A DNA stretch of 64,000 bases from an uncultured Chitinophagaceae bacterium (GTDB lineage: Bacteria > Bacteroidota > Bacteroidia > Chitinophagales > Chitinophagaceae). The notes under the pieces are model-generated. The model worked only from the letters and a program-made list of their open reading frames with translations. It did no database searches and had not been told where the DNA came from. Below, piece after piece: positions 1 through 64,000 of the stretch; the first letter of the stretch is position 1, and the number at the start of each line of letters is the position of its first letter. The stretch is from positions 130,558 to 194,557 of the forward strand of contig CAVTBI010000014.1 in NCBI GenBank assembly GCA_963732885.1, in the 5' to 3' direction. Both the position numbers and the translations under genes were made by a program.

Positions 1-306
1 CCGCAGAACCTGATTGCAAAAGTGAAGATTCTAAGAGCCTCAGTTAATGATGCCCAAACATTACCCAGGCAATCTGTTTTATCAGACCAAACGCAAACTA
101 TGTATTGGGTAATGAAACTGATAAACGATAGCACTGCGGTAAAAGTGCCGGTAAAAACAGGGATCGAAAAAGGAGATACGATACAAATACTTTCCCCTCA
201 ATTTTCAAATGATGCTAAAATATTATCCGGTGGAAATTATGGCCTTTCGGATACTGCTTCAGTGATTGTTCAGCCTTCTTCTGATACCACAAAAGGCGCG
301 GAATAA
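1..306 (+). CDS. RND efflux periplasmic adaptor (membrane fusion protein), C-terminal part; 5' end lies outside the window
   Basis: VPVKTGIEKGDTIQILSPQF...ILSGGNYGL resembles MFP C-termini; directly upstream of an RND permease. Confidence 0.75.
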   Translation, partial: PQNLIAKVKILRASVNDAQTLPRQSVLSDQTQTMYWVMKLINDSTAVKVPVKTGIEKGDTIQILSPQFSNDAKILSGGNYGLSDTASVIVQPSSDTTKGAE

Positions 307-349
307 GCTGTTTGTATTTTTAGAAAGTTTTAAAAAACTGATTGATTGA

Positions 350-3300
350 ATGAATAATGAAAATGACACTTTAAAAGATTCTAAAGAAACCCCTCCAAAG
401 AGGAAGGAAGGGTATTTTACCAGATATAGAAGCCCGCTCGCTGTGGTCATCGCCGTAATCATTGTGGGTGGTATATTTGCTTATACCAAATTACAAACTT
501 CGCTTTTTCCTGAAATTACTTTTCCGAAAGTAAAGATCATAGCAGATGCGGGATTGCAGCCGGTTGACAGGATGATGGTTACCGTTACGCGGCCGTTAGA
601 ACTCGCTATTAAAAAAATTCCTGACCTGGTAGATATCCGCAGCACCACCAGCAGGGGAAGCTGTGAAATTTCTGCTTACCTGGATTGGAATGTCAATGTA
701 GATCTGAGTATGCAGAGATTGGAATCGCGCATTGCCGAAATAAGAAATACGCTGCCTCCCAATGTGAATATTACAGTTGAGAAAATGAATCCCTCCATTT
801 TGCCGGTAATGGGCTATTCGTTGGAAAGCAATTCTCTTTCGCCAATTGAATTGAAACAGTTGGCGGTTTATACCATTAAACCTTTTTTAAGCCAGGTGGC
901 CGGTGTGTCAGACATTGCCATCATGGGCGGCAAATATGAAGAATTTTGGGTGAAGCTGAATATGCAAAAAATGAGTACGCTTGGTATTACTCCTGATTCT
1001 GTAAACGCGGCACTTAGCAAAACTAATTTTATCAATTCAAATGGATATTTATCTGATTACAGATACCTCTATCTCACATTAACGGATGCTTCAATTGAAT
1101 CTTTGAAGGATTTGCAAAATATGGTGGTAGGCAGTAATGGCAGGCGGGTAGTTCTGCTTAAAGATATTTCAGATATAAAAATGAGGAAGGTGTTCAGTAT
1201 GTGAAGATCAATGCCAATGGAAAAGAAGGGGTATTGATTGCGGTGGTAAAACAGCCCAACAGTAACCTGGTGGATGTTTCTTCTCAAATGAAAGATAAGA
1301 TAGCCCAACTCAAAAATATCCTGCCAAAAGGTGTAACCATAAAGCCCTATTATATCCAGGCAGATTTTGTAAAAACGGTTGTCAGGAGTGTAACAGACAG
1401 TCTTTGGGTCGGGCTATTACTCGCGATTATAGTCGCCATTATTTTTCTTCGTTCTTTTAAAGCAAGCGCTACTATTTTAATCACGATTCCGGTAACGCTG
1501 GGGCTAACACTCATCGTTTTGTACATCGTGGGCTATACTTTAAACATCATGACACTCGGCGCCATAGCGGCTTCCATCGCTTTGATCATTGATGATGCGA
1601 TCGTGGTGATGGAACAAATTCATCGTACGCACGAGGAAAATCCGGACGAAGAATATAAGCATACTGTGCAAAATGCTATTCGTTACTTGTTTCCCGCGAT
1701 GGTGGGGTCTTCTATCAGTACCATCGTTATTTTCCTTCCTTTTATTTTAATGAGCGGCGTGGCAGGCGCGTATTTCAATGTGCTTACCAATACCATGATC
1801 ATTGCACTGGTTTGTTCATTCTTTGTCACCTGGATCTGCTTACCCGTTATCTATCTTCTTTTTTCAGGAAATAAAAAGAAGAAAAAGAAAGAAAAGAAAG
1901 TAGCGAAAGAAGCGAAACCTGAAAAGGTAACACGCCAGGGATGGGTAAAATGGTTTATCCTTCGCCCATGGATCAGTTTTATTTTTGTAGCCGGTTTAAT
2001 AGTTGCTATCATTTTAATATTACCTCGTCTGCAAACAGGTTTTCTTCCCCAGATGGATGAAGGAAGTATTGTGCTTGATTACACTTCTATTCCCGGAACT
2101 TCCCTGGAAGAAACCAACAGGGAATTACAACGCGGTAGATAAAATAATTACCTCAACGCCTGAAGTGAGCTGCTTATTCACGCCGTACCGGAACACAAAT
2201 GGGATTTTTTATTACAGAACCCAACGACGGGGATTATTTAATTCGAATTAAAAACAAAACGGAATAAAAGTACTGACCAGGTAATAGAAGAGATTCGTAA
2301 GCGGATCGAATCATCTCAGCCGGAACTGCGTGTTGATTTCGGGCAGGTGATAGGGGATATGCTGGGTGATTTAATGACTTCTGTGCAGCCTATTGAAATA
2401 AAGATCTTTGGAGATGACCCACAAAAACTTCATGATCTTTCCAAACAGGTAAGTTCTATTGTGGAAAATGTAAAAGGCACTGCTGATGTATTTGATGGAA
2501 TTGTAATTGCCGGGCCGTCTTTAACTGTTATTCCTGATTTTAAGAAAATAGCACAATACGGTATTACGCCTGCCAACCTCCAATTCCAGGTACAAACCGC
2601 GTTGGAAGGAAATGTAGCCGGAAATATTTTTGAAAAAAACAGTGGTGTATCCCATCAGGCTGGTTTATCCCGGAAGCAGAAACAGGACTTTGGAAGAATT
2701 GAAAAACCTAAAAATATTTTTACCTAACGGAAACCTGATGCCTATAAGTGAACTCGCGAAAATTGACATTAAAAGTGGCGCGGCTGAAATTCACAGGGAA
2801 AATCTTCAAACGATAGGAATCGTTTCTGCGCGCCTTGAAAACCGGGACCTTGGCAGTACCATAAAAGATATAAAGAGCCAAGTCGAGTAAAAAAATTCAT
2901 CTTCCCCAGGGATATAGCATTGAGTACGGTGGCGATTATGCCCAGCAGCAAAAATCTTTTTCTGAACTTTTGATGATCCTGATCTCTTCAAGCATTCTTG
3001 TGTTTGGGGTGATACTTTTTTTATTCAGAGATGTAAAACCTGCGATTACTGATTTTAATAATTGCGGTGTTGGGAATTTCCGGAAGTTACCTTGCGTTGT
3101 TTATTACAGGCACTCCTTTGAATGTGGGAAGCTATACCGGCCTTATCATGATCGTAGGAATTATTGGTGAAAACTCGATCTTCACTTTTTTGCAGTTTAA
3201 GGAAACGCTTGCTGATAAAAGTGTGGATGAATCTGTTGTATATGCCATTTCCACACGGCTTCGCCCTAAACTGATGACTGCGCTTGGGGCTATCATTGCC

Positions 3301-3465
3301 CTTATGCCTTTGGCTTTAGGGATCGGCGCCGGCGCTCAGCTTCATCAGCCTTTCGCGATAGCAGTGATCGGTGGCTTTATAATAGCGCTTCCCTTGTTGC
3401 TGATTGTGCTTCCTTCTATGTTGAGGTTGTTGTATAAAAATCGGAAAGGAAAAAGTAATAAGTAA
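350..3465 (+). CDS. CzcA/CusA/AcrB-family RND permease, split by about 7 single-base frameshifts (sequencing error or pseudogene)
   Basis: Successive ORFs 350-1204, 1201-2142, 2347-2727, 2630-2890, 2970-3170 and 3067-3465 join into one ~1040-aa protein with DDAIVVME, GFLPQMDEGS and RLRPKLMTALGAIIALMPLALG motifs. Confidence 0.88.
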
Positions 3466-3474
3466 GATGAGTAA

Positions 3475-3510
3475 TAGTAAACCAACAAATAAGCCCAATT
3501 TTTGTTTTAC
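3475..3510 (+). repeat. Copy of dispersed 36-bp bipartite motif
   Basis: TAGTAAACCAACAAATAAGCCCAATTTTTGTTTTAC; right end overlaps the CHAD-like stop codon. Confidence 0.75.
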
Positions 3511-4505
3511 GAATTAGAACCAGATAGCACAATGTGCTCTAAAATATCTTCACTAAAAAAAGTATTGCTTATATTTTGCGCCTGGTCAAAATCTGTAAAA
3601 TTGTTGGCTGGGTTTCGTTACATAGCGAATAGGCTAAAGAAGCTACATTTTTTTGGGCTTTATAAACATCAGAAATGCTTTGCTCAAGAAGTTCAATTTT
3701 GAGGCCGCTGTCTTTTAATTTCCCCAATTCTGAAATCATCCAGCTCAATGCGAAATAATAATTTTGGTTGAGAAGAATATGATCCTGTAATCCGCTTCCA
3801 TCAGGCATTTTATTGTAAGGCGAATTGATAATTTCAGGTGTAAGGTATTTGTTCAAAAACTCAGGTGGTTCGCCATCGGCTTTTAGTTCCATCAATCCAC
3901 GTAACGCCTGCGGGTAAATACTAAGCCATCTCAATTCGCGTCGTAGTTCATGAACATCTTTTTCAATATCAGTAAATTCTTTTGTTCGGCTCTTGTATTT
4001 TTTAATAATTTTTTCAATTTCATTTTGATAAACTTCTAATACCGCTACCGTATCATTTTTTTCATCAAACCATTCAATGGAATCTAGTTTTTTATAGATC
4101 TTTTTCAAGCGCTTTTTATGTTTGCCAATCCATTTTTCTTTTTGAAGGTGCTTATTGAATTCTTTTATTTTTTTATCCGTCTTTTCTTTTGCATAAAGTG
4201 ATAATTAATTCAGGGATATTTTTATCGTCAGCAAATTCTTTATAAAAGCCATCGTAATAATCGATCTGCCCGAGAAAATCTTCAATGTCTTTAAAAACAT
4301 TATTTATTTTTTTTATTTTTTGATGGGCATGTATTTTTTTATAAATCCTGCTAAATGCTTCCAGCATAAAAAGCGGCGTGCGCATGTCCTTGGAATAAAT
4401 AAAGCTTGCCGGGTCTTCTGTTGATGCGGCTTCTGTTAAGATGTTTTCAACTTTTGCAAGAAAATAAAGGAAGCGGCTTTTGCCAACCGGTACAAACTGG
4501 TCCAT
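3507..4505 (-). CDS. CHAD-domain-like (polyphosphate-binding) protein, 2 frameshifts
   Basis: ORFs 4173-4505 and 3569-4108 plus a C-terminus ending TAA at 3507; motifs FKDIEDFLGQIDYYD, VHELRRELRWLSIY and ISELGKLKD match the CHAD LG..D and H..R..R pattern. Confidence 0.6.
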
Positions 4506-4572
4506 ATGTACAAAAATTTAAAAAATGAGACACTCAATATACACAATAATAAAAAGGAGTATACATTAAATT

Positions 4573-5489
4573 TTATTTTCCACACGCTTTGCAATTGTCT
4601 GTAGTAAATTCAGTTTCAACAGTAATATGCCGGATGTTCATATGCTCAAGCCGGTGCTTAAGCGTATCTTTTATTGAAGTGATTTGGTCACTGCTTTCAT
4701 TGCAATCAACCACCATATGGGCGGTCATCGCGTTTTCTGTGGTGCTCATCGCCCACACATGAATATGATGAAGGTCTATTAATCCCATCAATCTTTTCTG
4801 CGTTCGTTTTATATCGTTGATGTCAATATCTTTTGGAACCGCATCCAGTGTAAGGGCAAGGCTTTCTTTTAATAAAGCCCCATGTGCCGGCCAGAATCAC
4901 CATCACTATAATGATGCTTATCACCGGGTCAATCCAATACAAACCGGTGAAAGTAAATTAAGAGGCCTCCGGCCATAATGCCCACACTTACCAGTCCATC
5001 AGCCAGCATGTGAAGGTAAGCGCCTTTTACATTCAGGTCATGTTTTTGATTTTTCATGAAAAGATAAGCCGTAATGAAATTTACCACAATGCCAATACCG
5101 CCAACGATCGCAATTGTTTTTCCCGGTAAGGGTACAGGATTAGAAAATCGTTGCATCGCTGCATAAGCGATGGCGCCAATGGAAATCAACAGGATAACCC
5201 CGATTAAAAGGGCGGCAAGAATAGTCGTTTTTCGATATCCGTAAGTATATTTGTCATTGGGTTTAATTTTCAACAGACGAAAAGCCAATAATGATAATGC
5301 CAGGCTGCCCACATCTGCAAGGTTGTGGCCAGCGTCTGATAAAAGGGACAAAGAACGAATGGAAAAGCCGATTACAGCTTCAATTACCACAAACAAGCTA
5401 TTGAGAATAATCCCAATCACCAGAGCGGCATTGACATTGGTAAGCCTTTCAAAATGGCCATGGCTATGGTGTGAATGATCGTGCTCCAT
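4573..5489 (-). CDS. Cation diffusion facilitator (CzcD/ZitB-like Zn/Co/Cd exporter), frameshifted
   Basis: His-rich N-terminus MEHDHSHHSHGH; LLSDAGHNLADV, GAYLHMLAD and C-terminal LHHIHVWAMSTTENAMTAH motifs; frameshifts near 4800-4950. Confidence 0.9.
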
Positions 5490-5508
5490 TTTTAATATAA
5501 AGTTGAGG

Positions 5509-5516
5509 CAAAGATA
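5509..5516 (-). promoter_or_regulatory. Bacteroidota -7 promoter box for the CDF gene
   Basis: TATCTTTG on minus strand, 20 nt upstream of the ATG. Confidence 0.6.
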
Positions 5517-5660
5517 TTTAATTAGGTAATTAGCCAATGTGAAAATGAGAAAATTTGATAATAAATAAAAAGCAGGTATGATAGAAATTATTATTTGCCA
5601 AAAAAGGTTTAATTATAATATATTAACTTGCAACCAATTCCTTTATCCAAATCAATTTTT

Positions 5661-6269
5661 ATGAAAATGGCGATGAAATGGGATACACCTGACGGGCACT
5701 CACCCGTAGTTCCTTTTTTCAATTCTGTTTCCCCCATTTCCAAAGGGGCTATCGAAACATTTGACAAACACACGTTCCCGGTTTTCCTGGAAAAGAAAAA
5801 GTTACTTTTAAAACCTGGCGTTATTGCAGATCATTTTTATTTTATATTAAAAGGAGTCATTCATGGGTATATTAAAGAAGAAGGGAAACAAATAACAACA
5901 TGGATAGAGGAGGAAAATGAAATTGTGGGTTCTATACGCACATTAGGAACCACCAAACCATGCGAGGAATACTTACAAGCGTTGGAAGATTGCGAATTAA
6001 TAGCCATACCCATTATTGTCACGGAAGAAGTTTTTGATAAATACCCAGAAACAAATGTGGTTGCGCGCCGTTTATGGGAACACAACTACCGTAGCGCGGA
6101 AGCACGAGCGTACTTAGGCCGCATCCCATCCGCTGAAAAGAAATACAAACAACTCATGAATACTCATCCGAACCTTATTAACCGGGTTTCTTTAAAATAC
6201 CTGGCTTCCTACTTGGGAATGACGGTTGAAACTTTGTGCCGTATCAGGGCACGCCTAAATAAGGGATGA
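5661..6269 (+). CDS. Crp/Fnr-family transcriptional regulator
   Basis: cNMP-binding region (YFILKGVIHGY...LQALEDCEL) and C-terminal HTH LASYLGMTVETLCRIR. Confidence 0.9.
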   Translation: MKMAMKWDTPDGHSPVVPFFNSVSPISKGAIETFDKHTFPVFLEKKKLLLKPGVIADHFYFILKGVIHGYIKEEGKQITTWIEEENEIVGSIRTLGTTKPCEEYLQALEDCELIAIPIIVTEEVFDKYPETNVVARRLWEHNYRSAEARAYLGRIPSAEKKYKQLMNTHPNLINRVSLKYLASYLGMTVETLCRIRARLNKG

Positions 6270-6275
6270 ACTTCT

Positions 6276-6388
6276 TTGTATAAATGTTGATTGCATAGCA
6301 AGTTTGGAGTTTTCCCATAGCCTTGTTTCTATCCACTATTTTAGAAATACAGTGAACAAATAAATTCGGGCGATTTTTGTTTTGGTAA
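6276..6388 (+). repeat. 113-bp direct repeat, copy A (contains first 7 codons of a methyltransferase on the minus strand, its leader and the 36-bp motif at 6350-6385)
   Basis: Manual alignment to 8216-8329: 74/82 columns identical up to CAGTGAA, more divergent in the motif spacer. Confidence 0.9.
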
Positions 6389-6394
6389 AATTAT

Positions 6395-6835
6395 TTAAGC
6401 CTGGAAAGCACCACTTTGAGTAAAATGTTTTGTTGCCATTAAAGAATTTTCTCCAACCATATTTTTCACTTCATCAATATTGATTTGAGAAATGATTTCA
6501 TCAGGAATTAAAATCTCAAATTCAAATTCGGGAAGGTGCAGCCGCACTTTATGGATGCTTCGCAAAGAATCGAAGGCTTTTATAAAATCAAGGGCGATTT
6601 TAGGCATTGCAATTCGCAGGCCGCTGTATTCATTATTTTCATAAATCCCGAAAGGGTAAATATGATGCGCCGTTACAAAAACATCGGGAAAAAGATCTTT
6701 CAATGCAAGGGCTATCGCACAATTATTTCCGATTTTTTCAACGTCATTGTGTGCCCCGCATTCCTGGCTCCTTTCGAGAATTTCTTTTGTTACTTTTATT
6801 TTGAAGTTAAACGCCATGCCTGCATTTTTTTCCAT
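6395..6835 (-). CDS. Hypothetical protein with CG...NNCAIA motif
   Basis: 146-aa ORF with coding-like composition; no family recognised with certainty. Confidence 0.7.
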   Translation of the reverse strand: MEKNAGMAFNFKIKVTKEILERSQECGAHNDVEKIGNNCAIALALKDLFPDVFVTAHHIYPFGIYENNEYSGLRIAMPKIALDFIKAFDSLRSIHKVRLHLPEFEFEILIPDEIISQINIDEVKNMVGENSLMATKHFTQSGAFQA

Positions 6836-6999
6836 TTAAAGGTAAGCGTTTTTTCTAATCTTTCAATTCACAACTTCAGTTTTAAGCGAGGGAAATGTTA
6901 GGTTAATGGATAGTTATAAGTTGCGTTTTTCAATTATTTTGACATGCTATTTGTAGTTTATTTTTTAGATTTTTTTTTTAAATATTAAACACAAATATT

Positions 7000-7515
7000 A
7001 TGAAAACTATATTATTAATGCTGGTATCAATATCATTATCGGTAGGGGTTTCAGCACAACGAAAGGGAGATTCTGATGCACACAATAGAAATTCTGAAGA
7101 AAGAAGTGAATACCATTCACGGGTTTATAATGTTCCTCTTTATTATGGATTGGGGTATAATTACTACCCTTACTATGGCTACTCTAATTTTGGCTATCCA
7201 TATTATGGTTATCCATATTACGGCTATCGATTCTGGAATAGAACTTCCCATAATAGTAACAAGGCAATTCAATATAAATTGTCGTTACAAATAAAAGCGA
7301 TTAAAATGGATTATAAAAACAAAATCAGGCAAGTAAGGCATGATAAAAGTTTAAGCCATTCGCAAAAAAAACAGAAAATACTTTCTTTAAAAACTGAAAG
7401 AAACCAGGGCATAGTTAATGCAGAAAAGGATTTTGTAAACCAGTTGAATATGGGCAATCAAAATCCGGGAACGAAAAGCAATCAGAAACCTGGTAATGGC
7501 AATACCACATCATGA
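7000..7515 (+). CDS. Secreted hypothetical protein with Tyr/Gly/Pro repeats
   Basis: Signal peptide MKTILLMLVSISLSVGVSA-Q; YYGYS-NFGYP-YYGYP-YYGYR pentapeptide repeats; basic helical C-terminus. Confidence 0.75.
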   Translation: MKTILLMLVSISLSVGVSAQRKGDSDAHNRNSEERSEYHSRVYNVPLYYGLGYNYYPYYGYSNFGYPYYGYPYYGYRFWNRTSHNSNKAIQYKLSLQIKAIKMDYKNKIRQVRHDKSLSHSQKKQKILSLKTERNQGIVNAEKDFVNQLNMGNQNPGTKSNQKPGNGNTTS

Positions 7516-7568
7516 ATGATTCATTATAATGAATGACTTAAAATAGAACCGTAAGAGAATTTCCAACG

Positions 7569-7602
7569 AAAAATAGCCGGACCAGAAGTGCGGCTATTTT
7601 TT
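7569..7602. terminator. Bidirectional intrinsic terminator between convergent genes
   Basis: AAAAATAGCCG-11 nt-CGGCTATTTTT. Confidence 0.8.
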
Positions 7603-7633
7603 ATAATTTAGTATCCGGTTTCAGAAAACGCCA

Positions 7634-8236
7634 TTAGTTTTTCATTAAAACCAACGTACTCATACAACGGATATTATTAACGTTTACTATTTTTAAAGGC
7701 TCTATAAAAGATAAATTATTCTCTTGCATGGCTTTGTCAAGAAGGGTAGGTGTTAAAAGGAACCTAACTGTTCCATCGGGAATATGATAAACGCCGTCTT
7801 CAATTAATTTCACCTTGTCTTCCATTCCTATAGTTGATGCCATTCTTATAAATAAAGAACCTTTTGGTTTTAAAACACGTACCAATTCTTTTACCATTTT
7901 ATAAAAATGTGGAGTAGATTCTGCAAAATGCAGAACAGCGCTGCTTATTACATGGCCGAAAAAATTATCTTCAAAAGGAAGCTGATCGGTTTCAGCTACC
8001 TGGAATCTTTCTGCCTTAAAATCCGGATGAACGGATTTTAAATAATTGACAGGAGTTTCATCTTTATCAATTCCATAAATATCAATTTCGTTTTTTAAAA
8101 ACCAAAATAGATTCTTTCCGCCACCACAACCGGCATCTAAGATTTTGTCAGTTGGTTTGTACCTGCCTTTCATGATTTGGTCAAGCAAATAAATGTCAGT
8201 GCTTCCAATTAGTTCTTGTATAGATGTTGATTGCAT
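7634..8236 (-). CDS. Class I SAM-dependent methyltransferase
   Basis: Motif I ILDAGCGGGKN; LPFEDNFF; RVLKPKG. Confidence 0.9.
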   Translation of the reverse strand: MQSTSIQELIGSTDIYLLDQIMKGRYKPTDKILDAGCGGGKNLFWFLKNEIDIYGIDKDETPVNYLKSVHPDFKAERFQVAETDQLPFEDNFFGHVISSAVLHFAESTPHFYKMVKELVRVLKPKGSLFIRMASTIGMEDKVKLIEDGVYHIPDGTVRFLLTPTLLDKAMQENNLSFIEPLKIVNVNNIRCMSTLVLMKN

Positions 8237-8329
8237 AGCAAGTTTTATATTTTCCCATTAGCCTTGTCTCTATCCACTATTTTAAAAATACAGTGAATAA
8301 AGGACTTCAGCAGATTTTTATTTCGGTAA
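8216..8329 (+). repeat. 113-bp direct repeat, copy B (36-bp motif at 8291-8326)
   Basis: See copy A; overlaps the start of the intact methyltransferase. Confidence 0.9.
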
Positions 8330-8407
8330 TGGCAATCGTTTTTTTATACACTCAACAAACACCGGGAGAGCGCTTGCTGAGAAAGGAAGGATTTAGGCGC
8401 ACTGATT

Positions 8408-9844
8408 TTATTTTGGTAAAATAGTAACTATTATTCTTTTATACCTTGATAAGTGGGGTTTTCCATTGTCTGTAACTTTCAAAATAAAATGAGCAGTTTC
8501 CTTTTTTTCAACCTCAGGAGCGATTATCCAAACACTGGGTTCATTTTCAGGGGAAGCAAGATTTATCAACTTTTGGTAAGTGCCTGCTTCGGGATAATTG
8601 AACCACAAATAGTTAAGATGATCTCCATCTGGATCTGTAGTGCCTACAGCACTTAAACTAAAACGCTGCCCCGATTTTACCGTAATTTCTTCGGGATTAT
8701 CCAAAACCACAACGGGAGGATGGTTGCATTCGCCATAGCTTTTTGTACACCACTCCATACGCGCAGCAAAGTCATTTTGAAAATCATCCCTCCACCGCCA
8801 CAAGGTTACTTTATTATCTTTAAAAGTAACGGTGTCTAATTTCACGCTACGCCCATAATCACCCGGGATAAAAGGCGTATAACTATCTACTGCATTGGCC
8901 CAGATTTTCCTTGTTTCAGGTTCAAATGGCACACCAGAATTACCTTTCTTTTGCTTTGAAAAATCGGGCTTGTACAATTCATACCTGCCACCCCATCCGC
9001 CCCAGTTGGGATGCTCCGGGTTATTCAGCCCATTTGGAATTAATGATAACCATGACGGAGTGTCCCCTTCCATTCCATAGGCAACATCGGGATATACGGC
9101 ACCAGAGAGGCCATGGCCTTGCTGAATATTATGCGCCAGCCAGGTATTACTAATTTCTTCGTTATTGATGCCTTTCACAAAACTAGTGATGGCAACCCAT
9201 GTTGCGCTGGCATAATCATCGCCCGGGCTAACTACGTAAAACAAACCAGGAAAATTATTTCTAATCCAAATGCCGCTGTCGTCCTGGTCGGATATAGAAT
9301 AAACCCTAAGTTTTGCAATTAATCTTTTTGCTTCAGCTTCTGTTTTTGTATTTTTTATTTTATACAATGCCTGGGCAAGCGTATTGGTTCCTCCCCATAC
9401 AGCTATGTACAGCGGGCGTTTATCATTTTCTTCAAGAACTTTTATTATCCAGTCAGATCCTTCTGAATCCTCACCCACGCCAACTCCCTGCATTCCATAC
9501 TTCGCCGGGCCTTGTTTAACCAGTGATAAAAGTGTTTTTAAATCAGGAAAGCCAGGCTCATTTTTATTGAGGTTGGGTTGTACTTTTCCATAAGCCCAGA
9601 TAACTCTTTTTATAGATTCAGGAGCAGTTTTTGTTTTTTGCCAAACCGATGTAGTAGCTATTAATCCTTTTATATCAATTTCATTGGAGTATAAAAAGAG
9701 CCGGACAAACGACTGTGTATCGTCAGGGTCTGCTCCAATATCTGACAAAATAATTACTCTATGTTTTTGATTTCCCTGTGCAAAAAGGGAAGGGGAAAAG
9801 TGCGTTAAAGAAAATAGCAGAAAAAAGAAAAAAAATACTCTCAT
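8408..9844 (-). CDS. Secreted DUF1593 / nucleoside-hydrolase-like protein with C-terminal Ig-like domain
   Basis: Signal peptide; SDIGADPDDTQSFVRLFLYSNE, WGGTNT, MEGDTPS, WGGWGGRY and NHPPVV motifs. Confidence 0.85.
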   Translation of the reverse strand: MRVFFFFFLLFSLTHFSPSLFAQGNQKHRVIILSDIGADPDDTQSFVRLFLYSNEIDIKGLIATTSVWQKTKTAPESIKRVIWAYGKVQPNLNKNEPGFPDLKTLLSLVKQGPAKYGMQGVGVGEDSEGSDWIIKVLEENDKRPLYIAVWGGTNTLAQALYKIKNTKTEAEAKRLIAKLRVYSISDQDDSGIWIRNNFPGLFYVVSPGDDYASATWVAITSFVKGINNEEISNTWLAHNIQQGHGLSGAVYPDVAYGMEGDTPSWLSLIPNGLNNPEHPNWGGWGGRYELYKPDFSKQKKGNSGVPFEPETRKIWANAVDSYTPFIPGDYGRSVKLDTVTFKDNKVTLWRWRDDFQNDFAARMEWCTKSYGECNHPPVVVLDNPEEITVKSGQRFSLSAVGTTDPDGDHLNYLWFNYPEAGTYQKLINLASPENEPSVWIIAPEVEKKETAHFILKVTDNGKPHLSRYKRIIVTILPK

Positions 9845-9905
9845 AATTACGTTATTGATTCTTAATTGTGGCCTGTTAATTTAAATTTTTGAACGATGCG
9901 GTTCT

Positions 9906-9967
9906 TATTCCCATTTCATTATTTTAAAAATACAGTAAACCAATAAATTTTGAAGATTTTATTTTAG
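9906..9967 (+). repeat. Third, internally deleted copy of the direct repeat, ending in the 36-bp motif (9933-9967)
   Basis: TTCCCAT..TATTTTAAAAATACAGTAAACCAATAAATTTTGAAGATTTTATTTTAG shares TTCCCAT and TATTTTAAAAATACAGT with copy B. Confidence 0.7.
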
Positions 9968-9989
9968 CTATTTCAGAAGAGAGCCGGGT

Positions 9990-10601
9990 TCAGGAAGAAA
10001 TACCTTTCATATATTCTGCAATTAATTTTTCATTGGTATCCTGGCTTTGTGAAAGCGAATTAATGATTTTAATCTTTTCACTTTCTGTTCGGTTTTGGCT
10101 TAATTTCTTCTTTGCCTGGAGTTCTGTAACCGTTATCTCAAAAGCTACAATTCCTTTGGCCATTCTTAATTTGTAATCTTCAGGAAATCCATTCCACTGC
10201 AGCCTGTAAGAAGGTTCATAGTTTTCGATAGTTCTTTCGAGTATCTCAATTGTCGTTTTATAATCGCTCGTTAATTCTACTTTTCCGTATGCGTGTATTG
10301 ATAGATAGTTCCAGGTCGGCACATTTAATTCTTCGTCGTAGTTTTTGGGTGATATGTAAGCATGAGGTTCACTGAAAATAACTAACACCGTTTGGTTCTC
10401 CACGTATTTCCAATGTTCATTCGCCTTTGCAAAGTGAGAAGCCAACACTATGTTCTCGTTTTTAAGTTCAACAATAAATGGAAGATGTGTTGCAACAGGA
10501 ATATTTTCTTTAGTTGATATAATTACCGCAAAACTAAAGCGCTGCATGAATTGCAGAATCTCATTGCGGCCGTTCATTGTATTTGCCGAAGGAATGTACA
10601 T
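9990..10601 (-). CDS. PaiB-like FMN-binding negative transcriptional regulator
   Basis: ATHLPF, SHFAKANEHW, HAYISPKNY and VPTWNY motifs. Confidence 0.9.
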   Translation of the reverse strand: MYIPSANTMNGRNEILQFMQRFSFAVIISTKENIPVATHLPFIVELKNENIVLASHFAKANEHWKYVENQTVLVIFSEPHAYISPKNYDEELNVPTWNYLSIHAYGKVELTSDYKTTIEILERTIENYEPSYRLQWNGFPEDYKLRMAKGIVAFEITVTELQAKKKLSQNRTESEKIKIINSLSQSQDTNEKLIAEYMKGISS

Positions 10602-10673
10602 TTTTTAAGTTTGCTAGCGGTTAGGCGTTTTTTTCTGTCGGTTGTTTAAATTCTTATTTTACTGTCTTGCTAC

Positions 10674-11153
10674 CTAATCTTTAGGTTCCCATAATTCAAT
10701 TTTGTTTCCTTCCATGTCAATGATGTGAATAAACTTTCCGTAATCATAAGTTTCCATTGTGTCAACAATTGTTACACCTTCTTTTTTTAGTTCTTCAACT
10801 AATGCTTCCAAATCAGCGACTCTGTAGTTAATCATAAAATCTTTTGTAGAAGGTTCAAAATATTTTGTCGTCTCGGCAAATGGGCTCCAGGTGGTAGAAC
10901 CTTTTTTAGTTGAGTCGGATTCTTCTCTCCATTCAAAAGTTGCCCCATACTCATTAGTATTTAAACCAAGATGAGTTTTATACCACTCTTTCATTTTTTT
11001 AGGGTCTTTGCATTTGAAAAAAATGCCCCCAATGCCTGTTACTTTTTTCATTGTTGCCTTGTTTTTAGTTTGATGAATTGTGATGGTTTTGAATGCGAAA
11101 CCTAATCCGAAAGTTGCCGCAAGTGCCAAAGTTATTAATATTGGCTTCTTCAT
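10674..11153 (-). CDS. VOC/glyoxalase family protein with N-terminal signal/TM segment
   Basis: KKVTGIGGIFFKCKDP ... YGKFIHIIDMEGNKIELWEP. Confidence 0.9.
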   Translation of the reverse strand: MKKPILITLALAATFGLGFAFKTITIHQTKNKATMKKVTGIGGIFFKCKDPKKMKEWYKTHLGLNTNEYGATFEWREESDSTKKGSTTWSPFAETTKYFEPSTKDFMINYRVADLEALVEELKKEGVTIVDTMETYDYGKFIHIIDMEGNKIELWEPKD

Positions 11154-11376
11154 TTTTGTCAAATTTGATGGGTAATAAATGTCGCCGTTTTTACGCTTGC
11201 CACTATTAGTACATATTTGGCAGGACTGAAAATAGAATTCCTTTCTGACCGAACCGTTGCCAAATTTATAATTAAAAGTTCATTGTTATTACGATTGCTT
11301 AAAAGATTTTCGTCAGATGAAACTATTATTGAAACATGCACCACTGCTGATTGTTAGCAGATTTTTTTCTGTCCAT

Positions 11377-11405
11377 AAAAAAACCGGTGCAAATCTTTAC
11401 ACCGG
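11377..11405 (-). terminator. Intrinsic terminator of mdh
   Basis: CCGGTG/CACCGG stem followed by a T7 tract on the minus strand. Confidence 0.7.
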
Positions 11406-11438
11406 CTTTACTTATAACTTATAACTTTCGACTCAACA

Positions 11439-12371
11439 CTACTTCAATCCTTCCAACGCCGCATTCATATTTCTAACAGCTTCAGCGCTCTTGTTGAATT
11501 TTGCCTGTTCTTCATCGTTAAGGTGGAAATCAATTATTTTTTCCCATCCATTTTTTCCTATTACTACCGGCACGCCGATACAAATATCTTTTTGTCCGTA
11601 TTCGCCGTCAAGCATTACGCAACATGGGATTAATTTCTTTTCATCGCGCACTATTGCTTCTACCAATGTAGCGCCTGCAGCGCCGGGAGCATACCATGCG
11701 CTGGTACCTAATAATTTGGTAAGTGTTGCACCTCCAACCATTGTGTCAGCAGCTACTTTATTTAAAGCCGCTTCATCCAAATAATTGGAAACCGGTGTTC
11801 CCTGGTACGTGGCTAATCTGGTAAGAGGGATCATGGTAGTGTCACCATGACCGCCAATCACTACTCCCTGTAAATCCTGTGAAGAAACATTCATCGCCTG
11901 CGACAAAAAATATTTAAACCTTGAACTATCCAATAATCCACCCATACCAATCACGCGGTTTTTAGGAAGCCCGGTTGATTTTAAAGTGAGGTAAGTCATG
12001 GTGTCCATCGGGTTGCTGATCACTACAATAATGGCATCGGGCGACTGGTCCAATATTTTTGAGGTAACATCTTTTACAATGCCAGCATTGATGCCGATGA
12101 GTTCTTCACGTGTCATTCCGGGTTTACGTGGAATGCCTGAAGTGATCACCACCACATTGCTTCCTTTGGTTTTAGAATAATCATTCGTGCTACCGATAAT
12201 TTTGGTATCGCTTCCCAGCATGGTGGCACTCTGCAAAAAATCCATCGCTTTTCCTTCGGTAATTCCTTCTTTAATGTCGAGCATTACCAGTTCTTCACAA
12301 AGTTCTTTGCGGGCAATGTTGTCGGCACAGGTAGCGCCAACTGCACCGGCGCCTACTACGGTTACTTTCAT
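11439..12371 (-). CDS. mdh: Malate dehydrogenase (LDH-like)
   Basis: GAGAVG Rossmann motif, PRKPGMTREEL, SNPMD, GGHGD. Confidence 0.93.
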   Translation of the reverse strand: MKVTVVGAGAVGATCADNIARKELCEELVMLDIKEGITEGKAMDFLQSATMLGSDTKIIGSTNDYSKTKGSNVVVITSGIPRKPGMTREELIGINAGIVKDVTSKILDQSPDAIIVVISNPMDTMTYLTLKSTGLPKNRVIGMGGLLDSSRFKYFLSQAMNVSSQDLQGVVIGGHGDTTMIPLTRLATYQGTPVSNYLDEAALNKVAADTMVGGATLTKLLGTSAWYAPGAAGATLVEAIVRDEKKLIPCCVMLDGEYGQKDICIGVPVVIGKNGWEKIIDFHLNDEEQAKFNKSAEAVRNMNAALEGLK

Positions 12372-12409
12372 TTTATTGTATATTTATTTTAAAAAATAGG
12401 GTTATGGGT

Positions 12410-12417
12410 CAAAGGTA
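12410..12417 (-). promoter_or_regulatory. -7 promoter box for mdh
   Basis: TACCTTTG on minus strand. Confidence 0.6.
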
Positions 12418-12448
12418 AATGAATTGTAGTATTGTTATGGTTGATTTT

Positions 12449-12592
12449 GGATTACGTTGATTTTTTTTGCCACAGATTACACGGATTTGCAAGATTTTTG
12501 CCACGCAGGCACAAAGTAAATGTTGAATTCAAAATGCAGAATGGAAAATGCAAAAAGCGCTAAATTTTAAAAGCGCAATTCGTGTAATTTGC
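12449..12592. repeat. Composite of short intergenic repeats (GCCACAGATTACACGGATTT type, AATnnnn heptamer array, inverted GCAAATTACACGAATT)
   Basis: Units at 12469-12488, 12500-12516, 12519-12553 and 12577-12592 (reverse). Confidence 0.65.
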
Positions 12593-12617
12593 TAAAATTG
12601 GTGAAATAAAAAATAAT

Positions 12618-13127
12618 CTACTGGTTCAGCGCTTTCGCCACATCATCCAGCTTGATTTCGCCACTGAAAGATTTTACATATTTCCCGTGTTTGTCATAAA
12701 CCACCATGTCGGGGTACATTTGAACGTGGTAGTAAGGAAGGAAAAAATCTTTTTTATCCCAGCCCATAGTTATTTGTGGGTACTCGGCGATTTTATAATT
12801 ATGATAAAAAGCAAGCATTTCAGAATAAGGAAGCCAGGTTACCATTAGTATCTGCACGTTTTTAAAATGATCCATGTACTTGGTAAGCTCCCTGGTTTCA
12901 TTCTGGCAATGGCCACATTCAGGGCTGAAGATCATCAACAGAGTGGGCTTTTTATTTTTAAGGTCTTCATTGGTGAAGGCAGTACTGTCGGGCGCTGTAT
13001 AAATAATGAAGCCGGGGAAAGTGGGATCTTTAATATAATCAGGCGTATTGCCGGTTTCGGCATTTACCTGCGAAAACCCGGAATAAGAAATAAAGAGGCA
13101 CGAAAGAATAAATAAAATTTTTTTCAT
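12618..13127 (-). CDS. Exported thioredoxin-fold (TlpA/redoxin-like) protein, paralog 1
   Basis: Signal peptide MKKILFILSCLF...; FSPECGHCQ CxxC motif. Confidence 0.85.
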   Translation of the reverse strand: MKKILFILSCLFISYSGFSQVNAETGNTPDYIKDPTFPGFIIYTAPDSTAFTNEDLKNKKPTLLMIFSPECGHCQNETRELTKYMDHFKNVQILMVTWLPYSEMLAFYHNYKIAEYPQITMGWDKKDFFLPYYHVQMYPDMVVYDKHGKYVKSFSGEIKLDDVAKALNQ

Positions 13128-13299
13128 CTGAGAATGTTTATTTTTTTTTGGGCAGATGGAGTTCCATGATGGCATTTTGTTTTTCAATACTAATTGCACG
13201 CCATCATGTTCGGTTCATCAGTAATTAATAATTTTTTTTATAAAACTAATGAAAAACAATAAAAATGAAAATGTATTGTTTTTTTTAAGAAGAAATTAG

Positions 13300-13355
13300 C
13301 AGAAACAAACCTGCCTACCGGCCAGGCAGGCTTTTAATAAGGATTTTTATTTTGA
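13300..13355 (+). repeat. 36-bp motif interrupted by palindromic REP-like unit CCTGCCTACCGGCCAGGCAGG (13310-13330)
   Basis: Removing 13310-13330 leaves CAGAAACAAACTTTTAATAAGGATTTTTATTTTGA. Confidence 0.8.
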
Positions 13356-13397
13356 TAAGAAAAAGAAAATTCTTGCGAAGTTTTCTATCAAAATATT

Positions 13398-13901
13398 TTA
13401 CAACTGAGCTAATATCGTTTCAGGTTTTACATCTCCTTCAAACGATTTTTTGAAATGCCCTTTTTCGTCGTATATAAATATAGAAGGAAGGTTCCTTACC
13501 CTGAAGTAAACGGGAAAGAAAAATTTAGTGTCCCTACCCATCGTGATTTGCGGGTAACTGGCGATGTGGTAAACTCTATAAAAAGCCATCATTTCATCAT
13601 AAGGCAAATAAGTGATCATCACAAATTGTGTGTTTTTAAATTGCTTTATATTTTGGGTTAGCATTTTAGCTTCATTCTGGCAGTGGCTGCAATCAGGGCT
13701 AAAAACCATAAATATGGTATTCTTCTTTTTTTCCAGGTTATCCCTAGTAAATGCAGTACTGTCGGGCGCTGTATAAATCGTAAAGTAGGGTATAGTAGGG
13801 TAGCGAAGGTAGGCGGGCATTTCAGCTTTAGCTGAATCAGTTTGACAAAAAGCAGAGCCGGAAATAAAAATTCCCGCAAAGAAAATGAATAAATTTTTCA
13901 C
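13398..13901 (-). CDS. Exported thioredoxin-fold protein, paralog 2 (probable GTG start 13901; ORF open to 14015)
   Basis: FSPDCSHCQ CxxC motif; roughly half of residues identical to paralog 1 by eye. Confidence 0.85.
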   Translation of the reverse strand: MKNLFIFFAGIFISGSAFCQTDSAKAEMPAYLRYPTIPYFTIYTAPDSTAFTRDNLEKKKNTIFMVFSPDCSHCQNEAKMLTQNIKQFKNTQFVMITYLPYDEMMAFYRVYHIASYPQITMGRDTKFFFPVYFRVRNLPSIFIYDEKGHFKKSFEGDVKPETILAQL

Positions 13902-14053
13902 GTGTAAATTTTTAATAAAGCTATGTAAAAGTTTGAATTGAAGATGGTTCATTAAAGAGTTTAGCAGTTGTTTAAGAATTGAAATGTTTTGAGGTTGCAA
14001 CTTTAATCGTTCCATTTCTTTCTACTTTCACTCAAACAATAAAACAAATCTTT

Positions 14054-14061
14054 TACCTTTG
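14054..14061 (+). promoter_or_regulatory. -7 promoter box for efp-accB
   Basis: TACCTTTG 20 nt before the efp ATG. Confidence 0.65.
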
Positions 14062-14081
14062 CAGCCTCAAAATTTTTTTTT

Positions 14082-14648
14082 ATGGCATCTACTTCAGATA
14101 TAAGAACAGGATTAATTTTAAAGATAGACGGCAGCCTTTATACCGTTATCGAATTTGGGCAAAATAAAACCGCGCGGGCGGCTGCCAAAGTTTGGGCAAA
14201 ATTAAAAGGCGTTGATAACGGGCGCACGATAGAACAAACATGGAACAGTGGTGAAACCGTGCATCCTGTAAGGGTTGAAAAAAGGCCTTATCAATATTTG
14301 TTTAAAGATGATACAGGCTACACTTTTATGAACACAGAAAATTATGAGCAAATAGTTGTAGCGCCTGAAATGGTAGATGCACCTCAGTTTTTAAAAGATG
14401 GGCAGGAAGTTTCCGTTTTGATCAATACGGAGACTGATTTGCCAATGGGTGTTGAACTTCCCGATAAAATTGTTTTGCTGGTAACTTACAGCGAGCCGGG
14501 CATGAAAGGCGATACTGCTACAAAAACCCTGAAACCAGCTACAGTAGAAACAGGTGCAACAGTAAATGTCCCTTTATTTGTAAATGAGGGCGAATTAATA
14601 AAAGTAAATACAAAAACAGGCGAGTATGTAGAAAGAGTAAAAGAATAA
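14082..14648 (+). CDS. efp: Elongation factor P
   Basis: PGMKGDTA and VPLFVNEGELIKVNT motifs; 188 aa. Confidence 0.95.
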   Translation: MASTSDIRTGLILKIDGSLYTVIEFGQNKTARAAAKVWAKLKGVDNGRTIEQTWNSGETVHPVRVEKRPYQYLFKDDTGYTFMNTENYEQIVVAPEMVDAPQFLKDGQEVSVLINTETDLPMGVELPDKIVLLVTYSEPGMKGDTATKTLKPATVETGATVNVPLFVNEGELIKVNTKTGEYVERVKE

Positions 14649-14752
14649 TACCAACTATGTTGGTGATTTATTATTTACATTTATCTATCTAATTTTCAAT
14701 TAATAAAGTAACTTAGCCACAAGTTTCCCATAACCTAAATATATTTTCCAAT

Positions 14753-15223
14753 ATGGACATTAAACAAATTCATGAATTGGTAAAGCTTGTTAATAAAAGC
14801 AATATTGGTGAATTGATGATCGAAAAAGAAGGGTTTAAAATTACCATTAAACAGAAAAAAGAACCTGCCCAGCTTTACAGCCAGCCAGTAATTCAGCAAG
14901 TGCCGCCAATACAGCAAGCTGTTGCTCCCGCTGTTGCAAAAGCCACCGAAAAAAAGGCGGAAGAGCCATCAAAACAAGAAAATCTTTTAACTATTAAAAG
15001 CCCTATGATAGGGACTTTTTATCGTCAGGCAGGGCCCGACAAACCGCTTTTTGTAAGTGTGGGTGATGAAGTGGAAGTAGGCCAGGTGGTTTGCATTATA
15101 GAAGCGATGAAACTTTTTAATGAAATTGAAAGTGAAGTTGCGGGTAAAATTGTAAAGGTGCTTGTTGAAGATGCTTCTCCTGTAGAATTTGACCAGCCGT
15201 TATTTTTGGTGGAACCGGTTTAA
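14753..15223 (+). CDS. accB: Acetyl-CoA carboxylase biotin carboxyl carrier protein
   Basis: KSPMIGTFYR and biotinylation motif EAMKLFNEI. Confidence 0.96.
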   Translation: MDIKQIHELVKLVNKSNIGELMIEKEGFKITIKQKKEPAQLYSQPVIQQVPPIQQAVAPAVAKATEKKAEEPSKQENLLTIKSPMIGTFYRQAGPDKPLFVSVGDEVEVGQVVCIIEAMKLFNEIESEVAGKIVKVLVEDASPVEFDQPLFLVEPV

Positions 15224-15231
15224 TTACAAAT

Positions 15232-15264
15232 GTGAAAATTTGAAAATAATTTTAATTTGAAAAT
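15232..15264 (+). repeat. TTGAAAAT octamer array, left flank of four-helix-bundle gene
   Basis: GTGAAAAT TTGAAAAT (9 nt) TTGAAAAT. Confidence 0.7.
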
Positions 15265-15310
15265 GGCTTGCATTTCATTTAACTCGTAATTCATTAAAAT
15301 TATTTTGCTA

Positions 15311-15694
15311 ATGAAAAAAGAATTATTTGATAAGAATCCAATTTTAAAATTATCGTTCGACTTTTCACTATTGATAATGAATTATTGTGAAAAATTGGAT
15401 CAGGAAAAAAAGTATGTAATTTCAAGACAACTACTTAGACCGGGCACTTCAATTGGTGCAAATGCAATGGAAGCACAAAACGCCGAGAGTAAAGCGGATT
15501 TTATACACAAAATGAAAATTGCAGCGAAAGAAGGCGAAGAATCTCAATATTGGCTTTGGCTCTGTGAATATGCAACATCATATCCCGATTGTTCTGCTTT
15601 ATTAAAAAAGCTTGATGAAATAAATAAAGTTTTGGGTAAAATATTATCAACGTCAAAGAATAATTCTTCATTGAGTTATTATAAAGCAATCTGA
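15311..15694 (+). CDS. Four helix bundle protein (23S rRNA-IVP / TIGR02436-like)
   Basis: QLLRPGTSIGANAMEAQNAESKADFIHKMKIAAKEGEESQYWL is the family signature. Confidence 0.9.
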   Translation: MKKELFDKNPILKLSFDFSLLIMNYCEKLDQEKKYVISRQLLRPGTSIGANAMEAQNAESKADFIHKMKIAAKEGEESQYWLWLCEYATSYPDCSALLKKLDEINKVLGKILSTSKNNSSLSYYKAI

Positions 15695-15716
15695 TTTTAA
15701 TTTATAATGAAATTTC

Positions 15717-15748
15717 ATTTTCAAATTTTCAAATTTCAAAATTTTCAA
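15717..15748 (+). repeat. ATTTTCAA octamer array x4, right flank (reverse complement of the left unit)
   Basis: ATTTTCAA ATTTTCAA ATTTCAAA ATTTTCAA. Confidence 0.8.
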
Positions 15749-15758
15749 ATTAAATACT

Positions 15759-17096
15759 TTGTTTAAAAAAATACTTATTGCAAACAGGGGAGAGATTGCC
15801 CTTCGGATTATCAGAACGTGTAAAGAAATGGGCATCAAAACGGTAGCGGTTTATTCTACTGCTGATAAAGACAGCCTTCACGTAAAATTTGCGGATGAAG
15901 CAGTTTGTATCGGGAAACCGGCAAGTGCCGACAGTTATTTGAATATTCCGCACATTATGGCGGCAGTGGAAATTACCAATGCCGACGCAATACATCCGGG
16001 TTACGGTTTTCTGGCCGAAAATGCAAAATTCGCTCAGATATGTTTTGACCATGACATTAAATTTATTGGGCCTACTCCGGCAATGATTAATTCAATGGGT
16101 GATAAAATAACGGCAAAAGAAACCATGATTGTGGCCGGTGTCCCTGTTGTACCGGGCGTTGAAGGATTATTAACCGACGTAAACCATGCAAAAAGGTCTG
16201 CTGCCGAAGTGGGTTACCCTGTAATTCTAAAGGCAACTGCCGGTGGAGGGGGAAAAGGAATGCGAGTAGTTTGGGAAGAAAAGGAAATAGAAAAAGCTTT
16301 TGAAACTGCGAAGGTGGAAGCGGCAGCGTCTTTTAAAAATGACGGCATCTACATGGAAAAATTTGTAGAAGAGCCGCGCCATATTGAAATACAAATTGCC
16401 GGCGACCAATATGGAAATGTTTGCCATTTAAGTGAGCGTGATTGTTCTATACAGCGCCGCCATCAAAAACTGGTTGAAGAATCACCATCGCCATTTATGA
16501 CGCCGGAATTAAGAGAGCGAATGGGCGATGCGGCTATAAAGGCTGCATCAGCTATTAATTATGAAAGCGTGGGCACAGTTGAATTCCTGGTAGATAAGAA
16601 CCGTAATTTTTATTTCATGGAAATGAACACGCGTATCCAGGTAGAGCATTGTGTTACAGAAGAAGTAATTAATTATGATTTAATAAAAGAACAAATAAAA
16701 ATTGCCGCCGGAGAAAAAATATCCGGAAGAAATTATTACCCTGAAATGCACGCGATCGAGTGCAGAATCAATGCTGAAGATCCTTATAATGATTTTCGTC
16801 CTTCTCCGGGAAGAATTACGGCTCTTAATCAGCCAGGCGGCCATGGCGTCCGGGTTGACAGCCATTGCTATTCGGGTTATGTGATTCCTCCTTATTACGA
16901 TAGTATGATTGGTAAATTAATTACCATGGCTCAAACCCGCGATGAAGCAATAGATACGATGTACAGGGCTTTGAGCGAATATGTGATAGAAGGAATTAAA
17001 ACCACGATTCCTTTTCATCTTCAACTGATGCAAAATGAAGATTTCAGGAAAGGGAATTTTACTACCAAGTTTTTGGAAGGGTTTAAAATGAAATAA
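15759..17096 (+). CDS. accC: Acetyl-CoA carboxylase biotin carboxylase subunit (TTG start)
   Basis: [50 protein letters not shown]. Confidence 0.97.
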
Positions 17097-17110
17097 CCAA
17101 TTATTGAATT

Positions 17111-17146
17111 TCAAAACAGGAATGCAACTTATTTGTTTCTTTACTG
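17111..17146 (-). repeat. Copy of 36-bp motif
   Basis: CAGTAAAGAAACAAATAAGTTGCATTCCTGTTTTGA on minus strand. Confidence 0.7.
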
Positions 17147-17182
17147 GATTTGAACAACTGATTTTATCAAAAAAAAGAAGAA

Positions 17183-17584
17183 ATGAACACCAGGCTGATT
17201 ATGACGATAAGTGCATTATTCCTTGGTGTAATTGGAATTTGCCTTACTTTCCTTCCAAATGAAATATCTGTTTACATCGGTATAAGTTCAGCAGAATCAT
17301 TTAAATTGGTGCTCCAAATTCTGGGCTCTTTATTTTTCGGATTTGCCATGTTGAACTGGATGATAAAAGAGGGCATTATCGGTGGAATTTATAACCGTCC
17401 GTCCGTAATAGCTAATTTTACTCATTTTTTTATTGGTGCCCTTGCTTTGATTAAAGGAGTTTTTGCTTATAATGGCCTGCCCTATATTTTTTGGATACTA
17501 ACAGTTGCGTATATGGTTTTTGCATTACTTTTTGGATTAATTCTTTTTCGAAATCCTGCAAGTGAAAAGAAGCCAACCATATAA
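17183..17584 (+). CDS. Hypothetical membrane protein (about 4 TM)
   Basis: Four hydrophobic segments; GGIYNRP..ANF.HF motif. Confidence 0.75.
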   Translation: MNTRLIMTISALFLGVIGICLTFLPNEISVYIGISSAESFKLVLQILGSLFFGFAMLNWMIKEGIIGGIYNRPSVIANFTHFFIGALALIKGVFAYNGLPYIFWILTVAYMVFALLFGLILFRNPASEKKPTI

Positions 17585-17622
17585 TAACATCATAATCCCT
17601 CTTATACAGTATAATAATATAT

Positions 17623-19036
17623 TCACTTCATTTCTGCTTCAATTTCTGTCAGGTTAATTTTTATTTCGCTGTTAGAAAATTCCGGTTGTTGTTCCAATCT
17701 TTTTTTATCATTAAAACCTAATGATATTGATTTTTGCAGATCGGCTATGGCTTTTGCAGCATCTTTATTTCTTGCATTAAGAATGGCTGAAAAATACCAC
17801 GCTTCACTGTTGGCCGGATCCACTTTTTTATACAAGGACACAAAATATTCCGCTTCCTGGTTTTGATTTTGATTGATTAGTTGATTGCTGAAAGAATAAA
17901 AAGCCAAAGAAAGGTAAGCGTCCAAACGCTGGTACATGGCGCCTTCCGGCGCCTTCGCTTTGGCTTTCGATTGTACATCTGCTATCGTTTGATCCCAATA
18001 TTTTTCATCTTCATCTTGAAAGTGTTGTTGATATACCGCTTTGATATTTTCTTCTTTCTGCAAAATGTTCTGCCGCTCCCGCGCTTGTTTTTGATAAGTA
18101 GTGGTTTGAAGAATTGAATCTTCTTTTTTGTGAAACCATACTGATTCACCTGTTACGCCATCAAGCATGCTGGTAACTAGATGGCAGGTTTGCGCGGCTT
18201 TTAAAAAATCATTTTCTTTCACGTCATTTTCAATTTCTTTTTGATTGTTTTGAATAAACAGTTTGATAAATGGTATGTCCTGTGGAATTAAATTTTTTCG
18301 CATCGCATCGAATTGTAATCCGTCAAAAGCAATGTTCATCGTGCTTTCAGGCGCCCATTCATGAATGCCTTTAAAAAAAATGATCCGGTGGCGCGTTAAT
18401 GTTTTATCAAGGATTTTATCAATAGAAACCAGGTCCGTCATGTTCATATCTCCGTTACCTGTGATAGCCGTAAAACTAAAATTAAGGTTTCCTGCTGTCG
18501 TGATATCTTCTAACCCTGCGCCATTGGCAATCACACCGGTAATACCATCATGGTGCAAGGCGATAAAAGTGGCTACTTTTGCCCCGCCTGAAAAACCACA
18601 GGTGTATATCCTGTCAGGGTTTACCGCAATCCGCTTTTGCACATCGTCATTTAATATATTCCAGATGTTTTCCGCATCATTCCAGTCATTACCGTTTTTT
18701 GAATTGTTGCTTCCTGCCAGGATAAAATGAAAACTATCTGCAAGCTCTTTGTATTTTTTTACAGGAAGTAAACCGTCGCCGTGAGGGTCAAAAAAATAAA
18801 CGATAGGCAAAGGCTTGTTGCTGCTATCTTCAGGAATATATAGCGCATAGGATTTTGTGGGATCAGATTGGCAAATTACCGGATTGATGATTTTTCCTCT
18901 TTGCAAATTAATCTTTGGGGCTTTTGCAATCAGCGAAGAATCAATATTGGCATTATTACTCATTCCGGAATGACCGCCACAGGCAATTGTATAAACAGAA
19001 AGGAGTAATAAAATGGGGAAATAGAGCAACTTTCAT
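17623..19036 (-). CDS. Lipoprotein with alpha/beta-hydrolase (esterase-like) domain and C-terminal TPR; true ATG probably 19036, with a 1-base frameshift
   Basis: Lipobox-like YTIAC; nucleophile elbow GFSGG; HEWAP; TPR-like EAWYFSAILNA...AIADLQKSISLGF. Confidence 0.7.
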
Positions 19037-19499
19037 TTATCGGGAAGAAAGGTTTTAAAGGATGTGCAATAACTTATAAATCCAAAGCTCAAATATAATA
19101 ATTTAAGAAGTGGTTTGTAGCCGGAGTTACATCTATACGTTTCATTTGTCCCTCTTGTATTCTCACTTTCAGGGCACGGATGTTCGACAGAATACCAGCC
19201 ATGCCTCACGGTTTGCAAACCAAAAAGATGTTTGCCCGAATAGTAAAGTGTTAAAGCGTTTTTATAAAAGAGTAGAAAGAGATTGCGTGACTTTCTTATG
19301 AAACAAGAGAAGGAAAAACGAACTTAAAAGGAAATATGAAAGTGTCCGGAAAAAATAAAAGTGATTAAATAGCTGCATTGTTGGCAAAACAGTAAAGCAA
19401 GTGTCTGCAACAGTTCGTTTGCAATTGGCTTGATAGAAGCGGCTTGAACTTAGGGGAATTGAAGAAGCGATCTCCGTTTGATTTCCTTAATTTTGTTTT

Positions 19500-20378
19500 A
19501 TGAAAGACAAAAATGTGCGACAAGTTTCCAAGTTCAATAGTGAACTTAAGTTAAAAGGCTTCAATGTTTTTCAAATTGAAAGTGATGGAGCCGAGACACG
19601 AGTTTACAGTCGTAAAGATTTTTACAAAATCTGTCTTACTACCGGCAGGAGCCTGATACATTATGCGGATAAAAGTTTTGAACAGGAAGGAACTATATTG
19701 TTTTTTGGCAACCCCCATATTCCCTATTCATGGGAGACGATCTCATCAAAGTATGTCGGTTATACCTGCCTGTTTTCAGAAGAATTCTTAAAAGTATCTG
19801 AGCGTTCTGAAAGCCTGCAGCATTCACCCTTGTTTAAAATTGGAGGTACACCCGTTTTAAAAATAAGTGAGCAACAACGAAAGTTTCTGAACACTCTTTT
19901 TCAGAAAATGATTGATGAGCAAAAGACCGATTATACTTATAAAGATGAACTGATTCGCAATTATATCCATTTGATTATTCATGAAGCGATGAAATTGCAG
20001 CCTTCAGAAAATTTTGATGAACATAAAAATGCTGCTTCACGAATTACCAATGTATTTCTTGAATTATTGGAAAGACAGTTTCCAATCGAAAGCCCGGACC
20101 TTCCCCTGGAACTAAAAGCAGCACAGGATTACGCAAACCAGTTATCGGTTCATGTGAATCACCTGAACCGGTCTATAAAAGAAGTAACAGGCAAATCAAC
20201 TACTACCCATATCGCAGAAAGAATTGTCAGCGAAGCGAAAGCATTATTACAGCATACAGACTGGACAATTGCAGAAGTGGCTTATGCGCTTGGCTTTGAG
20301 TATCCTACTTACTTCAACAATTATTTCAAACGAATGACAGGCACCAATCCTACCTCTCTGAGATCTGTTGCTGTTTGA
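19500..20378 (+). CDS. AraC-family transcriptional regulator
   Basis: C-terminal double HTH: YANQLSVHVNHLNRSIK ... EVAYALGFEYPTYFNNYFK. Confidence 0.93.
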   Translation: MKDKNVRQVSKFNSELKLKGFNVFQIESDGAETRVYSRKDFYKICLTTGRSLIHYADKSFEQEGTILFFGNPHIPYSWETISSKYVGYTCLFSEEFLKVSERSESLQHSPLFKIGGTPVLKISEQQRKFLNTLFQKMIDEQKTDYTYKDELIRNYIHLIIHEAMKLQPSENFDEHKNAASRITNVFLELLERQFPIESPDLPLELKAAQDYANQLSVHVNHLNRSIKEVTGKSTTTHIAERIVSEAKALLQHTDWTIAEVAYALGFEYPTYFNNYFKRMTGTNPTSLRSVAV

Positions 20379-20441
20379 AATTCTTAATGATTGGTTTGAT
20401 AATCGTTACCGCAAAGCATGTTATTATGTGACCTTTGTGTT

Positions 20442-21023
20442 ATGAAATCAGGTCAGCATAACAAAGACATTTTTGAAAGGTTACGAAATGGAGAAACCAT
20501 TTCGGCAAACGATCCGGATGCCTGCAAAATGCGGGAGGCTTCTTTTGCTGCTAAGAAATTGTTGGTTCAGATGGACAACTCTTCTGACCCGGCAGAGATC
20601 AGGGATTTACTAAGCCAAATCACCGGTTCAGAAATTGACGAAAGCGTCGATGTCTTTACACCATTGTATATCAACTACGGAAAGCATACCAAAATCGGTA
20701 AAAATGTATTTATAAACTTTGATTGTGTTTTCCTGGATTTAGGAGGAATTACCATTGAAGACAATGTATTGATTGCTCCAAAAGTTAGCCTGTTATCCGA
20801 AGGACACCCGGTTTCGACGGAAAACCGGCATTCACTTGTCCCGCGGCATATTCACATCAGGAAAAATGCCTGGATTGGCGCAGGTGCAACAATACTGCCT
20901 GGTGTTACTGTTGGCGAAAATTCGATAGTTGCAGCCGGTGCAATAGTGTCTAAGGATGTGGCCAATAATACAATTGTTGGTGGCATTCCGGCTAAAATCA
21001 TCAAAACAATAAGTTCATTATAA
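20442..21023 (+). CDS. Sugar O-acetyltransferase (maltose acetyltransferase-like hexapeptide repeat)
   Basis: NYGKHTKIGKNVFIN, IGAGATILPGVTVGENSIVAAGAIV, GGIPAKIIK. Confidence 0.9.
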   Translation: MKSGQHNKDIFERLRNGETISANDPDACKMREASFAAKKLLVQMDNSSDPAEIRDLLSQITGSEIDESVDVFTPLYINYGKHTKIGKNVFINFDCVFLDLGGITIEDNVLIAPKVSLLSEGHPVSTENRHSLVPRHIHIRKNAWIGAGATILPGVTVGENSIVAAGAIVSKDVANNTIVGGIPAKIIKTISSL

Positions 21024-21057
21024 ACAGTGCGTAGAAGCAATTAAGTAACACGTAAAA

Positions 21058-21570
21058 ATGATAAACATGAAACGATTATTGATGGCAGGCTTCCTTTTTT
21101 CAGCACTGTTTACAATGGGTTGTAAAGACCCAACATCAAAGAAAGCAAGTAACGTTGAAACCCACTCCATTTTCCCGAAAGGGGAATTAGGAGCTGCGGA
21201 AAACTTTACAGGAAAAGCATGGCATACCGAACTGGTGGCGAATGATAGCATGTATAACACACTTGTGGGTAACGTGTATTTTGAACCAGGTGCAAGAAGC
21301 AATTGGCACACGCATCCCGCAGGTCAAATCCTTGTTATAACAAGTGGGGTAGGTTATTACCAGGAAAAAGGGCGACCGCCACAAATATTAAGAAAAGGAG
21401 ATGTGATAAAGTGCCCGCCGAATGTAATGCATTGGCATGGTGCAAGTGTTGACACGGGTTTACAACAGATGTACATTATTCCCAATACCCAAAAAGGCAT
21501 TGTTCAATGGATGCAGCCTGTTACCGATTCGGAATATAATAAAGTAGTAAAACAATTATCAAAAAAATAA
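21058..21570 (+). CDS. Cupin-domain lipoprotein
   Basis: Lipobox-like FTMGC; [16 protein letters not shown] ... HWHGA. Confidence 0.88.
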
Positions 21571-21574
21571 AATC

Positions 21575-22321
21575 ATGAACAATAACGTAGAAGGAAAAGT
21601 AGTAGTCATCACCGGAGCAAGCAGCGGCATGGGCGAAGCTGCAGCAAAGCATTTGTCAGAACTTGGCGCAACAGTTGTACTTGGCGCAAGAAGAGCCGAC
21701 AGAATTGAAAAGTTGGCAAAGGAGATAGTTGAGAAAGGTGGAAAAGCGTTGTCCATCGCTGTTGATGTAACACAGCGGGAACAAGTGAAGAAACTGGTCG
21801 ATAAAGCTGTTGAACAATTTGGGCGTATAGACGTCATACTTAACAATGCAGGTGTGATGCCCTTATCGCCGGTGGACCGCCTGAATTTTGATGAGTGGGA
21901 CACGATGATAGATGTGAACATCAGGGGAGTGCTCAATGGTATTGCTGCGGTTATTCCTTACATGAAAGAGCAGAAGTCAGGCCAGATTATCAATACTTCT
22001 TCTGTAGCAGGTCATAAGATATTTAGCGGCTCTGCAGTATATTCTGCCACCAAATTTGCGGTACGTGCATTGACAGAAGGCTTACGAATGGAAGTAAAGC
22101 CTTATAATATTCGTACAACAATCGTTTGTCCCGGTGCTGTAAAAACAGAGTTGCTGGAGCATATTTCTGAAGCCGATGTGCGGGAGGCGAATGAAGATTA
22201 TGTGGGCGGGGTAGGAATTAGTCCGGACAGTTTTGCACGGGTGGTGGCTTTTGCAATCAGCCAGCCTGAAGATGTAGACATCAACGAAGTTATCTTCCGT
22301 CCTACATCACAGGAAATGTAG
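21575..22321 (+). CDS. SDR family oxidoreductase (YdfG-like)
   Basis: [17 protein letters not shown]. Confidence 0.93.
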
Positions 22322-22363
22322 AATAAACCGTGCTGGCAGCGGTAATATTTATAAAACAAAAAA

Positions 22364-23233
22364 TTGAAAACAATGATTTTAGAAGAAACCTACACGCTTT
22401 CTAATGGCGTTGAAATTCCAAAGCTGGGGCTCGGAACCTGGTTTATAAAAAACCAGGATGCCGCAGAGGCAGTGAAAGATGCCGTAAATATTGGTTACCG
22501 GCATATTGATACAGCTCAAGCTTATGGCAATGAAAACGGCGTCGGTCAAGGCATCAGGAAATGCGGTGTGAAAAGAGAAAATATGTTTGTAACCACCAAG
22601 CTTGCAGCAGAAATAAAATCTTATAAAGAAGCAGTTGCATCAATTGACAAATCTTTGCAAACATTAGGACTGGATTACATCGACCTGATGATTATTCATA
22701 GCCCGAAACCGTGGGCAAAGTTTAACGGGCAGGATGCATTCTTTGAAGGAAACCGCGAAGCATGGAAAGCGCTGGAAGAAGCTTACAATGCCGGCAAACT
22801 CAAATCAATCGGCTTATCCAATTTTGAAAAAGAAGATGTTGATAACATCCTTGACGCTTGCACTGTAAAACCAATGGTGAACCAGATTTTGGCGCATATC
22901 ACCAACACACCCCAGGAGTTGATAAGCTATTGCCAGGATGAAGAAATTCTGGTGGAGGCTTATTCCCCGTTTGGGCATGGAGAATTATTTAAGAACGAGG
23001 ATGTAAAAGAGATGGCAGAGAAATATAAGGTGTCTTTAGCGCAACTGGCTATTCGTTATTGCCTGCAGCTTGATATGCTACCTTTGCCAAAAACTTCCAA
23101 TTCGCAGCACATGAAAACGAATGCAGAAGTGGATTTTGTTATCTCTGATGAAGACATGACGATTTTAAAAAACATGCAGCCAATTGAGGATTATGGAGAG
23201 AACAGCAAATTTCCGGTGTATCAAAAGAAATAA
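22364..23233 (+). CDS. Aldo/keto reductase (2,5-DKG reductase-like)
   Basis: [37 protein letters not shown]. Confidence 0.92.
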
Positions 23234-23265
23234 ATATAAATTCAATAACGATTAATTTAAACAAG

Positions 23266-23667
23266 ATGAACATTACAAGAATAGGTTCCAAACCTTCAAT
23301 GAAAGGACCGGAAGATTGGTTTACAGGATCAGTGAGGATAGATCCGTTATTTGATGCCAACGATGCAAGACGCGGGGCCGCAGCTACAGTCACTTTTGAA
23401 CCCGGTGCAAGAACGGCCTGGCACACGCATCCTTTGGGACAAACGTTGATTATTACATCAGGTTCCGGCTGGGTACAACGTGAAGGTGGTTCAGTTGAGG
23501 AAGTCCATCCCGGTGATATAGTTTGGTTTGAGCCCAATGAAAAGCACTGGCACGGCGCTACTTCCACCACAGGAATGACGCATATTGCCACGCACGAATA
23601 TCTGAACGGCAAAGTGGTAGAATGGATGGAAAAAGTTTCAGATGAACAATATAACAGCTCTAAATAA
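23266..23667 (+). CDS. Cupin-domain protein
   Basis: [33 protein letters not shown]. Confidence 0.9.
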
Positions 23668-23694
23668 CACTTACTTTATTTACGGTAAAAATAA

Positions 23695-24687
<993 letters not shown>

Positions 24688-24719
24688 TGACAAATTTGAG
24701 ATTGCATTGTGGCGCAATA

Positions 24720-24755
24720 CAGTAAAGCAACTTTTATTGAAGATTTTTATTTTAA
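24720..24755 (+). repeat. Copy of 36-bp motif
   Basis: CAGTAAAGCAACTTTTATTGAAGATTTTTATTTTAA. Confidence 0.8.
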
Positions 24756-24882
24756 ATAAATCCGGGATCATGGAAAAGCAAACCAACTTTTATCGCATTA
24801 ATCATTTATTAATCGTTGTGCGTTTAGCCTTACTTTTTTTTAGTTCCATAAATAGGATTAAGCTTTCAAAAAGCCACGCGAA

Positions 24883-26106
24883 TTACGAAACCGTGTTTAC
24901 CTTAAGTGCGGCATCCGTCTGCAATTTTCTATAAAAAAAAGCCAGCATAACGCAAATACAACTGATGGCCCACCAAAGCGTTTTATAGCCAAGGTGGCCC
25001 GCTACCAAAGAGCCGGCATAGGGGCCTATTGTTTGCGCACTTGCCCATGCTACGCTATAAAGACCGGCATATTGGCCACGGTTGTTTTGCAATGTTCGCT
25101 CAATCCAATACGCATTCATAAACGGCATTGTCATAATTTCACCGAGCGTGAGAAAGAGCATTGACAAGAGCGCAAGAAGTTGATAATTGCCGTGTACATT
25201 CAATATTAAAAATGCAGTTGCCACGAGGATAACACCGCCCGAAATATAATGTAATGCCGGGCGCCTGCCTTCAAGAGAAAATATGAGGATCATTTCGAAG
25301 AATGCGATAACAAGGCCATTGAGTGCCATCACCATTCCGATAAAAAACACGTTCAGGTGAAAACGTGTTTTAAAGAATACCGGAATGGTAGTGAAAAGCT
25401 GGAAAAAACACAACGCGAAAAAAAATACAAGCAAAACAAAATACAGGTAGGTTTTATCGGAGTAAACGGAATTTTTAAGGAGGCTGTTTAGTTTCGTTTT
25501 TCTTTCTGTTTCTGAATTGCGTTTAGGCGACAACGTTATATATAGTAAACATGCTGCGGACAGGTTGGTCAGCCCGTCAACCCAAAATAAAAGGTGATAA
25601 TTGAAACTGGCCAGAAATCCGCCCAGGGCACCGCCCAGCGCCCAGCCAAGATTGATGGCCAGCCGGTTGAGCGAATAGGAGCGGGTGCGGTTTTTTTCTT
25701 TACTGTAGTGGGCGATAGCGACGGTATTTGCCAGCCGGAACGACTCATTTAAAATCGCCAGGATAAACGTTCCGACACAAATGGCGCCGTAAGAACGAAG
25801 TTGCCCAAGAATAATGAACATGCTGCCTCCCAGAATCAGTGCACAAAGCTGGACATAGTAATAACCTACGGTATCAACAAGCTTGCCGCCCGCAACCGAA
25901 CCCACCACAGCACCAAGGCCGAAAAGGCTCATCACCAAACCTGCTTTTTCGATGGAAACCCCATAACGTTGTGTGAGGTACATCGTCATGAACGGAACAA
26001 CCATCGTCCCGCTCCTGTTTACAAGCATCACAAGCGACAGCCACCAGGTACCTTTGGAAAGGCCGCCGTATGCTTTTTTGTATAGGGAAACTGCTGTGAA
26101 TACCAT
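24883..26106 (-). CDS. MFS transporter
   Basis: About 12 TM segments; LVNRSGTMVVPF, RSYSLNRLAINLGWALG, RGQYAGLY. Confidence 0.9.
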   Translation of the reverse strand: MVFTAVSLYKKAYGGLSKGTWWLSLVMLVNRSGTMVVPFMTMYLTQRYGVSIEKAGLVMSLFGLGAVVGSVAGGKLVDTVGYYYVQLCALILGGSMFIILGQLRSYGAICVGTFILAILNESFRLANTVAIAHYSKEKNRTRSYSLNRLAINLGWALGGALGGFLASFNYHLLFWVDGLTNLSAACLLYITLSPKRNSETERKTKLNSLLKNSVYSDKTYLYFVLLVFFFALCFFQLFTTIPVFFKTRFHLNVFFIGMVMALNGLVIAFFEMILIFSLEGRRPALHYISGGVILVATAFLILNVHGNYQLLALLSMLFLTLGEIMTMPFMNAYWIERTLQNNRGQYAGLYSVAWASAQTIGPYAGSLVAGHLGYKTLWWAISCICVMLAFFYRKLQTDAALKVNTVS

Positions 26107-26297
26107 AGTGCTCACAAATATATCACAGTATGCGCTCCCGCCGATGTTGTTGATTATTACTTCGCTGAAAATTAGGGGTGTATCTTCCCGTGTTAATCTA
26201 CGTATCCCGCGCTTTCTAAGCTATAGTCACTGAAACCGGATTGACAGGGCTATTAATCCAGGAATGGCATGCGGTTTATCTCAACCCTTCCAACTCC

Positions 26298-27425
26298 TCA
26301 AACAATCTCTTGCAATTTCTCCACCACCACATCTACTTCTTCTTTTGTATTGTATTTGCTGAAAGAAAAACGAACGGTTGCCTGATCCTGATTTTGAGAG
26401 ATCGTACTTATCACGTGGCTTGCGGCTTCGGCTCCTGAAGTGCAGGCGCTTCCGCCGCTGGCGCAGATATTATTGATATCGAGATTAAAAAGCAGCATAT
26501 CCGATTTTTCCGTTTTGGGAAAGGCAACACTTAAAACGGTGTAAAGGCATTTTCCTTCGGGATCACCATTGAAATGAACGCCGGGAATATTTTTTTCCAG
26601 GCTGTCTTTCATGTAGTTTTTTATTTCTTTTATATGGCGGCTTTCTTCTTCCATATTTTCTACAGCAATTTCTAAAGCTTTGGCAAAGCCAACAATGCCG
26701 TAAATATTTTCTGTGCCCGCGCGCATATTCCTTTCCTGGCTGCCGCCATTGATCAAGGGATGAATCTTTATATTTTTATTGATATAAAGCATTCCAACGC
26801 CTTTAGGGCCATGAAATTTATGCGCTGCTGCATTTATAAAATGAACGGGCAATTTTTGGAGGTCAATCGGGAAATGCCCAACCGTCTGCACGGTGTCCAC
26901 ATTCAGTACCGCATCATATTTTTCACACAAATCAGCAACTCTTTCAATATCGGTAATATTACCAATCTCATTGTTGGCATGCATTAAAGTAACCAGGCAT
27001 TTTTCCTCACTTTCTTTCAACAATTTTTCAAGATCTTCATAATCGATCACACCATTTGGTAAAATGTTTACATAAGACAATTTTACCTTTCCTGATTTTA
27101 CCAAATATTCAATGGAATGCAATGTGGCGTGATGTTCCAGCGGAGAACTGATGATGTGTTTACATCCTAAATCATTCACTGCGGCATTAATTGCCGTGTT
27201 CGTACTTTCTGTGCCGCCGCTGGTAAAAAATATTTCTGAAGGATGCGCATTTAAAATTTTAGCAACGGTTTTCCTGGCATTTTCAATCGCCATTCTTGTT
27301 TCACGCCCATAAGAATAAATAGAAGAAGGGTTACCAAACTTTTCAGTAAAAAAAGGCATCATCGCTTTAAAAACCTCAGGGGCCAAAGGGGTTGTAGCTG
27401 CATTGTCAAAATAAATTCTTTCCAT
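26298..27425 (-). CDS. iscS: Cysteine desulfurase (IscS/NifS family)
   Basis: IYFDNAATT, FTSGGTE, AAHKFHGPKG, SGGSACTSG. Confidence 0.88.
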   Translation of the reverse strand: MERIYFDNAATTPLAPEVFKAMMPFFTEKFGNPSSIYSYGRETRMAIENARKTVAKILNAHPSEIFFTSGGTESTNTAINAAVNDLGCKHIISSPLEHHATLHSIEYLVKSGKVKLSYVNILPNGVIDYEDLEKLLKESEEKCLVTLMHANNEIGNITDIERVADLCEKYDAVLNVDTVQTVGHFPIDLQKLPVHFINAAAHKFHGPKGVGMLYINKNIKIHPLINGGSQERNMRAGTENIYGIVGFAKALEIAVENMEEESRHIKEIKNYMKDSLEKNIPGVHFNGDPEGKCLYTVLSVAFPKTEKSDMLLFNLDINNICASGGSACTSGAEAASHVISTISQNQDQATVRFSFSKYNTKEEVDVVVEKLQEIV

Positions 27426-27430
27426 TTTAA

Positions 27431-28813
27431 TTAACTCATTACTTCGTGAATATCTTTCATAATTTTTTTGGCGATATTTTCAGCAGTTGTTTCAAAATTA
27501 CTTTCAGAATAAATTCGCAATATCGGCTCAGTATTGCTGGTTCTTAAATGAACCCAATCATTGCCAAATTCTATTTTCAATCCATCTTCGGTATTGATTG
27601 GGTTATTTTTGTACTTGTCTTTTATCTTTTGAAAAATATCTTTTACGTTCACATTATTTTCAAGGGTTATTTTATTTTTTGAAATAAAATAATCAGGAAA
27701 CATTCCTCTGAATTGCTTAATACTTTTGTTAGAATGAGCCAGGTGTGAGAGAAACAAACCGATACCAATCAACGCGTCGCGGCCATAATGAAAATCAGGA
27801 ACTATAATTCCACCATTGCCTTCGCCACCAATTACCGCATTTACTTCTTTCATTTTATTCACCACATTCACTTCACCTACAGGTGAAGGAAAATATTCTC
27901 CGCCATGCCTATGCGTAATTTCTTTAAGTGATTTGGTAGAAGACATATTGCTTACAGTATTTCCTTTTCTGTTGCTGAGGATATAATCAGCAACGGCTAC
28001 CAAAGTATATTCTTCGCCAAACATACTTCCATCTTCACAAACAAAGCAAAGCCTGTCCACATCGGGGTCTACGGCTATTCCTAAAGAAGCGTTCTGCTTA
28101 ATAACTTCGTTGCTTAGGCCGGTAAGATTTTTGGGAAGTGGCTCCGGATTGTGTTCAAATTTTCCATTTACTTTTTCATTGATCACTACAATATCTTTCA
28201 CGCCAAGCGCCTTTAACAAAGCCGGGATATAAATAGCTCCCGAACTATTTATGGGGTCAAGTACAATTTTAAATTTTGCTTTTTTGATGGCTTCTACATC
28301 TACCAGCTCATAATTTAAAACTGCGTCAATATGTTTTTGCAGATAAGAATTGTCAGGCTTATACGCTCCGAGTTTATTTACAGGAACAAAATGAAATTTT
28401 TCGCTTTCTGCTATTGACAATACTTTTTCTCCTGCTTCCGCATCCAAAAATTCACCTTCGCTGTTGAGCAATTTTAAAGCATTCCATTCCTGGGGATTAT
28501 GGCTTGCCGTTAAAATAATTCCACCGGCAGCGCCTTCTTCTTTCACAGCGATTTCTACCGTAGGTGTTGTGGTAAGGCCGAGGTCAATTACGTCAAAGCC
28601 GCAAGCCATCAGCGTATTAGCGCATAGGTCGCTAACCATACTTCCGCTTATGCGCCCATCGCGGCCAATAATAATTTTTTTATTATTTGAATTTTCATTG
28701 AGTGAGGCTGCAAAGGCTGCAGTAAATTTTACAATATCCAGGGGAGTAAGGTTTTCGCCGGTTTTTCCTCCAATGGTTCCTCTAATTCCGGAAATGCTTT
28801 TTATCAGTGCCAC
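27431..28813 (-). CDS. glmM: Phosphoglucosamine mutase
   Basis: TASHNP, DPDVDR, GGEGNGG, RTSNTEP. Confidence 0.88.
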   Translation of the reverse strand: MALIKSISGIRGTIGGKTGENLTPLDIVKFTAAFAASLNENSNNKKIIIGRDGRISGSMVSDLCANTLMACGFDVIDLGLTTTPTVEIAVKEEGAAGGIILTASHNPQEWNALKLLNSEGEFLDAEAGEKVLSIAESEKFHFVPVNKLGAYKPDNSYLQKHIDAVLNYELVDVEAIKKAKFKIVLDPINSSGAIYIPALLKALGVKDIVVINEKVNGKFEHNPEPLPKNLTGLSNEVIKQNASLGIAVDPDVDRLCFVCEDGSMFGEEYTLVAVADYILSNRKGNTVSNMSSTKSLKEITHRHGGEYFPSPVGEVNVVNKMKEVNAVIGGEGNGGIIVPDFHYGRDALIGIGLFLSHLAHSNKSIKQFRGMFPDYFISKNKITLENNVNVKDIFQKIKDKYKNNPINTEDGLKIEFGNDWVHLRTSNTEPILRIYSESNFETTAENIAKKIMKDIHEVMS

Positions 28814-28831
28814 ATAATTATTTTAAAGATG

Positions 28832-28922
28832 CAAATTTACTTTTTTTTATTGTTTGAATTTTTCTACAAATTAACTCATAAAATGTTAAGGGGTTACCCA
28901 CAAAAAATTACTTTTAAATTTG
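28832..28922. promoter_or_regulatory. Divergent -7 promoter boxes (glmM on minus at 28832-28839; methyltransferase on plus at 28915-28922)
   Basis: TAAATTTG on each strand. Confidence 0.6.
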
Positions 28923-28939
28923 CAAAAAGATTGATGTAA

Positions 28940-29710
28940 ATGACAAAAGAGAAAGCATGGTTTGAAAAATGGTTTGATTCTCCTTACTATTATCAATTAT
29001 ACTTTAAAAGAAATAAGGCTGAAGCGGTTGAATTTATTGATAAATTAATTGAGTATTTAAAGCCGGAACCAGGTTCGCTCATGCTTGATGTTGGTTGTGG
29101 AAAAGGCCGCCATTCCGTGCAACTGGCTTCCAAAGGTTTTGATGTAACAGGTATTGACCTTTCAGAGCACAGCATAAAAAAAGCTGAAAAAAAAGAAAAT
29201 GCCCACCTGCATTTTTATCAGCATGATATGAGGTTGCCTTTCCGGATTAATTATTTTGACTACGCGTTTAATTTTTTTACAAGTTTCGGATATTTTAATA
29301 CCCGCAGGGAAAATCATAATGCGATCAGGACAATTTCCCAATCTTTGCGCCCCGGAGGGATTTTTGTAATTGATTACCTGAATGTACATTATGAAGAAAA
29401 CCATTTGGTTCATCAATCACAAATTAAAATCAAGGATGTGAAATACATTATTACCAAGTGGTTAGATGAAACTCATTTTTATAAAAAAATAGTTGTAACC
29501 CGAAAAAATTTAAAAGAGCCTTTAACTTTCATAGAAAAAGTTGCCAAATTTTCCCTGGGCGATTTTATAGAAATGCTTTCTTATCAGGAAATGCAGGTGA
29601 ATGAGGTATTTGGCGATTATAATTTTAATAAGTATGATATAAAAAATTCACCGCGATTGATTATTTTGGCCAATAAGATGATTCGCAAAGCAGAAGTGGG
29701 CGGTAAGTGA
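28940..29710 (+). CDS. Class I SAM-dependent methyltransferase
   Basis: LDVGCGKGRH, DMRLPF, NFFTSFGYF. Confidence 0.92.
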   Translation: MTKEKAWFEKWFDSPYYYQLYFKRNKAEAVEFIDKLIEYLKPEPGSLMLDVGCGKGRHSVQLASKGFDVTGIDLSEHSIKKAEKKENAHLHFYQHDMRLPFRINYFDYAFNFFTSFGYFNTRRENHNAIRTISQSLRPGGIFVIDYLNVHYEENHLVHQSQIKIKDVKYIITKWLDETHFYKKIVVTRKNLKEPLTFIEKVAKFSLGDFIEMLSYQEMQVNEVFGDYNFNKYDIKNSPRLIILANKMIRKAEVGGK

Positions 29711-29718
29711 AAAGTAAC

Positions 29719-29754
29719 CAGTAAACAAACAAATAATGCCCATTTTTATTTTGC
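29719..29754 (+). repeat. Copy of 36-bp motif
   Basis: CAGTAAACAAACAAATAATGCCCATTTTTATTTTGC; right arm contains the stop codon of the convergent gene. Confidence 0.8.
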
Positions 29755-30897
29755 AGAAGTAAAAATAACGCTTCCGCTTTTTTCTGTATCAGATTCCATT
29801 CTTACTTCATATCTTTTACCACCGTCTGTAACCACCATCAATGCAGTATTCGGTGGAATGGTTCCCAGGTTATCGGCATACATGGTCACAATATTTTGCG
29901 GTACGTTTTTATCAAGAGCAAGAGTAAGCGAAATGGGTTTATCAGATAATCTTTGGTGCGATAAAACGATTTTGCCATTGTAGAAAACAGTTATTGAATC
30001 ACCATCAATCTCGCCATTATCATAAAAATCCAGTTTAAAAGTAGGTTGGCTGATAGCAATTGATTTTACAATATCTTTTCTACGGATTTCAAAACCTTTT
30101 ACGGCCGGCGAAATGGTGGGAGGCTTTTCAATATTTTGATTTGATAAACCGTTTCCTGGGACCAGGCTTTCAACATTATCCGGTTTTTGAAGCTGAAGTT
30201 TTTTTGCAGGTGCTTTTCTTACCGTGGGCTTTGTTTTTTTATGAGCGATAGCCACCTCGCTTTTATGTACTGGTTTTTTTGCAGGCGTTTTCGCTTTGGC
30301 AACCGGTTTGGTTTTATGTGGCATATAACCAATGGGCAGGGGGTCTACCACTCTTCTTGAAAGTACGGTAGTGCCACTATCAGTGCACGCTTGCTGTGGG
30401 GCAGGAATCCAGGTACCGCGCAAAACTTCTGTATTTCCTGTATCTTTTTCGTAGTGCAATTTGTGAATTTGAAAACAGTTTGAGATACCAGGAGGCGTAT
30501 TCGATTTTATCCTTTCAATTTCGGTTACTGTCAAGTCATTGGTTTTGCGGTCGAGAGTGCCTGTTACCCGGCAAATGGTATAATATTTTTTGATTCCTTC
30601 CTGGTAATAAGTGTAAGAATATCCGGTAATTTGTGGCCCTTTGGTGGTTAATTCTAAAACATATTCATTGGTATTACCTCCAATGCTATAAAATCCGGGA
30701 GGTACAATTACATCGAAACTTCCTTTCCATTGCCCATCAAAATTGATATCCTTTTTTATAGGCGGCCTGTAATGAGATGATTTTTTTTGCGAAGTAAAGT
30801 TTTGCGCATAGGAGCGTTGCGCAAATATTCCAAAGTTCACGAACAGTAAAATTATCAGGGTAAAATATCTTTTCATCAATGCCTGGTTATTGTTCAA
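29746..30897 (-). CDS. Secreted hypothetical protein, two domains joined by a Lys/Pro-rich linker
   Basis: Signal peptide; C-terminal FYDNGEIDGDSI...ADNLGTIPPNTA; PVAKAKTPAKK linker. Confidence 0.75.
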   Translation of the reverse strand: MNNNQALMKRYFTLIILLFVNFGIFAQRSYAQNFTSQKKSSHYRPPIKKDINFDGQWKGSFDVIVPPGFYSIGGNTNEYVLELTTKGPQITGYSYTYYQEGIKKYYTICRVTGTLDRKTNDLTVTEIERIKSNTPPGISNCFQIHKLHYEKDTGNTEVLRGTWIPAPQQACTDSGTTVLSRRVVDPLPIGYMPHKTKPVAKAKTPAKKPVHKSEVAIAHKKTKPTVRKAPAKKLQLQKPDNVESLVPGNGLSNQNIEKPPTISPAVKGFEIRRKDIVKSIAISQPTFKLDFYDNGEIDGDSITVFYNGKIVLSHQRLSDKPISLTLALDKNVPQNIVTMYADNLGTIPPNTALMVVTDGGKRYEVRMESDTEKSGSVIFTSAK

Positions 30898-30962
30898 TCA
30901 AAATTAATTGTTATTAAAAACTTATCCCTTCAAAGGAATAGCATCTTTGTCTAATACTTCGT

Positions 30963-30970
30963 TAAATTTG
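30963..30970 (+). promoter_or_regulatory. -7 promoter box for thrS-infC
   Basis: TAAATTTG 41 nt before the thrS ATG. Confidence 0.6.
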
Positions 30971-31011
30971 CGGTTCAAAATTTAAATAAAAACAAAAATT
31001 TAAAACAGAGG

Positions 31012-32952
31012 ATGATTAATATTACTTTTCCGGATGGCATTGTAAGGCAGTATGAAAAAGGTTCTTCAGCAATGGAAATTGCAAAATCAATAAGCGAAGG
31101 ATTGGCAAGAAAAATTTTGGCGGCCGAAATTAACGGCGAAGTTTGGGATCTTTCACGCCCGGTAAATAAAGATGCTTCCATAAAATTTTTGAAGTGGGAA
31201 GATGATAAAGGGAAATCAACTTTTTGGCATTCTTCTGCCCACCTGATGGCTGAAGCGGTGGAAGAAACTTTTCCGGGCGTAAAGTTTTGGGTAGGGCCGC
31301 CAATCGAGAAGGGGTTTTATTATGATATTGACCTGGGCGAAAATGTAATTGCAGAATCTGACCTTGAAAAGCTGGAAAAGAAAATGGCAGAACTTGCGAG
31401 GCAAAATAACCCATATATAAGAAAGGAAATTTCAAAGCCTGGCGCCATAAAATATTTTGAAGAAAAAGGCGATGAATATAAATTGGATTTGCTTTCTAAT
31501 TTAGAGGATGGGAATATTACTTTTTATTCGCAGGGAAATTTTACTGACCTGTGCCGCGGGCCGCATATTCCTTCTACAGGATTTATAAAAGGAATTAAAT
31601 TAACTTCTATTGCCGGCGCTTACTGGAAAGGCGATGAAAAAAATAAAATGCTTACGCGTATTTATGGCGTCACATTTCCCAATCAAAAAGAACTGGATGA
31701 ATACCTTGTTTTCCTGGAAGAAGCCAAAAAGAGCGATCATAGAAAATTAGGAAAAGAACTGGAGTTGTTTACTTTTTCAGAAAAAGTAGGAGCGGGGTTG
31801 CCTCTTTGGTTGCCTAAAGGAGCAATGCTTCGGGAAAGGTTGCAGCAATTTATGCAAAAAGCACAACTTGAAGCAGGTTATCTTCCTGTTATCACTCCAC
31901 ATATTGGTTCCAAAAGCTTATATGTTACCAGCGGCCATTATGAAAAATATGGAGCAGACAGTTTTCAACCGATAAAAACACCGGTGGAAGGAGAAGAGTT
32001 TTTTCTAAAACCCATGAATTGCCCTCATCATTGTGAGATTTACAAAGCCATTCCAAGAAGCTATAAAGACCTTCCATTGCGGCTTGCAGAGTTTGGAACG
32101 GTTTATCGTTATGAGCAATCAGGCGAATTGCACGGGCTTACACGCGTACGCGGATTTACACAGGATGATGCGCATTTATTTTGCATGCCGGGCCAGGTAA
32201 AAGATGAATTTAAAAAAGTGATTGACCTGGTGTTATATGTTTTTAAATCACTTGGGTTTAAAGATTTTACTCCTCAAATTTCCCTTCGCGACAAAGAGGA
32301 TAAAACCAAATATATAGGCAGTGATGAAAATTGGGAAATCGCGGAAAAATCAATTATTGAAGCCGCAGCAGAAAAAGGGTTGGATACAGTTATTGAATAC
32401 GGGGAAGCTGCATTTTATGGCCCGAAACTTGATTTCATGGTTCGGGACGCGATCGGAAGGAAATGGCAGTTGGGAACCATCCAGGTAGATTATAATTTGC
32501 CGGAAAGGTTTGACCTTACTTATATTGGTGAAGATAATGCGAAGCACAGGCCGGTAATGATCCATCGTGCGCCTTTTGGAAGCCTGGAAAGATTTATCGC
32601 TGTAATTATCGAAAATTGCGCCGGTAAATTTCCGATGTGGCTGGTACCTGTTCAAGTAAAAATTTTGCCAATAAGTGATAAATTTATATCTTATGCTGAA
32701 AAAGTTTTAAGTCAATTAAAAAATAATGATATTCGTGCTGAAATAGATGACAGAAGCGAGAAGATTGGCAGAAAAATAAGGGATACAGAAATGGCAAAAA
32801 TTCCAATAATGCTTATTATTGGAGAGAAAGAGGTTAATGAAGAAAAAGTTTCTGTGAGAAGGCAGGGAAAAGGGGATGAAGGGGTAAAAACTTTAAATGA
32901 AGTAATTGAAAATATTAAAGAAGAAGTAGAAAATAAAACATATATTAATTAA
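31012..32952 (+). CDS. thrS: Threonine--tRNA ligase
   Basis: TGS domain, [42 protein letters not shown]. Confidence 0.97.
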
Positions 32953-32993
32953 AAAACAGAACACTAATTAAATTTTTAACCTAAAATCAATTA

Positions 32994-33563
32994 ATGGCAT
33001 TTCCACCACGGCCCAGGGGCTTTAATCCACGTTTTAAAAAAGAACAACAACAAGAACACCGTACCAATCACATGATAAGAGTGCCTAATGTAAGATTGGT
33101 AGGTGAAAATATAGAAGTAGGAATTTATACCACTATAGAAGCACAAAAAATTGCAAATGACCTGGGGCTTGACCTCGTTGAAATTTCACCGAATGCAGAC
33201 CCGCCGGTTTGTAAAGTGATTGATTATAATAAGTTTCTTTATGAAAAGAAGAAACGCGAAAAAGACATGAAGGCCAAGAGTAAAGTTTCTGAAGTAAAAG
33301 AAATCCGCTTTACGCCCAATACCGATGACCATGATTTTGATTTTAAATCAAAGCATGCAGAAAACTTTTTAAAAGATGGCAATAAAGTAAAAGCCTATGT
33401 CCAGTTCAAAGGACGCGCTATCATGTTTAAAGAAAGAGGTGAATTATTATTATTAAAATTTGCTGAAAGGCTTGTAGATGTTGGCACTTTGGAAAGCATG
33501 CCTAAATTGGAAGGTAAAAGAATGTTTGCCATTTTTGCTCCAAAGAGCCACAAAAAAAAATAG
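32994..33563 (+). CDS. infC: Translation initiation factor IF-3
   Basis: VRLVG, DLVEISPNADPPVCKVIDY, KEIRFTP, FKGR. Confidence 0.95.
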   Translation: MAFPPRPRGFNPRFKKEQQQEHRTNHMIRVPNVRLVGENIEVGIYTTIEAQKIANDLGLDLVEISPNADPPVCKVIDYNKFLYEKKKREKDMKAKSKVSEVKEIRFTPNTDDHDFDFKSKHAENFLKDGNKVKAYVQFKGRAIMFKERGELLLLKFAERLVDVGTLESMPKLEGKRMFAIFAPKSHKKK

Positions 33564-33809
33564 AATTAGCTAAATCTTTATATAAATAACTCCATTCATC
33601 CGCTGCTTTTTTTTTAAAATTTAAGAAATAAGATCCGCTGATCATAAGAGTTTTGGATTGGTTACAGTAGGCTTATTAAAATATTGTGGGGTATTTTACG
33701 TTATTAATACGTATTATTACCAATCCTTAAATTTGGTAATTTTTCTTATGATTTACCATTTTTAAAGTAGAATTTTGTAGGGTTATTTACATTTAAATTT
33801 ATTTATTTT

Positions 33810-34491
33810 ATGAAACAAGAATCTGGGGATGTGATCAATGTGATGATAGTTGACGATCACGTACTATACAGAGCTGGCGTAAAAACTGCACTGTCCTCAA
33901 AAAGTGATATTAAGATAATTGCTGAAGCAGATAATGGCGCTCATCTTCTTAATATGCTTAAGAGGAATTCAGCCGGATGTTATTTTACTGGATATTCAAA
34001 TGCCGGTTATGGATGGCATTACAGCCCTTCCGGAAATAAAAAAACTTTACCCGGGAATCAAAGTTATTATGCTTACCTTATTAGATGACCAAAGCGTAAT
34101 TACTAAATTAATGGAATTAGGCGCCAATAGTTACTTAGTAAAAACATCAGATGCAGAAGTGATTTATGAAGCAATTAAAACATGCCACCAACAGGAATTT
34201 TATTTTAATTCTTTAACGAATAAAGCGTTGCTAAATAATCTTCGCCAAAAAAATATTACTTCACCATTTAAAACTGCCAATGAAGACGCGGTTCTTACTG
34301 ATAAAGAAATTACCATTTTGCGATTGATGTGTGATGAAAAAAGTACACGCGAAATAGCAGAAGCAGTTGATTTAAGCCCCCGGACCATTGAAGCCATACG
34401 TGATAAATTAAAAGTAAAGACCGGTACAAAAAGTACAGCAGGGCTTATCATGTTTGCTGTTAAAAATAACCTCCTCGACCAGGAAAATTAA
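33810..34491 (+). CDS. NarL/LuxR-family response regulator, 1-base frameshift near 33962
   Basis: REC domain (IVDDH...LLDIQMPVMDG) split across two frames; HTH LTDKEITILRL...LSPRTIE. Confidence 0.88.
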
Positions 34492-34542
34492 TCGTGGTTA
34501 CCCAAACTTACTATTTATTTTTGCTCATTCATTTTTTTAAAT

Positions 34543-35382
34543 ATGAATGAGCATTTTTTTATTTACAATGATCATTTTTTTCGTGCAGGCACACCTGTTA
34601 TAATTTCTCAAAACCGTTCGTTCCGCTATGGAGACGGGCTGTTTGAAACAATGAGGATGTACAACGGCAAAATCCTTAATGCTGATTTTCATTTTGAAAG
34701 GTTATTTTCCGGATTGAAAATTTTACAGTTTGATATTCCTGCGTATTTTTCTTCAGAATATTTTACAAATACAGTAAACAAACTTTTATTAAAGAATTCC
34801 ATTTTAAAAAATGCAAGAATTCGGTTAATGGTTTTTCGTGGCGAAGAAGGAATTTTTGATATTGAAAATAATTCTACAAATTATATTATTGAAACTTTTC
34901 CTTTTTCTGAAAAAATTGAATTAAATGAAAAAGGGTTAGAATTAGATATTTTCCCCGATGCAAGAAAAAGTTGTGATTTATTTTCTAACTTAAAATCAAA
35001 TAATTATCTCCCTTCCGTAATGGCAGCCAGGTTTGCAAATAAAAATAATTGGGATGACGCCATTATTTTAAATGCTTTTGAAAGAATTTGTGAATCTGCA
35101 ATAGCCAATATTTTTATAATCCAAGGCGATGAAATTTGTACACCTCCTTTATCAGAAGGCTGTGTGGCTGGCACAATGCGGCGATGGATGCTGGAAAAAT
35201 TTGATTTGGAAAATTATGGCTTTGTTGAAAAACCACTAACAGTGACTGATCTTTTAAATGCAGATGAACTGTTTCTTACCAATTCAATTTATCAATTGAA
35301 ATGGGTGCAAAAGTTTAGAAAAAAATCCTATCAGAATCTAAAAATAAAGGAAATCTTTAAACAGGTTATTCAAAATATTTGA
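34543..35382 (+). CDS. Aminotransferase class IV (PabC/IlvE-like)
   Basis: YGDGLFETMR, HFERL, KSNNY, ESAIANIF, GCVAGTMR. Confidence 0.9.
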   Translation: MNEHFFIYNDHFFRAGTPVIISQNRSFRYGDGLFETMRMYNGKILNADFHFERLFSGLKILQFDIPAYFSSEYFTNTVNKLLLKNSILKNARIRLMVFRGEEGIFDIENNSTNYIIETFPFSEKIELNEKGLELDIFPDARKSCDLFSNLKSNNYLPSVMAARFANKNNWDDAIILNAFERICESAIANIFIIQGDEICTPPLSEGCVAGTMRRWMLEKFDLENYGFVEKPLTVTDLLNADELFLTNSIYQLKWVQKFRKKSYQNLKIKEIFKQVIQNI

Positions 35383-35446
35383 ATATACCTTTTCTATTTC
35401 TACAAAAAGCCTCATTTTAAAGTTGATATTAATTCTTTCAATATAA

Positions 35447-35474
35447 AAGCCCTGCAATTTTTTTTGCAGGGCTT
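35447..35474. terminator. Intrinsic terminator between convergent genes
   Basis: AAGCCCTGCAA / TTGCAGGGCTT stem. Confidence 0.75.
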
Positions 35475-35496
35475 GAAGTTCAATTGAAGCATTAAT

Positions 35497-36327
35497 TTAT
35501 AATTCCTTTACAGTTGTGGTAGAAGTTACTTTTGCACTAGTGGGAAAATCCTGGCCCATTGCTGTAACAGTTCCTGAAGCATCGCCTGTAGAAGTACTGG
35601 ATTGAATAACTCCTGTTTTAACATCCACTTTTTCTTCTCCGGAAACTTTCCCTGTGGTTTTCGTTGAAATTTCCATTCCGTTTTGTTGCATCGTTGCGTC
35701 GGTAGCCACTTTGCCTGTAAAAGAAATATCCGCGATTCCCCCGCTAATATCTTTAATGGTATAATCGGTGGTTCTTGATATTCCATCAGTGCTTGAGCTA
35801 TCAGTCCATGTAGATCCAACTTTTGGATTAGCAGGTAAAGCCAGAAAAGCCAGTTGTGTTCCGTATCCTGTTTGCTCAAAATTTAGCCTTTTAGCAATGC
35901 CGGTTGCGGAAGTATCTGTAGAATCTGCGGAAATAATTTTTCCTGAGTTATCAATTTGTAAATCTTTGGGCTGATTGATATAATCTTTTAAAGCGGTTCC
36001 CATATCGCCATTCATATCTTCTTTTTTGTCAGAATCAAAATTGATTTGCTGGGCCATCATACTCATGTCCATTACTATGTGGGAAAGTGTATTGGTAAGG
36101 CTATAATTTTCGCTGGTTTTATCCTTTACCTCAATTTTATAGGTGGAAGTAACGTTGGCCTTAGATTCCATGCTTTGCCCCTGTACCTCTGTAGAACTGG
36201 TAGTTTCAATTTTATTTTCTACCTGGTACGTTTTCCCTGTCGTTAATTTTAATGTTCCATTTGTTTGAGCAATTGAAGCCGTCGAAAAGCATACAATTGA
36301 AATAAGAAATAATTTTATTCTTTTCAT
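35497..36327 (-). CDS. Secreted DUF6263-like protein
   Basis: Signal peptide; INFDSDKKED; beta-rich Thr/Ser composition; VGSTWTD. Confidence 0.7.
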   Translation of the reverse strand: MKRIKLFLISIVCFSTASIAQTNGTLKLTTGKTYQVENKIETTSSTEVQGQSMESKANVTSTYKIEVKDKTSENYSLTNTLSHIVMDMSMMAQQINFDSDKKEDMNGDMGTALKDYINQPKDLQIDNSGKIISADSTDTSATGIAKRLNFEQTGYGTQLAFLALPANPKVGSTWTDSSSTDGISRTTDYTIKDISGGIADISFTGKVATDATMQQNGMEISTKTTGKVSGEEKVDVKTGVIQSSTSTGDASGTVTAMGQDFPTSAKVTSTTTVKEL

Positions 36328-36413
36328 AATTTTTTATTTTTTTAAGGGTGCAAATATATGCTACTAATTATGTTTTTATTTTATTTCTATTAAATAGTTA
36401 GAGAAATAAATTT

Positions 36414-38824
36414 TTAGTAATCATTATTTGTTTTGGAAGCTTTAGGCATCACGTTTTTGGGCTTTTTCTCAGGAGTTTTTGTGGGTGAAGATGGCATATA
36501 ATTTTTTGGGCCGATAGGAGTTGCAGATTCTTTCGGTGCCGGTTTTTGAGGTGCCGGTTTTGTAAAGTCAGACTCAACAGGCACATCGGTTGGCGGCGCA
36601 TAATCTTGCGCATCGCCATTTCCTTCTACATCTGCTGAATCAATTCCCTGCCCTTCCTGGGAAATGGCAGCAAAGTTTTGATCTGCATAAATAGGATTAT
36701 TATTTAGTTCGGCAGGTTTTTGGAAGGCAGCTTTCGGATCAATCCCCAACGATTTATCAGCATATACTTTTTGCATAAAATAAGCCCATTCCGGCATGGC
36801 CATATCACTGCCGCCGCCGGTTCCATATTTTGGTAAATGCAAAAACGGATCATCATTGCCAACCCATGCGCCTGCAAGAAGTTGAGGCGTATACCCTATA
36901 AACCAACCGTCTGTATTGTCATTGGTTGTTCCAGTTTTTGCTCCTATGGTACTTTGAATCCCATATCTCCAGCGCAGGGAACCGGCAGTTCCATAATCAA
37001 CTACGCCTTCCATCATTTTCACCATTGTATAAGCATCTACTTCGCTTATTACTTGTTTTACCTGTGGTTCAAAAGTTTGCAAAACATTTCCATTCCGGTC
37101 TTCAATTTTTGTAAGATAAACGGGCTCTGTATTAAAGCCCCTGTTTGGAAACATGGTGTATGCCTGCAACATTTCTATCAACTGTATATCCGCAGAGCCT
37201 AAGGCAATTGATGGTACCATCGGGATGTCGCTTTTGATACCGCATTGATGAGCAAATTCTACTGTTTTTTTCGGCCGATGCGGCTCATAAGGTCAAATGC
37301 GGCTACGTTGATAGATTTTGCCAGGCAATAAGCCATTGTTCCTCCGGGGCCAGTAATTGTTTTGTGGGCAAGCGTGATTGGTTTTCCGCCGATATAAGTT
37401 TCAGGCGTGAGCCCTGCATCTGTTATGGCAAGTGTATAAAGTATAGGCTTAAATGTAGAACCAACCTGCCTGTTAGCGGTTACGTGATCGTACTTAAACC
37501 ATTTAAAATCTATTCCTCCAACCCATGCTTTTACCTCGCCTGTTACCGGGTCCATCACACAAAATCCTGTCTGCATCATTTCTTTACAATATTTTATGGA
37601 ATCGATGGGAGCCATCACTGTATCTGTTTCACGATTTTTATTCCAGGCGAAAATTTTCATGCTCACCGGCTGATGAAATGATTTTTTTATCTCCGCGTCT
37701 GTCGCTCCATTTTCTTTCATGTTTTTCCAGCGTTCACTTTCCTTCATGGCACTATTCAAAATTCCTTCCTCTCCTTTCCACACATTTTTTGGCAATTGCC
37801 GGAGGAATTTTTTCTGTATCAAAGCCATGTGCTTTACTACAGCTTCTTCAGCATACAATTGCATTTTTGGGTCAATGGTTGTATAAATTTTTAAACCATC
37901 CCGGTAAAGGTCATATTTTTCGCCTGTTACGGGATCCTTGTGCGTATTACACCAATCCTGTAATTTTTTTGTAAGAACTGAGCGGAAGTAAGGTGCTATT
38001 CCCTGGCTTTCATTCACTAATTTATACTTTATATCAAGTGGTTTTTTCTTTAAAACCGCTGCTTCGGCCGCGGAAAGATCATTGTTGGTTACCATCCTGT
38101 CAAGTACTAAATTTCTTCTTGCCAAAGCAGCCTCAGGATTACGCCGCGGGTCGTATTTGCCGGGGCCGCTCAGCATACCTACTAATAATGCCGCTTCATC
38201 GGGAGTCAGTTTGGAAGGTTCTTTTTGAAAATAAACCAAAGAGGCATTCCTGATTCCATACACATTTAACCATGAAACCCTGTTGAGGTATAAGGCAATA
38301 ATTTCCTGTTTGGTAAAATTTCGTTCCAGTTTCAGGGCTACGATCCATTCTTTTATTTTGTCTATTCCCCGTTTTAAAACAGAACCTCGCCCTTGCCCTA
38401 AAATATTTTTGGCAAGTTGCTGGGTAATGGTGCTCGCGCCTCCCTGCCTTCCAAATCCTTTCACTGCGCGCGCCAGGGCGATAGGGTCAATGCCTGAATG
38501 TTCGTAAAAACGAATGTCCTCTGTGGAAATCAAAGCATCAATCACGCTTTTGGAAATATTTTTATAATCAACAGAAACCCTGTTTTCGGTATAGATCTTT
38601 CCCATGAGGGTTTTGCCATCATTTGCATAAATTTCTGTGGCAAGGTTTGCCTGTGGATTTTCTAATTCCTGCAAAGAAGGTAATTTTCCAAAGACACCAA
38701 AATAAGCGGACGCAAGTATTACTATAAAAAGTGCAAACCCAGTGGCCACTAATGTCCATAATATTTTTACGCTCGTCTTTATTTTAGCCTTTTTATTTAC
38801 TTTTTTCGTGGAAGGATTTTGCAT
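36414..38824 (-). CDS. Penicillin-binding protein 1A (transglycosylase/transpeptidase), 1-base deletion near 37275
   Basis: EDIRFYEHSGID, GASTITQQLAKN, RQVGSTFKP (SxxK), KTGT; frames rejoin as IG(P)KKTVEFAHQCGIKSDIP. Confidence 0.9.
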
Positions 38825-38875
38825 TTTTTATTCTTTAAAAACCGAAAAATATTAAATTTTACTGACAGGGAAAGC

Positions 38876-41875
38876 TTAAAATTTTCCGGGATACTTTTTA
38901 TTCAGGAGATCAATATAGCTCTGTAAATTTTTATTTTCTTTTAAAAGTTGAAGGTTACTGTCAGAAATAATATAAAAAGCGTACTTCTGAGCCGGTAGCC
39001 AGGAAATTTGAACCGGTGCTGCCTGCTTTAAATTATCACGGTACTTAATGGCTTCAGCCGCGTCAACAAAATTAGAAAACACCAATAAAGTCCGTGCACT
39101 GTCTAATGTGTCTTTTACAATCTCAATTTTATTGGTACTGTAACTCTGGCTGTTATACCTGTTGAAAGCATTTCTCGCCTCACTACTATAAACCGGGTCT
39201 ACTTTTGTAAGCACCATTAGTACATCCTGCGGCTCCAGCGGGTCAAATGTAAATTCGGCATTTTTTACCGGCGGCGCTAATTTTTTAGCAGGGTTAAGCT
39301 CTGCTGTTCCTGAAATTTCCTTTTGATTCTGTTTGGCCAGGTTTTCAATTTTATTCAAAGGAGCTGCCACATTATTCACCGGTTTTGAATTATCAAAAAC
39401 AACTATTTGCGAATCTTCTTTTGCACGTACTACATTAAGATTGGTAAGATAATGTTCAATGCTGTCCCTTCTTCCTAAAACATCAAGCATTGTTGCCGCT
39501 TTATCTTTCATTGGCGAAGTGGGGTATTCTTCAATTATTTGGTGCAAAACCTTCATTGCTGCGCTATCCTGGCGTTTTTGAATATAATAAACCGATTGAA
39601 TATAGAGCAATTGTGGATTCCAGTAACTTTTTCCATAAAGGCTGTCGGCGGCATTTTTTTCTTTAATGGCTTCATCGAAATTGCCTTCTATGAACAAATT
39701 ATAAATACCATCGTAACGTTTTTCAGCAACGGTATCTTTTTTAGAAGGATTAAAAGCCTCGGGATGCAAAACATATTGTGCATATTTGCTCTCATTGAAT
39801 TTTTTCAATAACAGGTTTTTATAATAATCCGCCAGTTGCTGATTTCCAATTTTTTTATAGCAATACGATAAATTCATGTACAGTTCGCCATCGTATAAAC
39901 TATCAGGAAAACGTTTTAAAGATTGCTGATAAGATCCGATGGCGGCATTATAATCTTCCAAAAGATCCTGGTAATCTTTGCCCACCTGGAATAAAGAACG
40001 CGCTATTTTTGAATTGCTTGTATCCAATTGGATTTTTGTAAGAGGAACATTGGCCAGTAACCCCTGTTCAGAAATATCCTGCTGAACCGGCCTGGCGATT
40101 GTTTCCGGAGTAGTGGATTGTGCCTGCGGAGCCAGCGGGTCACCATAAGCTGCGGCTTGCTCCGTATTATTGGCTACAGAAGAATTTTGGCTTCCGGAAA
40201 TGCGGCGCCAGTTGTCCACGTTTTGCCTTTTGCCCCAAATCCTTTTAAATTCATTATAGCCTTGCGCTTTTATCGAATTGTTATAAAAATACCAATCGCC
40301 TTTTTTAGAAGTGTTGTTTCCAAAAATATCCTGCGGTTGATTTTGTGAATTATAAAAAGGGGATGAGGAATTGTAATTATTTGCATTATCTTTTATACCA
40401 CGTTCCTTTTTTAATTTTTTTGATAATTTTTTTATGAAATTATCCCTGTCAGTTGCAGGCATTGCGGCAATAGCCTGGAGGCTGTCTTCCCGGTCAATAA
40501 TATCCAGGTTTCTCACAATTTTTGCCAGCGCGCTTTTCCTGATTTGGATGTCAGCAAAATTTTTTAAGCTGGTGTCGCCTGCCTGAAGGCTGTCGTAAAA
40601 ATTAAAAGATTGCCTGTAATTTTTTAGGCTGTAATTTATTTCTGCGAGATTCAGAAATGCTTTATTTTTTAAAGAGAGGTTCTCTGCATTATAAACCGTG
40701 CTGGCTTTATAAAATGAAAGCGCCGTTGTGGTGTCGGGTTTTTGCATTGCAATTTCGGCGGCGGAAAAATAAATGATATCGCGGTAAGGCTGAAATTTAT
40801 CTTTATGCGCCATGTGCAATAGCCGGGCAATACTTTTATCGATTTCAGCAGGATCGTTGCTTTTCAACATTTTTGCCTGGTTAAGATTGGCATAAATATC
40901 CATCAATGGATCCGTTGTATGCCTTATTGCTTTGTTATAATAATCAGATGCAGTGTCCTGGTTATGATTCATTTCATAAAGCTGGCCAAGTAAAAATTCC
41001 CGCCTCGCCTGGTCTTGTAAATCCAATGAATTGGGAAGCGCATTTTTTATATATACAATCGCGCTATCGTACATATTTTGTTTAAAAAACCAATAACCCT
41101 GGACTTCCTGGAAATAAGGTTCCAAACGTGTGGGAAATTGGGGGTCATTTTTTAAAGTATTAATTAATCCGGCAGCTTCTGCGTAATCGCCAAGATCGGT
41201 AAGTGCGCGGGCCTGCCAAACCAAAGCGTCGTTTCTGCTGGGAGGCCTGGAAAAAATTTTATCTATAATATTCCTGTTTTCCTTGCTTGAAACACTTAGT
41301 GCGCCGTTAACCCGGTCATCATTGGTGCCAACTATTAACTGATCATCTTCCCCTTTTCTTTTTCTTGGAAAAAGATTGTAATTAATAAATTGAAAAGTCA
41401 TTGAAGCAGAGTCAAAATCTTTTCTCAGGTAATACGCCTCACCCATTAATAAATAAAAATTATCAACCCAATTTGTTCGAAGGTCGTGGAGCAATATCCC
41501 TGCAGTTGCTTCATAAATAACTGAATCCAGTTGTGTTTTTTGGGCCGCGGTATTATCTAAGGAATAACTGTAATAAGGCAATAATTGCGTGTAATCATCT
41601 TTCGAAGCCATTCTTGCTGATTCAATAACATAATTTATTTTGTTATTGGCGTTAAAAAAATAATTATAATGGCTGGTTGTATTTTGAACAAACCTTCCGG
41701 GAAGCCTTAACTTTTTATCTTCCGGCTTTTCTGACCGAAGGGGAGTATCTTTAAATTTTTCCGGTTTGTCTTTTTGAAGGTCAAATGTAATTTTGCCCAA
41801 TTGAGCATTAGCATCCGGAAATAAGAAAAAGAAGAGCAATAAAAAAGATACCAACTTAATGATCCGGCTTTTCAT
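38876..41875 (-). CDS. Large TPR protein, SprE/PorW-like (T9SS/gliding)
   Basis: TTSHYNYFFNAN, WVDNFYLLMGEAYY, WYFYN..K..G..EF...WG.R.NVDNWRR motifs; adjacent to AtpZ/AtpI-like genes. Confidence 0.75.
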   Translation of the reverse strand: MKSRIIKLVSFLLLFFFLFPDANAQLGKITFDLQKDKPEKFKDTPLRSEKPEDKKLRLPGRFVQNTTSHYNYFFNANNKINYVIESARMASKDDYTQLLPYYSYSLDNTAAQKTQLDSVIYEATAGILLHDLRTNWVDNFYLLMGEAYYLRKDFDSASMTFQFINYNLFPRKRKGEDDQLIVGTNDDRVNGALSVSSKENRNIIDKIFSRPPSRNDALVWQARALTDLGDYAEAAGLINTLKNDPQFPTRLEPYFQEVQGYWFFKQNMYDSAIVYIKNALPNSLDLQDQARREFLLGQLYEMNHNQDTASDYYNKAIRHTTDPLMDIYANLNQAKMLKSNDPAEIDKSIARLLHMAHKDKFQPYRDIIYFSAAEIAMQKPDTTTALSFYKASTVYNAENLSLKNKAFLNLAEINYSLKNYRQSFNFYDSLQAGDTSLKNFADIQIRKSALAKIVRNLDIIDREDSLQAIAAMPATDRDNFIKKLSKKLKKERGIKDNANNYNSSSPFYNSQNQPQDIFGNNTSKKGDWYFYNNSIKAQGYNEFKRIWGKRQNVDNWRRISGSQNSSVANNTEQAAAYGDPLAPQAQSTTPETIARPVQQDISEQGLLANVPLTKIQLDTSNSKIARSLFQVGKDYQDLLEDYNAAIGSYQQSLKRFPDSLYDGELYMNLSYCYKKIGNQQLADYYKNLLLKKFNESKYAQYVLHPEAFNPSKKDTVAEKRYDGIYNLFIEGNFDEAIKEKNAADSLYGKSYWNPQLLYIQSVYYIQKRQDSAAMKVLHQIIEEYPTSPMKDKAATMLDVLGRRDSIEHYLTNLNVVRAKEDSQIVVFDNSKPVNNVAAPLNKIENLAKQNQKEISGTAELNPAKKLAPPVKNAEFTFDPLEPQDVLMVLTKVDPVYSSEARNAFNRYNSQSYSTNKIEIVKDTLDSARTLLVFSNFVDAAEAIKYRDNLKQAAPVQISWLPAQKYAFYIISDSNLQLLKENKNLQSYIDLLNKKYPGKF

Positions 41876-41892
41876 TAATATTTTTGATTTGT

Positions 41893-41928
41893 ATAGAATA
41901 AGAATCAACAAAAAAAGTTCATTTACTG
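41893..41928 (-). repeat. Copy of 36-bp motif
   Basis: CAGTAAATGAACTTTTTTTGTTGATTCTTATTCTAT on minus strand. Confidence 0.55.
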
Positions 41929-42080
41929 TAAGAACTCTTTTTCTGCAAAATTATTTTAAAAATACGGTTATTTTAAGCTAATATGCCAATATAAACTCTT
42001 GCTTATGTATTTTTAACAACATTGCTGATAAAGGCAATCAGATCAGAGATTGAAATTTTATAAAATGAAATAATAAAATT

Positions 42081-42290
42081 TTGAAAACAAGGAAAGAGGC
42101 CAATAGTGAATTATTAAAATATGCGGGCATGGGAATGCAGTTCTTAGTGGCGATTGCTATAGGCATATTTATTGGTGTAAAATCAGATAAATGGCTGCAT
42201 ATTTCTTTTCCTTTGCTTGTGTGGCTTTTTCCATTATTAATCATCATCGGGCTTATCATAAAAATAATTAAAGAAACTTCCACCAAATGA
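42081..42290 (+). CDS. AtpZ/AtpI-family small membrane protein
   Basis: KYAGMGMQF...G..SDKWL, two TM segments. Confidence 0.75.
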   Translation: MKTRKEANSELLKYAGMGMQFLVAIAIGIFIGVKSDKWLHISFPLLVWLFPLLIIIGLIIKIIKETSTK

Positions 42291-42688
42291 TCCAATCTCT
42301 TATTAAAAAATTTATCCCCGTAACCGGTTTTTTCCTTCTGGTAAATATGATCCTTTTTATTTTCGGGAATTCATTAAAAGAATCCGGATTCAATATTGGT
42401 TTTTTATTGGTGGCCAATGCGTTACTTTTTTTAGTAACTTTTTTTGGGTTTTATGTCCAGGCAAAGGGCGTGAATTCCGCCAATCCCAATGCTTTTCTAA
42501 GAGGCGTTTATTCTTCGCTTCTTATAAAAATGTTTGTCATAGTGGTAGCGATAGTAATTTACATTGTATTGATGGGCGGAAAGACAGACAAATTGTCTAT
42601 ACTTTCTTCTATGGGAATTTACCTTGCTTACACCACCCTGGAAGTAATTCAATTAACGAAAATTGCCCGAAAAAAGCCTGATGCCTAA
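42287..42688 (+). CDS. ATP synthase protein I-like membrane protein
   Basis: Four TM segments; NPNAFLRGVYSSLLIKMF. Confidence 0.6.
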   Translation: MIQSLIKKFIPVTGFFLLVNMILFIFGNSLKESGFNIGFLLVANALLFLVTFFGFYVQAKGVNSANPNAFLRGVYSSLLIKMFVIVVAIVIYIVLMGGKTDKLSILSSMGIYLAYTTLEVIQLTKIARKKPDA

Positions 42689-43316
42689 GCAAGAATCCCC
42701 TTTACACCAGCTCAGTATTTATTTGCCCGATGGCTCCTTTGAAGCGGTAGCATCCTATTTGGTGGAATATAAAGTGCACCTAACGGTAACGCGTGAACGC
42801 TTAACCAAACTCGGCGATTACCGCAATAAACATTTAAATAAAAATCACCGCATCAGTGTAAACGGCAACCTCAATAAATATTCTTTTCTCATTACCTTGT
42901 TGCATGAGTTGGGGCATTTGGTAGCTTATGAAAAATATGGAAATAAAATTCAGGCGCATGGCGTGCAATGGAAAAATGAATTTGGGAAAATACTCGCTGG
43001 TTTTATTTCAAGAAAAATCTTTCCGGCTGATATTGAAAAAGAATTATTAAAAACTTTAAAAAGCCCTGCGGCAAGTTCGTGTGCCGAAGCGCCGCTTACG
43101 AGGGTTTTAAAAAGGTATGATCCGCATAAACCCGGCGTTTTTTTATTAGAAGAATTGCCGGATGAAAGTTGGTTCAGGTTTAAAAACGGGCATATTTATA
43201 AGAAAGAAAAGAAGATAAGAACCCGTTTTTTATGCAAAGATATTGTTACGAAAAAACAGTTTCTATTCAGCCCTATCACAGAAGTAGAATTAGTGAAGAA
43301 AGAGTTAGGTTTATAG
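42681..43316 (+). CDS. SprT-like metalloprotease domain protein
   Basis: TLLHELGH (HExxH), HGVQWK. Confidence 0.88.
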   Translation: MPKQESPLHQLSIYLPDGSFEAVASYLVEYKVHLTVTRERLTKLGDYRNKHLNKNHRISVNGNLNKYSFLITLLHELGHLVAYEKYGNKIQAHGVQWKNEFGKILAGFISRKIFPADIEKELLKTLKSPAASSCAEAPLTRVLKRYDPHKPGVFLLEELPDESWFRFKNGHIYKKEKKIRTRFLCKDIVTKKQFLFSPITEVELVKKELGL

Positions 43317-43349
43317 TAAACCAATAAATTACACCGATTCTTATTTTTG
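43314..43349 (+). repeat. Copy of 36-bp motif starting at the SprT stop codon
   Basis: TAGTAAACCAATAAATTACACCGATTCTTATTTTTG. Confidence 0.75.
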
Positions 43350-43365
43350 CCAGACACAAAAAATT

Positions 43366-43956
43366 ATGACACCTCAACGTTTCAACCGCCTTACGTCCGT
43401 TCTTAATCACCGCCAGCCCGATATTACGGTAGTTTTAGAAAATGTGTTCGATCCGCATAATGTGTCAGCAGTGATGCGCACCTGTGATGCTGTTGGAATC
43501 CAGGATGTCTATATATTAAATGACCGCATTCCCCCTCACAAAAAATGGGGTTATAAAAGTTCTTCCACAGCTACAGAATGGCTTTCGGTCCACCAGTTTA
43601 CCAATGCCGAAGAATGTTTTACTGAAATCACAAAAAGATATGAGAAGATTTATACTTCTCATTTAGGAGAATCATCTGCAGATTTATACTCAATGAACTT
43701 TACCGAATCAATAGCGCTCGTTTTTGGAAATGAAACTTTTGGTGTTAGTGAAAATATCCGCAAATTTTCTGATGGCGATTTTATCATTCCCCAAACGGGT
43801 ATTATTAAATCGCTAAATATTTCTGTTGCCTGCGCGGTTACTCTATATGAAGCTTACAGGCAGAAAAAACAAAAAGGCCATTATGACCAATCGCGTTTAT
43901 CTAAAACAAAAACGCTTGAATTGCAAAAGCAATGGAAGCTCATCGATGAGCAATAA
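43366..43956 (+). CDS. trmH: TrmH/SpoU-family tRNA 2'-O-methyltransferase
   Basis: LENVFDPHNVSAVMRTCDAVG, FGNE, SLNISVA. Confidence 0.85.
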   Translation: MTPQRFNRLTSVLNHRQPDITVVLENVFDPHNVSAVMRTCDAVGIQDVYILNDRIPPHKKWGYKSSSTATEWLSVHQFTNAEECFTEITKRYEKIYTSHLGESSADLYSMNFTESIALVFGNETFGVSENIRKFSDGDFIIPQTGIIKSLNISVACAVTLYEAYRQKKQKGHYDQSRLSKTKTLELQKQWKLIDEQ

Positions 43957-44118
43957 ATTACTCGCCAAATATTGCTTCAAAACCTCTAATCTTAATTCGC
44001 AGCTAAAAATTCCTGGCCAAAAATGAAATTTTGACGGATATTTTTCCCAATTAAACTGACATACAATTCATTTTCCTGCCAACTAAACTGATAAAATTAT
44101 TTGGTACAATTATTCGTG

Positions 44119-44126
44119 TACATTTG
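44119..44126 (+). promoter_or_regulatory. -7 promoter box for groES-groEL
   Basis: TACATTTG 35 nt before the groES ATG. Confidence 0.6.
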
Positions 44127-44161
44127 CAACCCAAATAATAAATTAAAAAAATTTAACAATT

Positions 44162-46142
<1,981 letters not shown>

Positions 46143-46182
46143 TAAAAACCCGCTCCACATTTTCAACTTTAGAAAACGAAAC

Positions 46183-46218
46183 AAAAAATCCCTTTACAGA
46201 AATGTGAAGGGATTTTTT
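46183..46218 (+). terminator. Intrinsic terminator of groESL
   Basis: AAAAAATCCCTTTACA-GAAA-TGTGAAGGGATTTTTT. Confidence 0.85.
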
Positions 46219-46693
46219 AATTGAATGCTAACAGTAAAGCAACAAATTTTGAATATTTTGTTGCGGCTTTTAGATTCCTAATTCTCAATTCTTTTACTCA
46301 ATAAAATTGCACCATTTCTCAATTTTTCAGAGTTGTTCGATTTAATTTTTTTAAAGAGAAATAAGTTTGCTCTTTGAAGAGGAATCTTTTCAAAAAATGT
46401 ATTGCTTATAAATCTTTAAAAGGGTTTGATTTGATAATTGGCAGTGAGGATATGTAAACGATTGATATTAAATTATTAAAAACTTTGTTGTTCAAGAGAC
46501 AGGAAATAAATGCGGTATGTTTGCGGTTCTGATTTAGCTACTTTGGAATAGAATAATTTCGCATTCAAATGGGTAATGAAAAACTTTGGTTGTAAAATTT
46601 TTGGCAGAGATAGGGTACTATCAATGATGTATTAAAATTTGTAAATTAATTCTTTCAGATAGTGTATTTTTTCTAACGCGTAAACCTTTTTCA

Positions 46694-49117
46694 ATGAAAC
46701 GGTTTTTCTTTGTAATTACACTCACAGTTATTTGTTTGTTTTCTGCTAATGCTCAACAAAACCTCAGGTTGTGGTACAATCATCCTGCTATAACATGGGA
46801 AGAGTGCACACCCTTAGGAAATGGCCGCCTGGGTGCAATGCCTGATGGTGGCGTGTTAAAAGAAAATATCGTATTAAATGATATTACCCTTTGGTCGGGA
46901 GGGCCACAGGATGCTGATAAAGAAGGAGCAGTAAAATATTTACCAGAAATTAGAAAATTATTGTTTGAAGGGAAAAATGCCGGAGCAGAGGCATTGGTCA
47001 ACAAGGTATTTATCTGTAAAGGAGCCGGCTCTGGCTCTGGCAACGGCGCCAATGTACCGTACGGAAGCTACGAGATGCTGGGAAACCTTCATATTAATTA
47101 TGACTATGGCGCAGATAGCGCGTTGGTAAATCCTCAAAATTATGTCAGGGAATTATCGTTAGGCTCTGCTGTGGCAAAATGTAGTTATCGTCTCAATGGT
47201 ATAACTTATAGCCGCGAATATTTTACCAGCTTTTCGGATGATGTAATTATCGTTCGCCTTATGGCAAACCAACCGGGGAAAATCAGTTTTGCATTATCTC
47301 TTGACCGGCCCGAAAAATATCAAACTACGGTGCATAATAATGAACTGCAGATGGAAGGCCAGTTAAATAATGGAACTGACGGGAAAGGCATGCAGTATCT
47401 GACCAGGGTGAAAATAAAAAATAATGGTGGAAAATTAATTACCGGTGACAGTACCTTGAGGGTTCAGGGTGCCAATTCAGTTATTATTTATATTTCCTCT
47501 TCTACTGATTTTCGCCAGGTATCCCTCGAACAAAAATCGTTGGCTTTACTCAATGCCGCTTTCAACAAAAAATATCAAACTGAAAAGGCGGAACACATAA
47601 AATCCTATCAAAAGCTTTTTCTTCGTGCTTCGCTTTCCCTGGATAATAAAAACCTGGAACAGGCATCATTGCCTACAGATGAAAGGTTGGTAGCATTTAC
47701 AAAAGATCCTACGGATAATGGCTTGCCGGTATTGTATTTTCAATACGGACGTTACTTGTTGATTAGTAGTACACGGCCCGGATTACTTCCGCCCAACTTG
47801 CAGGGGCTTTGGGCTAATACAATACAGACGCCCTGGAATGGAGATTATCATCTTGATATAAATATTCAGATGAATCACTGGCCGCTGGATGTAACCAATC
47901 TGCCGATGCTGAATGAGCCTTTTTATTCTTTGGTAAAAGGAATGGTGAAACCGGGGGAGAAAACAGCTAAGTTATATTATGGTGGGAAAGGATGGGTAGC
48001 GCATGTAATCACTAATGTATGGGGCTACACTTCTCCGGGAGAGAGCGCTTCATGGGGTGCTACCAATTCCGGCTCCGGGTGGCTGTGTGAGTTGCTTTGG
48101 CAGCATTATTTATTTACACTTGATCAGGATTATCTCAAAAAAATATATCCCATTATTAAAGGCTCTGCTGCATTCTATTTGAGTACGCTGGTAAAGGGCC
48201 CTAACAATGGATGGCTTGTAACCGCGCCGTCCAATTCACCTGAAAATGCTTTTCGCCTGCCTGATGGAAAAGTGGTGCATGTGTGTGCTGGGCCTACAAT
48301 AGATAATCAAATCGTCAGGGAATTATTTTCACACGTTATTGAAGCTTCAAAAATTTTGAAGAAAGATGCTCCATTTATTCAACAACTAACGCAGGCAGGA
48401 AAACAATTGCCTCCAAACCAAATTGACAAAAATGGCAGGCTGATGGAATGGTTGCAACCTTATGAGGAAGTTGAGCCGCAACATCGCCATCTATCGCCGC
48501 TTTGGGGGATGTATCCCGGCAACGAAATTACTATGCAGAGTACTCCTCAATTAGCCGAAGCCGCCAAAGCTTTGTTGATCAGAAGAGGGGATATCAGCAC
48601 TGGCTGGTCATTAGCCTGGAAGATTAATTTATGGGCGAGGTTAAAGGACGGGAATCATGCTTTTAGTTTATTAAAAGATCTTTTAAAACCTACCGCCCAA
48701 AAAGGATTTAATATGGTTAATGGCGGCGGCACATATCCTAATTTATTTGATGCGCACCCACCATTCCAGATTGACGGTAATTTCGGAGGGACTGCGGGGA
48801 TTGCTGAGATGCTTTTACAAAGTGAGGAAGGATATATTGATTTGTTGCCGGCGCTTCCTGATCAATGGCCTAACGGTAGATTCACAGGTTTAGTTGCAAG
48901 AGGGGGAGGTGTGCTAAATCTGAAATGGGCAAATCATCAAATTATATCTTTAGAAATAACACCAACAGTAACGAACCATTTCAAAATAAAAGTTCCCGAT
49001 TATGTGGGACAGGTGAAGCTGAAATACAAAAATAAAACTACGATTTTGAATACATCGAATGGGTTTATTAATATTTCTTTGAACAAAGGGTACCGGGCTA
49101 AATTTTTATTCTTATAG
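46694..49117 (+). CDS. GH95 family alpha-L-fucosidase-like glycoside hydrolase (secreted)
   Basis: PLGNGRLGAM, FQYGRYLLISS, NLQGLW, YHLDINIQMNHW, HRHLSPL, HPPFQIDGNFG. Confidence 0.93.
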   Translation: MKRFFFVITLTVICLFSANAQQNLRLWYNHPAITWEECTPLGNGRLGAMPDGGVLKENIVLNDITLWSGGPQDADKEGAVKYLPEIRKLLFEGKNAGAEALVNKVFICKGAGSGSGNGANVPYGSYEMLGNLHINYDYGADSALVNPQNYVRELSLGSAVAKCSYRLNGITYSREYFTSFSDDVIIVRLMANQPGKISFALSLDRPEKYQTTVHNNELQMEGQLNNGTDGKGMQYLTRVKIKNNGGKLITGDSTLRVQGANSVIIYISSSTDFRQVSLEQKSLALLNAAFNKKYQTEKAEHIKSYQKLFLRASLSLDNKNLEQASLPTDERLVAFTKDPTDNGLPVLYFQYGRYLLISSTRPGLLPPNLQGLWANTIQTPWNGDYHLDINIQMNHWPLDVTNLPMLNEPFYSLVKGMVKPGEKTAKLYYGGKGWVAHVITNVWGYTSPGESASWGATNSGSGWLCELLWQHYLFTLDQDYLKKIYPIIKGSAAFYLSTLVKGPNNGWLVTAPSNSPENAFRLPDGKVVHVCAGPTIDNQIVRELFSHVIEASKILKKDAPFIQQLTQAGKQLPPNQIDKNGRLMEWLQPYEEVEPQHRHLSPLWGMYPGNEITMQSTPQLAEAAKALLIRRGDISTGWSLAWKINLWARLKDGNHAFSLLKDLLKPTAQKGFNMVNGGGTYPNLFDAHPPFQIDGNFGGTAGIAEMLLQSEEGYIDLLPALPDQWPNGRFTGLVARGGGVLNLKWANHQIISLEITPTVTNHFKIKVPDYVGQVKLKYKNKTTILNTSNGFINISLNKGYRAKFLFL

Positions 49118-49191
49118 TATTAGGTAGAATAATAATAAAGTGTAATATTATTTGAGGTTTAGCCATAATGCTGTTGCAAAATTCTTTCAGG

Positions 49192-50560
49192 TTACCTCTG
49201 CAAATACGGGCTTTGAAAGCCCAGTTTTTTTAAACCTTGTTGTACTTCAGGGCAATTCATAAATAATTTCCAGATCAATCCGCTTCTGTAATTTTCAATC
49301 ATTACCACTTCAGGGCCCTGGTCTATCGCTAAATATTTTTGAGGGTGCCAATTTGCTGTTTCACTAAAAGCATCATAAAAGCCATAAGGCCCCCAGAGTT
49401 TATCTTTCATATCGTCATACCAATGCCTCATTGCTGCTAACGATTTTTCGGGAGTATAAGGAATAGAAGAGATCGCCGCGGTAGGAGAAATGACACCTAA
49501 ATCCCTTTTTTCAGAAGGCGCATGGGCGGAATACCCTTCTACCGAATAGCTCGCTGTAAGCCCCCAGTTGTTGGGGCCGTAACCAGCATAATTTTCAGGA
49601 TTTTTTACACACCAGGTATAATTGATTAGGGTTTGGTTGGTATTTTCTTCCCAATAATCAGCATATTCATCTTTTAAACCGTGCGGATCAAGGCCGATAT
49701 AAGAATAATGAGCCCAGAATAAAGGGCCACCATTTGGCGCGCCCTGGTGATATAATTGTAATGCATACCCGAAATGTTCTGAAGGGGATTTTATTTTTCC
49801 GTTTTCTGCCCATCCTTCATGATAAACGGATACCGGTACGCCATGTGTAGGAGAAGATGCAGCGAGAATATACAAAATAAGGCATTCATTGTAACCATGA
49901 ATCGGGAAATTCATCTGCCATCCGTAATCAGGGCTCCAATGCCAGTAAAGAACATTTTTTCCATTGCGGTACCAATTCCAGTCAACCTCTTTCCATAATG
50001 AATTAATCCGTGCTGCCAGTTTTTTTTCTTGCTTATTACCATTTTTAAAATATTGCCTTGCGCTCAAAAGCCCTTCCATCATAAAGGCCGTTTCTACCAG
50101 GTCCCCTCCGTCATCTTTTTTGCCAAATGGCTTTACTTTACCGGTAGCTCCATACATCCAATGTGGCCAGGCACCATGAAAACGATCTGCCTTTTTAAGA
50201 AAATTTATAATTTTCTCTAACCTGGCTTCACCCTCTTTCCGGGTGATAAAGCCGCGGTGAATCCCTGTAAGAATTGCCATTACTCCAAACCCACTGCCAC
50301 CAGTCGTTACTACATCTTTATCATTTTGAGGATAGATACCATCTACATTAATTCTTTCTCTCGCCATTCCGCTATTTGGTTCTGCCCCATCCCAAAAATA
50401 TTCGAAAAGTTTGATGCTGGACCTTAGTCAGTAAAGAATCATTAGTTATTTTATCTGCTTTTGCTTCAATACTTGCCTGCTCTTTCTTTTTAGTATTGTT
50501 AAAAGAAAAACTAATTAATAAAATACCCAATAAATAAATAGTGTTTTTAAAATAGCTCAT
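49192..50560 (-). CDS. GH144 / glucoamylase-family (DUF3131) beta-glucanase-like protein, 1-base insertion near 50405
   Basis: Rejoined QTFEYFWDGAEPNSGMARER; GGSGFG, RFHGAWPHW, DLVETAF, GYNE, LAIDQGP, IENYRSGL. Confidence 0.85.
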
Positions 50561-50681
50561 AAAGAAATTTTAGGGACAGTAAACCAACAAATAATATAAA
50601 ATTCCTTTTTTTTATTTAGCAATAAAATAATTATTACTCTTTTCTCTTAAAATATTTTTTTATTATTGAATAAAGGGTTCG

Positions 50682-51815
50682 TTATTTCCACTTCTTTGCC
50701 GGTTTTTTAAAAATGGAAGCAGCAAAAAATAAATAATAAAAAAACATCCATACATCAAAGAAAAGGAACCAGGGAAAAAGATCCTTTTCATCCAGTTTCT
50801 GTGTGGTTTTAAAAATAATAAAAGCCTGCACCAGGAACCTTATACCAAATACTCCAAGTGTTAATCGCCAGTCGGAAATAAATAAGGCAACGATGAATAA
50901 AGGATAAAAAATAAAAAGGCTAAAAGCATATAATCCCAATAAAAACTTATGGCCGGCTTTGTAATATTTGCTGGTGGTGTAATGCCGCTTCTTTTGCCTG
51001 ATCCACTGTTTCCAGTTTTTTGGAGCGTCTGATAAAGTAAAGGCTTCCTTATCAACCACGATAGTTGTATTTTTTTTTGTTGCGGCCTTATTAATAAAAA
51101 GGTCATCGTCGCCACCGGGAACATGATTGTGCGCAGAAAATCCTTTGTGCCTGAAAAAAACAGATTTTTTATAACTTAAATTCCTGCCTACACCCATATA
51201 AGCGATACCGCTTTTTGCATAAGATAAATATTGCAACGCGGTATGGAAAGTTTCCCATCTTACCAGCTTATTAAAAAATCCTTTTGTTTTATGCATTGCC
51301 CCGTAGCCTAAAACAATTTCGATCCCATTATTGAAACCTTGTTGCATTTTTTCGATCCAAAACTCTGAAGCAGGCACACAGTCTGCATCCGTGAGCAATA
51401 CGATCTCATATTTCGCGGTCTTTATCCCAACGCTCAACGGGTATTTTTTCCCGGGAATAAACCGGGCTTCCTGTTTTAATTCTATTAATTGCAACTGCCT
51501 GAACTTGCGTTGAAATTCTTCGAGGATGTATTTGCTTTCATCCAGTGAATTATCATTTACAACAATTATTTCATGAGTGGTTTTGTATTTTTGAACCAGT
51601 GCTCCCGGAAGATTTTTGACTATATTGGCAGCTTCATCCCTTGAACAAATGATTACCGAAACAGGATGGGTTTGAGAAATATTTTTGGGCTCCGTTTTAA
51701 AAAGAGCCAATCTTAAAAAGAAAAATAAATAATAAAATAATTGTATAAAAGTGATTATACAAAATACAAGAAAAATCAATCTTCCCGGATCAGATAAGAA
51801 TTCAGCCAGTTTCAT
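50682..51815 (-). CDS. GT2 family glycosyltransferase with TM segments
   Basis: VIICSRDE, DNSLD, LLTDADC, GDDDLF, QKKRH. Confidence 0.9.
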   Translation of the reverse strand: MKLAEFLSDPGRLIFLVFCIITFIQLFYYLFFFLRLALFKTEPKNISQTHPVSVIICSRDEAANIVKNLPGALVQKYKTTHEIIVVNDNSLDESKYILEEFQRKFRQLQLIELKQEARFIPGKKYPLSVGIKTAKYEIVLLTDADCVPASEFWIEKMQQGFNNGIEIVLGYGAMHKTKGFFNKLVRWETFHTALQYLSYAKSGIAYMGVGRNLSYKKSVFFRHKGFSAHNHVPGGDDDLFINKAATKKNTTIVVDKEAFTLSDAPKNWKQWIRQKKRHYTTSKYYKAGHKFLLGLYAFSLFIFYPLFIVALFISDWRLTLGVFGIRFLVQAFIIFKTTQKLDEKDLFPWFLFFDVWMFFYYLFFAASIFKKPAKKWK

Positions 51816-51822
51816 TTCAATG

Positions 51823-51908
51823 CAAACATACTTTCGTTATTGAATGATACAAAATAATAATACTAACACCAGATGTTCATAAAATGAAATTTTTGAAAGT
51901 TATCTTTG
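51823..51908. promoter_or_regulatory. Divergent -7 boxes (GT2 on minus at 51823-51830; tgt on plus at 51901-51908)
   Basis: TATGTTTG (minus) and TATCTTTG (plus). Confidence 0.6.
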
Positions 51909-51935
51909 CAGCCTTTTTAAAACAACGATCTTTTA

Positions 51936-53075
51936 ATGGCTGCATTACAATTTGAACTTCAACATACCGATTTTTCAACCAAAGCCAGGGCAGGAAAAAT
52001 TACCACGGATCACGGCGAAATCCTGACGCCCATATTTATGCCGGTGGGTACCGTTGGAAGTGTGAAAGCCGTTACCCAGCAACAGTTGCACGATGATGTA
52101 CATGCGCAAATTATTCTTGGAAATACTTATCATTTATACCTTCGGCCTGGATTAGAAGTATTGGAAGCAGCAGGCGGCTTACATCAATTTATGAATTGGA
52201 ATAAACCCATTCTTACTGATAGTGGCGGCTACCAGGTTTTCTCTTTGAGCGGCACCCGAAAACTAACAGAAGAAGGCGCGGTTTTTCAAAGCCACATTGA
52301 CGGAAGCACGCATTTATTTTCTCCTGAAAAAGTAATGGACATTCAAAGAATTATCGGCGGTGATATCATTATGGCTTTTGATGAATGCCCGCCGGGAGCC
52401 AGTGAATATCAATATGCAAAAACTTCTTTGGAACTCACCAACCGTTGGCTCGACAGGTGTTTTGAAAGATTTAATAATACAGAAGATAAATATGGTTATT
52501 CGCAAAATTTATTTCCTATTGTACAGGGCGGCGTGCATCACGATCTGAGAAAGATGTCGTGCGAATATGTTTCTTCCAAAGAAGCTACAGGCAATGCGAT
52601 CGGAGGTTTGAGCGTAGGCGAACCAACAGAAAAAATGTATGAAATATGTGCGCTGTGTTGTGAAAACCTACCGGTAAATAAACCACGCTATTTAATGGGC
52701 GTAGGCACTCCCTGGAATATTTTGGAATGCATTTCAATGGGGGTAGATATGTTTGATTGCGTAATGCCCACACGCAATGGGCGAAATGCGATGCTGTTTA
52801 CCACCAAAGGGATTATCAATATTGATAATAAAAAATGGGAAAAAGATTTTTCGCCGATTGATGATGGAATTGATTGTGAAGTAAGTAATTTTTATAGCAA
52901 AGCTTATTTGCGCCATTTAATGAAATCAAAAGAAATTTTAGGGTTACAAATAGCAAGTATTCATAATCTTGCCTTTTACCTTGATATTGTAAAAAAAGCC
53001 CGGGAAAAAATAACAGGAGGAAATTTTTTATCGTGGAAAAATGAGATGAGCCAACTTTGGCAGAGGCGTTTATGA
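51936..53075 (+). CDS. tgt: tRNA-guanine transglycosylase
   Basis: TPIFMPVGT, LGNTYHL, TDSGGYQVFSL, DMFDCVMPTRNGR. Confidence 0.97.
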   Translation: MAALQFELQHTDFSTKARAGKITTDHGEILTPIFMPVGTVGSVKAVTQQQLHDDVHAQIILGNTYHLYLRPGLEVLEAAGGLHQFMNWNKPILTDSGGYQVFSLSGTRKLTEEGAVFQSHIDGSTHLFSPEKVMDIQRIIGGDIIMAFDECPPGASEYQYAKTSLELTNRWLDRCFERFNNTEDKYGYSQNLFPIVQGGVHHDLRKMSCEYVSSKEATGNAIGGLSVGEPTEKMYEICALCCENLPVNKPRYLMGVGTPWNILECISMGVDMFDCVMPTRNGRNAMLFTTKGIINIDNKKWEKDFSPIDDGIDCEVSNFYSKAYLRHLMKSKEILGLQIASIHNLAFYLDIVKKAREKITGGNFLSWKNEMSQLWQRRL

Positions 53076-53263
53076 ATGATTTTAATTACGATTTTTTCAA
53101 AAAAGCTTTTTATTCTTTTATAAAAAAATCATGAGTTTTTAACCTTAAAAAATTTAACTTCATGCCTTGATTATCTAAATTAAGAATAGATATTTTTGCC
53201 CATCTTTGTAAAAATGCCTTTGAAAGTTTTGGAATATTTTTTAAGAAATGAAAAACCTCTATT

Positions 53264-54256
53264 ATGTCTAAATGGTTAATGCTTGTATTTTTTTCATTCG
53301 CCACAAGCAATCTTTTATTAGCGCAGCAAAATAACTTTGAAGTAAAAGGTTCAGGTTCCGGAATGTATATAGAACACATCGTTACGCCCAAAGAGAATTT
53401 TTACAGTGTGGGAAGAATGTATAATGTAAATCCCAGGGAATTGGGTGTTTTCAATCATCTGCACTTTGCAAGCGGTTTAAATATTGGGCAGGTTTTAAAA
53501 ATCCCCCTTGATAAAAATAATTTTACACAAGAAGAAAGTGCTGCGGTAAATGAAGCGCTTATACCTCTTTATCATACGGTTGCTGCCGGCGAAACCCTTT
53601 ACAGGCTTGGGGTTAATTATAATAAAGTATCTTTAGCTTCATTAAAAAAATGGAACCACCTTTCATCAGATGAACTGAGTGTGGGGCACCCCATGATAAT
53701 CGGATTTTTAAAAGTTGATAAAACACAATCATCATTAGCCAAAGAAAACCCAATGGTTAATGTGCAAAATAACACGGAACCCCCAACAGAAAAAACCCCT
53801 GAAACCCAAACCGAAAAACCTGCAGAAACCGCAATTTCTTCACCTGCAAAAACAGAACCCACAGAAACAAAACCTGTGGTTTCGGCAATCCAAACTTCCA
53901 ATTCAGTTGCAATAAATAGCAGTGCTAATTTCTCGGGAGGTTATTTTAAAAATTTATATGAACAGCAAACTGCCAATAAAGTACCAATTGATAAAAGTGG
54001 GAGTGGCTCGGTTTTCAAATCAACAAGTGGATGGCAGGATAAAAAATATTATTGTTTCAGCAATGACGCATCTGCCGGAACCGTTTTGAAAATAACGGAT
54101 AATTCAACCGGGAAAAGCGTATATGCAAAGGTGTTAGATGCCATTCCTGATATCAGCCAGAATGATGGATTAATCACCGTTGTCAGTAATGCGGCAGCAG
54201 ATGCATTGGGTGCCGGAGATGATAAATTTGATTGTGTAGTAAGTTTTGCAAAGTAG
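53264..54256 (+). CDS. Secreted LysM-domain protein (2 LysM, linker, RlpA/DPBB-like C-terminus)
   Basis: HIVTPKENFYSVGRMY, HTVAAGETLYRL; GTVLKITDNSTGKSVYAKV. Confidence 0.85.
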   Translation: MSKWLMLVFFSFATSNLLLAQQNNFEVKGSGSGMYIEHIVTPKENFYSVGRMYNVNPRELGVFNHLHFASGLNIGQVLKIPLDKNNFTQEESAAVNEALIPLYHTVAAGETLYRLGVNYNKVSLASLKKWNHLSSDELSVGHPMIIGFLKVDKTQSSLAKENPMVNVQNNTEPPTEKTPETQTEKPAETAISSPAKTEPTETKPVVSAIQTSNSVAINSSANFSGGYFKNLYEQQTANKVPIDKSGSGSVFKSTSGWQDKKYYCFSNDASAGTVLKITDNSTGKSVYAKVLDAIPDISQNDGLITVVSNAAADALGAGDDKFDCVVSFAK

Positions 54257-54267
54257 TAAACGAACCA

Positions 54268-54285
54268 TCCCGATAGCTATCGGGA
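54268..54285. repeat. Perfect 18-bp palindromic REP-like unit inside a degenerate 36-bp motif (54254-54308)
   Basis: TCCCGATAGCTATCGGGA preceded by TAGTAAACGAACCA. Confidence 0.75.
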
Positions 54286-54415
54286 GAAGAAAATCATTTC
54301 CTCCCTTTTTAAAGGGTAAACCTTTCAAAACCTATTCTTAATTATTTCTTATTTCTCATGGAATTATTTCCCTTTTAACTAAAAGATTTATAATTTTACT
54401 TAAAAAATTTATACG

Positions 54416-55168
54416 ATGGATTTAACTAATAAAAACTCAAATATTTCCAACATTTCTTACGTACCTATTGGCGAAGAAGTACGTACAAAATCATTTATCG
54501 CAAACGTTTTTTTATTAATGTTTGTAGCGCTTGGCGTATCTGCTTTATTTGCCTGGCAGTTTTCAGTAAACACACAATTATTAAGTTATTTAATAACACC
54601 GACGGGGTTGACCGGATTAGGGAAAATAACAATTTTTGCTCCTTTGATTTTTGTGCTGATTATGTCATTTGCCTATCAGCGCCTTTCTGCTACTGCGCTT
54701 ATGGCTTTGTTTATAGCTTACGCTATTATTAATGGAATTACTTTTAGTTTTATATTACTCGCCTTCACTCCGGGTTCTGTTTTGGGATGCTTTCTTTCTG
54801 CTTCCGCGATGTTTGGTGTAATGGCAGTAATGGGATATACCACTCACCAGGACCTGACCAAATTCGGGCGTATTTTAATGATGGGCGTTATCGGTGTTTT
54901 GATAGCGATGGTCATTAATTATTTTTTACACAGCAGCCAGTTGGATTATATTATCAGCATTATAGGCGTAATGGTTTTTACCGCGTTAACGGCTTATGAT
55001 GTACAAAAATTAAAAAGGATTGGCGAAGGGCTTGAATATAATGGAGGAGATGCTGTTTCGGCTAATAATGTAAAGAAAATGTCTATTCTCGGTGCATTGA
55101 CTTTGTACCTTGATTTCATTAATATTTTCCTTTTCTTGCTTCGCATGTTTGGAAACAGGAGAGGCTAA
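54416..55168 (+). CDS. Bax inhibitor-1/YccA family membrane protein
   Basis: About 7 TM segments; TAYDVQKLK; GALTLYLDFINIFLFLLR. Confidence 0.92.
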   Translation: MDLTNKNSNISNISYVPIGEEVRTKSFIANVFLLMFVALGVSALFAWQFSVNTQLLSYLITPTGLTGLGKITIFAPLIFVLIMSFAYQRLSATALMALFIAYAIINGITFSFILLAFTPGSVLGCFLSASAMFGVMAVMGYTTHQDLTKFGRILMMGVIGVLIAMVINYFLHSSQLDYIISIIGVMVFTALTAYDVQKLKRIGEGLEYNGGDAVSANNVKKMSILGALTLYLDFINIFLFLLRMFGNRRG

Positions 55169-55191
55169 AAAAAATTAAAAATAGTTAATAT

Positions 55192-55221
55192 AAAAAGACG
55201 GTTTTTTTAAGCCGTCTTTTT
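55192..55221. terminator. Bidirectional intrinsic terminator
   Basis: AAAAAGACGGT / GCCGTCTTTTT. Confidence 0.75.
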
Positions 55222-55323
55222 TAATTGAACAAAATATTTTACAGCAACCAACATTATACAAATCCATGGTTTTACTTGAACTTTCTCAGCAGAAAAAATT
55301 GAATCCCCGGATGATTTTTTAGC

Positions 55324-56303
55324 CTAAACGGCCGCCAGATCCCTGTTGTATTTATTTCTATAATTTACAGGCGATAAACCTGTAAAGCGTTTGAAGGTGG
55401 TGCGAAAAGCTTTGGGGTCATTGTATCCTACATTATACATTACCTCATTTACATTATCGTCAGAAGCTTCAAACTCATTTTTGCTGCTTCCACTTTCACT
55501 CTTTGCACATATTCTACTACTGAATTGGAAGTTGCTTTTTTAAATCTCCGCTCCAGGTTTCTTCGGCCCAGGCAAAGCATGAGGGCTAATTGATCTACCG
55601 AAATTTTTTCCTGCACATTTTTCTCAATAAATTCCTGGGCTTTTTTTATGTGTACATCGTTATGATTCTTTTGCCCTTTAAAAATAATAAAGGGCGACTG
55701 GCTATGACGGTCAATATCCACTTGAAAATTTTTGGAACAATGGATAGCAATTTCCCTGCCTGCATATTTTTCAATAAGATATAAAATGAGATTGGACGAA
55801 GAAAATGCCCCGCCGCTGGTATAAATACCATTTTCATCCGTAACAATTTTATCAGTTACGAGATTTACATTGGGAAACATTTCTTTAAATTCATTAGCGG
55901 CACGCCAATGTGTAGAGCAATTTTTTCCGTCCACTAACCCCGTTGCTGCCAACAGAAACGCGCCCACACAAAGGCTGGCAATTTCTGCTCCTTTTTTGTA
56001 TTGCTGAATGATCCATGGAATTAAATCCATGTTTTGTTCTATACCTTTTTTAATATCCCCTTCAAATGCGGGTATGATGATCAGGTCTGTTTTTTTTAGA
56101 TTCTTTATCTCTACATCCGGGTGAATAGTGTATATGCCATTATTCAGTTTGATTTCTTTTGTACTTCCGGCTATCTCAACTTTGAAAAGGGGAGGTTTAT
56201 TTTTATTTTTTAAATCCTCGTTTACTGATAAGAAGGCACGGCGCGGAGTATCTATGCTTGCTAAATTACTGCCTGCAGTGGCTAAGATGGTTATGTGTTT
56301 CAT
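55324..56303 (-). CDS. GlxA-family (DJ-1/PfpI + AraC) transcriptional regulator, frameshift near 55465
   Basis: SLCVGAFLLAATGL, STHW, TSGG; C-terminus NVNEVMYNVGYNDPKAFRTTFKRFTGLSP in another frame, ending TAG at 55324. Confidence 0.9.
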
Positions 56304-56429
56304 TAAACGGTATTTTTTGCATTGACAAAACTACTAAAATTATTTGTCGCAATAAGCCTCTTATATTGGCGTATTTGCACCCTAAATATTTTGCAGGCTG
56401 ATAGTAGGTTTGTAATGAAATTAAAAATC

Positions 56430-56543
56430 ATGGATAAGAAAATATACCATTTTCCTTCTGGTGTGAAAGTTTTTCGGGTTGTGGTAAACACTTTCCCTGC
56501 AGGCATTGGAGAAGCCTATTATTTATTAATAAAAAATCGGTGA
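56430..56543 (+). pseudogene. Probable truncated N-terminus of a small effector-binding protein often found beside GlxA regulators
   Basis: MDKK...VKVFRVVVNTFPAGIGEAY then stop; family assignment from memory of similar Bacteroidota clusters. Confidence 0.4.
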
Positions 56544-56573
56544 CGGTAAGGGGTGGGACTAAATCATAAAATT

Positions 56574-57377
56574 ATGGCAGATCATATCAATTTCAGAAAC
56601 GGCTATTCTGAAGTGAACGGATTAAAGATGTATTATGAAATTTACGGACAAGGTAATCCGCTTGTCTTAATACATGGTGGTGGTTCCACGATACAAACTT
56701 CTTTTGGAAGGATTATTCCCCTGTTTGCAAAGCATAGAAAGATTATTGGCCTTGAATTGCAAGCTCACGGGCGCACCAATGACCGGAACAATAACCTGAC
56801 GTTTAAGCAGGATGCAGATGATGTAGCGGCATTATTAAAAAATTTGAAAATACTGAAAGCGGATTTTTTGGGATTTAGTAATGGAGGGCAAACATTAATA
56901 GAAATTGCGCTTCGCCATCCAGAACTTATAAACAAAGTAATTTTTTGTTCATCATTCTATAAACGAAGCGCCATTGTTCCGCAGTTTTGGGAAGGATTTA
57001 ATCATGCAAGCCTAAGCGATATGCCGCAGGTTTATAAAGATGAATTTTTGAAAGTTAATAACAATCCTGATGCATTGCTAAATATGTTTCATAAAGACGT
57101 GCAACGTATGATGGGTTTTAAAGGTTGGAGCGGCGAACAGATTGCATCAATAAAAGCGCCGGTATTTATTGTAAATGGTAACAAAGACGTGGGTAGCATT
57201 GAGCATTCCGTAGAAATGTACCGTTTAATTCCAAATAGCCAATTAGCCATTTTGCCGGGCGGCCACGGAGCATATATAGGCGAACTAAACACTGGAATGG
57301 AAAACAGCAAACTACCTGATCTAACTGTTTCAATGCTTGAGGAATTTTTAAACAAGAAAGCAATTCACCCTAATTAA
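56574..57377 (+). CDS. Alpha/beta hydrolase
   Basis: LIHGGGSTI, GFSNGG, LPGGHG. Confidence 0.92.
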   Translation: MADHINFRNGYSEVNGLKMYYEIYGQGNPLVLIHGGGSTIQTSFGRIIPLFAKHRKIIGLELQAHGRTNDRNNNLTFKQDADDVAALLKNLKILKADFLGFSNGGQTLIEIALRHPELINKVIFCSSFYKRSAIVPQFWEGFNHASLSDMPQVYKDEFLKVNNNPDALLNMFHKDVQRMMGFKGWSGEQIASIKAPVFIVNGNKDVGSIEHSVEMYRLIPNSQLAILPGGHGAYIGELNTGMENSKLPDLTVSMLEEFLNKKAIHPN

Positions 57378-57470
57378 AAGAAGAAGAAAACAAAGGCATA
57401 AAAAGTTTAGCGAAATAAATAATTGATACGATTAGTTAGAAATAATCATTAATGGCTATAAAAAATTTCT

Positions 57471-58043
57471 ATGCGAAAAATTATTATTTCAGAAATGGTA
57501 TCGCTGGATGGTTTTTTTGAAGATAAAAATAAAGGAACATCGTGGCATACATTGAACGAAGATTTTTTTGAATATTCAAGGGAATTATTAAATAGCGTAG
57601 ATACGATTTTATTTGGGCGGGTAACTTACCAAATGATGGCCGCCTTTTGGCCTGACGCAACTGATGAAGATGCGGCCATCACTCACAAGATGAACCACCT
57701 GAATAAAATTGTTTTTACAAAAACTTTGAAAAGGCTTGCATGGAATAATTCAGAAATAGCGAAAAATAATTTGGCGGAAGAAGTTTTACAACTAAAAAAG
57801 AAGCCAGGGAAAGGCATCGTAATTTTTGGTAGCGGTACCATCGTGAGTGAGCTTACAAAATTGGGTTTGATTGATGAATACAGGCTCGTAGCGAACCCTG
57901 TAATATTCGGAAAAGGAACCACTTTATTTAAAGGCATTCACGATAAAATAAGTGTGAAATTATTAAAGTAAACACCGCTTGAATCAGGAGTAGTTATACT
58001 TTATTATGGGGTAAAAAATAAATTTCCTGGCATAACAAATTAA
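57471..58043 (+). CDS. Dihydrofolate reductase family (RibD C-terminal-like) protein with in-frame TAA at 57969-57971
   Basis: SLDGFF, LFGRVTY, FGSGTIV, IDEYRL, P.IFGKG; reading continues TPLESGVVILYY after the stop. Confidence 0.85.
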
Positions 58044-58078
58044 ATGGAATGCATTTTCGCTTTATAATATCGGGGCAA

Positions 58079-58113
58079 CAGTAAACAAACTTTTAATTAA
58101 ATTTTTATTTTAT
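58079..58113 (+). repeat. Copy of 36-bp motif abutting the next start codon
   Basis: CAGTAAACAAACTTTTAATTAAATTTTTATTTTAT(G). Confidence 0.75.
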
Positions 58114-59056
58114 GAACAATCCGATAACAGTTAAAACGGCTATAAATACAACAGTAGAAAATGTTTGGAAACTTTGGGTAACACCTGAAGATATTATGCA
58201 ATGGAACAATCCTTCAGAAGATTGGCAAACGTTACGGGTTGAAAATGATTTAAAAGACGGAGGTAAATTTTTATTCCGGATGGAAGCAAAAGATGGAAAT
58301 GACAAGTTCGACTTTTGTGGCACATACGATAAAGTGGTAATAAATGAACTCATTGAGTATTCATTAACTGATGGAAGAAAAACGGTAAATAAGTTTATAC
58401 CTAACGGTAATGCTACCACGATAATTGAAACTTTTGAACCGGAAACAAAAACACCGCTTGACATTCAAAGAGATTTTTGCCAATGCGTTTTGAACAATTT
58501 TAAAAAATATGTTGAAAAGGAAAATAATAAAACGGAAATTATGATTACAGAAATTAGTATTGAATTTGAAAAAGCATCGGATGAATTAATCCAATTAATT
58601 TCAGCAACAAATGAAGATCAGTTTAATGAAATTCCTTTTGAAGGAAGTTGGAGTGTTGCGCAGGTAGGAGATCATTTATTGAAATCTTACGGAATTGTAA
58701 ATGTATTAAACGGGCAGGGGGCAGAAACAAAAAGATTGCAGGGAAAAGAGATTGAAAAGGTAAAAAAAATATTCTTGGATTTTGATGCGAAATACAAATC
58801 AGCAGAAGCTATTCTCCCAACTAATGAACGAATAGAAAAAGAAAAATTATTAAACGCATTGCAAAAAAGAATTGGAGAAATAAAGGAAGTGATTCAGACA
58901 AAAGATTTGACTGAAACTTGTGTAGGCTTCCCTTTTAAGGGTATTGGAGAATTGACAAGAATGGAATGGCTTTATGTAATCCTGTATCATACACAAAGGC
59001 ATATTCATCAAATGAAAAATATTCTGGAACAGCTCGAATCAATAAAAATAAATTAA
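58112..59056 (+). CDS. SRPBCC (Aha1-like) + DinB_2 fusion ORF
   Basis: N-terminal VWKLWVTPEDIMQWN...FDFCGTY; C-terminal WSVAQVGDHL...HTQRHIHQ; internal ATG at 58541. Confidence 0.8.
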   Translation: MNNPITVKTAINTTVENVWKLWVTPEDIMQWNNPSEDWQTLRVENDLKDGGKFLFRMEAKDGNDKFDFCGTYDKVVINELIEYSLTDGRKTVNKFIPNGNATTIIETFEPETKTPLDIQRDFCQCVLNNFKKYVEKENNKTEIMITEISIEFEKASDELIQLISATNEDQFNEIPFEGSWSVAQVGDHLLKSYGIVNVLNGQGAETKRLQGKEIEKVKKIFLDFDAKYKSAEAILPTNERIEKEKLLNALQKRIGEIKEVIQTKDLTETCVGFPFKGIGELTRMEWLYVILYHTQRHIHQMKNILEQLESIKIN

Positions 59057-59089
59057 AAAATAATTTCTTAATCTTTTAAAACAAAAAAA

Positions 59090-59508
59090 ATGAAAGCAGT
59101 AAACCCTTATCTGAACTTCAACGGTAATACCGAAGAAGCCTTCAATTTTTACAAATCAGTTTTTGGCGGGGAATTTAGAATGGTAATGCGAATGAAAGAT
59201 GTACAGGGGATGCCTGTTCCAGAAGGCCAGGAAGAAAAGATCATGCACATTGCATTACCACTAAATAGCGGACAGGTATTAATGGCAAGCGATAATTGTA
59301 ACGATTCGACATTTGAGCAAGGAAACAATTTTTACATTTCCATCCATTCGGACAGTATAGAAGAAGGCCAAAAGCTTTATGAGGCACTTTCTGCGGGGGA
59401 AAAGCGAATCATCCTTTTAAAAAAGAATTTTGGGGCGACTGGTTTGGCGACCTGACTGATAAATATGGAACAAACTGGATGGTCAATTATGCTGAAAATC
59501 ACCAATAA
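59090..59508 (+). CDS. VOC/PhnB family protein, frameshift in G-run near 59397
   Basis: [28 protein letters not shown]; rejoined [20 protein letters not shown]. Confidence 0.9.
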
Positions 59509-59522
59509 AAAATAAAAAATTT

Positions 59523-59927
59523 ATGGCAACAGCAAGCATTAATAAATCAGGAAAAAAGAATAAAGTAATTTACTGGATTTCTACCGGCCTTATTGCTTTG
59601 TTCGAATTATCAGGTGCATTTTTTATGAATAGCCAGATAGCTATTGATGGCATGCATCATTTACAACTTCCGGATTGGTTCAGGTGGGAAGTAAGTATCG
59701 GCCATTTGATAGGAGGTATTTTACTTTTGGTTCCAATTAATAAACGAATTAAGGAGTGGGTGTATGTCGGATTTGGTATTGATTTTATTTCTGCTTTCAT
59801 TGCTTATTTATCAATAGACGGATGGGTTGGCAATACTTTTTCTCCTTTAATTACCCTGGCATTGTTGATCGTTTCCTACATCTATTATCATAAATTGAAA
59901 AGCCAAAGAAATGATAGAAGTATTTAA
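59523..59927 (+). CDS. DoxX-like family membrane protein
   Basis: IYWISTG, KEWVYVGF, SYIYYHK. Confidence 0.85.
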   Translation: MATASINKSGKKNKVIYWISTGLIALFELSGAFFMNSQIAIDGMHHLQLPDWFRWEVSIGHLIGGILLLVPINKRIKEWVYVGFGIDFISAFIAYLSIDGWVGNTFSPLITLALLIVSYIYYHKLKSQRNDRSI

Positions 59928-60120
59928 AACAAATGTTTATGAAGCAGAGAAATCTAAAATTATAATCCAAAAACTTCATGAATATTTTCCGGAAAATGAA
60001 ACAAACTTCGACCTCGACGATTGTGATAAAATTTTAAGAGTGGAGGGAGCATATATTTTATCTGAAAAGATTATGGCCGTATTAAATGATGAAGGCCATT
60101 TTTGTGAAATTTTGGATTGA
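59911..60120 (+). CDS. Small hypothetical protein (HMA-like fold)
   Basis: MIEVFKTNV...NFDLDDCDKILRVE. Confidence 0.75.
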   Translation: MIEVFKTNVYEAEKSKIIIQKLHEYFPENETNFDLDDCDKILRVEGAYILSEKIMAVLNDEGHFCEILD

Positions 60121-60136
60121 AAATTAAGAAGCCTTT

Positions 60137-60928
60137 CTATTCAATTACTTTTAAAACCAGGGGTTCAAGTAATTGATCCCATTTTAAATATTGCTCTGAC
60201 GATGGATGAAGGCCGTCTGGTGCAATTAAAGAAGGGTCATTTTTGGCTTCCCGTGAAATTGGAGTTACGTCTAAATAGTGGGCACCCGCATGAAGCGAAA
60301 TCAAATAATTGGCTTCATTAAACTCGTCTATTTCTTTTGCAATTTTTGCTGTATCGAGTTTACTTGCAAATGGAGTAACACTATAATCTGGAATTGAAAG
60401 AACAAAAACGTGTTCTTTATTATTTCCGGCATAAGAGATAGCAAGATTTAATAATTGCGTAAACTGCGTTTTATATTCATCCAGTGATCTGCCCTGGTAT
60501 TGATTATTAACTCCAATCAACAGTGTTACAAACGAATAATTAGCTGTTGGCGGAGTGCTATTTAGTGCATTGAGAAGATTTCCTGTTGTCCATCCGGTAA
60601 CGGCTACAATTTCCGGATTAGCTATTTTAATACTATCATTTTGCAAAAGAGTTACCAGTTGGACGGGAAACCTTCCCGGCTCCGGAACTGTTTCGCCAAT
60701 AGTATAAGAATCGCCAAGAGCTAAATAAGTTATTTTCCCTGTATCCGCTGTGTTTGTATTTGAACTTGAAATGGTATCTGTTGAATTATTATTTTCAGGG
60801 GAAATGCCAGTGCTCTTATCTTTCGTACATGAAATTATTAATAAAAAAGAAAAAGAAAAAATAAATGCTTTTAAGATGTTTGGATAATATGGCCTTTTTA
60901 ATTTCAAAATATTGAATTTTTTATTCAA
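60137..60928 (-). CDS. SGNH/GDSL hydrolase lipoprotein
   Basis: LIISC lipobox; ALGDSYT, IGVNNQY, DGLHPS. Confidence 0.9.
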   Translation of the reverse strand: MNKKFNILKLKRPYYPNILKAFIFSFSFLLIISCTKDKSTGISPENNNSTDTISSSNTNTADTGKITYLALGDSYTIGETVPEPGRFPVQLVTLLQNDSIKIANPEIVAVTGWTTGNLLNALNSTPPTANYSFVTLLIGVNNQYQGRSLDEYKTQFTQLLNLAISYAGNNKEHVFVLSIPDYSVTPFASKLDTAKIAKEIDEFNEANYLISLHAGAHYLDVTPISREAKNDPSLIAPDGLHPSSEQYLKWDQLLEPLVLKVIE

Positions 60929-60969
60929 TACTTACGAAAGTATTCTTCTTTCAGATTAAGGAGCTATAC

Positions 60970-62622
60970 TTATTTGTACAATATTTCATAATATTCCTCT
61001 ACCATCCGGTTGCTGTCAAAAGCAAACTGGACGTCTCTCATGCCGTTTTTTACGATCTGCCTCCAGGTATCAAAATCATTATAATAAATTGGAAGGATTT
61101 CGTTTTCCAGGATCTCATAAATTTTGTTCAAATCATAATTATCCTGTTCTTCCACCTGCATATTCATATAATCTGCCTGGGGAACCACAAAACCATTATT
61201 ACCATTATTTATAAACTCACAAATCCATCCATCGTTGGTACTCAGGTTTACAGCACCATTCATCGCAGCGGTCATTCCGCTCGTTCCGCTCGCTTCCCTG
61301 GGCACCCGTGGATTATTCAACCAGACATCTGCTGCTTGCTTTAAGCGCTTGCTTAAAGCAATTTCATAACCCGTACAAACTGCTACATTTTTATATTGCT
61401 TGCTCAGGTTTACCAGGTGATTAAAATCGTTGATAGCAGGAAAATCAAGTGGGTAAGGCTTTCCTGCCCAAATAATTTGAACAGGGTATTTGGGGTTATT
61501 TAATAATGCTTCAAACCGGCTATGGTCTCTTGTAATTAGTTCTGCTCTTTTATACCCGGCAAACCTTCTTGCCCAAACAATAGTGAGAATATTAGGGTCC
61601 ATTAATTTCCCGGTTTGATCGGCGACGATAGCCAACGCACGTTTTTTTAAATGCCTTTTGCGGTCATCAAACCAATCATCATTGCGTTCTTCGCGCGCTC
61701 GGTATAATTGTTTATCAGCCCAAAAACTTTTGTTCTGCGCATTGGTGATTGCCTTTATTTCGCAGACCCCGTCATATTTATACCACATTTGCCGGCTTAC
61801 TTCACCGTGTAATTGAGAAACCCCGTTTGCAAGATGGGCAAACCTTAAAGCAGCAAGAGAATGGTTAAAAAGATCATCTTTCATTCCGGTGATTTCCCTT
61901 ACCTGCTCCAGCGGCATTCCACAGAAATAGCTCATTTTTTCACAAAGGTAAATATCGTGTTTTTCATTTCCGGCTTCTTCCGGTGTGTGTGTAGTGAATA
62001 CCAAACGTTTTTTTACCTCTTCCTTATTTCCGAATTTTTTATATAAATAAAACGCCGCGCTTACCGCATGCGCTTCATTAAGATGGTAGAGGTCGGGGTT
62101 GTAGTTCATTTTATCCAGTAAGGTGGCTCCACCTACACCCAATAAAATAAACTGGGCAATTTTGGTAGCCGCATTTCCATCATAAAGCCTATGAGTAATG
62201 GTGCGTGAAACATAATCGTTTTCGGGCACATCGGTGCTTAATAAAAATAAGGGAGCGCTGTTAAAAACCTTCGGATTAAGGTATAAAACTTTTACCCACA
62301 CAGGATGGTCATGGATATCAATCTGGAAACGGATACCCGTTTCTTCGAGGAAATTATAGATTTTTTCGATCCATACTACTTTTAATGTTTGATCCTGGTT
62401 TCTTGCCTGGTCATAATAACCTTCTTTCCATAAAATACCAATGCCGATTAAATTCTGGTGCAATTCAAACGCGCTTCTTAAATGCGACCCTGATAAAAAC
62501 CCAAGGCCGCCGCTATAAATTTTTAGGGGTTGGTCAATGGCAAATTCCATTGAAAAATAAGCAACTTTTTTCCGGTACCGTTCGTTTATTTCATAGGGAA
62601 TCACATAATTTTCAAAACTCAT
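60970..62622 (-). CDS. glgP: Alpha-glucan (glycogen/maltodextrin) phosphorylase
   Basis: AYFSMEF, YSGGLG, HLNEAH, ARRFAGYKR, EASGTSGMTA, NGAVNLS. Confidence 0.9.
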   Translation of the reverse strand: MSFENYVIPYEINERYRKKVAYFSMEFAIDQPLKIYSGGLGFLSGSHLRSAFELHQNLIGIGILWKEGYYDQARNQDQTLKVVWIEKIYNFLEETGIRFQIDIHDHPVWVKVLYLNPKVFNSAPLFLLSTDVPENDYVSRTITHRLYDGNAATKIAQFILLGVGGATLLDKMNYNPDLYHLNEAHAVSAAFYLYKKFGNKEEVKKRLVFTTHTPEEAGNEKHDIYLCEKMSYFCGMPLEQVREITGMKDDLFNHSLAALRFAHLANGVSQLHGEVSRQMWYKYDGVCEIKAITNAQNKSFWADKQLYRAREERNDDWFDDRKRHLKKRALAIVADQTGKLMDPNILTIVWARRFAGYKRAELITRDHSRFEALLNNPKYPVQIIWAGKPYPLDFPAINDFNHLVNLSKQYKNVAVCTGYEIALSKRLKQAADVWLNNPRVPREASGTSGMTAAMNGAVNLSTNDGWICEFINNGNNGFVVPQADYMNMQVEEQDNYDLNKIYEILENEILPIYYNDFDTWRQIVKNGMRDVQFAFDSNRMVEEYYEILYK

Positions 62623-62649
62623 ATTGATCGTTAATATTTACTGAGGGCG

Positions 62650-62657
62650 CAAATATA
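62650..62657 (-). promoter_or_regulatory. -7 promoter box for glgP
   Basis: TATATTTG on minus strand. Confidence 0.6.
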
Positions 62658-62798
62658 AACGTAAAATGTAAGAAAATAATTGTATTCCGAAAATCAATGT
62701 GTAAAATTTACACGCATTTGATTTTATAAATAATTTATAAAAAGTTTTGTATCAATAAAAGTGGAGAAAAGAGATTGCAAAAGCCAGGTATATGAAAT

Positions 62799-63188
62799 TT
62801 AAGAAGGAATCACCGCACTCACCTCAATCTCAATAAGCAATTCTTCATCTATTAACCGGTTTACTTCAACCATTGAAGTGGCAGGTTTTATCTCTTTAAA
62901 AAAAAGCGCGTGTGCTTTTCCTATTTCTTTCCATTTAGAAATATCAGTTACATACATCCTTGTTCTTACCACATCTTTAAGGCTGCTTCCGGCTTCAATT
63001 AAAACCTTTTCAATTTTTTGAAAAATAAAAACCGCCTGCGCATACACATCTCCTTTTCCAATAATCATTTCGCCTTCAATAGCGGTGGTGCCTGAAACCT
63101 CAATCACATTTCCAACTTTAACGGCACGCGAATACCCAACTACATTTTCCCATTGCGCGCCTGAATTAAAAAGTTTTTTTTGTTGCAT
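62799..63188 (-). CDS. RidA (YjgF/YER057c) family protein
   Basis: WENVVGYSRAV, VSGTTA, VVRTRMYV, LIEIEV. Confidence 0.9.
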   Translation of the reverse strand: MQQKKLFNSGAQWENVVGYSRAVKVGNVIEVSGTTAIEGEMIIGKGDVYAQAVFIFQKIEKVLIEAGSSLKDVVRTRMYVTDISKWKEIGKAHALFFKEIKPATSMVEVNRLIDEELLIEIEVSAVIPS

Positions 63189-63235
63189 AATTGTTGGTTG
63201 AAAAAATGAACGTTGTATAGAAGATTATACTTTTC

Positions 63236-63838
63236 TTATTGAGGGTTTGCTGATTTTAATTTTTCAATTTGTTCAGAAATCTTCTTATTCCACGCCAATT
63301 GTTTTTCGGTATCTGTACTGTTTTTGGTTTCCCGGTCATATTCTTTTTGCCAATCATTTTCTTCATTATAAACCCGGTTAAAAATGGAATTTAATAAACT
63401 TTTATAATTGGTATAGGTAAAATGTGCCTTTCTTATTTCGGCTTCTAATTTCGCTGCGCCTAATCTTGTAATGTCAAAATGATGTTGCTCGTGTTCCAGT
63501 TGATAAGCAGAATTTACATTTGGTTTTTTCCACGAATCATGTTTGGTAAAAAAAGTAAATACCCCTACCGAAATATCAATATTATTTTCATCTGAGTGCA
63601 TAGATGAATTGAAAGAAAACCCGGAAGCCGTCTCTGCTCCCCAAGGGACAGAAGGAGGCACTTTTCCCTGGAAATCTTTCCAGGTAAGCTTTCCGTCAAA
63701 ATTATAATAAATGGTATCGCTTTCCGGATGGTTCTTATAATTTTCCATAAAAACACGCACCGTTACTTTTTGAGCAAATGTTTGAAGAGAAAAAAGGAAA
63801 GAGAAAAGGGTTAGAAATAAAATTTTTTGTAGAATCAT
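63236..63838 (-). CDS. Secreted DUF922-like putative Zn-dependent protease
   Basis: LTWKDFQG, LEHEQHHFDI, YDRET. Confidence 0.75.
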   Translation of the reverse strand: MILQKILFLTLFSFLFSLQTFAQKVTVRVFMENYKNHPESDTIYYNFDGKLTWKDFQGKVPPSVPWGAETASGFSFNSSMHSDENNIDISVGVFTFFTKHDSWKKPNVNSAYQLEHEQHHFDITRLGAAKLEAEIRKAHFTYTNYKSLLNSIFNRVYNEENDWQKEYDRETKNSTDTEKQLAWNKKISEQIEKLKSANPQ

Positions 63839-63977
63839 TTTTTAAAGACCGCACGGATGTTATGCAATCGCGAATTTCATTTTTTATATTTTAATTATTG
63901 GTTAAAGCCAGATTTTTAACAGGAATTACACGAATGATTTTGACAAGGGCAAAATCAAATTTCTATCATAAGAGAAA

Positions 63978-64000
63978 TGAAAATAAAAATTCTGGTTATT
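63978..64000 (-). repeat. Right half of a 36-bp motif copy, cut by the window edge
   Basis: AATAACCAGAATTTTTATTTTCA on minus strand aligns to motif positions 14-36. Confidence 0.5.

Follow-up and report, generated by a model that had tools for sequence, protein, structure and literature searches.

A dispersed two-part 35-bp motif in a soil Chitinophagaceae genome: a candidate DNA-uptake or self-recognition signal

A 64-kb stretch of DNA from a soil Chitinophagaceae bacterium (hereafter the window, 64,000 nucleotides of a 5.25 Mb genome) repeats a two-part sequence at its gene junctions, and the question is what recognizes this sequence and what keeps it in place. A first-pass annotation had described it as a dispersed motif and offered three models: (a) an Xer/dif-like recombination site, (b) solo ends of an insertion sequence (IS) or MITE, and (c) an alternative-sigma (ECF) promoter or a nucleoid-protein site. 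The dispersed motif is real. Its left arm, YAGTAAACMAAY, occurs 17 times in the window with at most one mismatch, compared with 4.2 ± 2.2 times in shuffled sequences (0 of 100 shuffles reach 17). Across the whole genome, a 36-nt position weight matrix (PWM) finds 1,433 copies at a score of at least 14 and 1,315 at a score of at least 20, against 19 and 0, respectively, in the reversed sequence. Neither Rfam nor the literature searched yielded a match; the motif appears to be undescribed, and nothing alike appears to have been described for the Bacteroidota.

The consensus, aCAGTAAACMAAC-AAATA-N5-GATTTTTATTTT, is a 35-bp word with sharp borders. A 17-bp left arm and a 12-bp right arm flank a free spacer of constant length (5 bp), and the arm centers lie ∼20 bp apart, or about two helical turns. 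The genome contains 553 exact left arms, 280 on the forward and 273 on the reverse strand, an over-representation in both orientations. When these are aligned, the downstream AAATA block, on which the search was not conditioned, is conserved, followed by five free bases and GATTTTTATTTT, and the information drops to zero beyond positions −1 to 33. The modal spacing is seen in 873 copies, and spacings that deviate by ±1 in only 32 and 13. TTTTA occurs as a variant of the central AAATA block. Because the 5-mer spacers are highly diverse, the copies are independent of one another. It is an asymmetric word and not a palindrome, and its arms are unrelated to each other and are not inverted repeats. 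The earlier description of the site as ‘not a hairpin’ also holds: the folding energy averages −1.0 kcal/mol, and no copy (0%) is as low as −8. An intrinsic (Rho-independent) terminator was rejected for this reason and because copies lie within essential genes. The motif holds 32.2 bits of information, whereas 12.8 bits are required to specify 1,433 sites.

The window contains ∼17 copies; those that score PWM ≥10 are given first. Copies between convergent genes lie on the plus strand at 3474-3509 (PWM 40.7, ATAGTAAACCAACAAATAAGCCCAATTTTTGTTTTA), 24719-24754 (PWM 35.6, with a TTTTA central block), and 29718-29753 (PWM 41.8). The last extends over the stop of the gene on the minus strand, and its ortholog in genome G015 is the same copy with an inserted 18-nt palindrome. 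The plus-strand copy at 43313-43348 (PWM 37.5) is identical to G015 at every base; its TAG is the stop codon of an SprT-like gene, and the ATG of a SpoU methylase gene follows 17 nt downstream. Similarly, the copy at 58078-58113 (plus, PWM 22.1, TTTTA variant) adjoins an ATG at 58112. Further plus-strand copies are found at the end of a duplicated ∼110-bp segment (6349-6384, PWM 35.5; segment 6276-6388), 55 nt upstream of a minus-strand methyltransferase gene (8290-8325, PWM 21.3; gene 7634-8236), between two minus-strand genes (9932-9967, PWM 32.1), within the 5′ part of a mechanically called ORF (34771-34806, PWM 29.5, TTTTA variant; ORF 34543-35382), at 50576-50611 (PWM 31.6), and, as a weaker copy, downstream of groEL (46231-46266, PWM 21.4). 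Minus-strand copies lie at 17112-17147 (PWM 32.5) and at 41894-41929 (PWM 26.0), the latter immediately upstream of a long minus-strand gene that ends at 38876. Weak copies with a PWM of at least 10 are present at 46711-46746 (minus) and at 54563 (plus; a left-arm look-alike, 54564). Positions 14758, 21545 and 23326 are mere left-arm look-alikes and were rejected, and the copy previously called at 19390 is a left arm alone, with no full motif. Two other earlier calls proved to be true copies, each split by a GC-rich palindrome. In the plus-strand copy at 13300-13353, the left arm (13300-13310, one base deleted) is followed by the 20-nt palindrome CTGCCTACCGGCCAGGCAGG (13311-13330) and then by CTTTTAATAAGGATTTTTATTTT (13331-13353). 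In the copy at 54254-54301 (plus), a palindrome of a second type, TCCCGATAGCTATCGGGA (54268-54285), separates the left arm (54254-54265) from a degenerate right arm. Finally, the minus-strand copy at the window edge (63978-64000) comprises the right arm and spacer (CAGTAAACTAATAAATAACCAGAATTTTTATTTT); its left arm lies just past the window end, and the contig shows it complete.

The earlier impression that nearly all copies lie between genes, several of them touching stop codons, extends to the whole genome. About 81% of copies are intergenic, usually one per gap, and mostly 0–100 nt past a stop codon in either orientation. Convergent gaps are occupied most often (55%, with 320 copies between convergent genes), compared with 26% of divergent and 24% of tandem gaps. 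In tandem gaps the orientation is near random (295 copies co-oriented with the genes, 360 opposite), and the distances from the motif to the downstream start show no peak. Sigma-factor promoters (−35/−10, ECF, or the Bacteroidota −33/−7 type) were rejected because the motif has no fixed orientation or distance relative to the downstream gene; the occupancy of convergent gaps and the copies within essential genes likewise speak against an ECF promoter. The other half of model (c), a nucleoid-protein site, stays a live rival. After allowing ∼90 nt per promoter, the density of the motif in the free intergenic DNA of the gap classes is 2.2, 1.65 and 1.38 per kb. As these values differ less than two-fold, the 3′-end preference may mostly reflect promoter avoidance. 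Strong hairpins are rarer in convergent gaps that contain the motif than in those that lack it (43% versus 60%, p = 0.001), which suggests a possible function at the ends of genes, and no hairpin enrichment was found beside motif copies. The mean density is roughly one copy per 3.7 kb, counting both orientations, and the spacing is more even than chance: the coefficient of variation is 0.826, compared with 0.918 ± 0.028 in permutations constrained to the same gap classes and lengths (0 of 1,000 as low), and neighbors <2 kb apart number 210, compared with 296 ± 12 in the permutations. Adjacent copies are co-oriented more often than expected (58.6%, runs z = −5.5).

Relatives at 78–89% DNA identity have copies at matching sites, oriented alike. 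Genomes G000 and G015 (84% amino-acid identity) have 27 copies in common, with the orientation kept in all 27, and metagenome relatives at 79–89% DNA identity share 44 of 52 and 41 of 44 copies (85–93%). Identity across species is 96.6% and 91% in the two arms, 71% in the spacer and 83–84% in the flanks (arms versus flanks, p = 2 × 10−7). Judged by these identities, the arms are under purifying selection while the spacer and flanks drift. Among ∼96 comparisons, a single candidate for a whole-motif indel was seen; differences between species are instead decay events or the gain or loss of a palindrome. A block change from AAATA to TTTTA separates 2 of the 27 orthologous pairs of G000 and G015. 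The motif is restricted to one clade within one genus of Ginsengibacter-like Chitinophagaceae: close relatives in the same genus live without it, none of 150 other Chitinophagaceae genera carry it, and IMG/VR viral contigs contain no exact match. Species within the clade have dialects. For example, G023 has AAG where G000 has AAC, and is less strict in the right arm.

Copies inside coding sequence give the decisive evidence on how the motif arises. Forty-one strong copies lie deep within good ORFs, in frame, including alaS, guaA and hisS, and ORF-internal copies occupy only three of the six frame classes. For guaA and alaS, gap-free alignments of 6–7 motif-bearing and 5–6 motif-free species place the motif only in the motif-bearing group. 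Because there is no change in length, these comparisons show that, at the level of sequence, the motif in both genes was built in place by substitution rather than by insertion. A dozen or more substitutions were fixed, some of them nonsynonymous. This origin argues against MITE or IS-end models as well as against promoter and terminator models.

Mobile elements do visit the motif. Copies of an IS110-family element interrupt it and do not end in it, and three families of 20-nt palindromes also target it, with identical palindromes present or absent at orthologous copies. IS110-family elements target REPs in Escherichia coli and Pseudomonas (PMC11208160; bioRxiv 10.64898/2026.03.19.712850). We found no multicopy element with the motif at its end. 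Terminal inverted repeats, target-site duplications and a parent element were likewise not found. Y1 transposases (PF01797) are present in 41 of 46 genus members regardless of the motif, and the copies in G000 show no surrounding repeat arrangement and no link to it. Collectively, the recombination-site, IS-end and ECF models are very improbable. The two-part layout with its fixed spacing speaks for them, as do copies that adjoin start codons (43313, 58078). Gene adjacency is lost at 13 of 39 gaps with the motif and at 25 of 108 without it (p = 0.29), and a mild enrichment of the motif at synteny breaks appears only with the looser criterion ‘within 3 genes’ (p = 0.023), so the proposed association with breaks is weak. 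Against a Xer/dif site or an integron attC, both of which we rejected, stand the absence of inverted arms, the adjacency result and the 27 of 27 orthologous copies fixed in place and orientation; against IS ends and MITEs, near-absent presence/absence polymorphism at 79–89% DNA identity and the unchanged length of guaA and alaS. Orientation that is random relative to genes argues against the group as a whole. The annotation was right that the window encodes no cognate enzyme, and its broader idea of a protein-recognition site stands, without its two favored models, (a) and (b).

We consider it very likely that the motif is a recognition site maintained by selection or drive. The data show that a directional force on the DNA sequence, not on gene expression, made it genome-wide in the ancestor of the clade and has kept it since. 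By analogy, the leading candidate for the recognizer, though a tentative one, is DNA-uptake or self-recognition machinery. We give a probability of roughly 0.35 to the full reading, in which the motif is the first DNA-uptake or self-recognition sequence in the Bacteroidota and is read by uptake machinery that would be pilus-independent, since to our knowledge this phylum has no type IV pilus. The reading draws on abundance, information content, fixed spacer length, gene-independent orientation, cross-species conservation, origin by substitution, even spacing, lineage restriction and dialects. A surface or periplasmic part of the transformation machinery would bind the motif preferentially, as for the uptake sequences USS and DUS. 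Self DNA fragments that carry it would be taken up and recombined more often, and mutations towards the consensus would be over-transmitted (molecular drive). The motif would then accumulate at tolerant positions, namely intergenic DNA outside promoters and coding stretches under loose constraint, in frames that stay open. Being abundant and harmless, it would have become a safe-harbor target for the IS110-family element and the small palindromic repeats. The competence background includes ComEC, DprA and a triple-HhH ComEA-like protein; relatives that lack the motif have them just as often, and hence none of these genes tracks its distribution. This counts against uptake, as do the lack of PilB/PilT-type ATPases in the genus and the fact that we know of no Chitinophagaceae example of natural competence. 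Also adverse are the length and placement of the motif (known uptake words are 9–12 bp and mostly genic), the co-orientation of neighbors, which uptake does not predict, and the shortage of strong hairpins in motif gaps. Riemerella, a member of the Bacteroidota, has natural competence but no pilus homolog; the outer-membrane route that it uses is undescribed (PMC8459023). The uptake motif of Haemophilus influenzae likewise has a core and AT-rich flanks (PMC3458573), and USS in coding regions evolve together with the proteome (PMC2817400).

The main rival, somewhat unlikely in our estimate, is an architectural or topological chromosome site that functions like REP/BIME elements. Here, a clade-specific nucleoid protein, possibly with gyrase or IHF/HU-like factors, would bind both arms on one helix face, and the host would select a site every few kb, mostly behind genes, to organize the chromosome or relieve supercoiling. 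Purifying selection on arms held at a fixed distance, the even spacing, the preference for 3′ ends and convergent gaps, the negative association with hairpins and the targeting by an IS110-family element, as for REPs, are all consistent with such a site. However, any one of 1,400 sites should contribute very little to fitness, whereas alaS and guaA fixed at least a dozen substitutions; moreover, 32 bits far exceed the need of a nucleoid protein, we found no candidate protein, and the 3′-end preference may itself be promoter avoidance.

Less probable still is a selfish repeat, homogenized by ectopic gene conversion or a templated rewriting enzyme that converts motif-like sequences to the consensus with no gain to the host. 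It would account for the excess information, the species dialects, the block change to TTTTA and the identical palindromes at some orthologous copies, which look as if passed between copies. However, spacers and flanks are locus-specific, so each arm would need separate conversion, and recombination would have to act on very short arms (17 and 12 bp); the model does not predict even spacing, and the Y1 transposases have no link to the motif. We regard as more doubtful again a hairpin-free, two-way boundary of transcription units, at which RNA polymerase arriving from either side would be halted by a roadblock protein on the DNA, much as by mitochondrial mTERF. The usual single copy just past stop codons in either orientation, the occupancy of convergent gaps and the scarcity of strong hairpins beside the motif fit this proposal, but the 41 copies deep in ORFs, conserved there across species, the occupancy of 26% of divergent gaps, the lack of RNA structure and the close relatives that live without the motif do not.

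If the uptake reading is true, sequence-specific transformation exists in the Bacteroidota, affinity for the motif offers a bait for the pilus-free outer-membrane DNA receptor of the phylum, and the arrival of the motif in one clade reshaped ∼1,400 sites, essential genes included. If the site is instead architectural, it represents a REP-like system without hairpins or RAYT. Species just inside and just outside the distribution can be compared, so the origin is datable to one branch. In practical terms, the motif is a natural safe-harbor target, already exploited by an IS110 bridge-RNA element, and a metagenome marker of the clade.

Very few bacterial groups are known to carry genome-wide signature words that exceed 1,000 copies (USS, DUS, REP and HIP1), and each such word has shed light on DNA uptake, on mobile DNA or on the structure of chromosomes. 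IHF-type sites, such as those within BIME-1/RIP, resemble the motif in length (∼35 bp), in asymmetry and in having an A/T tract, and its reverse complement contains ATC...TTG-like elements; however, the information content of the motif is far higher, and by inspection its spacing does not fit the IHF consensus WATCAANNNNTTR. Cyanobacterial HIP1 (GCGATCGC) is likewise very over-represented and kept by selection or drive in genes and spacers, but is an 8-bp palindrome common in genes, whereas the motif is long, asymmetric and mostly intergenic. With the REP/BIME elements of Enterobacteria and Pseudomonas it shares hundreds to thousands of extragenic copies behind genes or between convergent genes, conserved positions and preferential targeting by IS110-family (bridge-RNA) insertion sequences. 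Unlike them, it is non-palindromic, with no hairpin, GTAG/CGTC tag or RAYT/Y1 transposase link, and has in-frame copies within genes made by substitution. USS of Pasteurellaceae and DUS of Neisseriaceae differ in their largely genic 9–12 bp core, compared with 35 bp, two arms, a fixed 5-bp spacer and 81% intergenic copies here, in a phylum not known to have a type IV pilus. Like USS and DUS, the motif is an asymmetric, non-palindromic word in which AT-rich blocks follow a strong core; its more than 1,000 copies occur in both orientations, one every few kb, at more regular intervals than expected by chance; it is confined to a lineage, has dialects and is kept at orthologous sites; and it arises by point substitution, even within genes in a few permitted frames.

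The dispersed sequence is a 35-bp word in two parts, a 17-bp left arm and a 12-bp right arm separated by a free 5-bp spacer. When at most one mismatch is allowed, the left arm is found 17 times in the window, where 4.2 occurrences are expected. We derived the bases downstream of it by aligning 553 exact left arms from the whole source genome (G000), with those bases unused in selection. In these 553 copies the left arm leads into AAATA (about 78%; a TTTTA-like variant makes up about 20%), five unconstrained bases and GATTTTTATTTT, and information drops to zero at both the left and right borders. An iterated 36-nt position weight matrix (PWM) recovers 1,433 copies from the genome at a score of at least 14, compared with 19 from the reversed genome, and 1,315 compared with 0 at a score of at least 20. 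The dispersed bipartite motif proposed in the first-pass annotation is thus real, and one of its listed copies, at 19390, consists of the left arm only. The motif holds 32.2 bits of information, where 12.8 bits would suffice to specify 1,433 sites. Its arm-to-arm distance is fixed, with 873 copies at the modal spacing, 32 one base shorter and 13 one base longer. Because 500 different 5-mer spacers are found among the 1,433 copies, these represent independent sites and not products of recent duplication. Variation within the right arm is correlated genome-wide: a G at position 29 accompanies C at 26–27 (ATTCCTGTTTT, ATTTCTGTTTT) and is paired far more rarely with TTTTT.

The window corresponds to C14:130558–194557 of the G000 assembly, which comprises 5.25 Mb in 16 contigs at 37% G+C, and the GroEL encoded in the window has its best match in a Ginsengibacter MAG (93% identity), with further matches in Chitinophagaceae. 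Genes were called with a simple home-made codon-usage ORF picker (5,220 genes, 82% coding), so stop-codon positions are exact and start codons approximate. The motif had been described as lying mostly between genes, touching stop codons and forming no hairpin, and these descriptions hold up: 1,163 of 1,428 classifiable copies (81%) are intergenic, approximately 100 genes genome-wide take their own stop (TAA or TAG) from within the motif, and the mean MFE of the motif is just −1.0 kcal/mol. Copies lie 0–100 nt behind stop codons in whichever orientation, and orientation relative to neighboring genes is near random (295 co-oriented and 360 opposite copies in tandem gaps). Convergent gaps hold 320 copies and divergent gaps 188; counting gaps of 40 nt or more, the motif is present in 55% of the convergent, 24% of the tandem and 26% of the divergent ones, usually as one copy each. 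When ∼90 nt per promoter is subtracted from intergenic DNA, densities become 2.2, 1.65 and 1.38 copies per kb for convergent, tandem and divergent gaps, respectively, and much of the apparent preference for 3′ ends is therefore probably promoter avoidance. Stable hairpins are not enriched next to the motif. Strong hairpins occur in 43% of convergent gaps with the motif versus 60% without it (p = 0.001), and in 34% versus 44% of tandem gaps (p = 0.0003). The motif was also rejected as an RNA element; the window contains no tRNAs and no Rfam match at the gathering threshold, and two motif-rich loci have no Rfam match at E ≤ 0.01.

Copies are spaced more evenly than in 1,000 random draws matched for contig, gap class and gap length (CV 0.826 versus 0.918 ± 0.028; 0/1,000 draws as low). 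Only 23 inter-copy gaps exceed 15 kb, compared with 41 in the random draws, and 210 neighbor distances fall below 2 kb, compared with 296 ± 12. Replichore bias was rejected, as motif strand follows neither gene-corrected GC skew (rho −0.05) nor gene strand (rho −0.03). Independently of both, adjacent copies share orientation above chance (58.6%; runs z = −5.5), for example on contigs C1 (15 plus, 2 minus) and C13 (1 plus, 15 minus) and at 200–300 kb of C4 (3 plus, 23 minus). Part of this local clumping is accounted for by a gene-poor locus (L253, C5:7700–19100) with 14 copies, all on the minus strand, and a 261-bp × 2.4 repeat. Also on C5, a repeat ending in CTGCCTTTGCCGGCAGGCAGG recurs at 9755, 13956, 18597, 24905 and 30247. 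Upstream of pth, a gene-free tandem array (L252, C4:716354–717967; 462 bp × 3.4 units, 90% alike) contains one copy per unit in constant orientation, with no Rfam match and no ORF longer than 60 aa. Within the window, a ∼110-bp direct repeat (6276–6388 and 8216–8329) terminates in a motif copy and spans the first 24 nt of a methyltransferase gene (7634–8236; MQSTSIQE) plus its upstream region; since the repeat carries this 5′ end, 6276–6388 is a duplicated truncated 5′ end behind a Crp-like gene and not a cassette boundary.

The motif is confined to a narrow clade. A strict pattern finds many copies in G000 and two relatives (G015 and G009), few in three others (G005, G023 and G014), and no match in the remaining members of the genus or in 16 further families belonging to the order. 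A survey of 300 Chitinophagaceae genomes from ∼150 genera added two near-complete genomes that may come from isolates, G122 and G338; the motif is numerous only in the home genus, and the sole match outside it is one two-mismatch hit in G160. By PWM density, G023 carries 160 copies/Mb versus 273 copies/Mb in G000, in a looser dialect that often has AAG in place of AAC. A k-mer enrichment analysis of 400 kb of motif-free G010, which at 59% amino acid identity is too distant for gap-length comparison, revealed no substitute over-represented word. Viral carriers were discarded, as IMG/VR viral contigs contain no exact motif match.

Within the clade, position is strictly conserved. An exact protein look-up for a strain-level comparison with G000 returned no match, and the relatives compared are mostly MAGs. 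Of 193 orthologous gaps compared between G000 and G015 (median protein identity 84%), 27 have the motif in both, in the same orientation in every case, and seven appear discordant. Closer examination shows three or four of these seven to be shared copies with a ∼20-nt palindrome inserted in one species; the rest comprise one decayed copy and two within larger indels. In aligned pairs from these two species the arms are kept while spacer and flanks are randomized. Against 80 motif-bearing metagenome contigs 79–89% identical to G000, 44/52 and 41/44 copies are common to both, the unshared ones being explained by substitutions, small deletions, a palindrome gained or lost and, in one case, a 38-nt indel. 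Identity in 13 gap-free pairs is 96.6% in the left arm and 91% in the right arm, compared with 71% in the spacer and 83–84% in the flanks (arms versus flanks, p = 2e-7). Turnover is higher in G023 (78% amino acid identity), with five shared, 10 G000-only and two G023-only copies.

Forty-one strong copies (PWM score at least 28) lie deep inside ORFs whose coding scores are normal, over 240 nt from the ORF start and over 180 nt from its end, and fall into three of the frame classes only (24, 10 and 7 copies). From their sequences, we take the host genes to encode, among others, alanyl- and histidyl-tRNA synthetases, GMP synthase and KdsB. We aligned guaA from seven motif-bearing species (G000, G015, G009, G005, G122, G338 and G023) and six motif-free species (G002, G014, G010, G004, G017 and G011), and alaS from six motif-bearing species (G009 lacks a match) and five motif-free species (G002, G017, G011, G247 and G012). 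The matched protein segments are essentially equal in length in the two groups, and the DNA alignments are gap-free except for one palindrome insertion in G015. Where guaA of the motif-bearing species reads, for instance, ACAGTAAACAAACAAATAACCCGATTTTTGG, the same columns in motif-free species contain AT-rich codons unrelated to it. The motif therefore arose by substitution in existing sequence. The substitutions, some nonsynonymous, appear to fall on the ancestral branch of the clade, with the motif kept since. Such an origin excludes insertion-type elements, and with them the solo IS ends suggested by the first-pass annotation; for the coding copies, it also renders a role as promoter (another model of that annotation), terminator or roadblock very unlikely.

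Mobile DNA also targets the motif. An IS110-family element (Pfam DEDD_Tnp_IS110 and Transposase_20) occurs four times in identical form, always outside the window (C10:272595–273708, C12:34928–36041, C12:78800–79913 and C15:41157–42270), and each time splits a motif copy exactly between CAGTAAAC and MAACAAATA...GATTTTTATTTT. IS110 elements select their insertion sites through a bridge RNA, and REPs are frequent targets (PMC11208160; bioRxiv 10.64898/2026.03.19.712850); the bridge RNA of the four-copy element is presumably directed at the motif. At C12:347475, C3:10862 and C3:106640, a second IS110 family is located a few bases rightward of complete motif copies. Approximately 35–50 copies genome-wide carry a GC-rich palindrome at the AAC|AAATA junction or no more than a few bases from it, including those at 13311–13330 and 54268–54285 in the window. 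The palindromes form three families of roughly 20 nt (CCTGCCTACCGGCAGGCAGG, TCCCGATAGCTATCGGGA and CCCGCCTG..CGGGCAGG), are found almost only inside motif copies, and are present or absent between orthologous copies in at least five cases. In G015 guaA (locus L257, G015:C103; columns 58–78 of alignment A3), a 21-nt palindrome, CCGCGCCGGAGGACGGGCAGG, occupies that junction of the coding copy, in frame, as seven codons. A RAYT link was rejected: Y1 genes (IS200/RAYT; Y1_Tnp) are common in the genus and are neither co-distributed with the motif nor flanked by it. A parent transposon was likewise dropped, since none of the multicopy gene families terminates in the motif. An IS91-like transposase (zinc-finger/Y2, by sequence) lies at contig ends (G000 C1:218–1325, C7:76–1045 and C7:216158–217250); on the antisense strand, all of its copies share an internal motif-like stretch (PWM 31).

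Together, these facts point to a recognition word kept by a genome-wide directional force on the DNA sequence itself: the word is asymmetric and rich in information, occurs in both orientations at even spacing, is restricted to one clade with dialects, keeps its position while spacer and flanks vary, and was made by substitution in place even in essential genes. Among well-understood processes, only biased DNA uptake followed by recombination is known to give this combination. We tentatively favor a DNA uptake or self-recognition signal, at a probability of about 0.4. A REP/BIME-like architectural or topological binding site is possible, if somewhat doubtful. That copies are kept alike by copy-to-copy conversion seems unlikely, and a roadblock boundary, a function at odds with the coding copies, is more improbable still. 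We give least credence to the three models of the first-pass annotation taken together (Xer/dif-like sites, solo IS ends and ECF promoters). Targets of an RNA-guided dCas12f-sigma system were dropped, as the free 5-bp spacer would misfit a single contiguous guide; the abstract describing that system gives no sign of a genome-wide repeat (PMC13472631).

Several observations hold our confidence in an uptake signal at this level. G000 encodes ComEC, DprA and a triple-HhH ComEA-like protein, but these are found in motif-free relatives too. No member of the family is known to be competent. Neither the orientation clumping nor the hairpin anticorrelation is predicted by uptake. A type IV pilus is absent, as G000 lacks the PilB/PilT ATPase; this is not decisive, since Riemerella, which has no pilus genes, shows natural competence through uncharacterized envelope proteins (PMC8459023). 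The motif is also three times longer than the known uptake cores, USS and DUS, which counts against the uptake reading. Those signals are generated by biased uptake plus recombination (PMC2817400, PMC3458573), and an uptake signal here would arise in the same way, with the uptake machinery preferring motif-bearing DNA and recombination then spreading the motif.

Follow-up and report, generated by a model that had tools for sequence, protein, structure and literature searches.

The question raised by this locus is whether the direct repeats that separate its small genes are the sites of a gene-cassette system, at which modules have been inserted or excised one after another, or the remains of a more ordinary event. 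On balance we regard the repeats as the leftover of ordinary local duplication, with crossovers in an abundant motif, and not as a dedicated gene-cassette system; the array itself is probably a scar that ordinary homologous recombination left downstream of the malate dehydrogenase gene (mdh), where gene content turns over fast. The window, by which we mean the whole 64,000-nt stretch analysed, lies on a contig of 232 kb, and an Rfam scan of the whole window returned no family. The repeat copies are called A, B and C, and R is used as a label for a copy of the local subfamily (extension plus motif, about 55 nt). The features of the locus are as follows.

5628–6269, plus strand: Crp/Fnr-family regulator gene (crp; cNMP_binding; Pfam, NCBIfam), the stop codon of which is the left breakpoint of copy A
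6276–6296, minus strand: copy A stub, a relic of the first seven methyltransferase codons (MQSTFIQ), 20/21 identical to 8216–8236
6297–6333, minus strand: copy A copy of the methyltransferase 5′ UTR/promoter region, 32/37 identical to 8237–8274 with one 1-nt indel
6334–6348, unstranded: extension of copy A, 15 nt, CACTATTTTAGAAAT; its orthologue in relative L037, G variant included, lies behind hyp146
6349–6384, plus strand: copy A 36-nt motif, the resident copy behind hyp146 (PWM scan)
6395–6835, minus strand: hyp146, a conserved hypothetical without a Pfam or NCBIfam match, in all relatives the gene around which the locus pivots (orthologues)
7000–7515, plus strand: hyp171, a secreted Tyr/Gly-rich hypothetical on the opposite strand (ORF; same-position orthologues in G037, L037 and L038)
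7634–8236, minus strand: intact class I SAM-dependent methyltransferase, 200 aa (Pfam Methyltransf_11/25)
8237–8274, minus strand: copy B methyltransferase 5′ UTR (alignment with copy A)
8275–8325, unstranded: copy B extension (8275–8289) and 36-nt motif (8290–8325) (repeat alignment)
8408–9844, minus strand: DUF1593/Sde182-like gene (Pfam PF07632 and PF21027)
9917–9967, unstranded: copy C extension (9917–9931) and 36-nt motif (9932–9967), upstream of DUF1593 (G015 orthologue upstream of a DUF1593 fragment)
9990–11162, minus strand: PaiB-like FMN_bind_2 gene (9990–10601) and VOC/glyoxalase gene (10674–11162) (Pfam)
11378–12371, minus strand: mdh and its terminator hairpin (11378–11410), a conserved anchor to the right of the variable region

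Copies A (6276–6388) and B (8216–8329) are direct repeats with 74 of 82 columns identical, a figure to which the segment scores sum: 20/21 in the stub, 18/22 and 14/15 in the UTR (with one 1-nt indel), 14/15 in the extension and 8/9 in the 5′ arm of the motif. Over stub, UTR and extension the identity is 66/73, at a spacing in the assembly of 1,940–1,941 nt. The sequence-only reading had described a repeat of 113 bp, which holds for the first 82 columns; the last ∼31 nt show family-level resemblance only, and the homology specific to A and B is limited to 6276–6357. The leftmost 59 nt of A and B have each other as their sole matches in the 5.25-Mb genome (88%, E = 1.4e-8), and a genome search with the UTR segment of A (6297–6333) gave no match besides B. 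On the minus strand copy A reads ATG CAA TCA ACA TTT ATA CAA (MQSTFIQ), after which the relic passes out of frame into the 3′ end of crp; the homology stops 0–6 nt short of the crp stop codon (6267–6269), just as had been read from the letters. The same reading was right that copy B is the true start (MQSTSIQ) of the 200-aa methyltransferase, and that two hypothetical genes plus the methyltransferase, and then DUF1593, lie between the repeats. The stub is nearest to the start of B, the relatives having MQPTPIQ, MQPSSIQ and MNPITIQ. The methyltransferase is single copy, with one tblastn match in the whole genome, and a second methyltransferase body was found nowhere in it.

The repeats are layered. 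All three copies share the 36-nt bipartite motif, ACAGTAAACMAAYAAAT-N-GATTTTTATTTT; the second layer is an extension of 15–25 nt, which within this genome adjoins just three of the ∼1,380 motif copies, A, B and C, and the third, the methyltransferase 5′ UTR and start, is present in A and B only. The common part of copy C (9917–9970) is the 15-nt extension and the motif alone, 54 nt in total. Copy C had been taken for an internally deleted third repeat, but the gap rests on a 7-nt match (TTCCCAT) and is unneeded, since the orthologue of C in G015 aligns to A and B without one. Inside the motif the resemblance of A to B does not exceed that of randomly drawn genomic copies: A and B agree at 9/15 positions of the middle, 8/9 of the 5′ arm and 10/12 of the 3′ arm, against means of 8.0/15, 7.2/9 and 8.5/12 for random pairs among ∼1,300 genomic copies.

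A PWM scan of the genome at a threshold of at least 16 bits finds ∼1,380 motif copies, against five in the reversed-sequence null. They are 84% intergenic and cluster near gene 3′ ends in either orientation, with no consistent bias in replication-strand polarity. The motif occurs in hundreds of copies in nine of ∼37 genus members (sister species) and at background level in 25 other families. It is asymmetric and bipartite, and in 300 copies it showed no hairpin potential, folding no better than shuffles (mean MFE −2.25 versus −2.76 kcal/mol). With no fold, the motif was rejected as a hairpin terminator or REP; it was also rejected as a promoter, as its distance to start codons shows no peak. 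One-sided flank homology of motif pairs, counted as a sign of motif-mediated junctions, was rejected as evidence because many of the pairs come from a paralogous histidine-kinase family with an in-frame motif-like 36-nt stretch.

The neighbourhood downstream of mdh gains, loses and reorders gene modules among sister species, with five different gene contents in six related genomes. As assembled, the source genome has the order mdh-VOC-PaiB-R-DUF1593-R-MTase-hyp171c-hyp146-R-stub|crp, where MTase is the methyltransferase. In L037 and L038, the nearest relatives (mdh identity 92.5% and 90.9%, respectively), and in G037 it is mdh-MTase-hyp171c-hyp146-motif-lipoprotein; in G015 it is mdh-..-R-DUF1593(5′ only)-hyp149-R-MTase and in G005 mdh-hyp146-.... 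The orthologues of hyp146 adjoin mdh or the methyltransferase in all five of these relatives. The 3.1-kb block of PaiB, VOC, DUF1593 and copy B is missing from the nearest relatives; DUF1593 is cut to ∼80 codons in G015 and absent from the locus in L037, L038, G037 and G005. In L037, L038 and G037 the methyltransferase follows straight after the mdh terminator, and the hairpin of that terminator takes the place of the copy B 5′ UTR, which these three lack. In G015, hyp149-R-methyltransferase stands where the source genome has hyp146-R-stub. The methyltransferase before hyp146 in one species and after it in another is equally expected from circle excision and re-integration at R. Nucleotide identities of the methyltransferase (91.9% to L038, 90.8% to L037, 86.9% to G015 and 86.5% to G037) follow those of mdh, and deep paralogy of the G015 gene relative to the others was not seen. 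Exact-protein look-up gave no record of the methyltransferase or of hyp146. In sister species unrelated genes (TfoX-like, GNAT) also have the extension and motif upstream, a hint that R itself may be functional or mobile.

The proposal that modules were inserted or excised at the repeat survives in a weak sense: modules do vary downstream of mdh, and copy A does lie at a duplication junction, but most breakpoints between genomes are off the repeats, no recombinase lies within 55 kb and hyp171 is on the opposite strand. Such off-repeat breakpoints include the meeting of the methyltransferase ATG with the mdh terminator (L037, L038 and G037), the point inside the gene at which DUF1593 is truncated in G015 and, in the source genome, the stop codon of crp. 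A repeat-to-repeat unit is missing from none of G005, G015, G037, L037 and L038, and the predicted alleles lacking 6389–8329 or 8330–9967 have no exact counterpart among the relatives. What follows crp in the relatives is a 111-aa gene, a PAS-histidine kinase or both, and never the methyltransferase locus. The source genome carries the kinase orthologue on contig C12, and on C4 the lipoprotein that trails hyp146 in relatives. A simple reciprocal inversion is not supported, because no methyltransferase remnant was found downstream of crp in the relatives and no R or methyltransferase remnant beside the displaced kinase and lipoprotein.

Copy A is of hybrid homology. From the C-terminus of hyp146 through its stop, flank, motif, spacer and extension it is ∼90% identical to L037, beyond which there is homology to B only; its left part (stub and UTR) matches B alone, and L037 has the same or almost the same motif spacer and right flank, GGTAAAATTAT. 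This combination, L037-orthologous on the right and B-like on the left, fits an unequal homologous crossover between two repeat copies. Copy A is both paralogous, in direct orientation, to the start and upstream region of the neighbouring gene and a hybrid of the two parental sites, as found in relics of tandem duplication. The divergent spacer had been read as a strand-exchange region, an idea that fails twice: the spacer is the least conserved portion across all ∼1,400 motif copies, and the spacer of A is orthologous to that of the hyp146 motif in L037 (CGCCCGAA versus CGCCTGAA), so beyond the crossover, on its right, the motif copy in A is not the one in B. L037, L038 and G037 have unlike motif spacers at the orthologous hyp146 site, a turnover faster than simple descent predicts.

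We infer the following order of events, with RecA-type rather than site-specific recombination as the agent. An unequal crossover, with B (the R upstream of the methyltransferase) as one partner and the resident R behind hyp146 as the other, would have duplicated [R-UTR-methyltransferase-hyp171-hyp146] in tandem, a unit of 1.94 kb. The hybrid junction would be copy A, its stub, UTR, extension and 5′ arm, left of the crossover, being paralogous to B, and its spacer, 3′ arm and flank, to the right, being the original motif of the hyp146 site. A later rearrangement or deletion would then have trimmed the redundant methyltransferase copy to 7–9 codons and brought the locus up against the czcD-crp pair, with the join precisely at the stop codon of crp. 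Copy C would be an older R paralogue belonging to the DUF1593 upstream region. An older duplication, resolved differently in different species, is equally compatible. The crossover point is only bracketed, because the R variants are slightly mosaic (the G at 6344 is L037-like and CAGTGAA at 6350–6356 is B-like); in view of this mosaicism, gene conversion at R is possible.

A duplication scar leaves room for an explanation of why the repeats remain similar, and one that is compatible with it, although unlikely, is that R is an operator or promoter module built on the palindrome CACT-N13-AGTG / TATTTT-N-AAAATA and kept by selection upstream of genes. The module might be read by the adjacent Crp/Fnr-family regulator, copy A then being a stranded module. 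The CACT-N13-AGTG palindrome is formed by the copy A extension and the 5′ arm of the motif together, and the gene strand of A and B folds into a hairpin of 9–12 bp (−11.7 and −14.6 kcal/mol). The extension and motif lie 0–100 nt upstream of start codons, the gene always reading away from the ACAG end (the methyltransferase at B, DUF1593 at C and in G015, the methyltransferase and the TfoX-like gene of G015, the GNAT gene of G005 and a 149-aa ORF of G037), and their conservation between species is about as high as that of coding sequence. Three R copies lie beside a crp-family gene in the source genome; however, crp is joined to the locus in this genome only, and the R copies of G015, G005 and G037 have no crp neighbour. 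The CRP consensus is TGTGA-N6-TCACA and that of FNR is TTGAT-N4-ATCAA, and the R palindrome matches neither. Nor is the Bacteroidota −33/−7 promoter consensus (TTTG / TAnnTTTG) visible in R, as read from the sequence, and the motif genome-wide favours gene 3′ ends, without a peak relative to starts.

A true cassette system, in which R or the motif would be the site of an unrecognised, lineage-specific site-specific recombination that moves modules as circles, is in our judgement very improbable. The order is circularly permuted around R (MTase-hyp171c-hyp146-R versus hyp149-R-MTase), the motif is limited to about nine sister species with hundreds of copies in each, small palindromic units interrupt the motif at a constant position (as at 3722–3772 of G015 contig C71) and contig C5 has an array of motif plus gene-5′-stub units. 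Against this, the nearest PF00589 match in a search of the whole genome is at C14:75716, 55 kb outside the window start, with none in the window. Genes for Y1 transposases (PF01797) are present in motif-bearing and motif-free genomes alike and mostly lack a flanking motif (one of five checked in the source genome has one within 1.5 kb). The motif has neither hairpin nor inverted-repeat symmetry, R-to-R deletion alleles number 0 in six related loci, and the divergence of the A and B spacers is accounted for by the motif copies being non-orthologous; the off-repeat breakpoints and the orientation of hyp171 point the same way. We would give equally little credence to the idea that an unrecognised system of recombination or mobility, confined to one subclade of this Chitinophagaceae genus, crosses over at the 36-nt motif and its R variant. 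If so, the permuted methyltransferase/hyp146 order, the copy A stub, the fixed-offset palindromic insertions and the C5 array would be footprints of module shuffling and not of generic homologous recombination.

Also very improbable is that the crp|stub junction, or the whole of copy A, is a chimeric join in a metagenome-assembled genome (for example between differently arranged strains): the junction does occur only in the source genome, crp and hyp146 having other neighbours in all relatives, and nearby frameshifted-looking genes (czcD, a 332-aa gene and an RND pump) suggest indel errors or decay, but A is distinct from every relative, and from B at ∼10% of positions, and so is not a collapsed or duplicated read artefact, L037 shows the same colinearity of its right half with hyp146, the junction lies outside the repeats where assemblers usually mis-join and the contig is 232 kb long.

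As a duplication scar, the locus would be a worked example of an abundant short intergenic repeat seeding a local duplication and leaving a hybrid junction and a gene stub, in a core-gene (mdh) neighbourhood that is rebuilt fast between species about 8–10% apart. It also carries a caution: a repeat-gene-repeat pattern is not proof of a cassette array where nearly every intergenic region has the motif. The motif itself, with about 1,400 non-palindromic copies, is confined to one subclade.

The comparison class for the motif is that of the REP/BIME and REPIN elements (PMC2817692, PMC3116915, PMC3733652). It resembles them in its size (∼36 nt), its hundreds to more than 1,000 copies, its almost exclusively intergenic and lineage-restricted distribution its enrichment near 3′ ends and between converging genes and its occurrence in either orientation; unlike them, it has no palindromic stem-loop and no GTAG or CGTC tag.

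Integron cassette arrays share with the locus short repeats, conserved at their ends and variable in the centre, that stand between small genes of unrelated function, and a gene content that varies between relatives. Here, in contrast, there is no intI or other recombinase nearby, the repeats cannot fold into attC-like hairpins and the genes do not all point the same way; the repeats are placed upstream of genes and include promoter-proximal UTR, the breakpoints are mostly off them and no unit bounded by the sites is missing from any of the five relatives. Chromosomal hot spots of gene gain and loss resemble the locus in its conserved right anchor, mdh and its terminator; unlike those flanked by core genes, its left anchor is not conserved in the source genome because the locus is joined to czcD-crp.

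Unequal crossover between short dispersed repeats, with one copy then decaying, occurs for example in the REP-mediated duplications of enterobacteria. The present locus differs in that its substrate is a non-palindromic bipartite motif with a local 15–25-nt extension, and in that the second copy would have been removed by a further rearrangement bringing in an unrelated gene pair. It is like such duplications in its direct repeats, its fixed period of 1,940–1,941 nt, its hybrid junction copy, the reduction of the redundant gene to a 5′ stub and the use of a high-copy intergenic repeat as substrate.

The sequence-only reading took A (6276-6388) and B (8216-8329) for direct repeats, and so they are, with a spacing of 1,940-1,941 nt. 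Its figure of 74 identical columns in 82 is reproduced by summing the segment matches: 20/21 over the first seven codons of a methyltransferase gene (MTase), 18/22 and 14/15 over the 5' UTR, where a single 1-nt indel occurs, 14/15 over a 15-nt extension (CAYTATTTTAAAAAT) and 8/9 over the first nine bases of a 36-nt bipartite motif, which forms the 3' part of every copy. B carries the true start (MQSTSIQ) of a 200-residue class I SAM methyltransferase, and A encodes MQSTFIQ before it passes, out of frame, into the stop codon of a convergent Crp/Fnr-family gene (crp), again as described. A search of the 5.25-Mb genome places the leftmost 59 nt of the repeat at these two sites and no others (88%, E = 1.4e-8), and the UTR with the seven-codon stub is common to A and B alone. 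Within the motif, A and B match at 9/15, 8/9 and 10/12 positions, where random genomic pairs average 8.0, 7.2 and 8.5; these parts resemble each other no more than random genomic copies. True A/B paralogy thus extends over ∼82 nt of the proposed 113 bp, the remainder being motif likeness at the level of random pairs. The proposed third copy, C (9917-9970), does resemble A and B, but the common part is only 54 nt. It is the extension, directly 5' of the motif, that is specific to the locus: at up to two mismatches it is found only in A, B and C among ∼1,380 motif copies, with a weak fourth copy at 34756. This last stretch (34756-34809, GAATATTTTACAAATACAGTAAAC...) has three mismatches in the extension and lies inside or just upstream of an ORF at 34543-35382. 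The last codons and stop of the DUF1593 gene (8405-8423, GATTTTATTTTGGTAAAAT) closely resemble the 3' arm and flank of copy A (6372-6393, GATTTTTGTTTTGGTAAAAT), which could be chance, a half-motif or the trace of a duplication boundary.

The motif has the form ACAGTAAAC(C/A)AA(C/T)AAATAA, about 4-6 variable nucleotides and GATTTTTATTTT(G). A position-weight scan at ≥16 bits found 1,383 copies in the genome versus five in a reversed-sequence null, with 84% outside ORF calls that are themselves crude. Convergent intergenic regions carry it most often (47%), ahead of divergent (28%) and tandem ones (19%), and it usually lies 0-60 nt from a stop codon, in both orientations; it shows no hairpin potential (mean MFE of -2.25 versus -2.76 kcal/mol for shuffles) and no match in Rfam. 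At such a density, almost any neighbouring gene pair looks 'delimited' by it. The intragenic count is inflated by at least 16 histidine-kinase paralogues outside the window (contig C12, 93,000-241,000), each containing a 36-nt stretch that resembles the motif (GCAGTAAACSAACAAAAAAGCNRGAATCTTATTTCG, 33-38 bits). The stretch is read in frame within the HATPase domain (...NAFYAVNQQKSRNLISYEP...) and represents a captured motif or, failing that, a striking coincidence. The motif is confined to one subclade of the genus: of ∼37 members sampled, only ∼9 have it in the hundreds (genus-wide hit counts of 626 in this genome, then 515, 412, 368, 336, 199, 148 and 88, plus a further genome with ∼35); the other ∼28 members and 25 further families of the order do not rise above background. 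The relatives are named Ginsengibacter, family Chitinophagaceae, in the sources. In one of them (locus L011, contig C71 of G015, 3722-3772) a motif right after an ABC-transporter stop codon is broken after CAGTAAAC by the palindrome TTGCCTACCGGCAGGCAA; a copy at 13300-13355 of the window is interrupted at an identical offset.

Relatives were gathered by whole-genome DNA search and by protein-based locus search; the closest by malate dehydrogenase (mdh) identity are the loci L037 and L038.

Gene orders read away from mdh, with mdh identity to this genome. R, extension plus motif; hyp, hypothetical gene; the vertical break at crp is written 'junction'.
G005 (83.8%): mdh - hyp146 - 119aa - lipoprotein
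G037 (89.5%), L038 (90.9%), L037 (92.5%): mdh - MTase - hyp171 (opposite strand) - hyp146 - motif - (137aa) - lipoprotein
G015 (90.8%): mdh - 147aa - 125aa - R - DUF1593 (first ~80 codons only) - hyp149 - R - MTase - lipoprotein
This genome: mdh - VOC - PaiB - R(C) - DUF1593 - R(B) - MTase - hyp171 - hyp146 - R(A) - MTase stub - junction - crp - czcD

The neighbourhood downstream of mdh is thus highly variable, which agrees in part with the earlier proposal that gene modules were inserted or excised at the repeats, but the breakpoints fall mostly away from R. L037, L038 and G037 lack the 3.1-kb block VOC-PaiB-R-DUF1593-R-UTR of this genome, a segment with its edges at the MTase ATG and the mdh terminator hairpin; DUF1593 of G015 is broken mid-gene, and copy A extends as far as the crp stop codon. 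No allele lacking either supposed module (6389-8329 or 8330-9967) is found among the relatives compared. The motif spacer at the orthologous hyp146 site differs among L037, L038 and G037, which points to rapid turnover or conversion of motif copies.

Copy A is colinear with L037 at ∼90% identity in one continuous stretch comprising the hyp146 C-terminus, stop codon, flank ATAATTTTACC, motif 3' arm, spacer (CGCCCGAA versus CGCCTGAA in L037), 5' arm and extension, the variant base at 6344 included. Beyond the extension L037 homology ends, and the UTR and stub match B only. By this switch, the right half of A is the motif resident at the hyp146 site and the left half is a copy of the MTase upstream region. 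Such a hybrid is expected if R(B) and the R behind hyp146 underwent unequal crossover, which would have duplicated the 1.94-kb unit in tandem and left the hybrid at the junction. Rightward of the crossover, A and B would represent separate motif copies, and no copy of the motif has a constrained spacer; together these account for the concentration of divergence in the spacer, which had been read as the mark of a strand-exchange region. The stub codons are nearer to B than to any orthologue, consistent with duplication or conversion within this lineage. G015 has an intact MTase at exactly the place where this genome has the stub (hyp149-R-MTase), so an older duplication, resolved differently between species, is equally possible, and the identities do not separate the two.

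R also lies upstream of unrelated genes in sister species, with identical polarity: a TfoX-like gene (G015), a GNAT gene (G005) and a 149-aa ORF (G037). In the GNAT case (locus L027, contig C105, 3600-3660) extension and motif stand directly against the acetyltransferase ATG without a spacer (…GGTTTACTGTATTTTTAAAAT-ATG). In A and B, R contains a 9-12-bp hairpin and palindrome. That R may be a regulatory element is plausible.

On the other side of the stub, the closest crp-bearing contigs (86-89% protein identity), and likewise G035 and G037, read 332aa - czcD - crp - (111aa) - PAS/histidine kinase. In the present genome, the orthologue of this kinase lies on contig C12, and contig C4 carries the lipoprotein that relatives have after hyp146; neither has R or MTase remnants beside it, and there is no second MTase body anywhere in the genome. 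The relatives' order, the displaced genes and the lack of remnants lead us to infer a lineage-specific rearrangement or deletion at the junction of crp and stub, which would stop exactly at the start of a functional gene. The junction could instead be an assembly chimera. Three genes near it appear frameshifted.

Genes near the junction that look disrupted.
350-3465: RND pump, at least four ORFs
3569-4108 and 4173-4505: 332-aa gene, split
4576-4878 and 4932-5444: czcD-type cation efflux gene, in two frames

The apparent disruption within 350-5537 reflects either local decay or assembly indel errors.

Motif-plus-stub scars are not unique to the A locus. Outside the window, contig C5 (8,700-25,400) has ∼14 same-strand motif copies with the common spacer TTCCCC(C/G)GATTC; GCTAACTTTATGCA-ATG comes next in every case, leading into short 5' stubs of different genes (for example Vsr-like, MADVHSKEIRS...). 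These units are interleaved with GC-rich hairpins, some lie in 261-nt tandem units, and the region has few long ORFs. Because of these copies, the R beside unrelated genes, the hairpin in A and B and the fast spacer turnover, a motif-directed mechanism keeps a small probability. The cassette array with strand exchange proposed in the sequence-only reading is largely not supported: the surrounding 55 kb contains no tyrosine recombinase, Y1 transposases are found in genomes with the motif and equally in those without it, mostly lacking a flanking copy, the genes between the repeats are not co-oriented, and the motif is unlike attC in a folding test. The best explanation of the locus is the scar of a repeat-mediated duplication in a hot spot of gene turnover, a fresh instance of an already known type of event.
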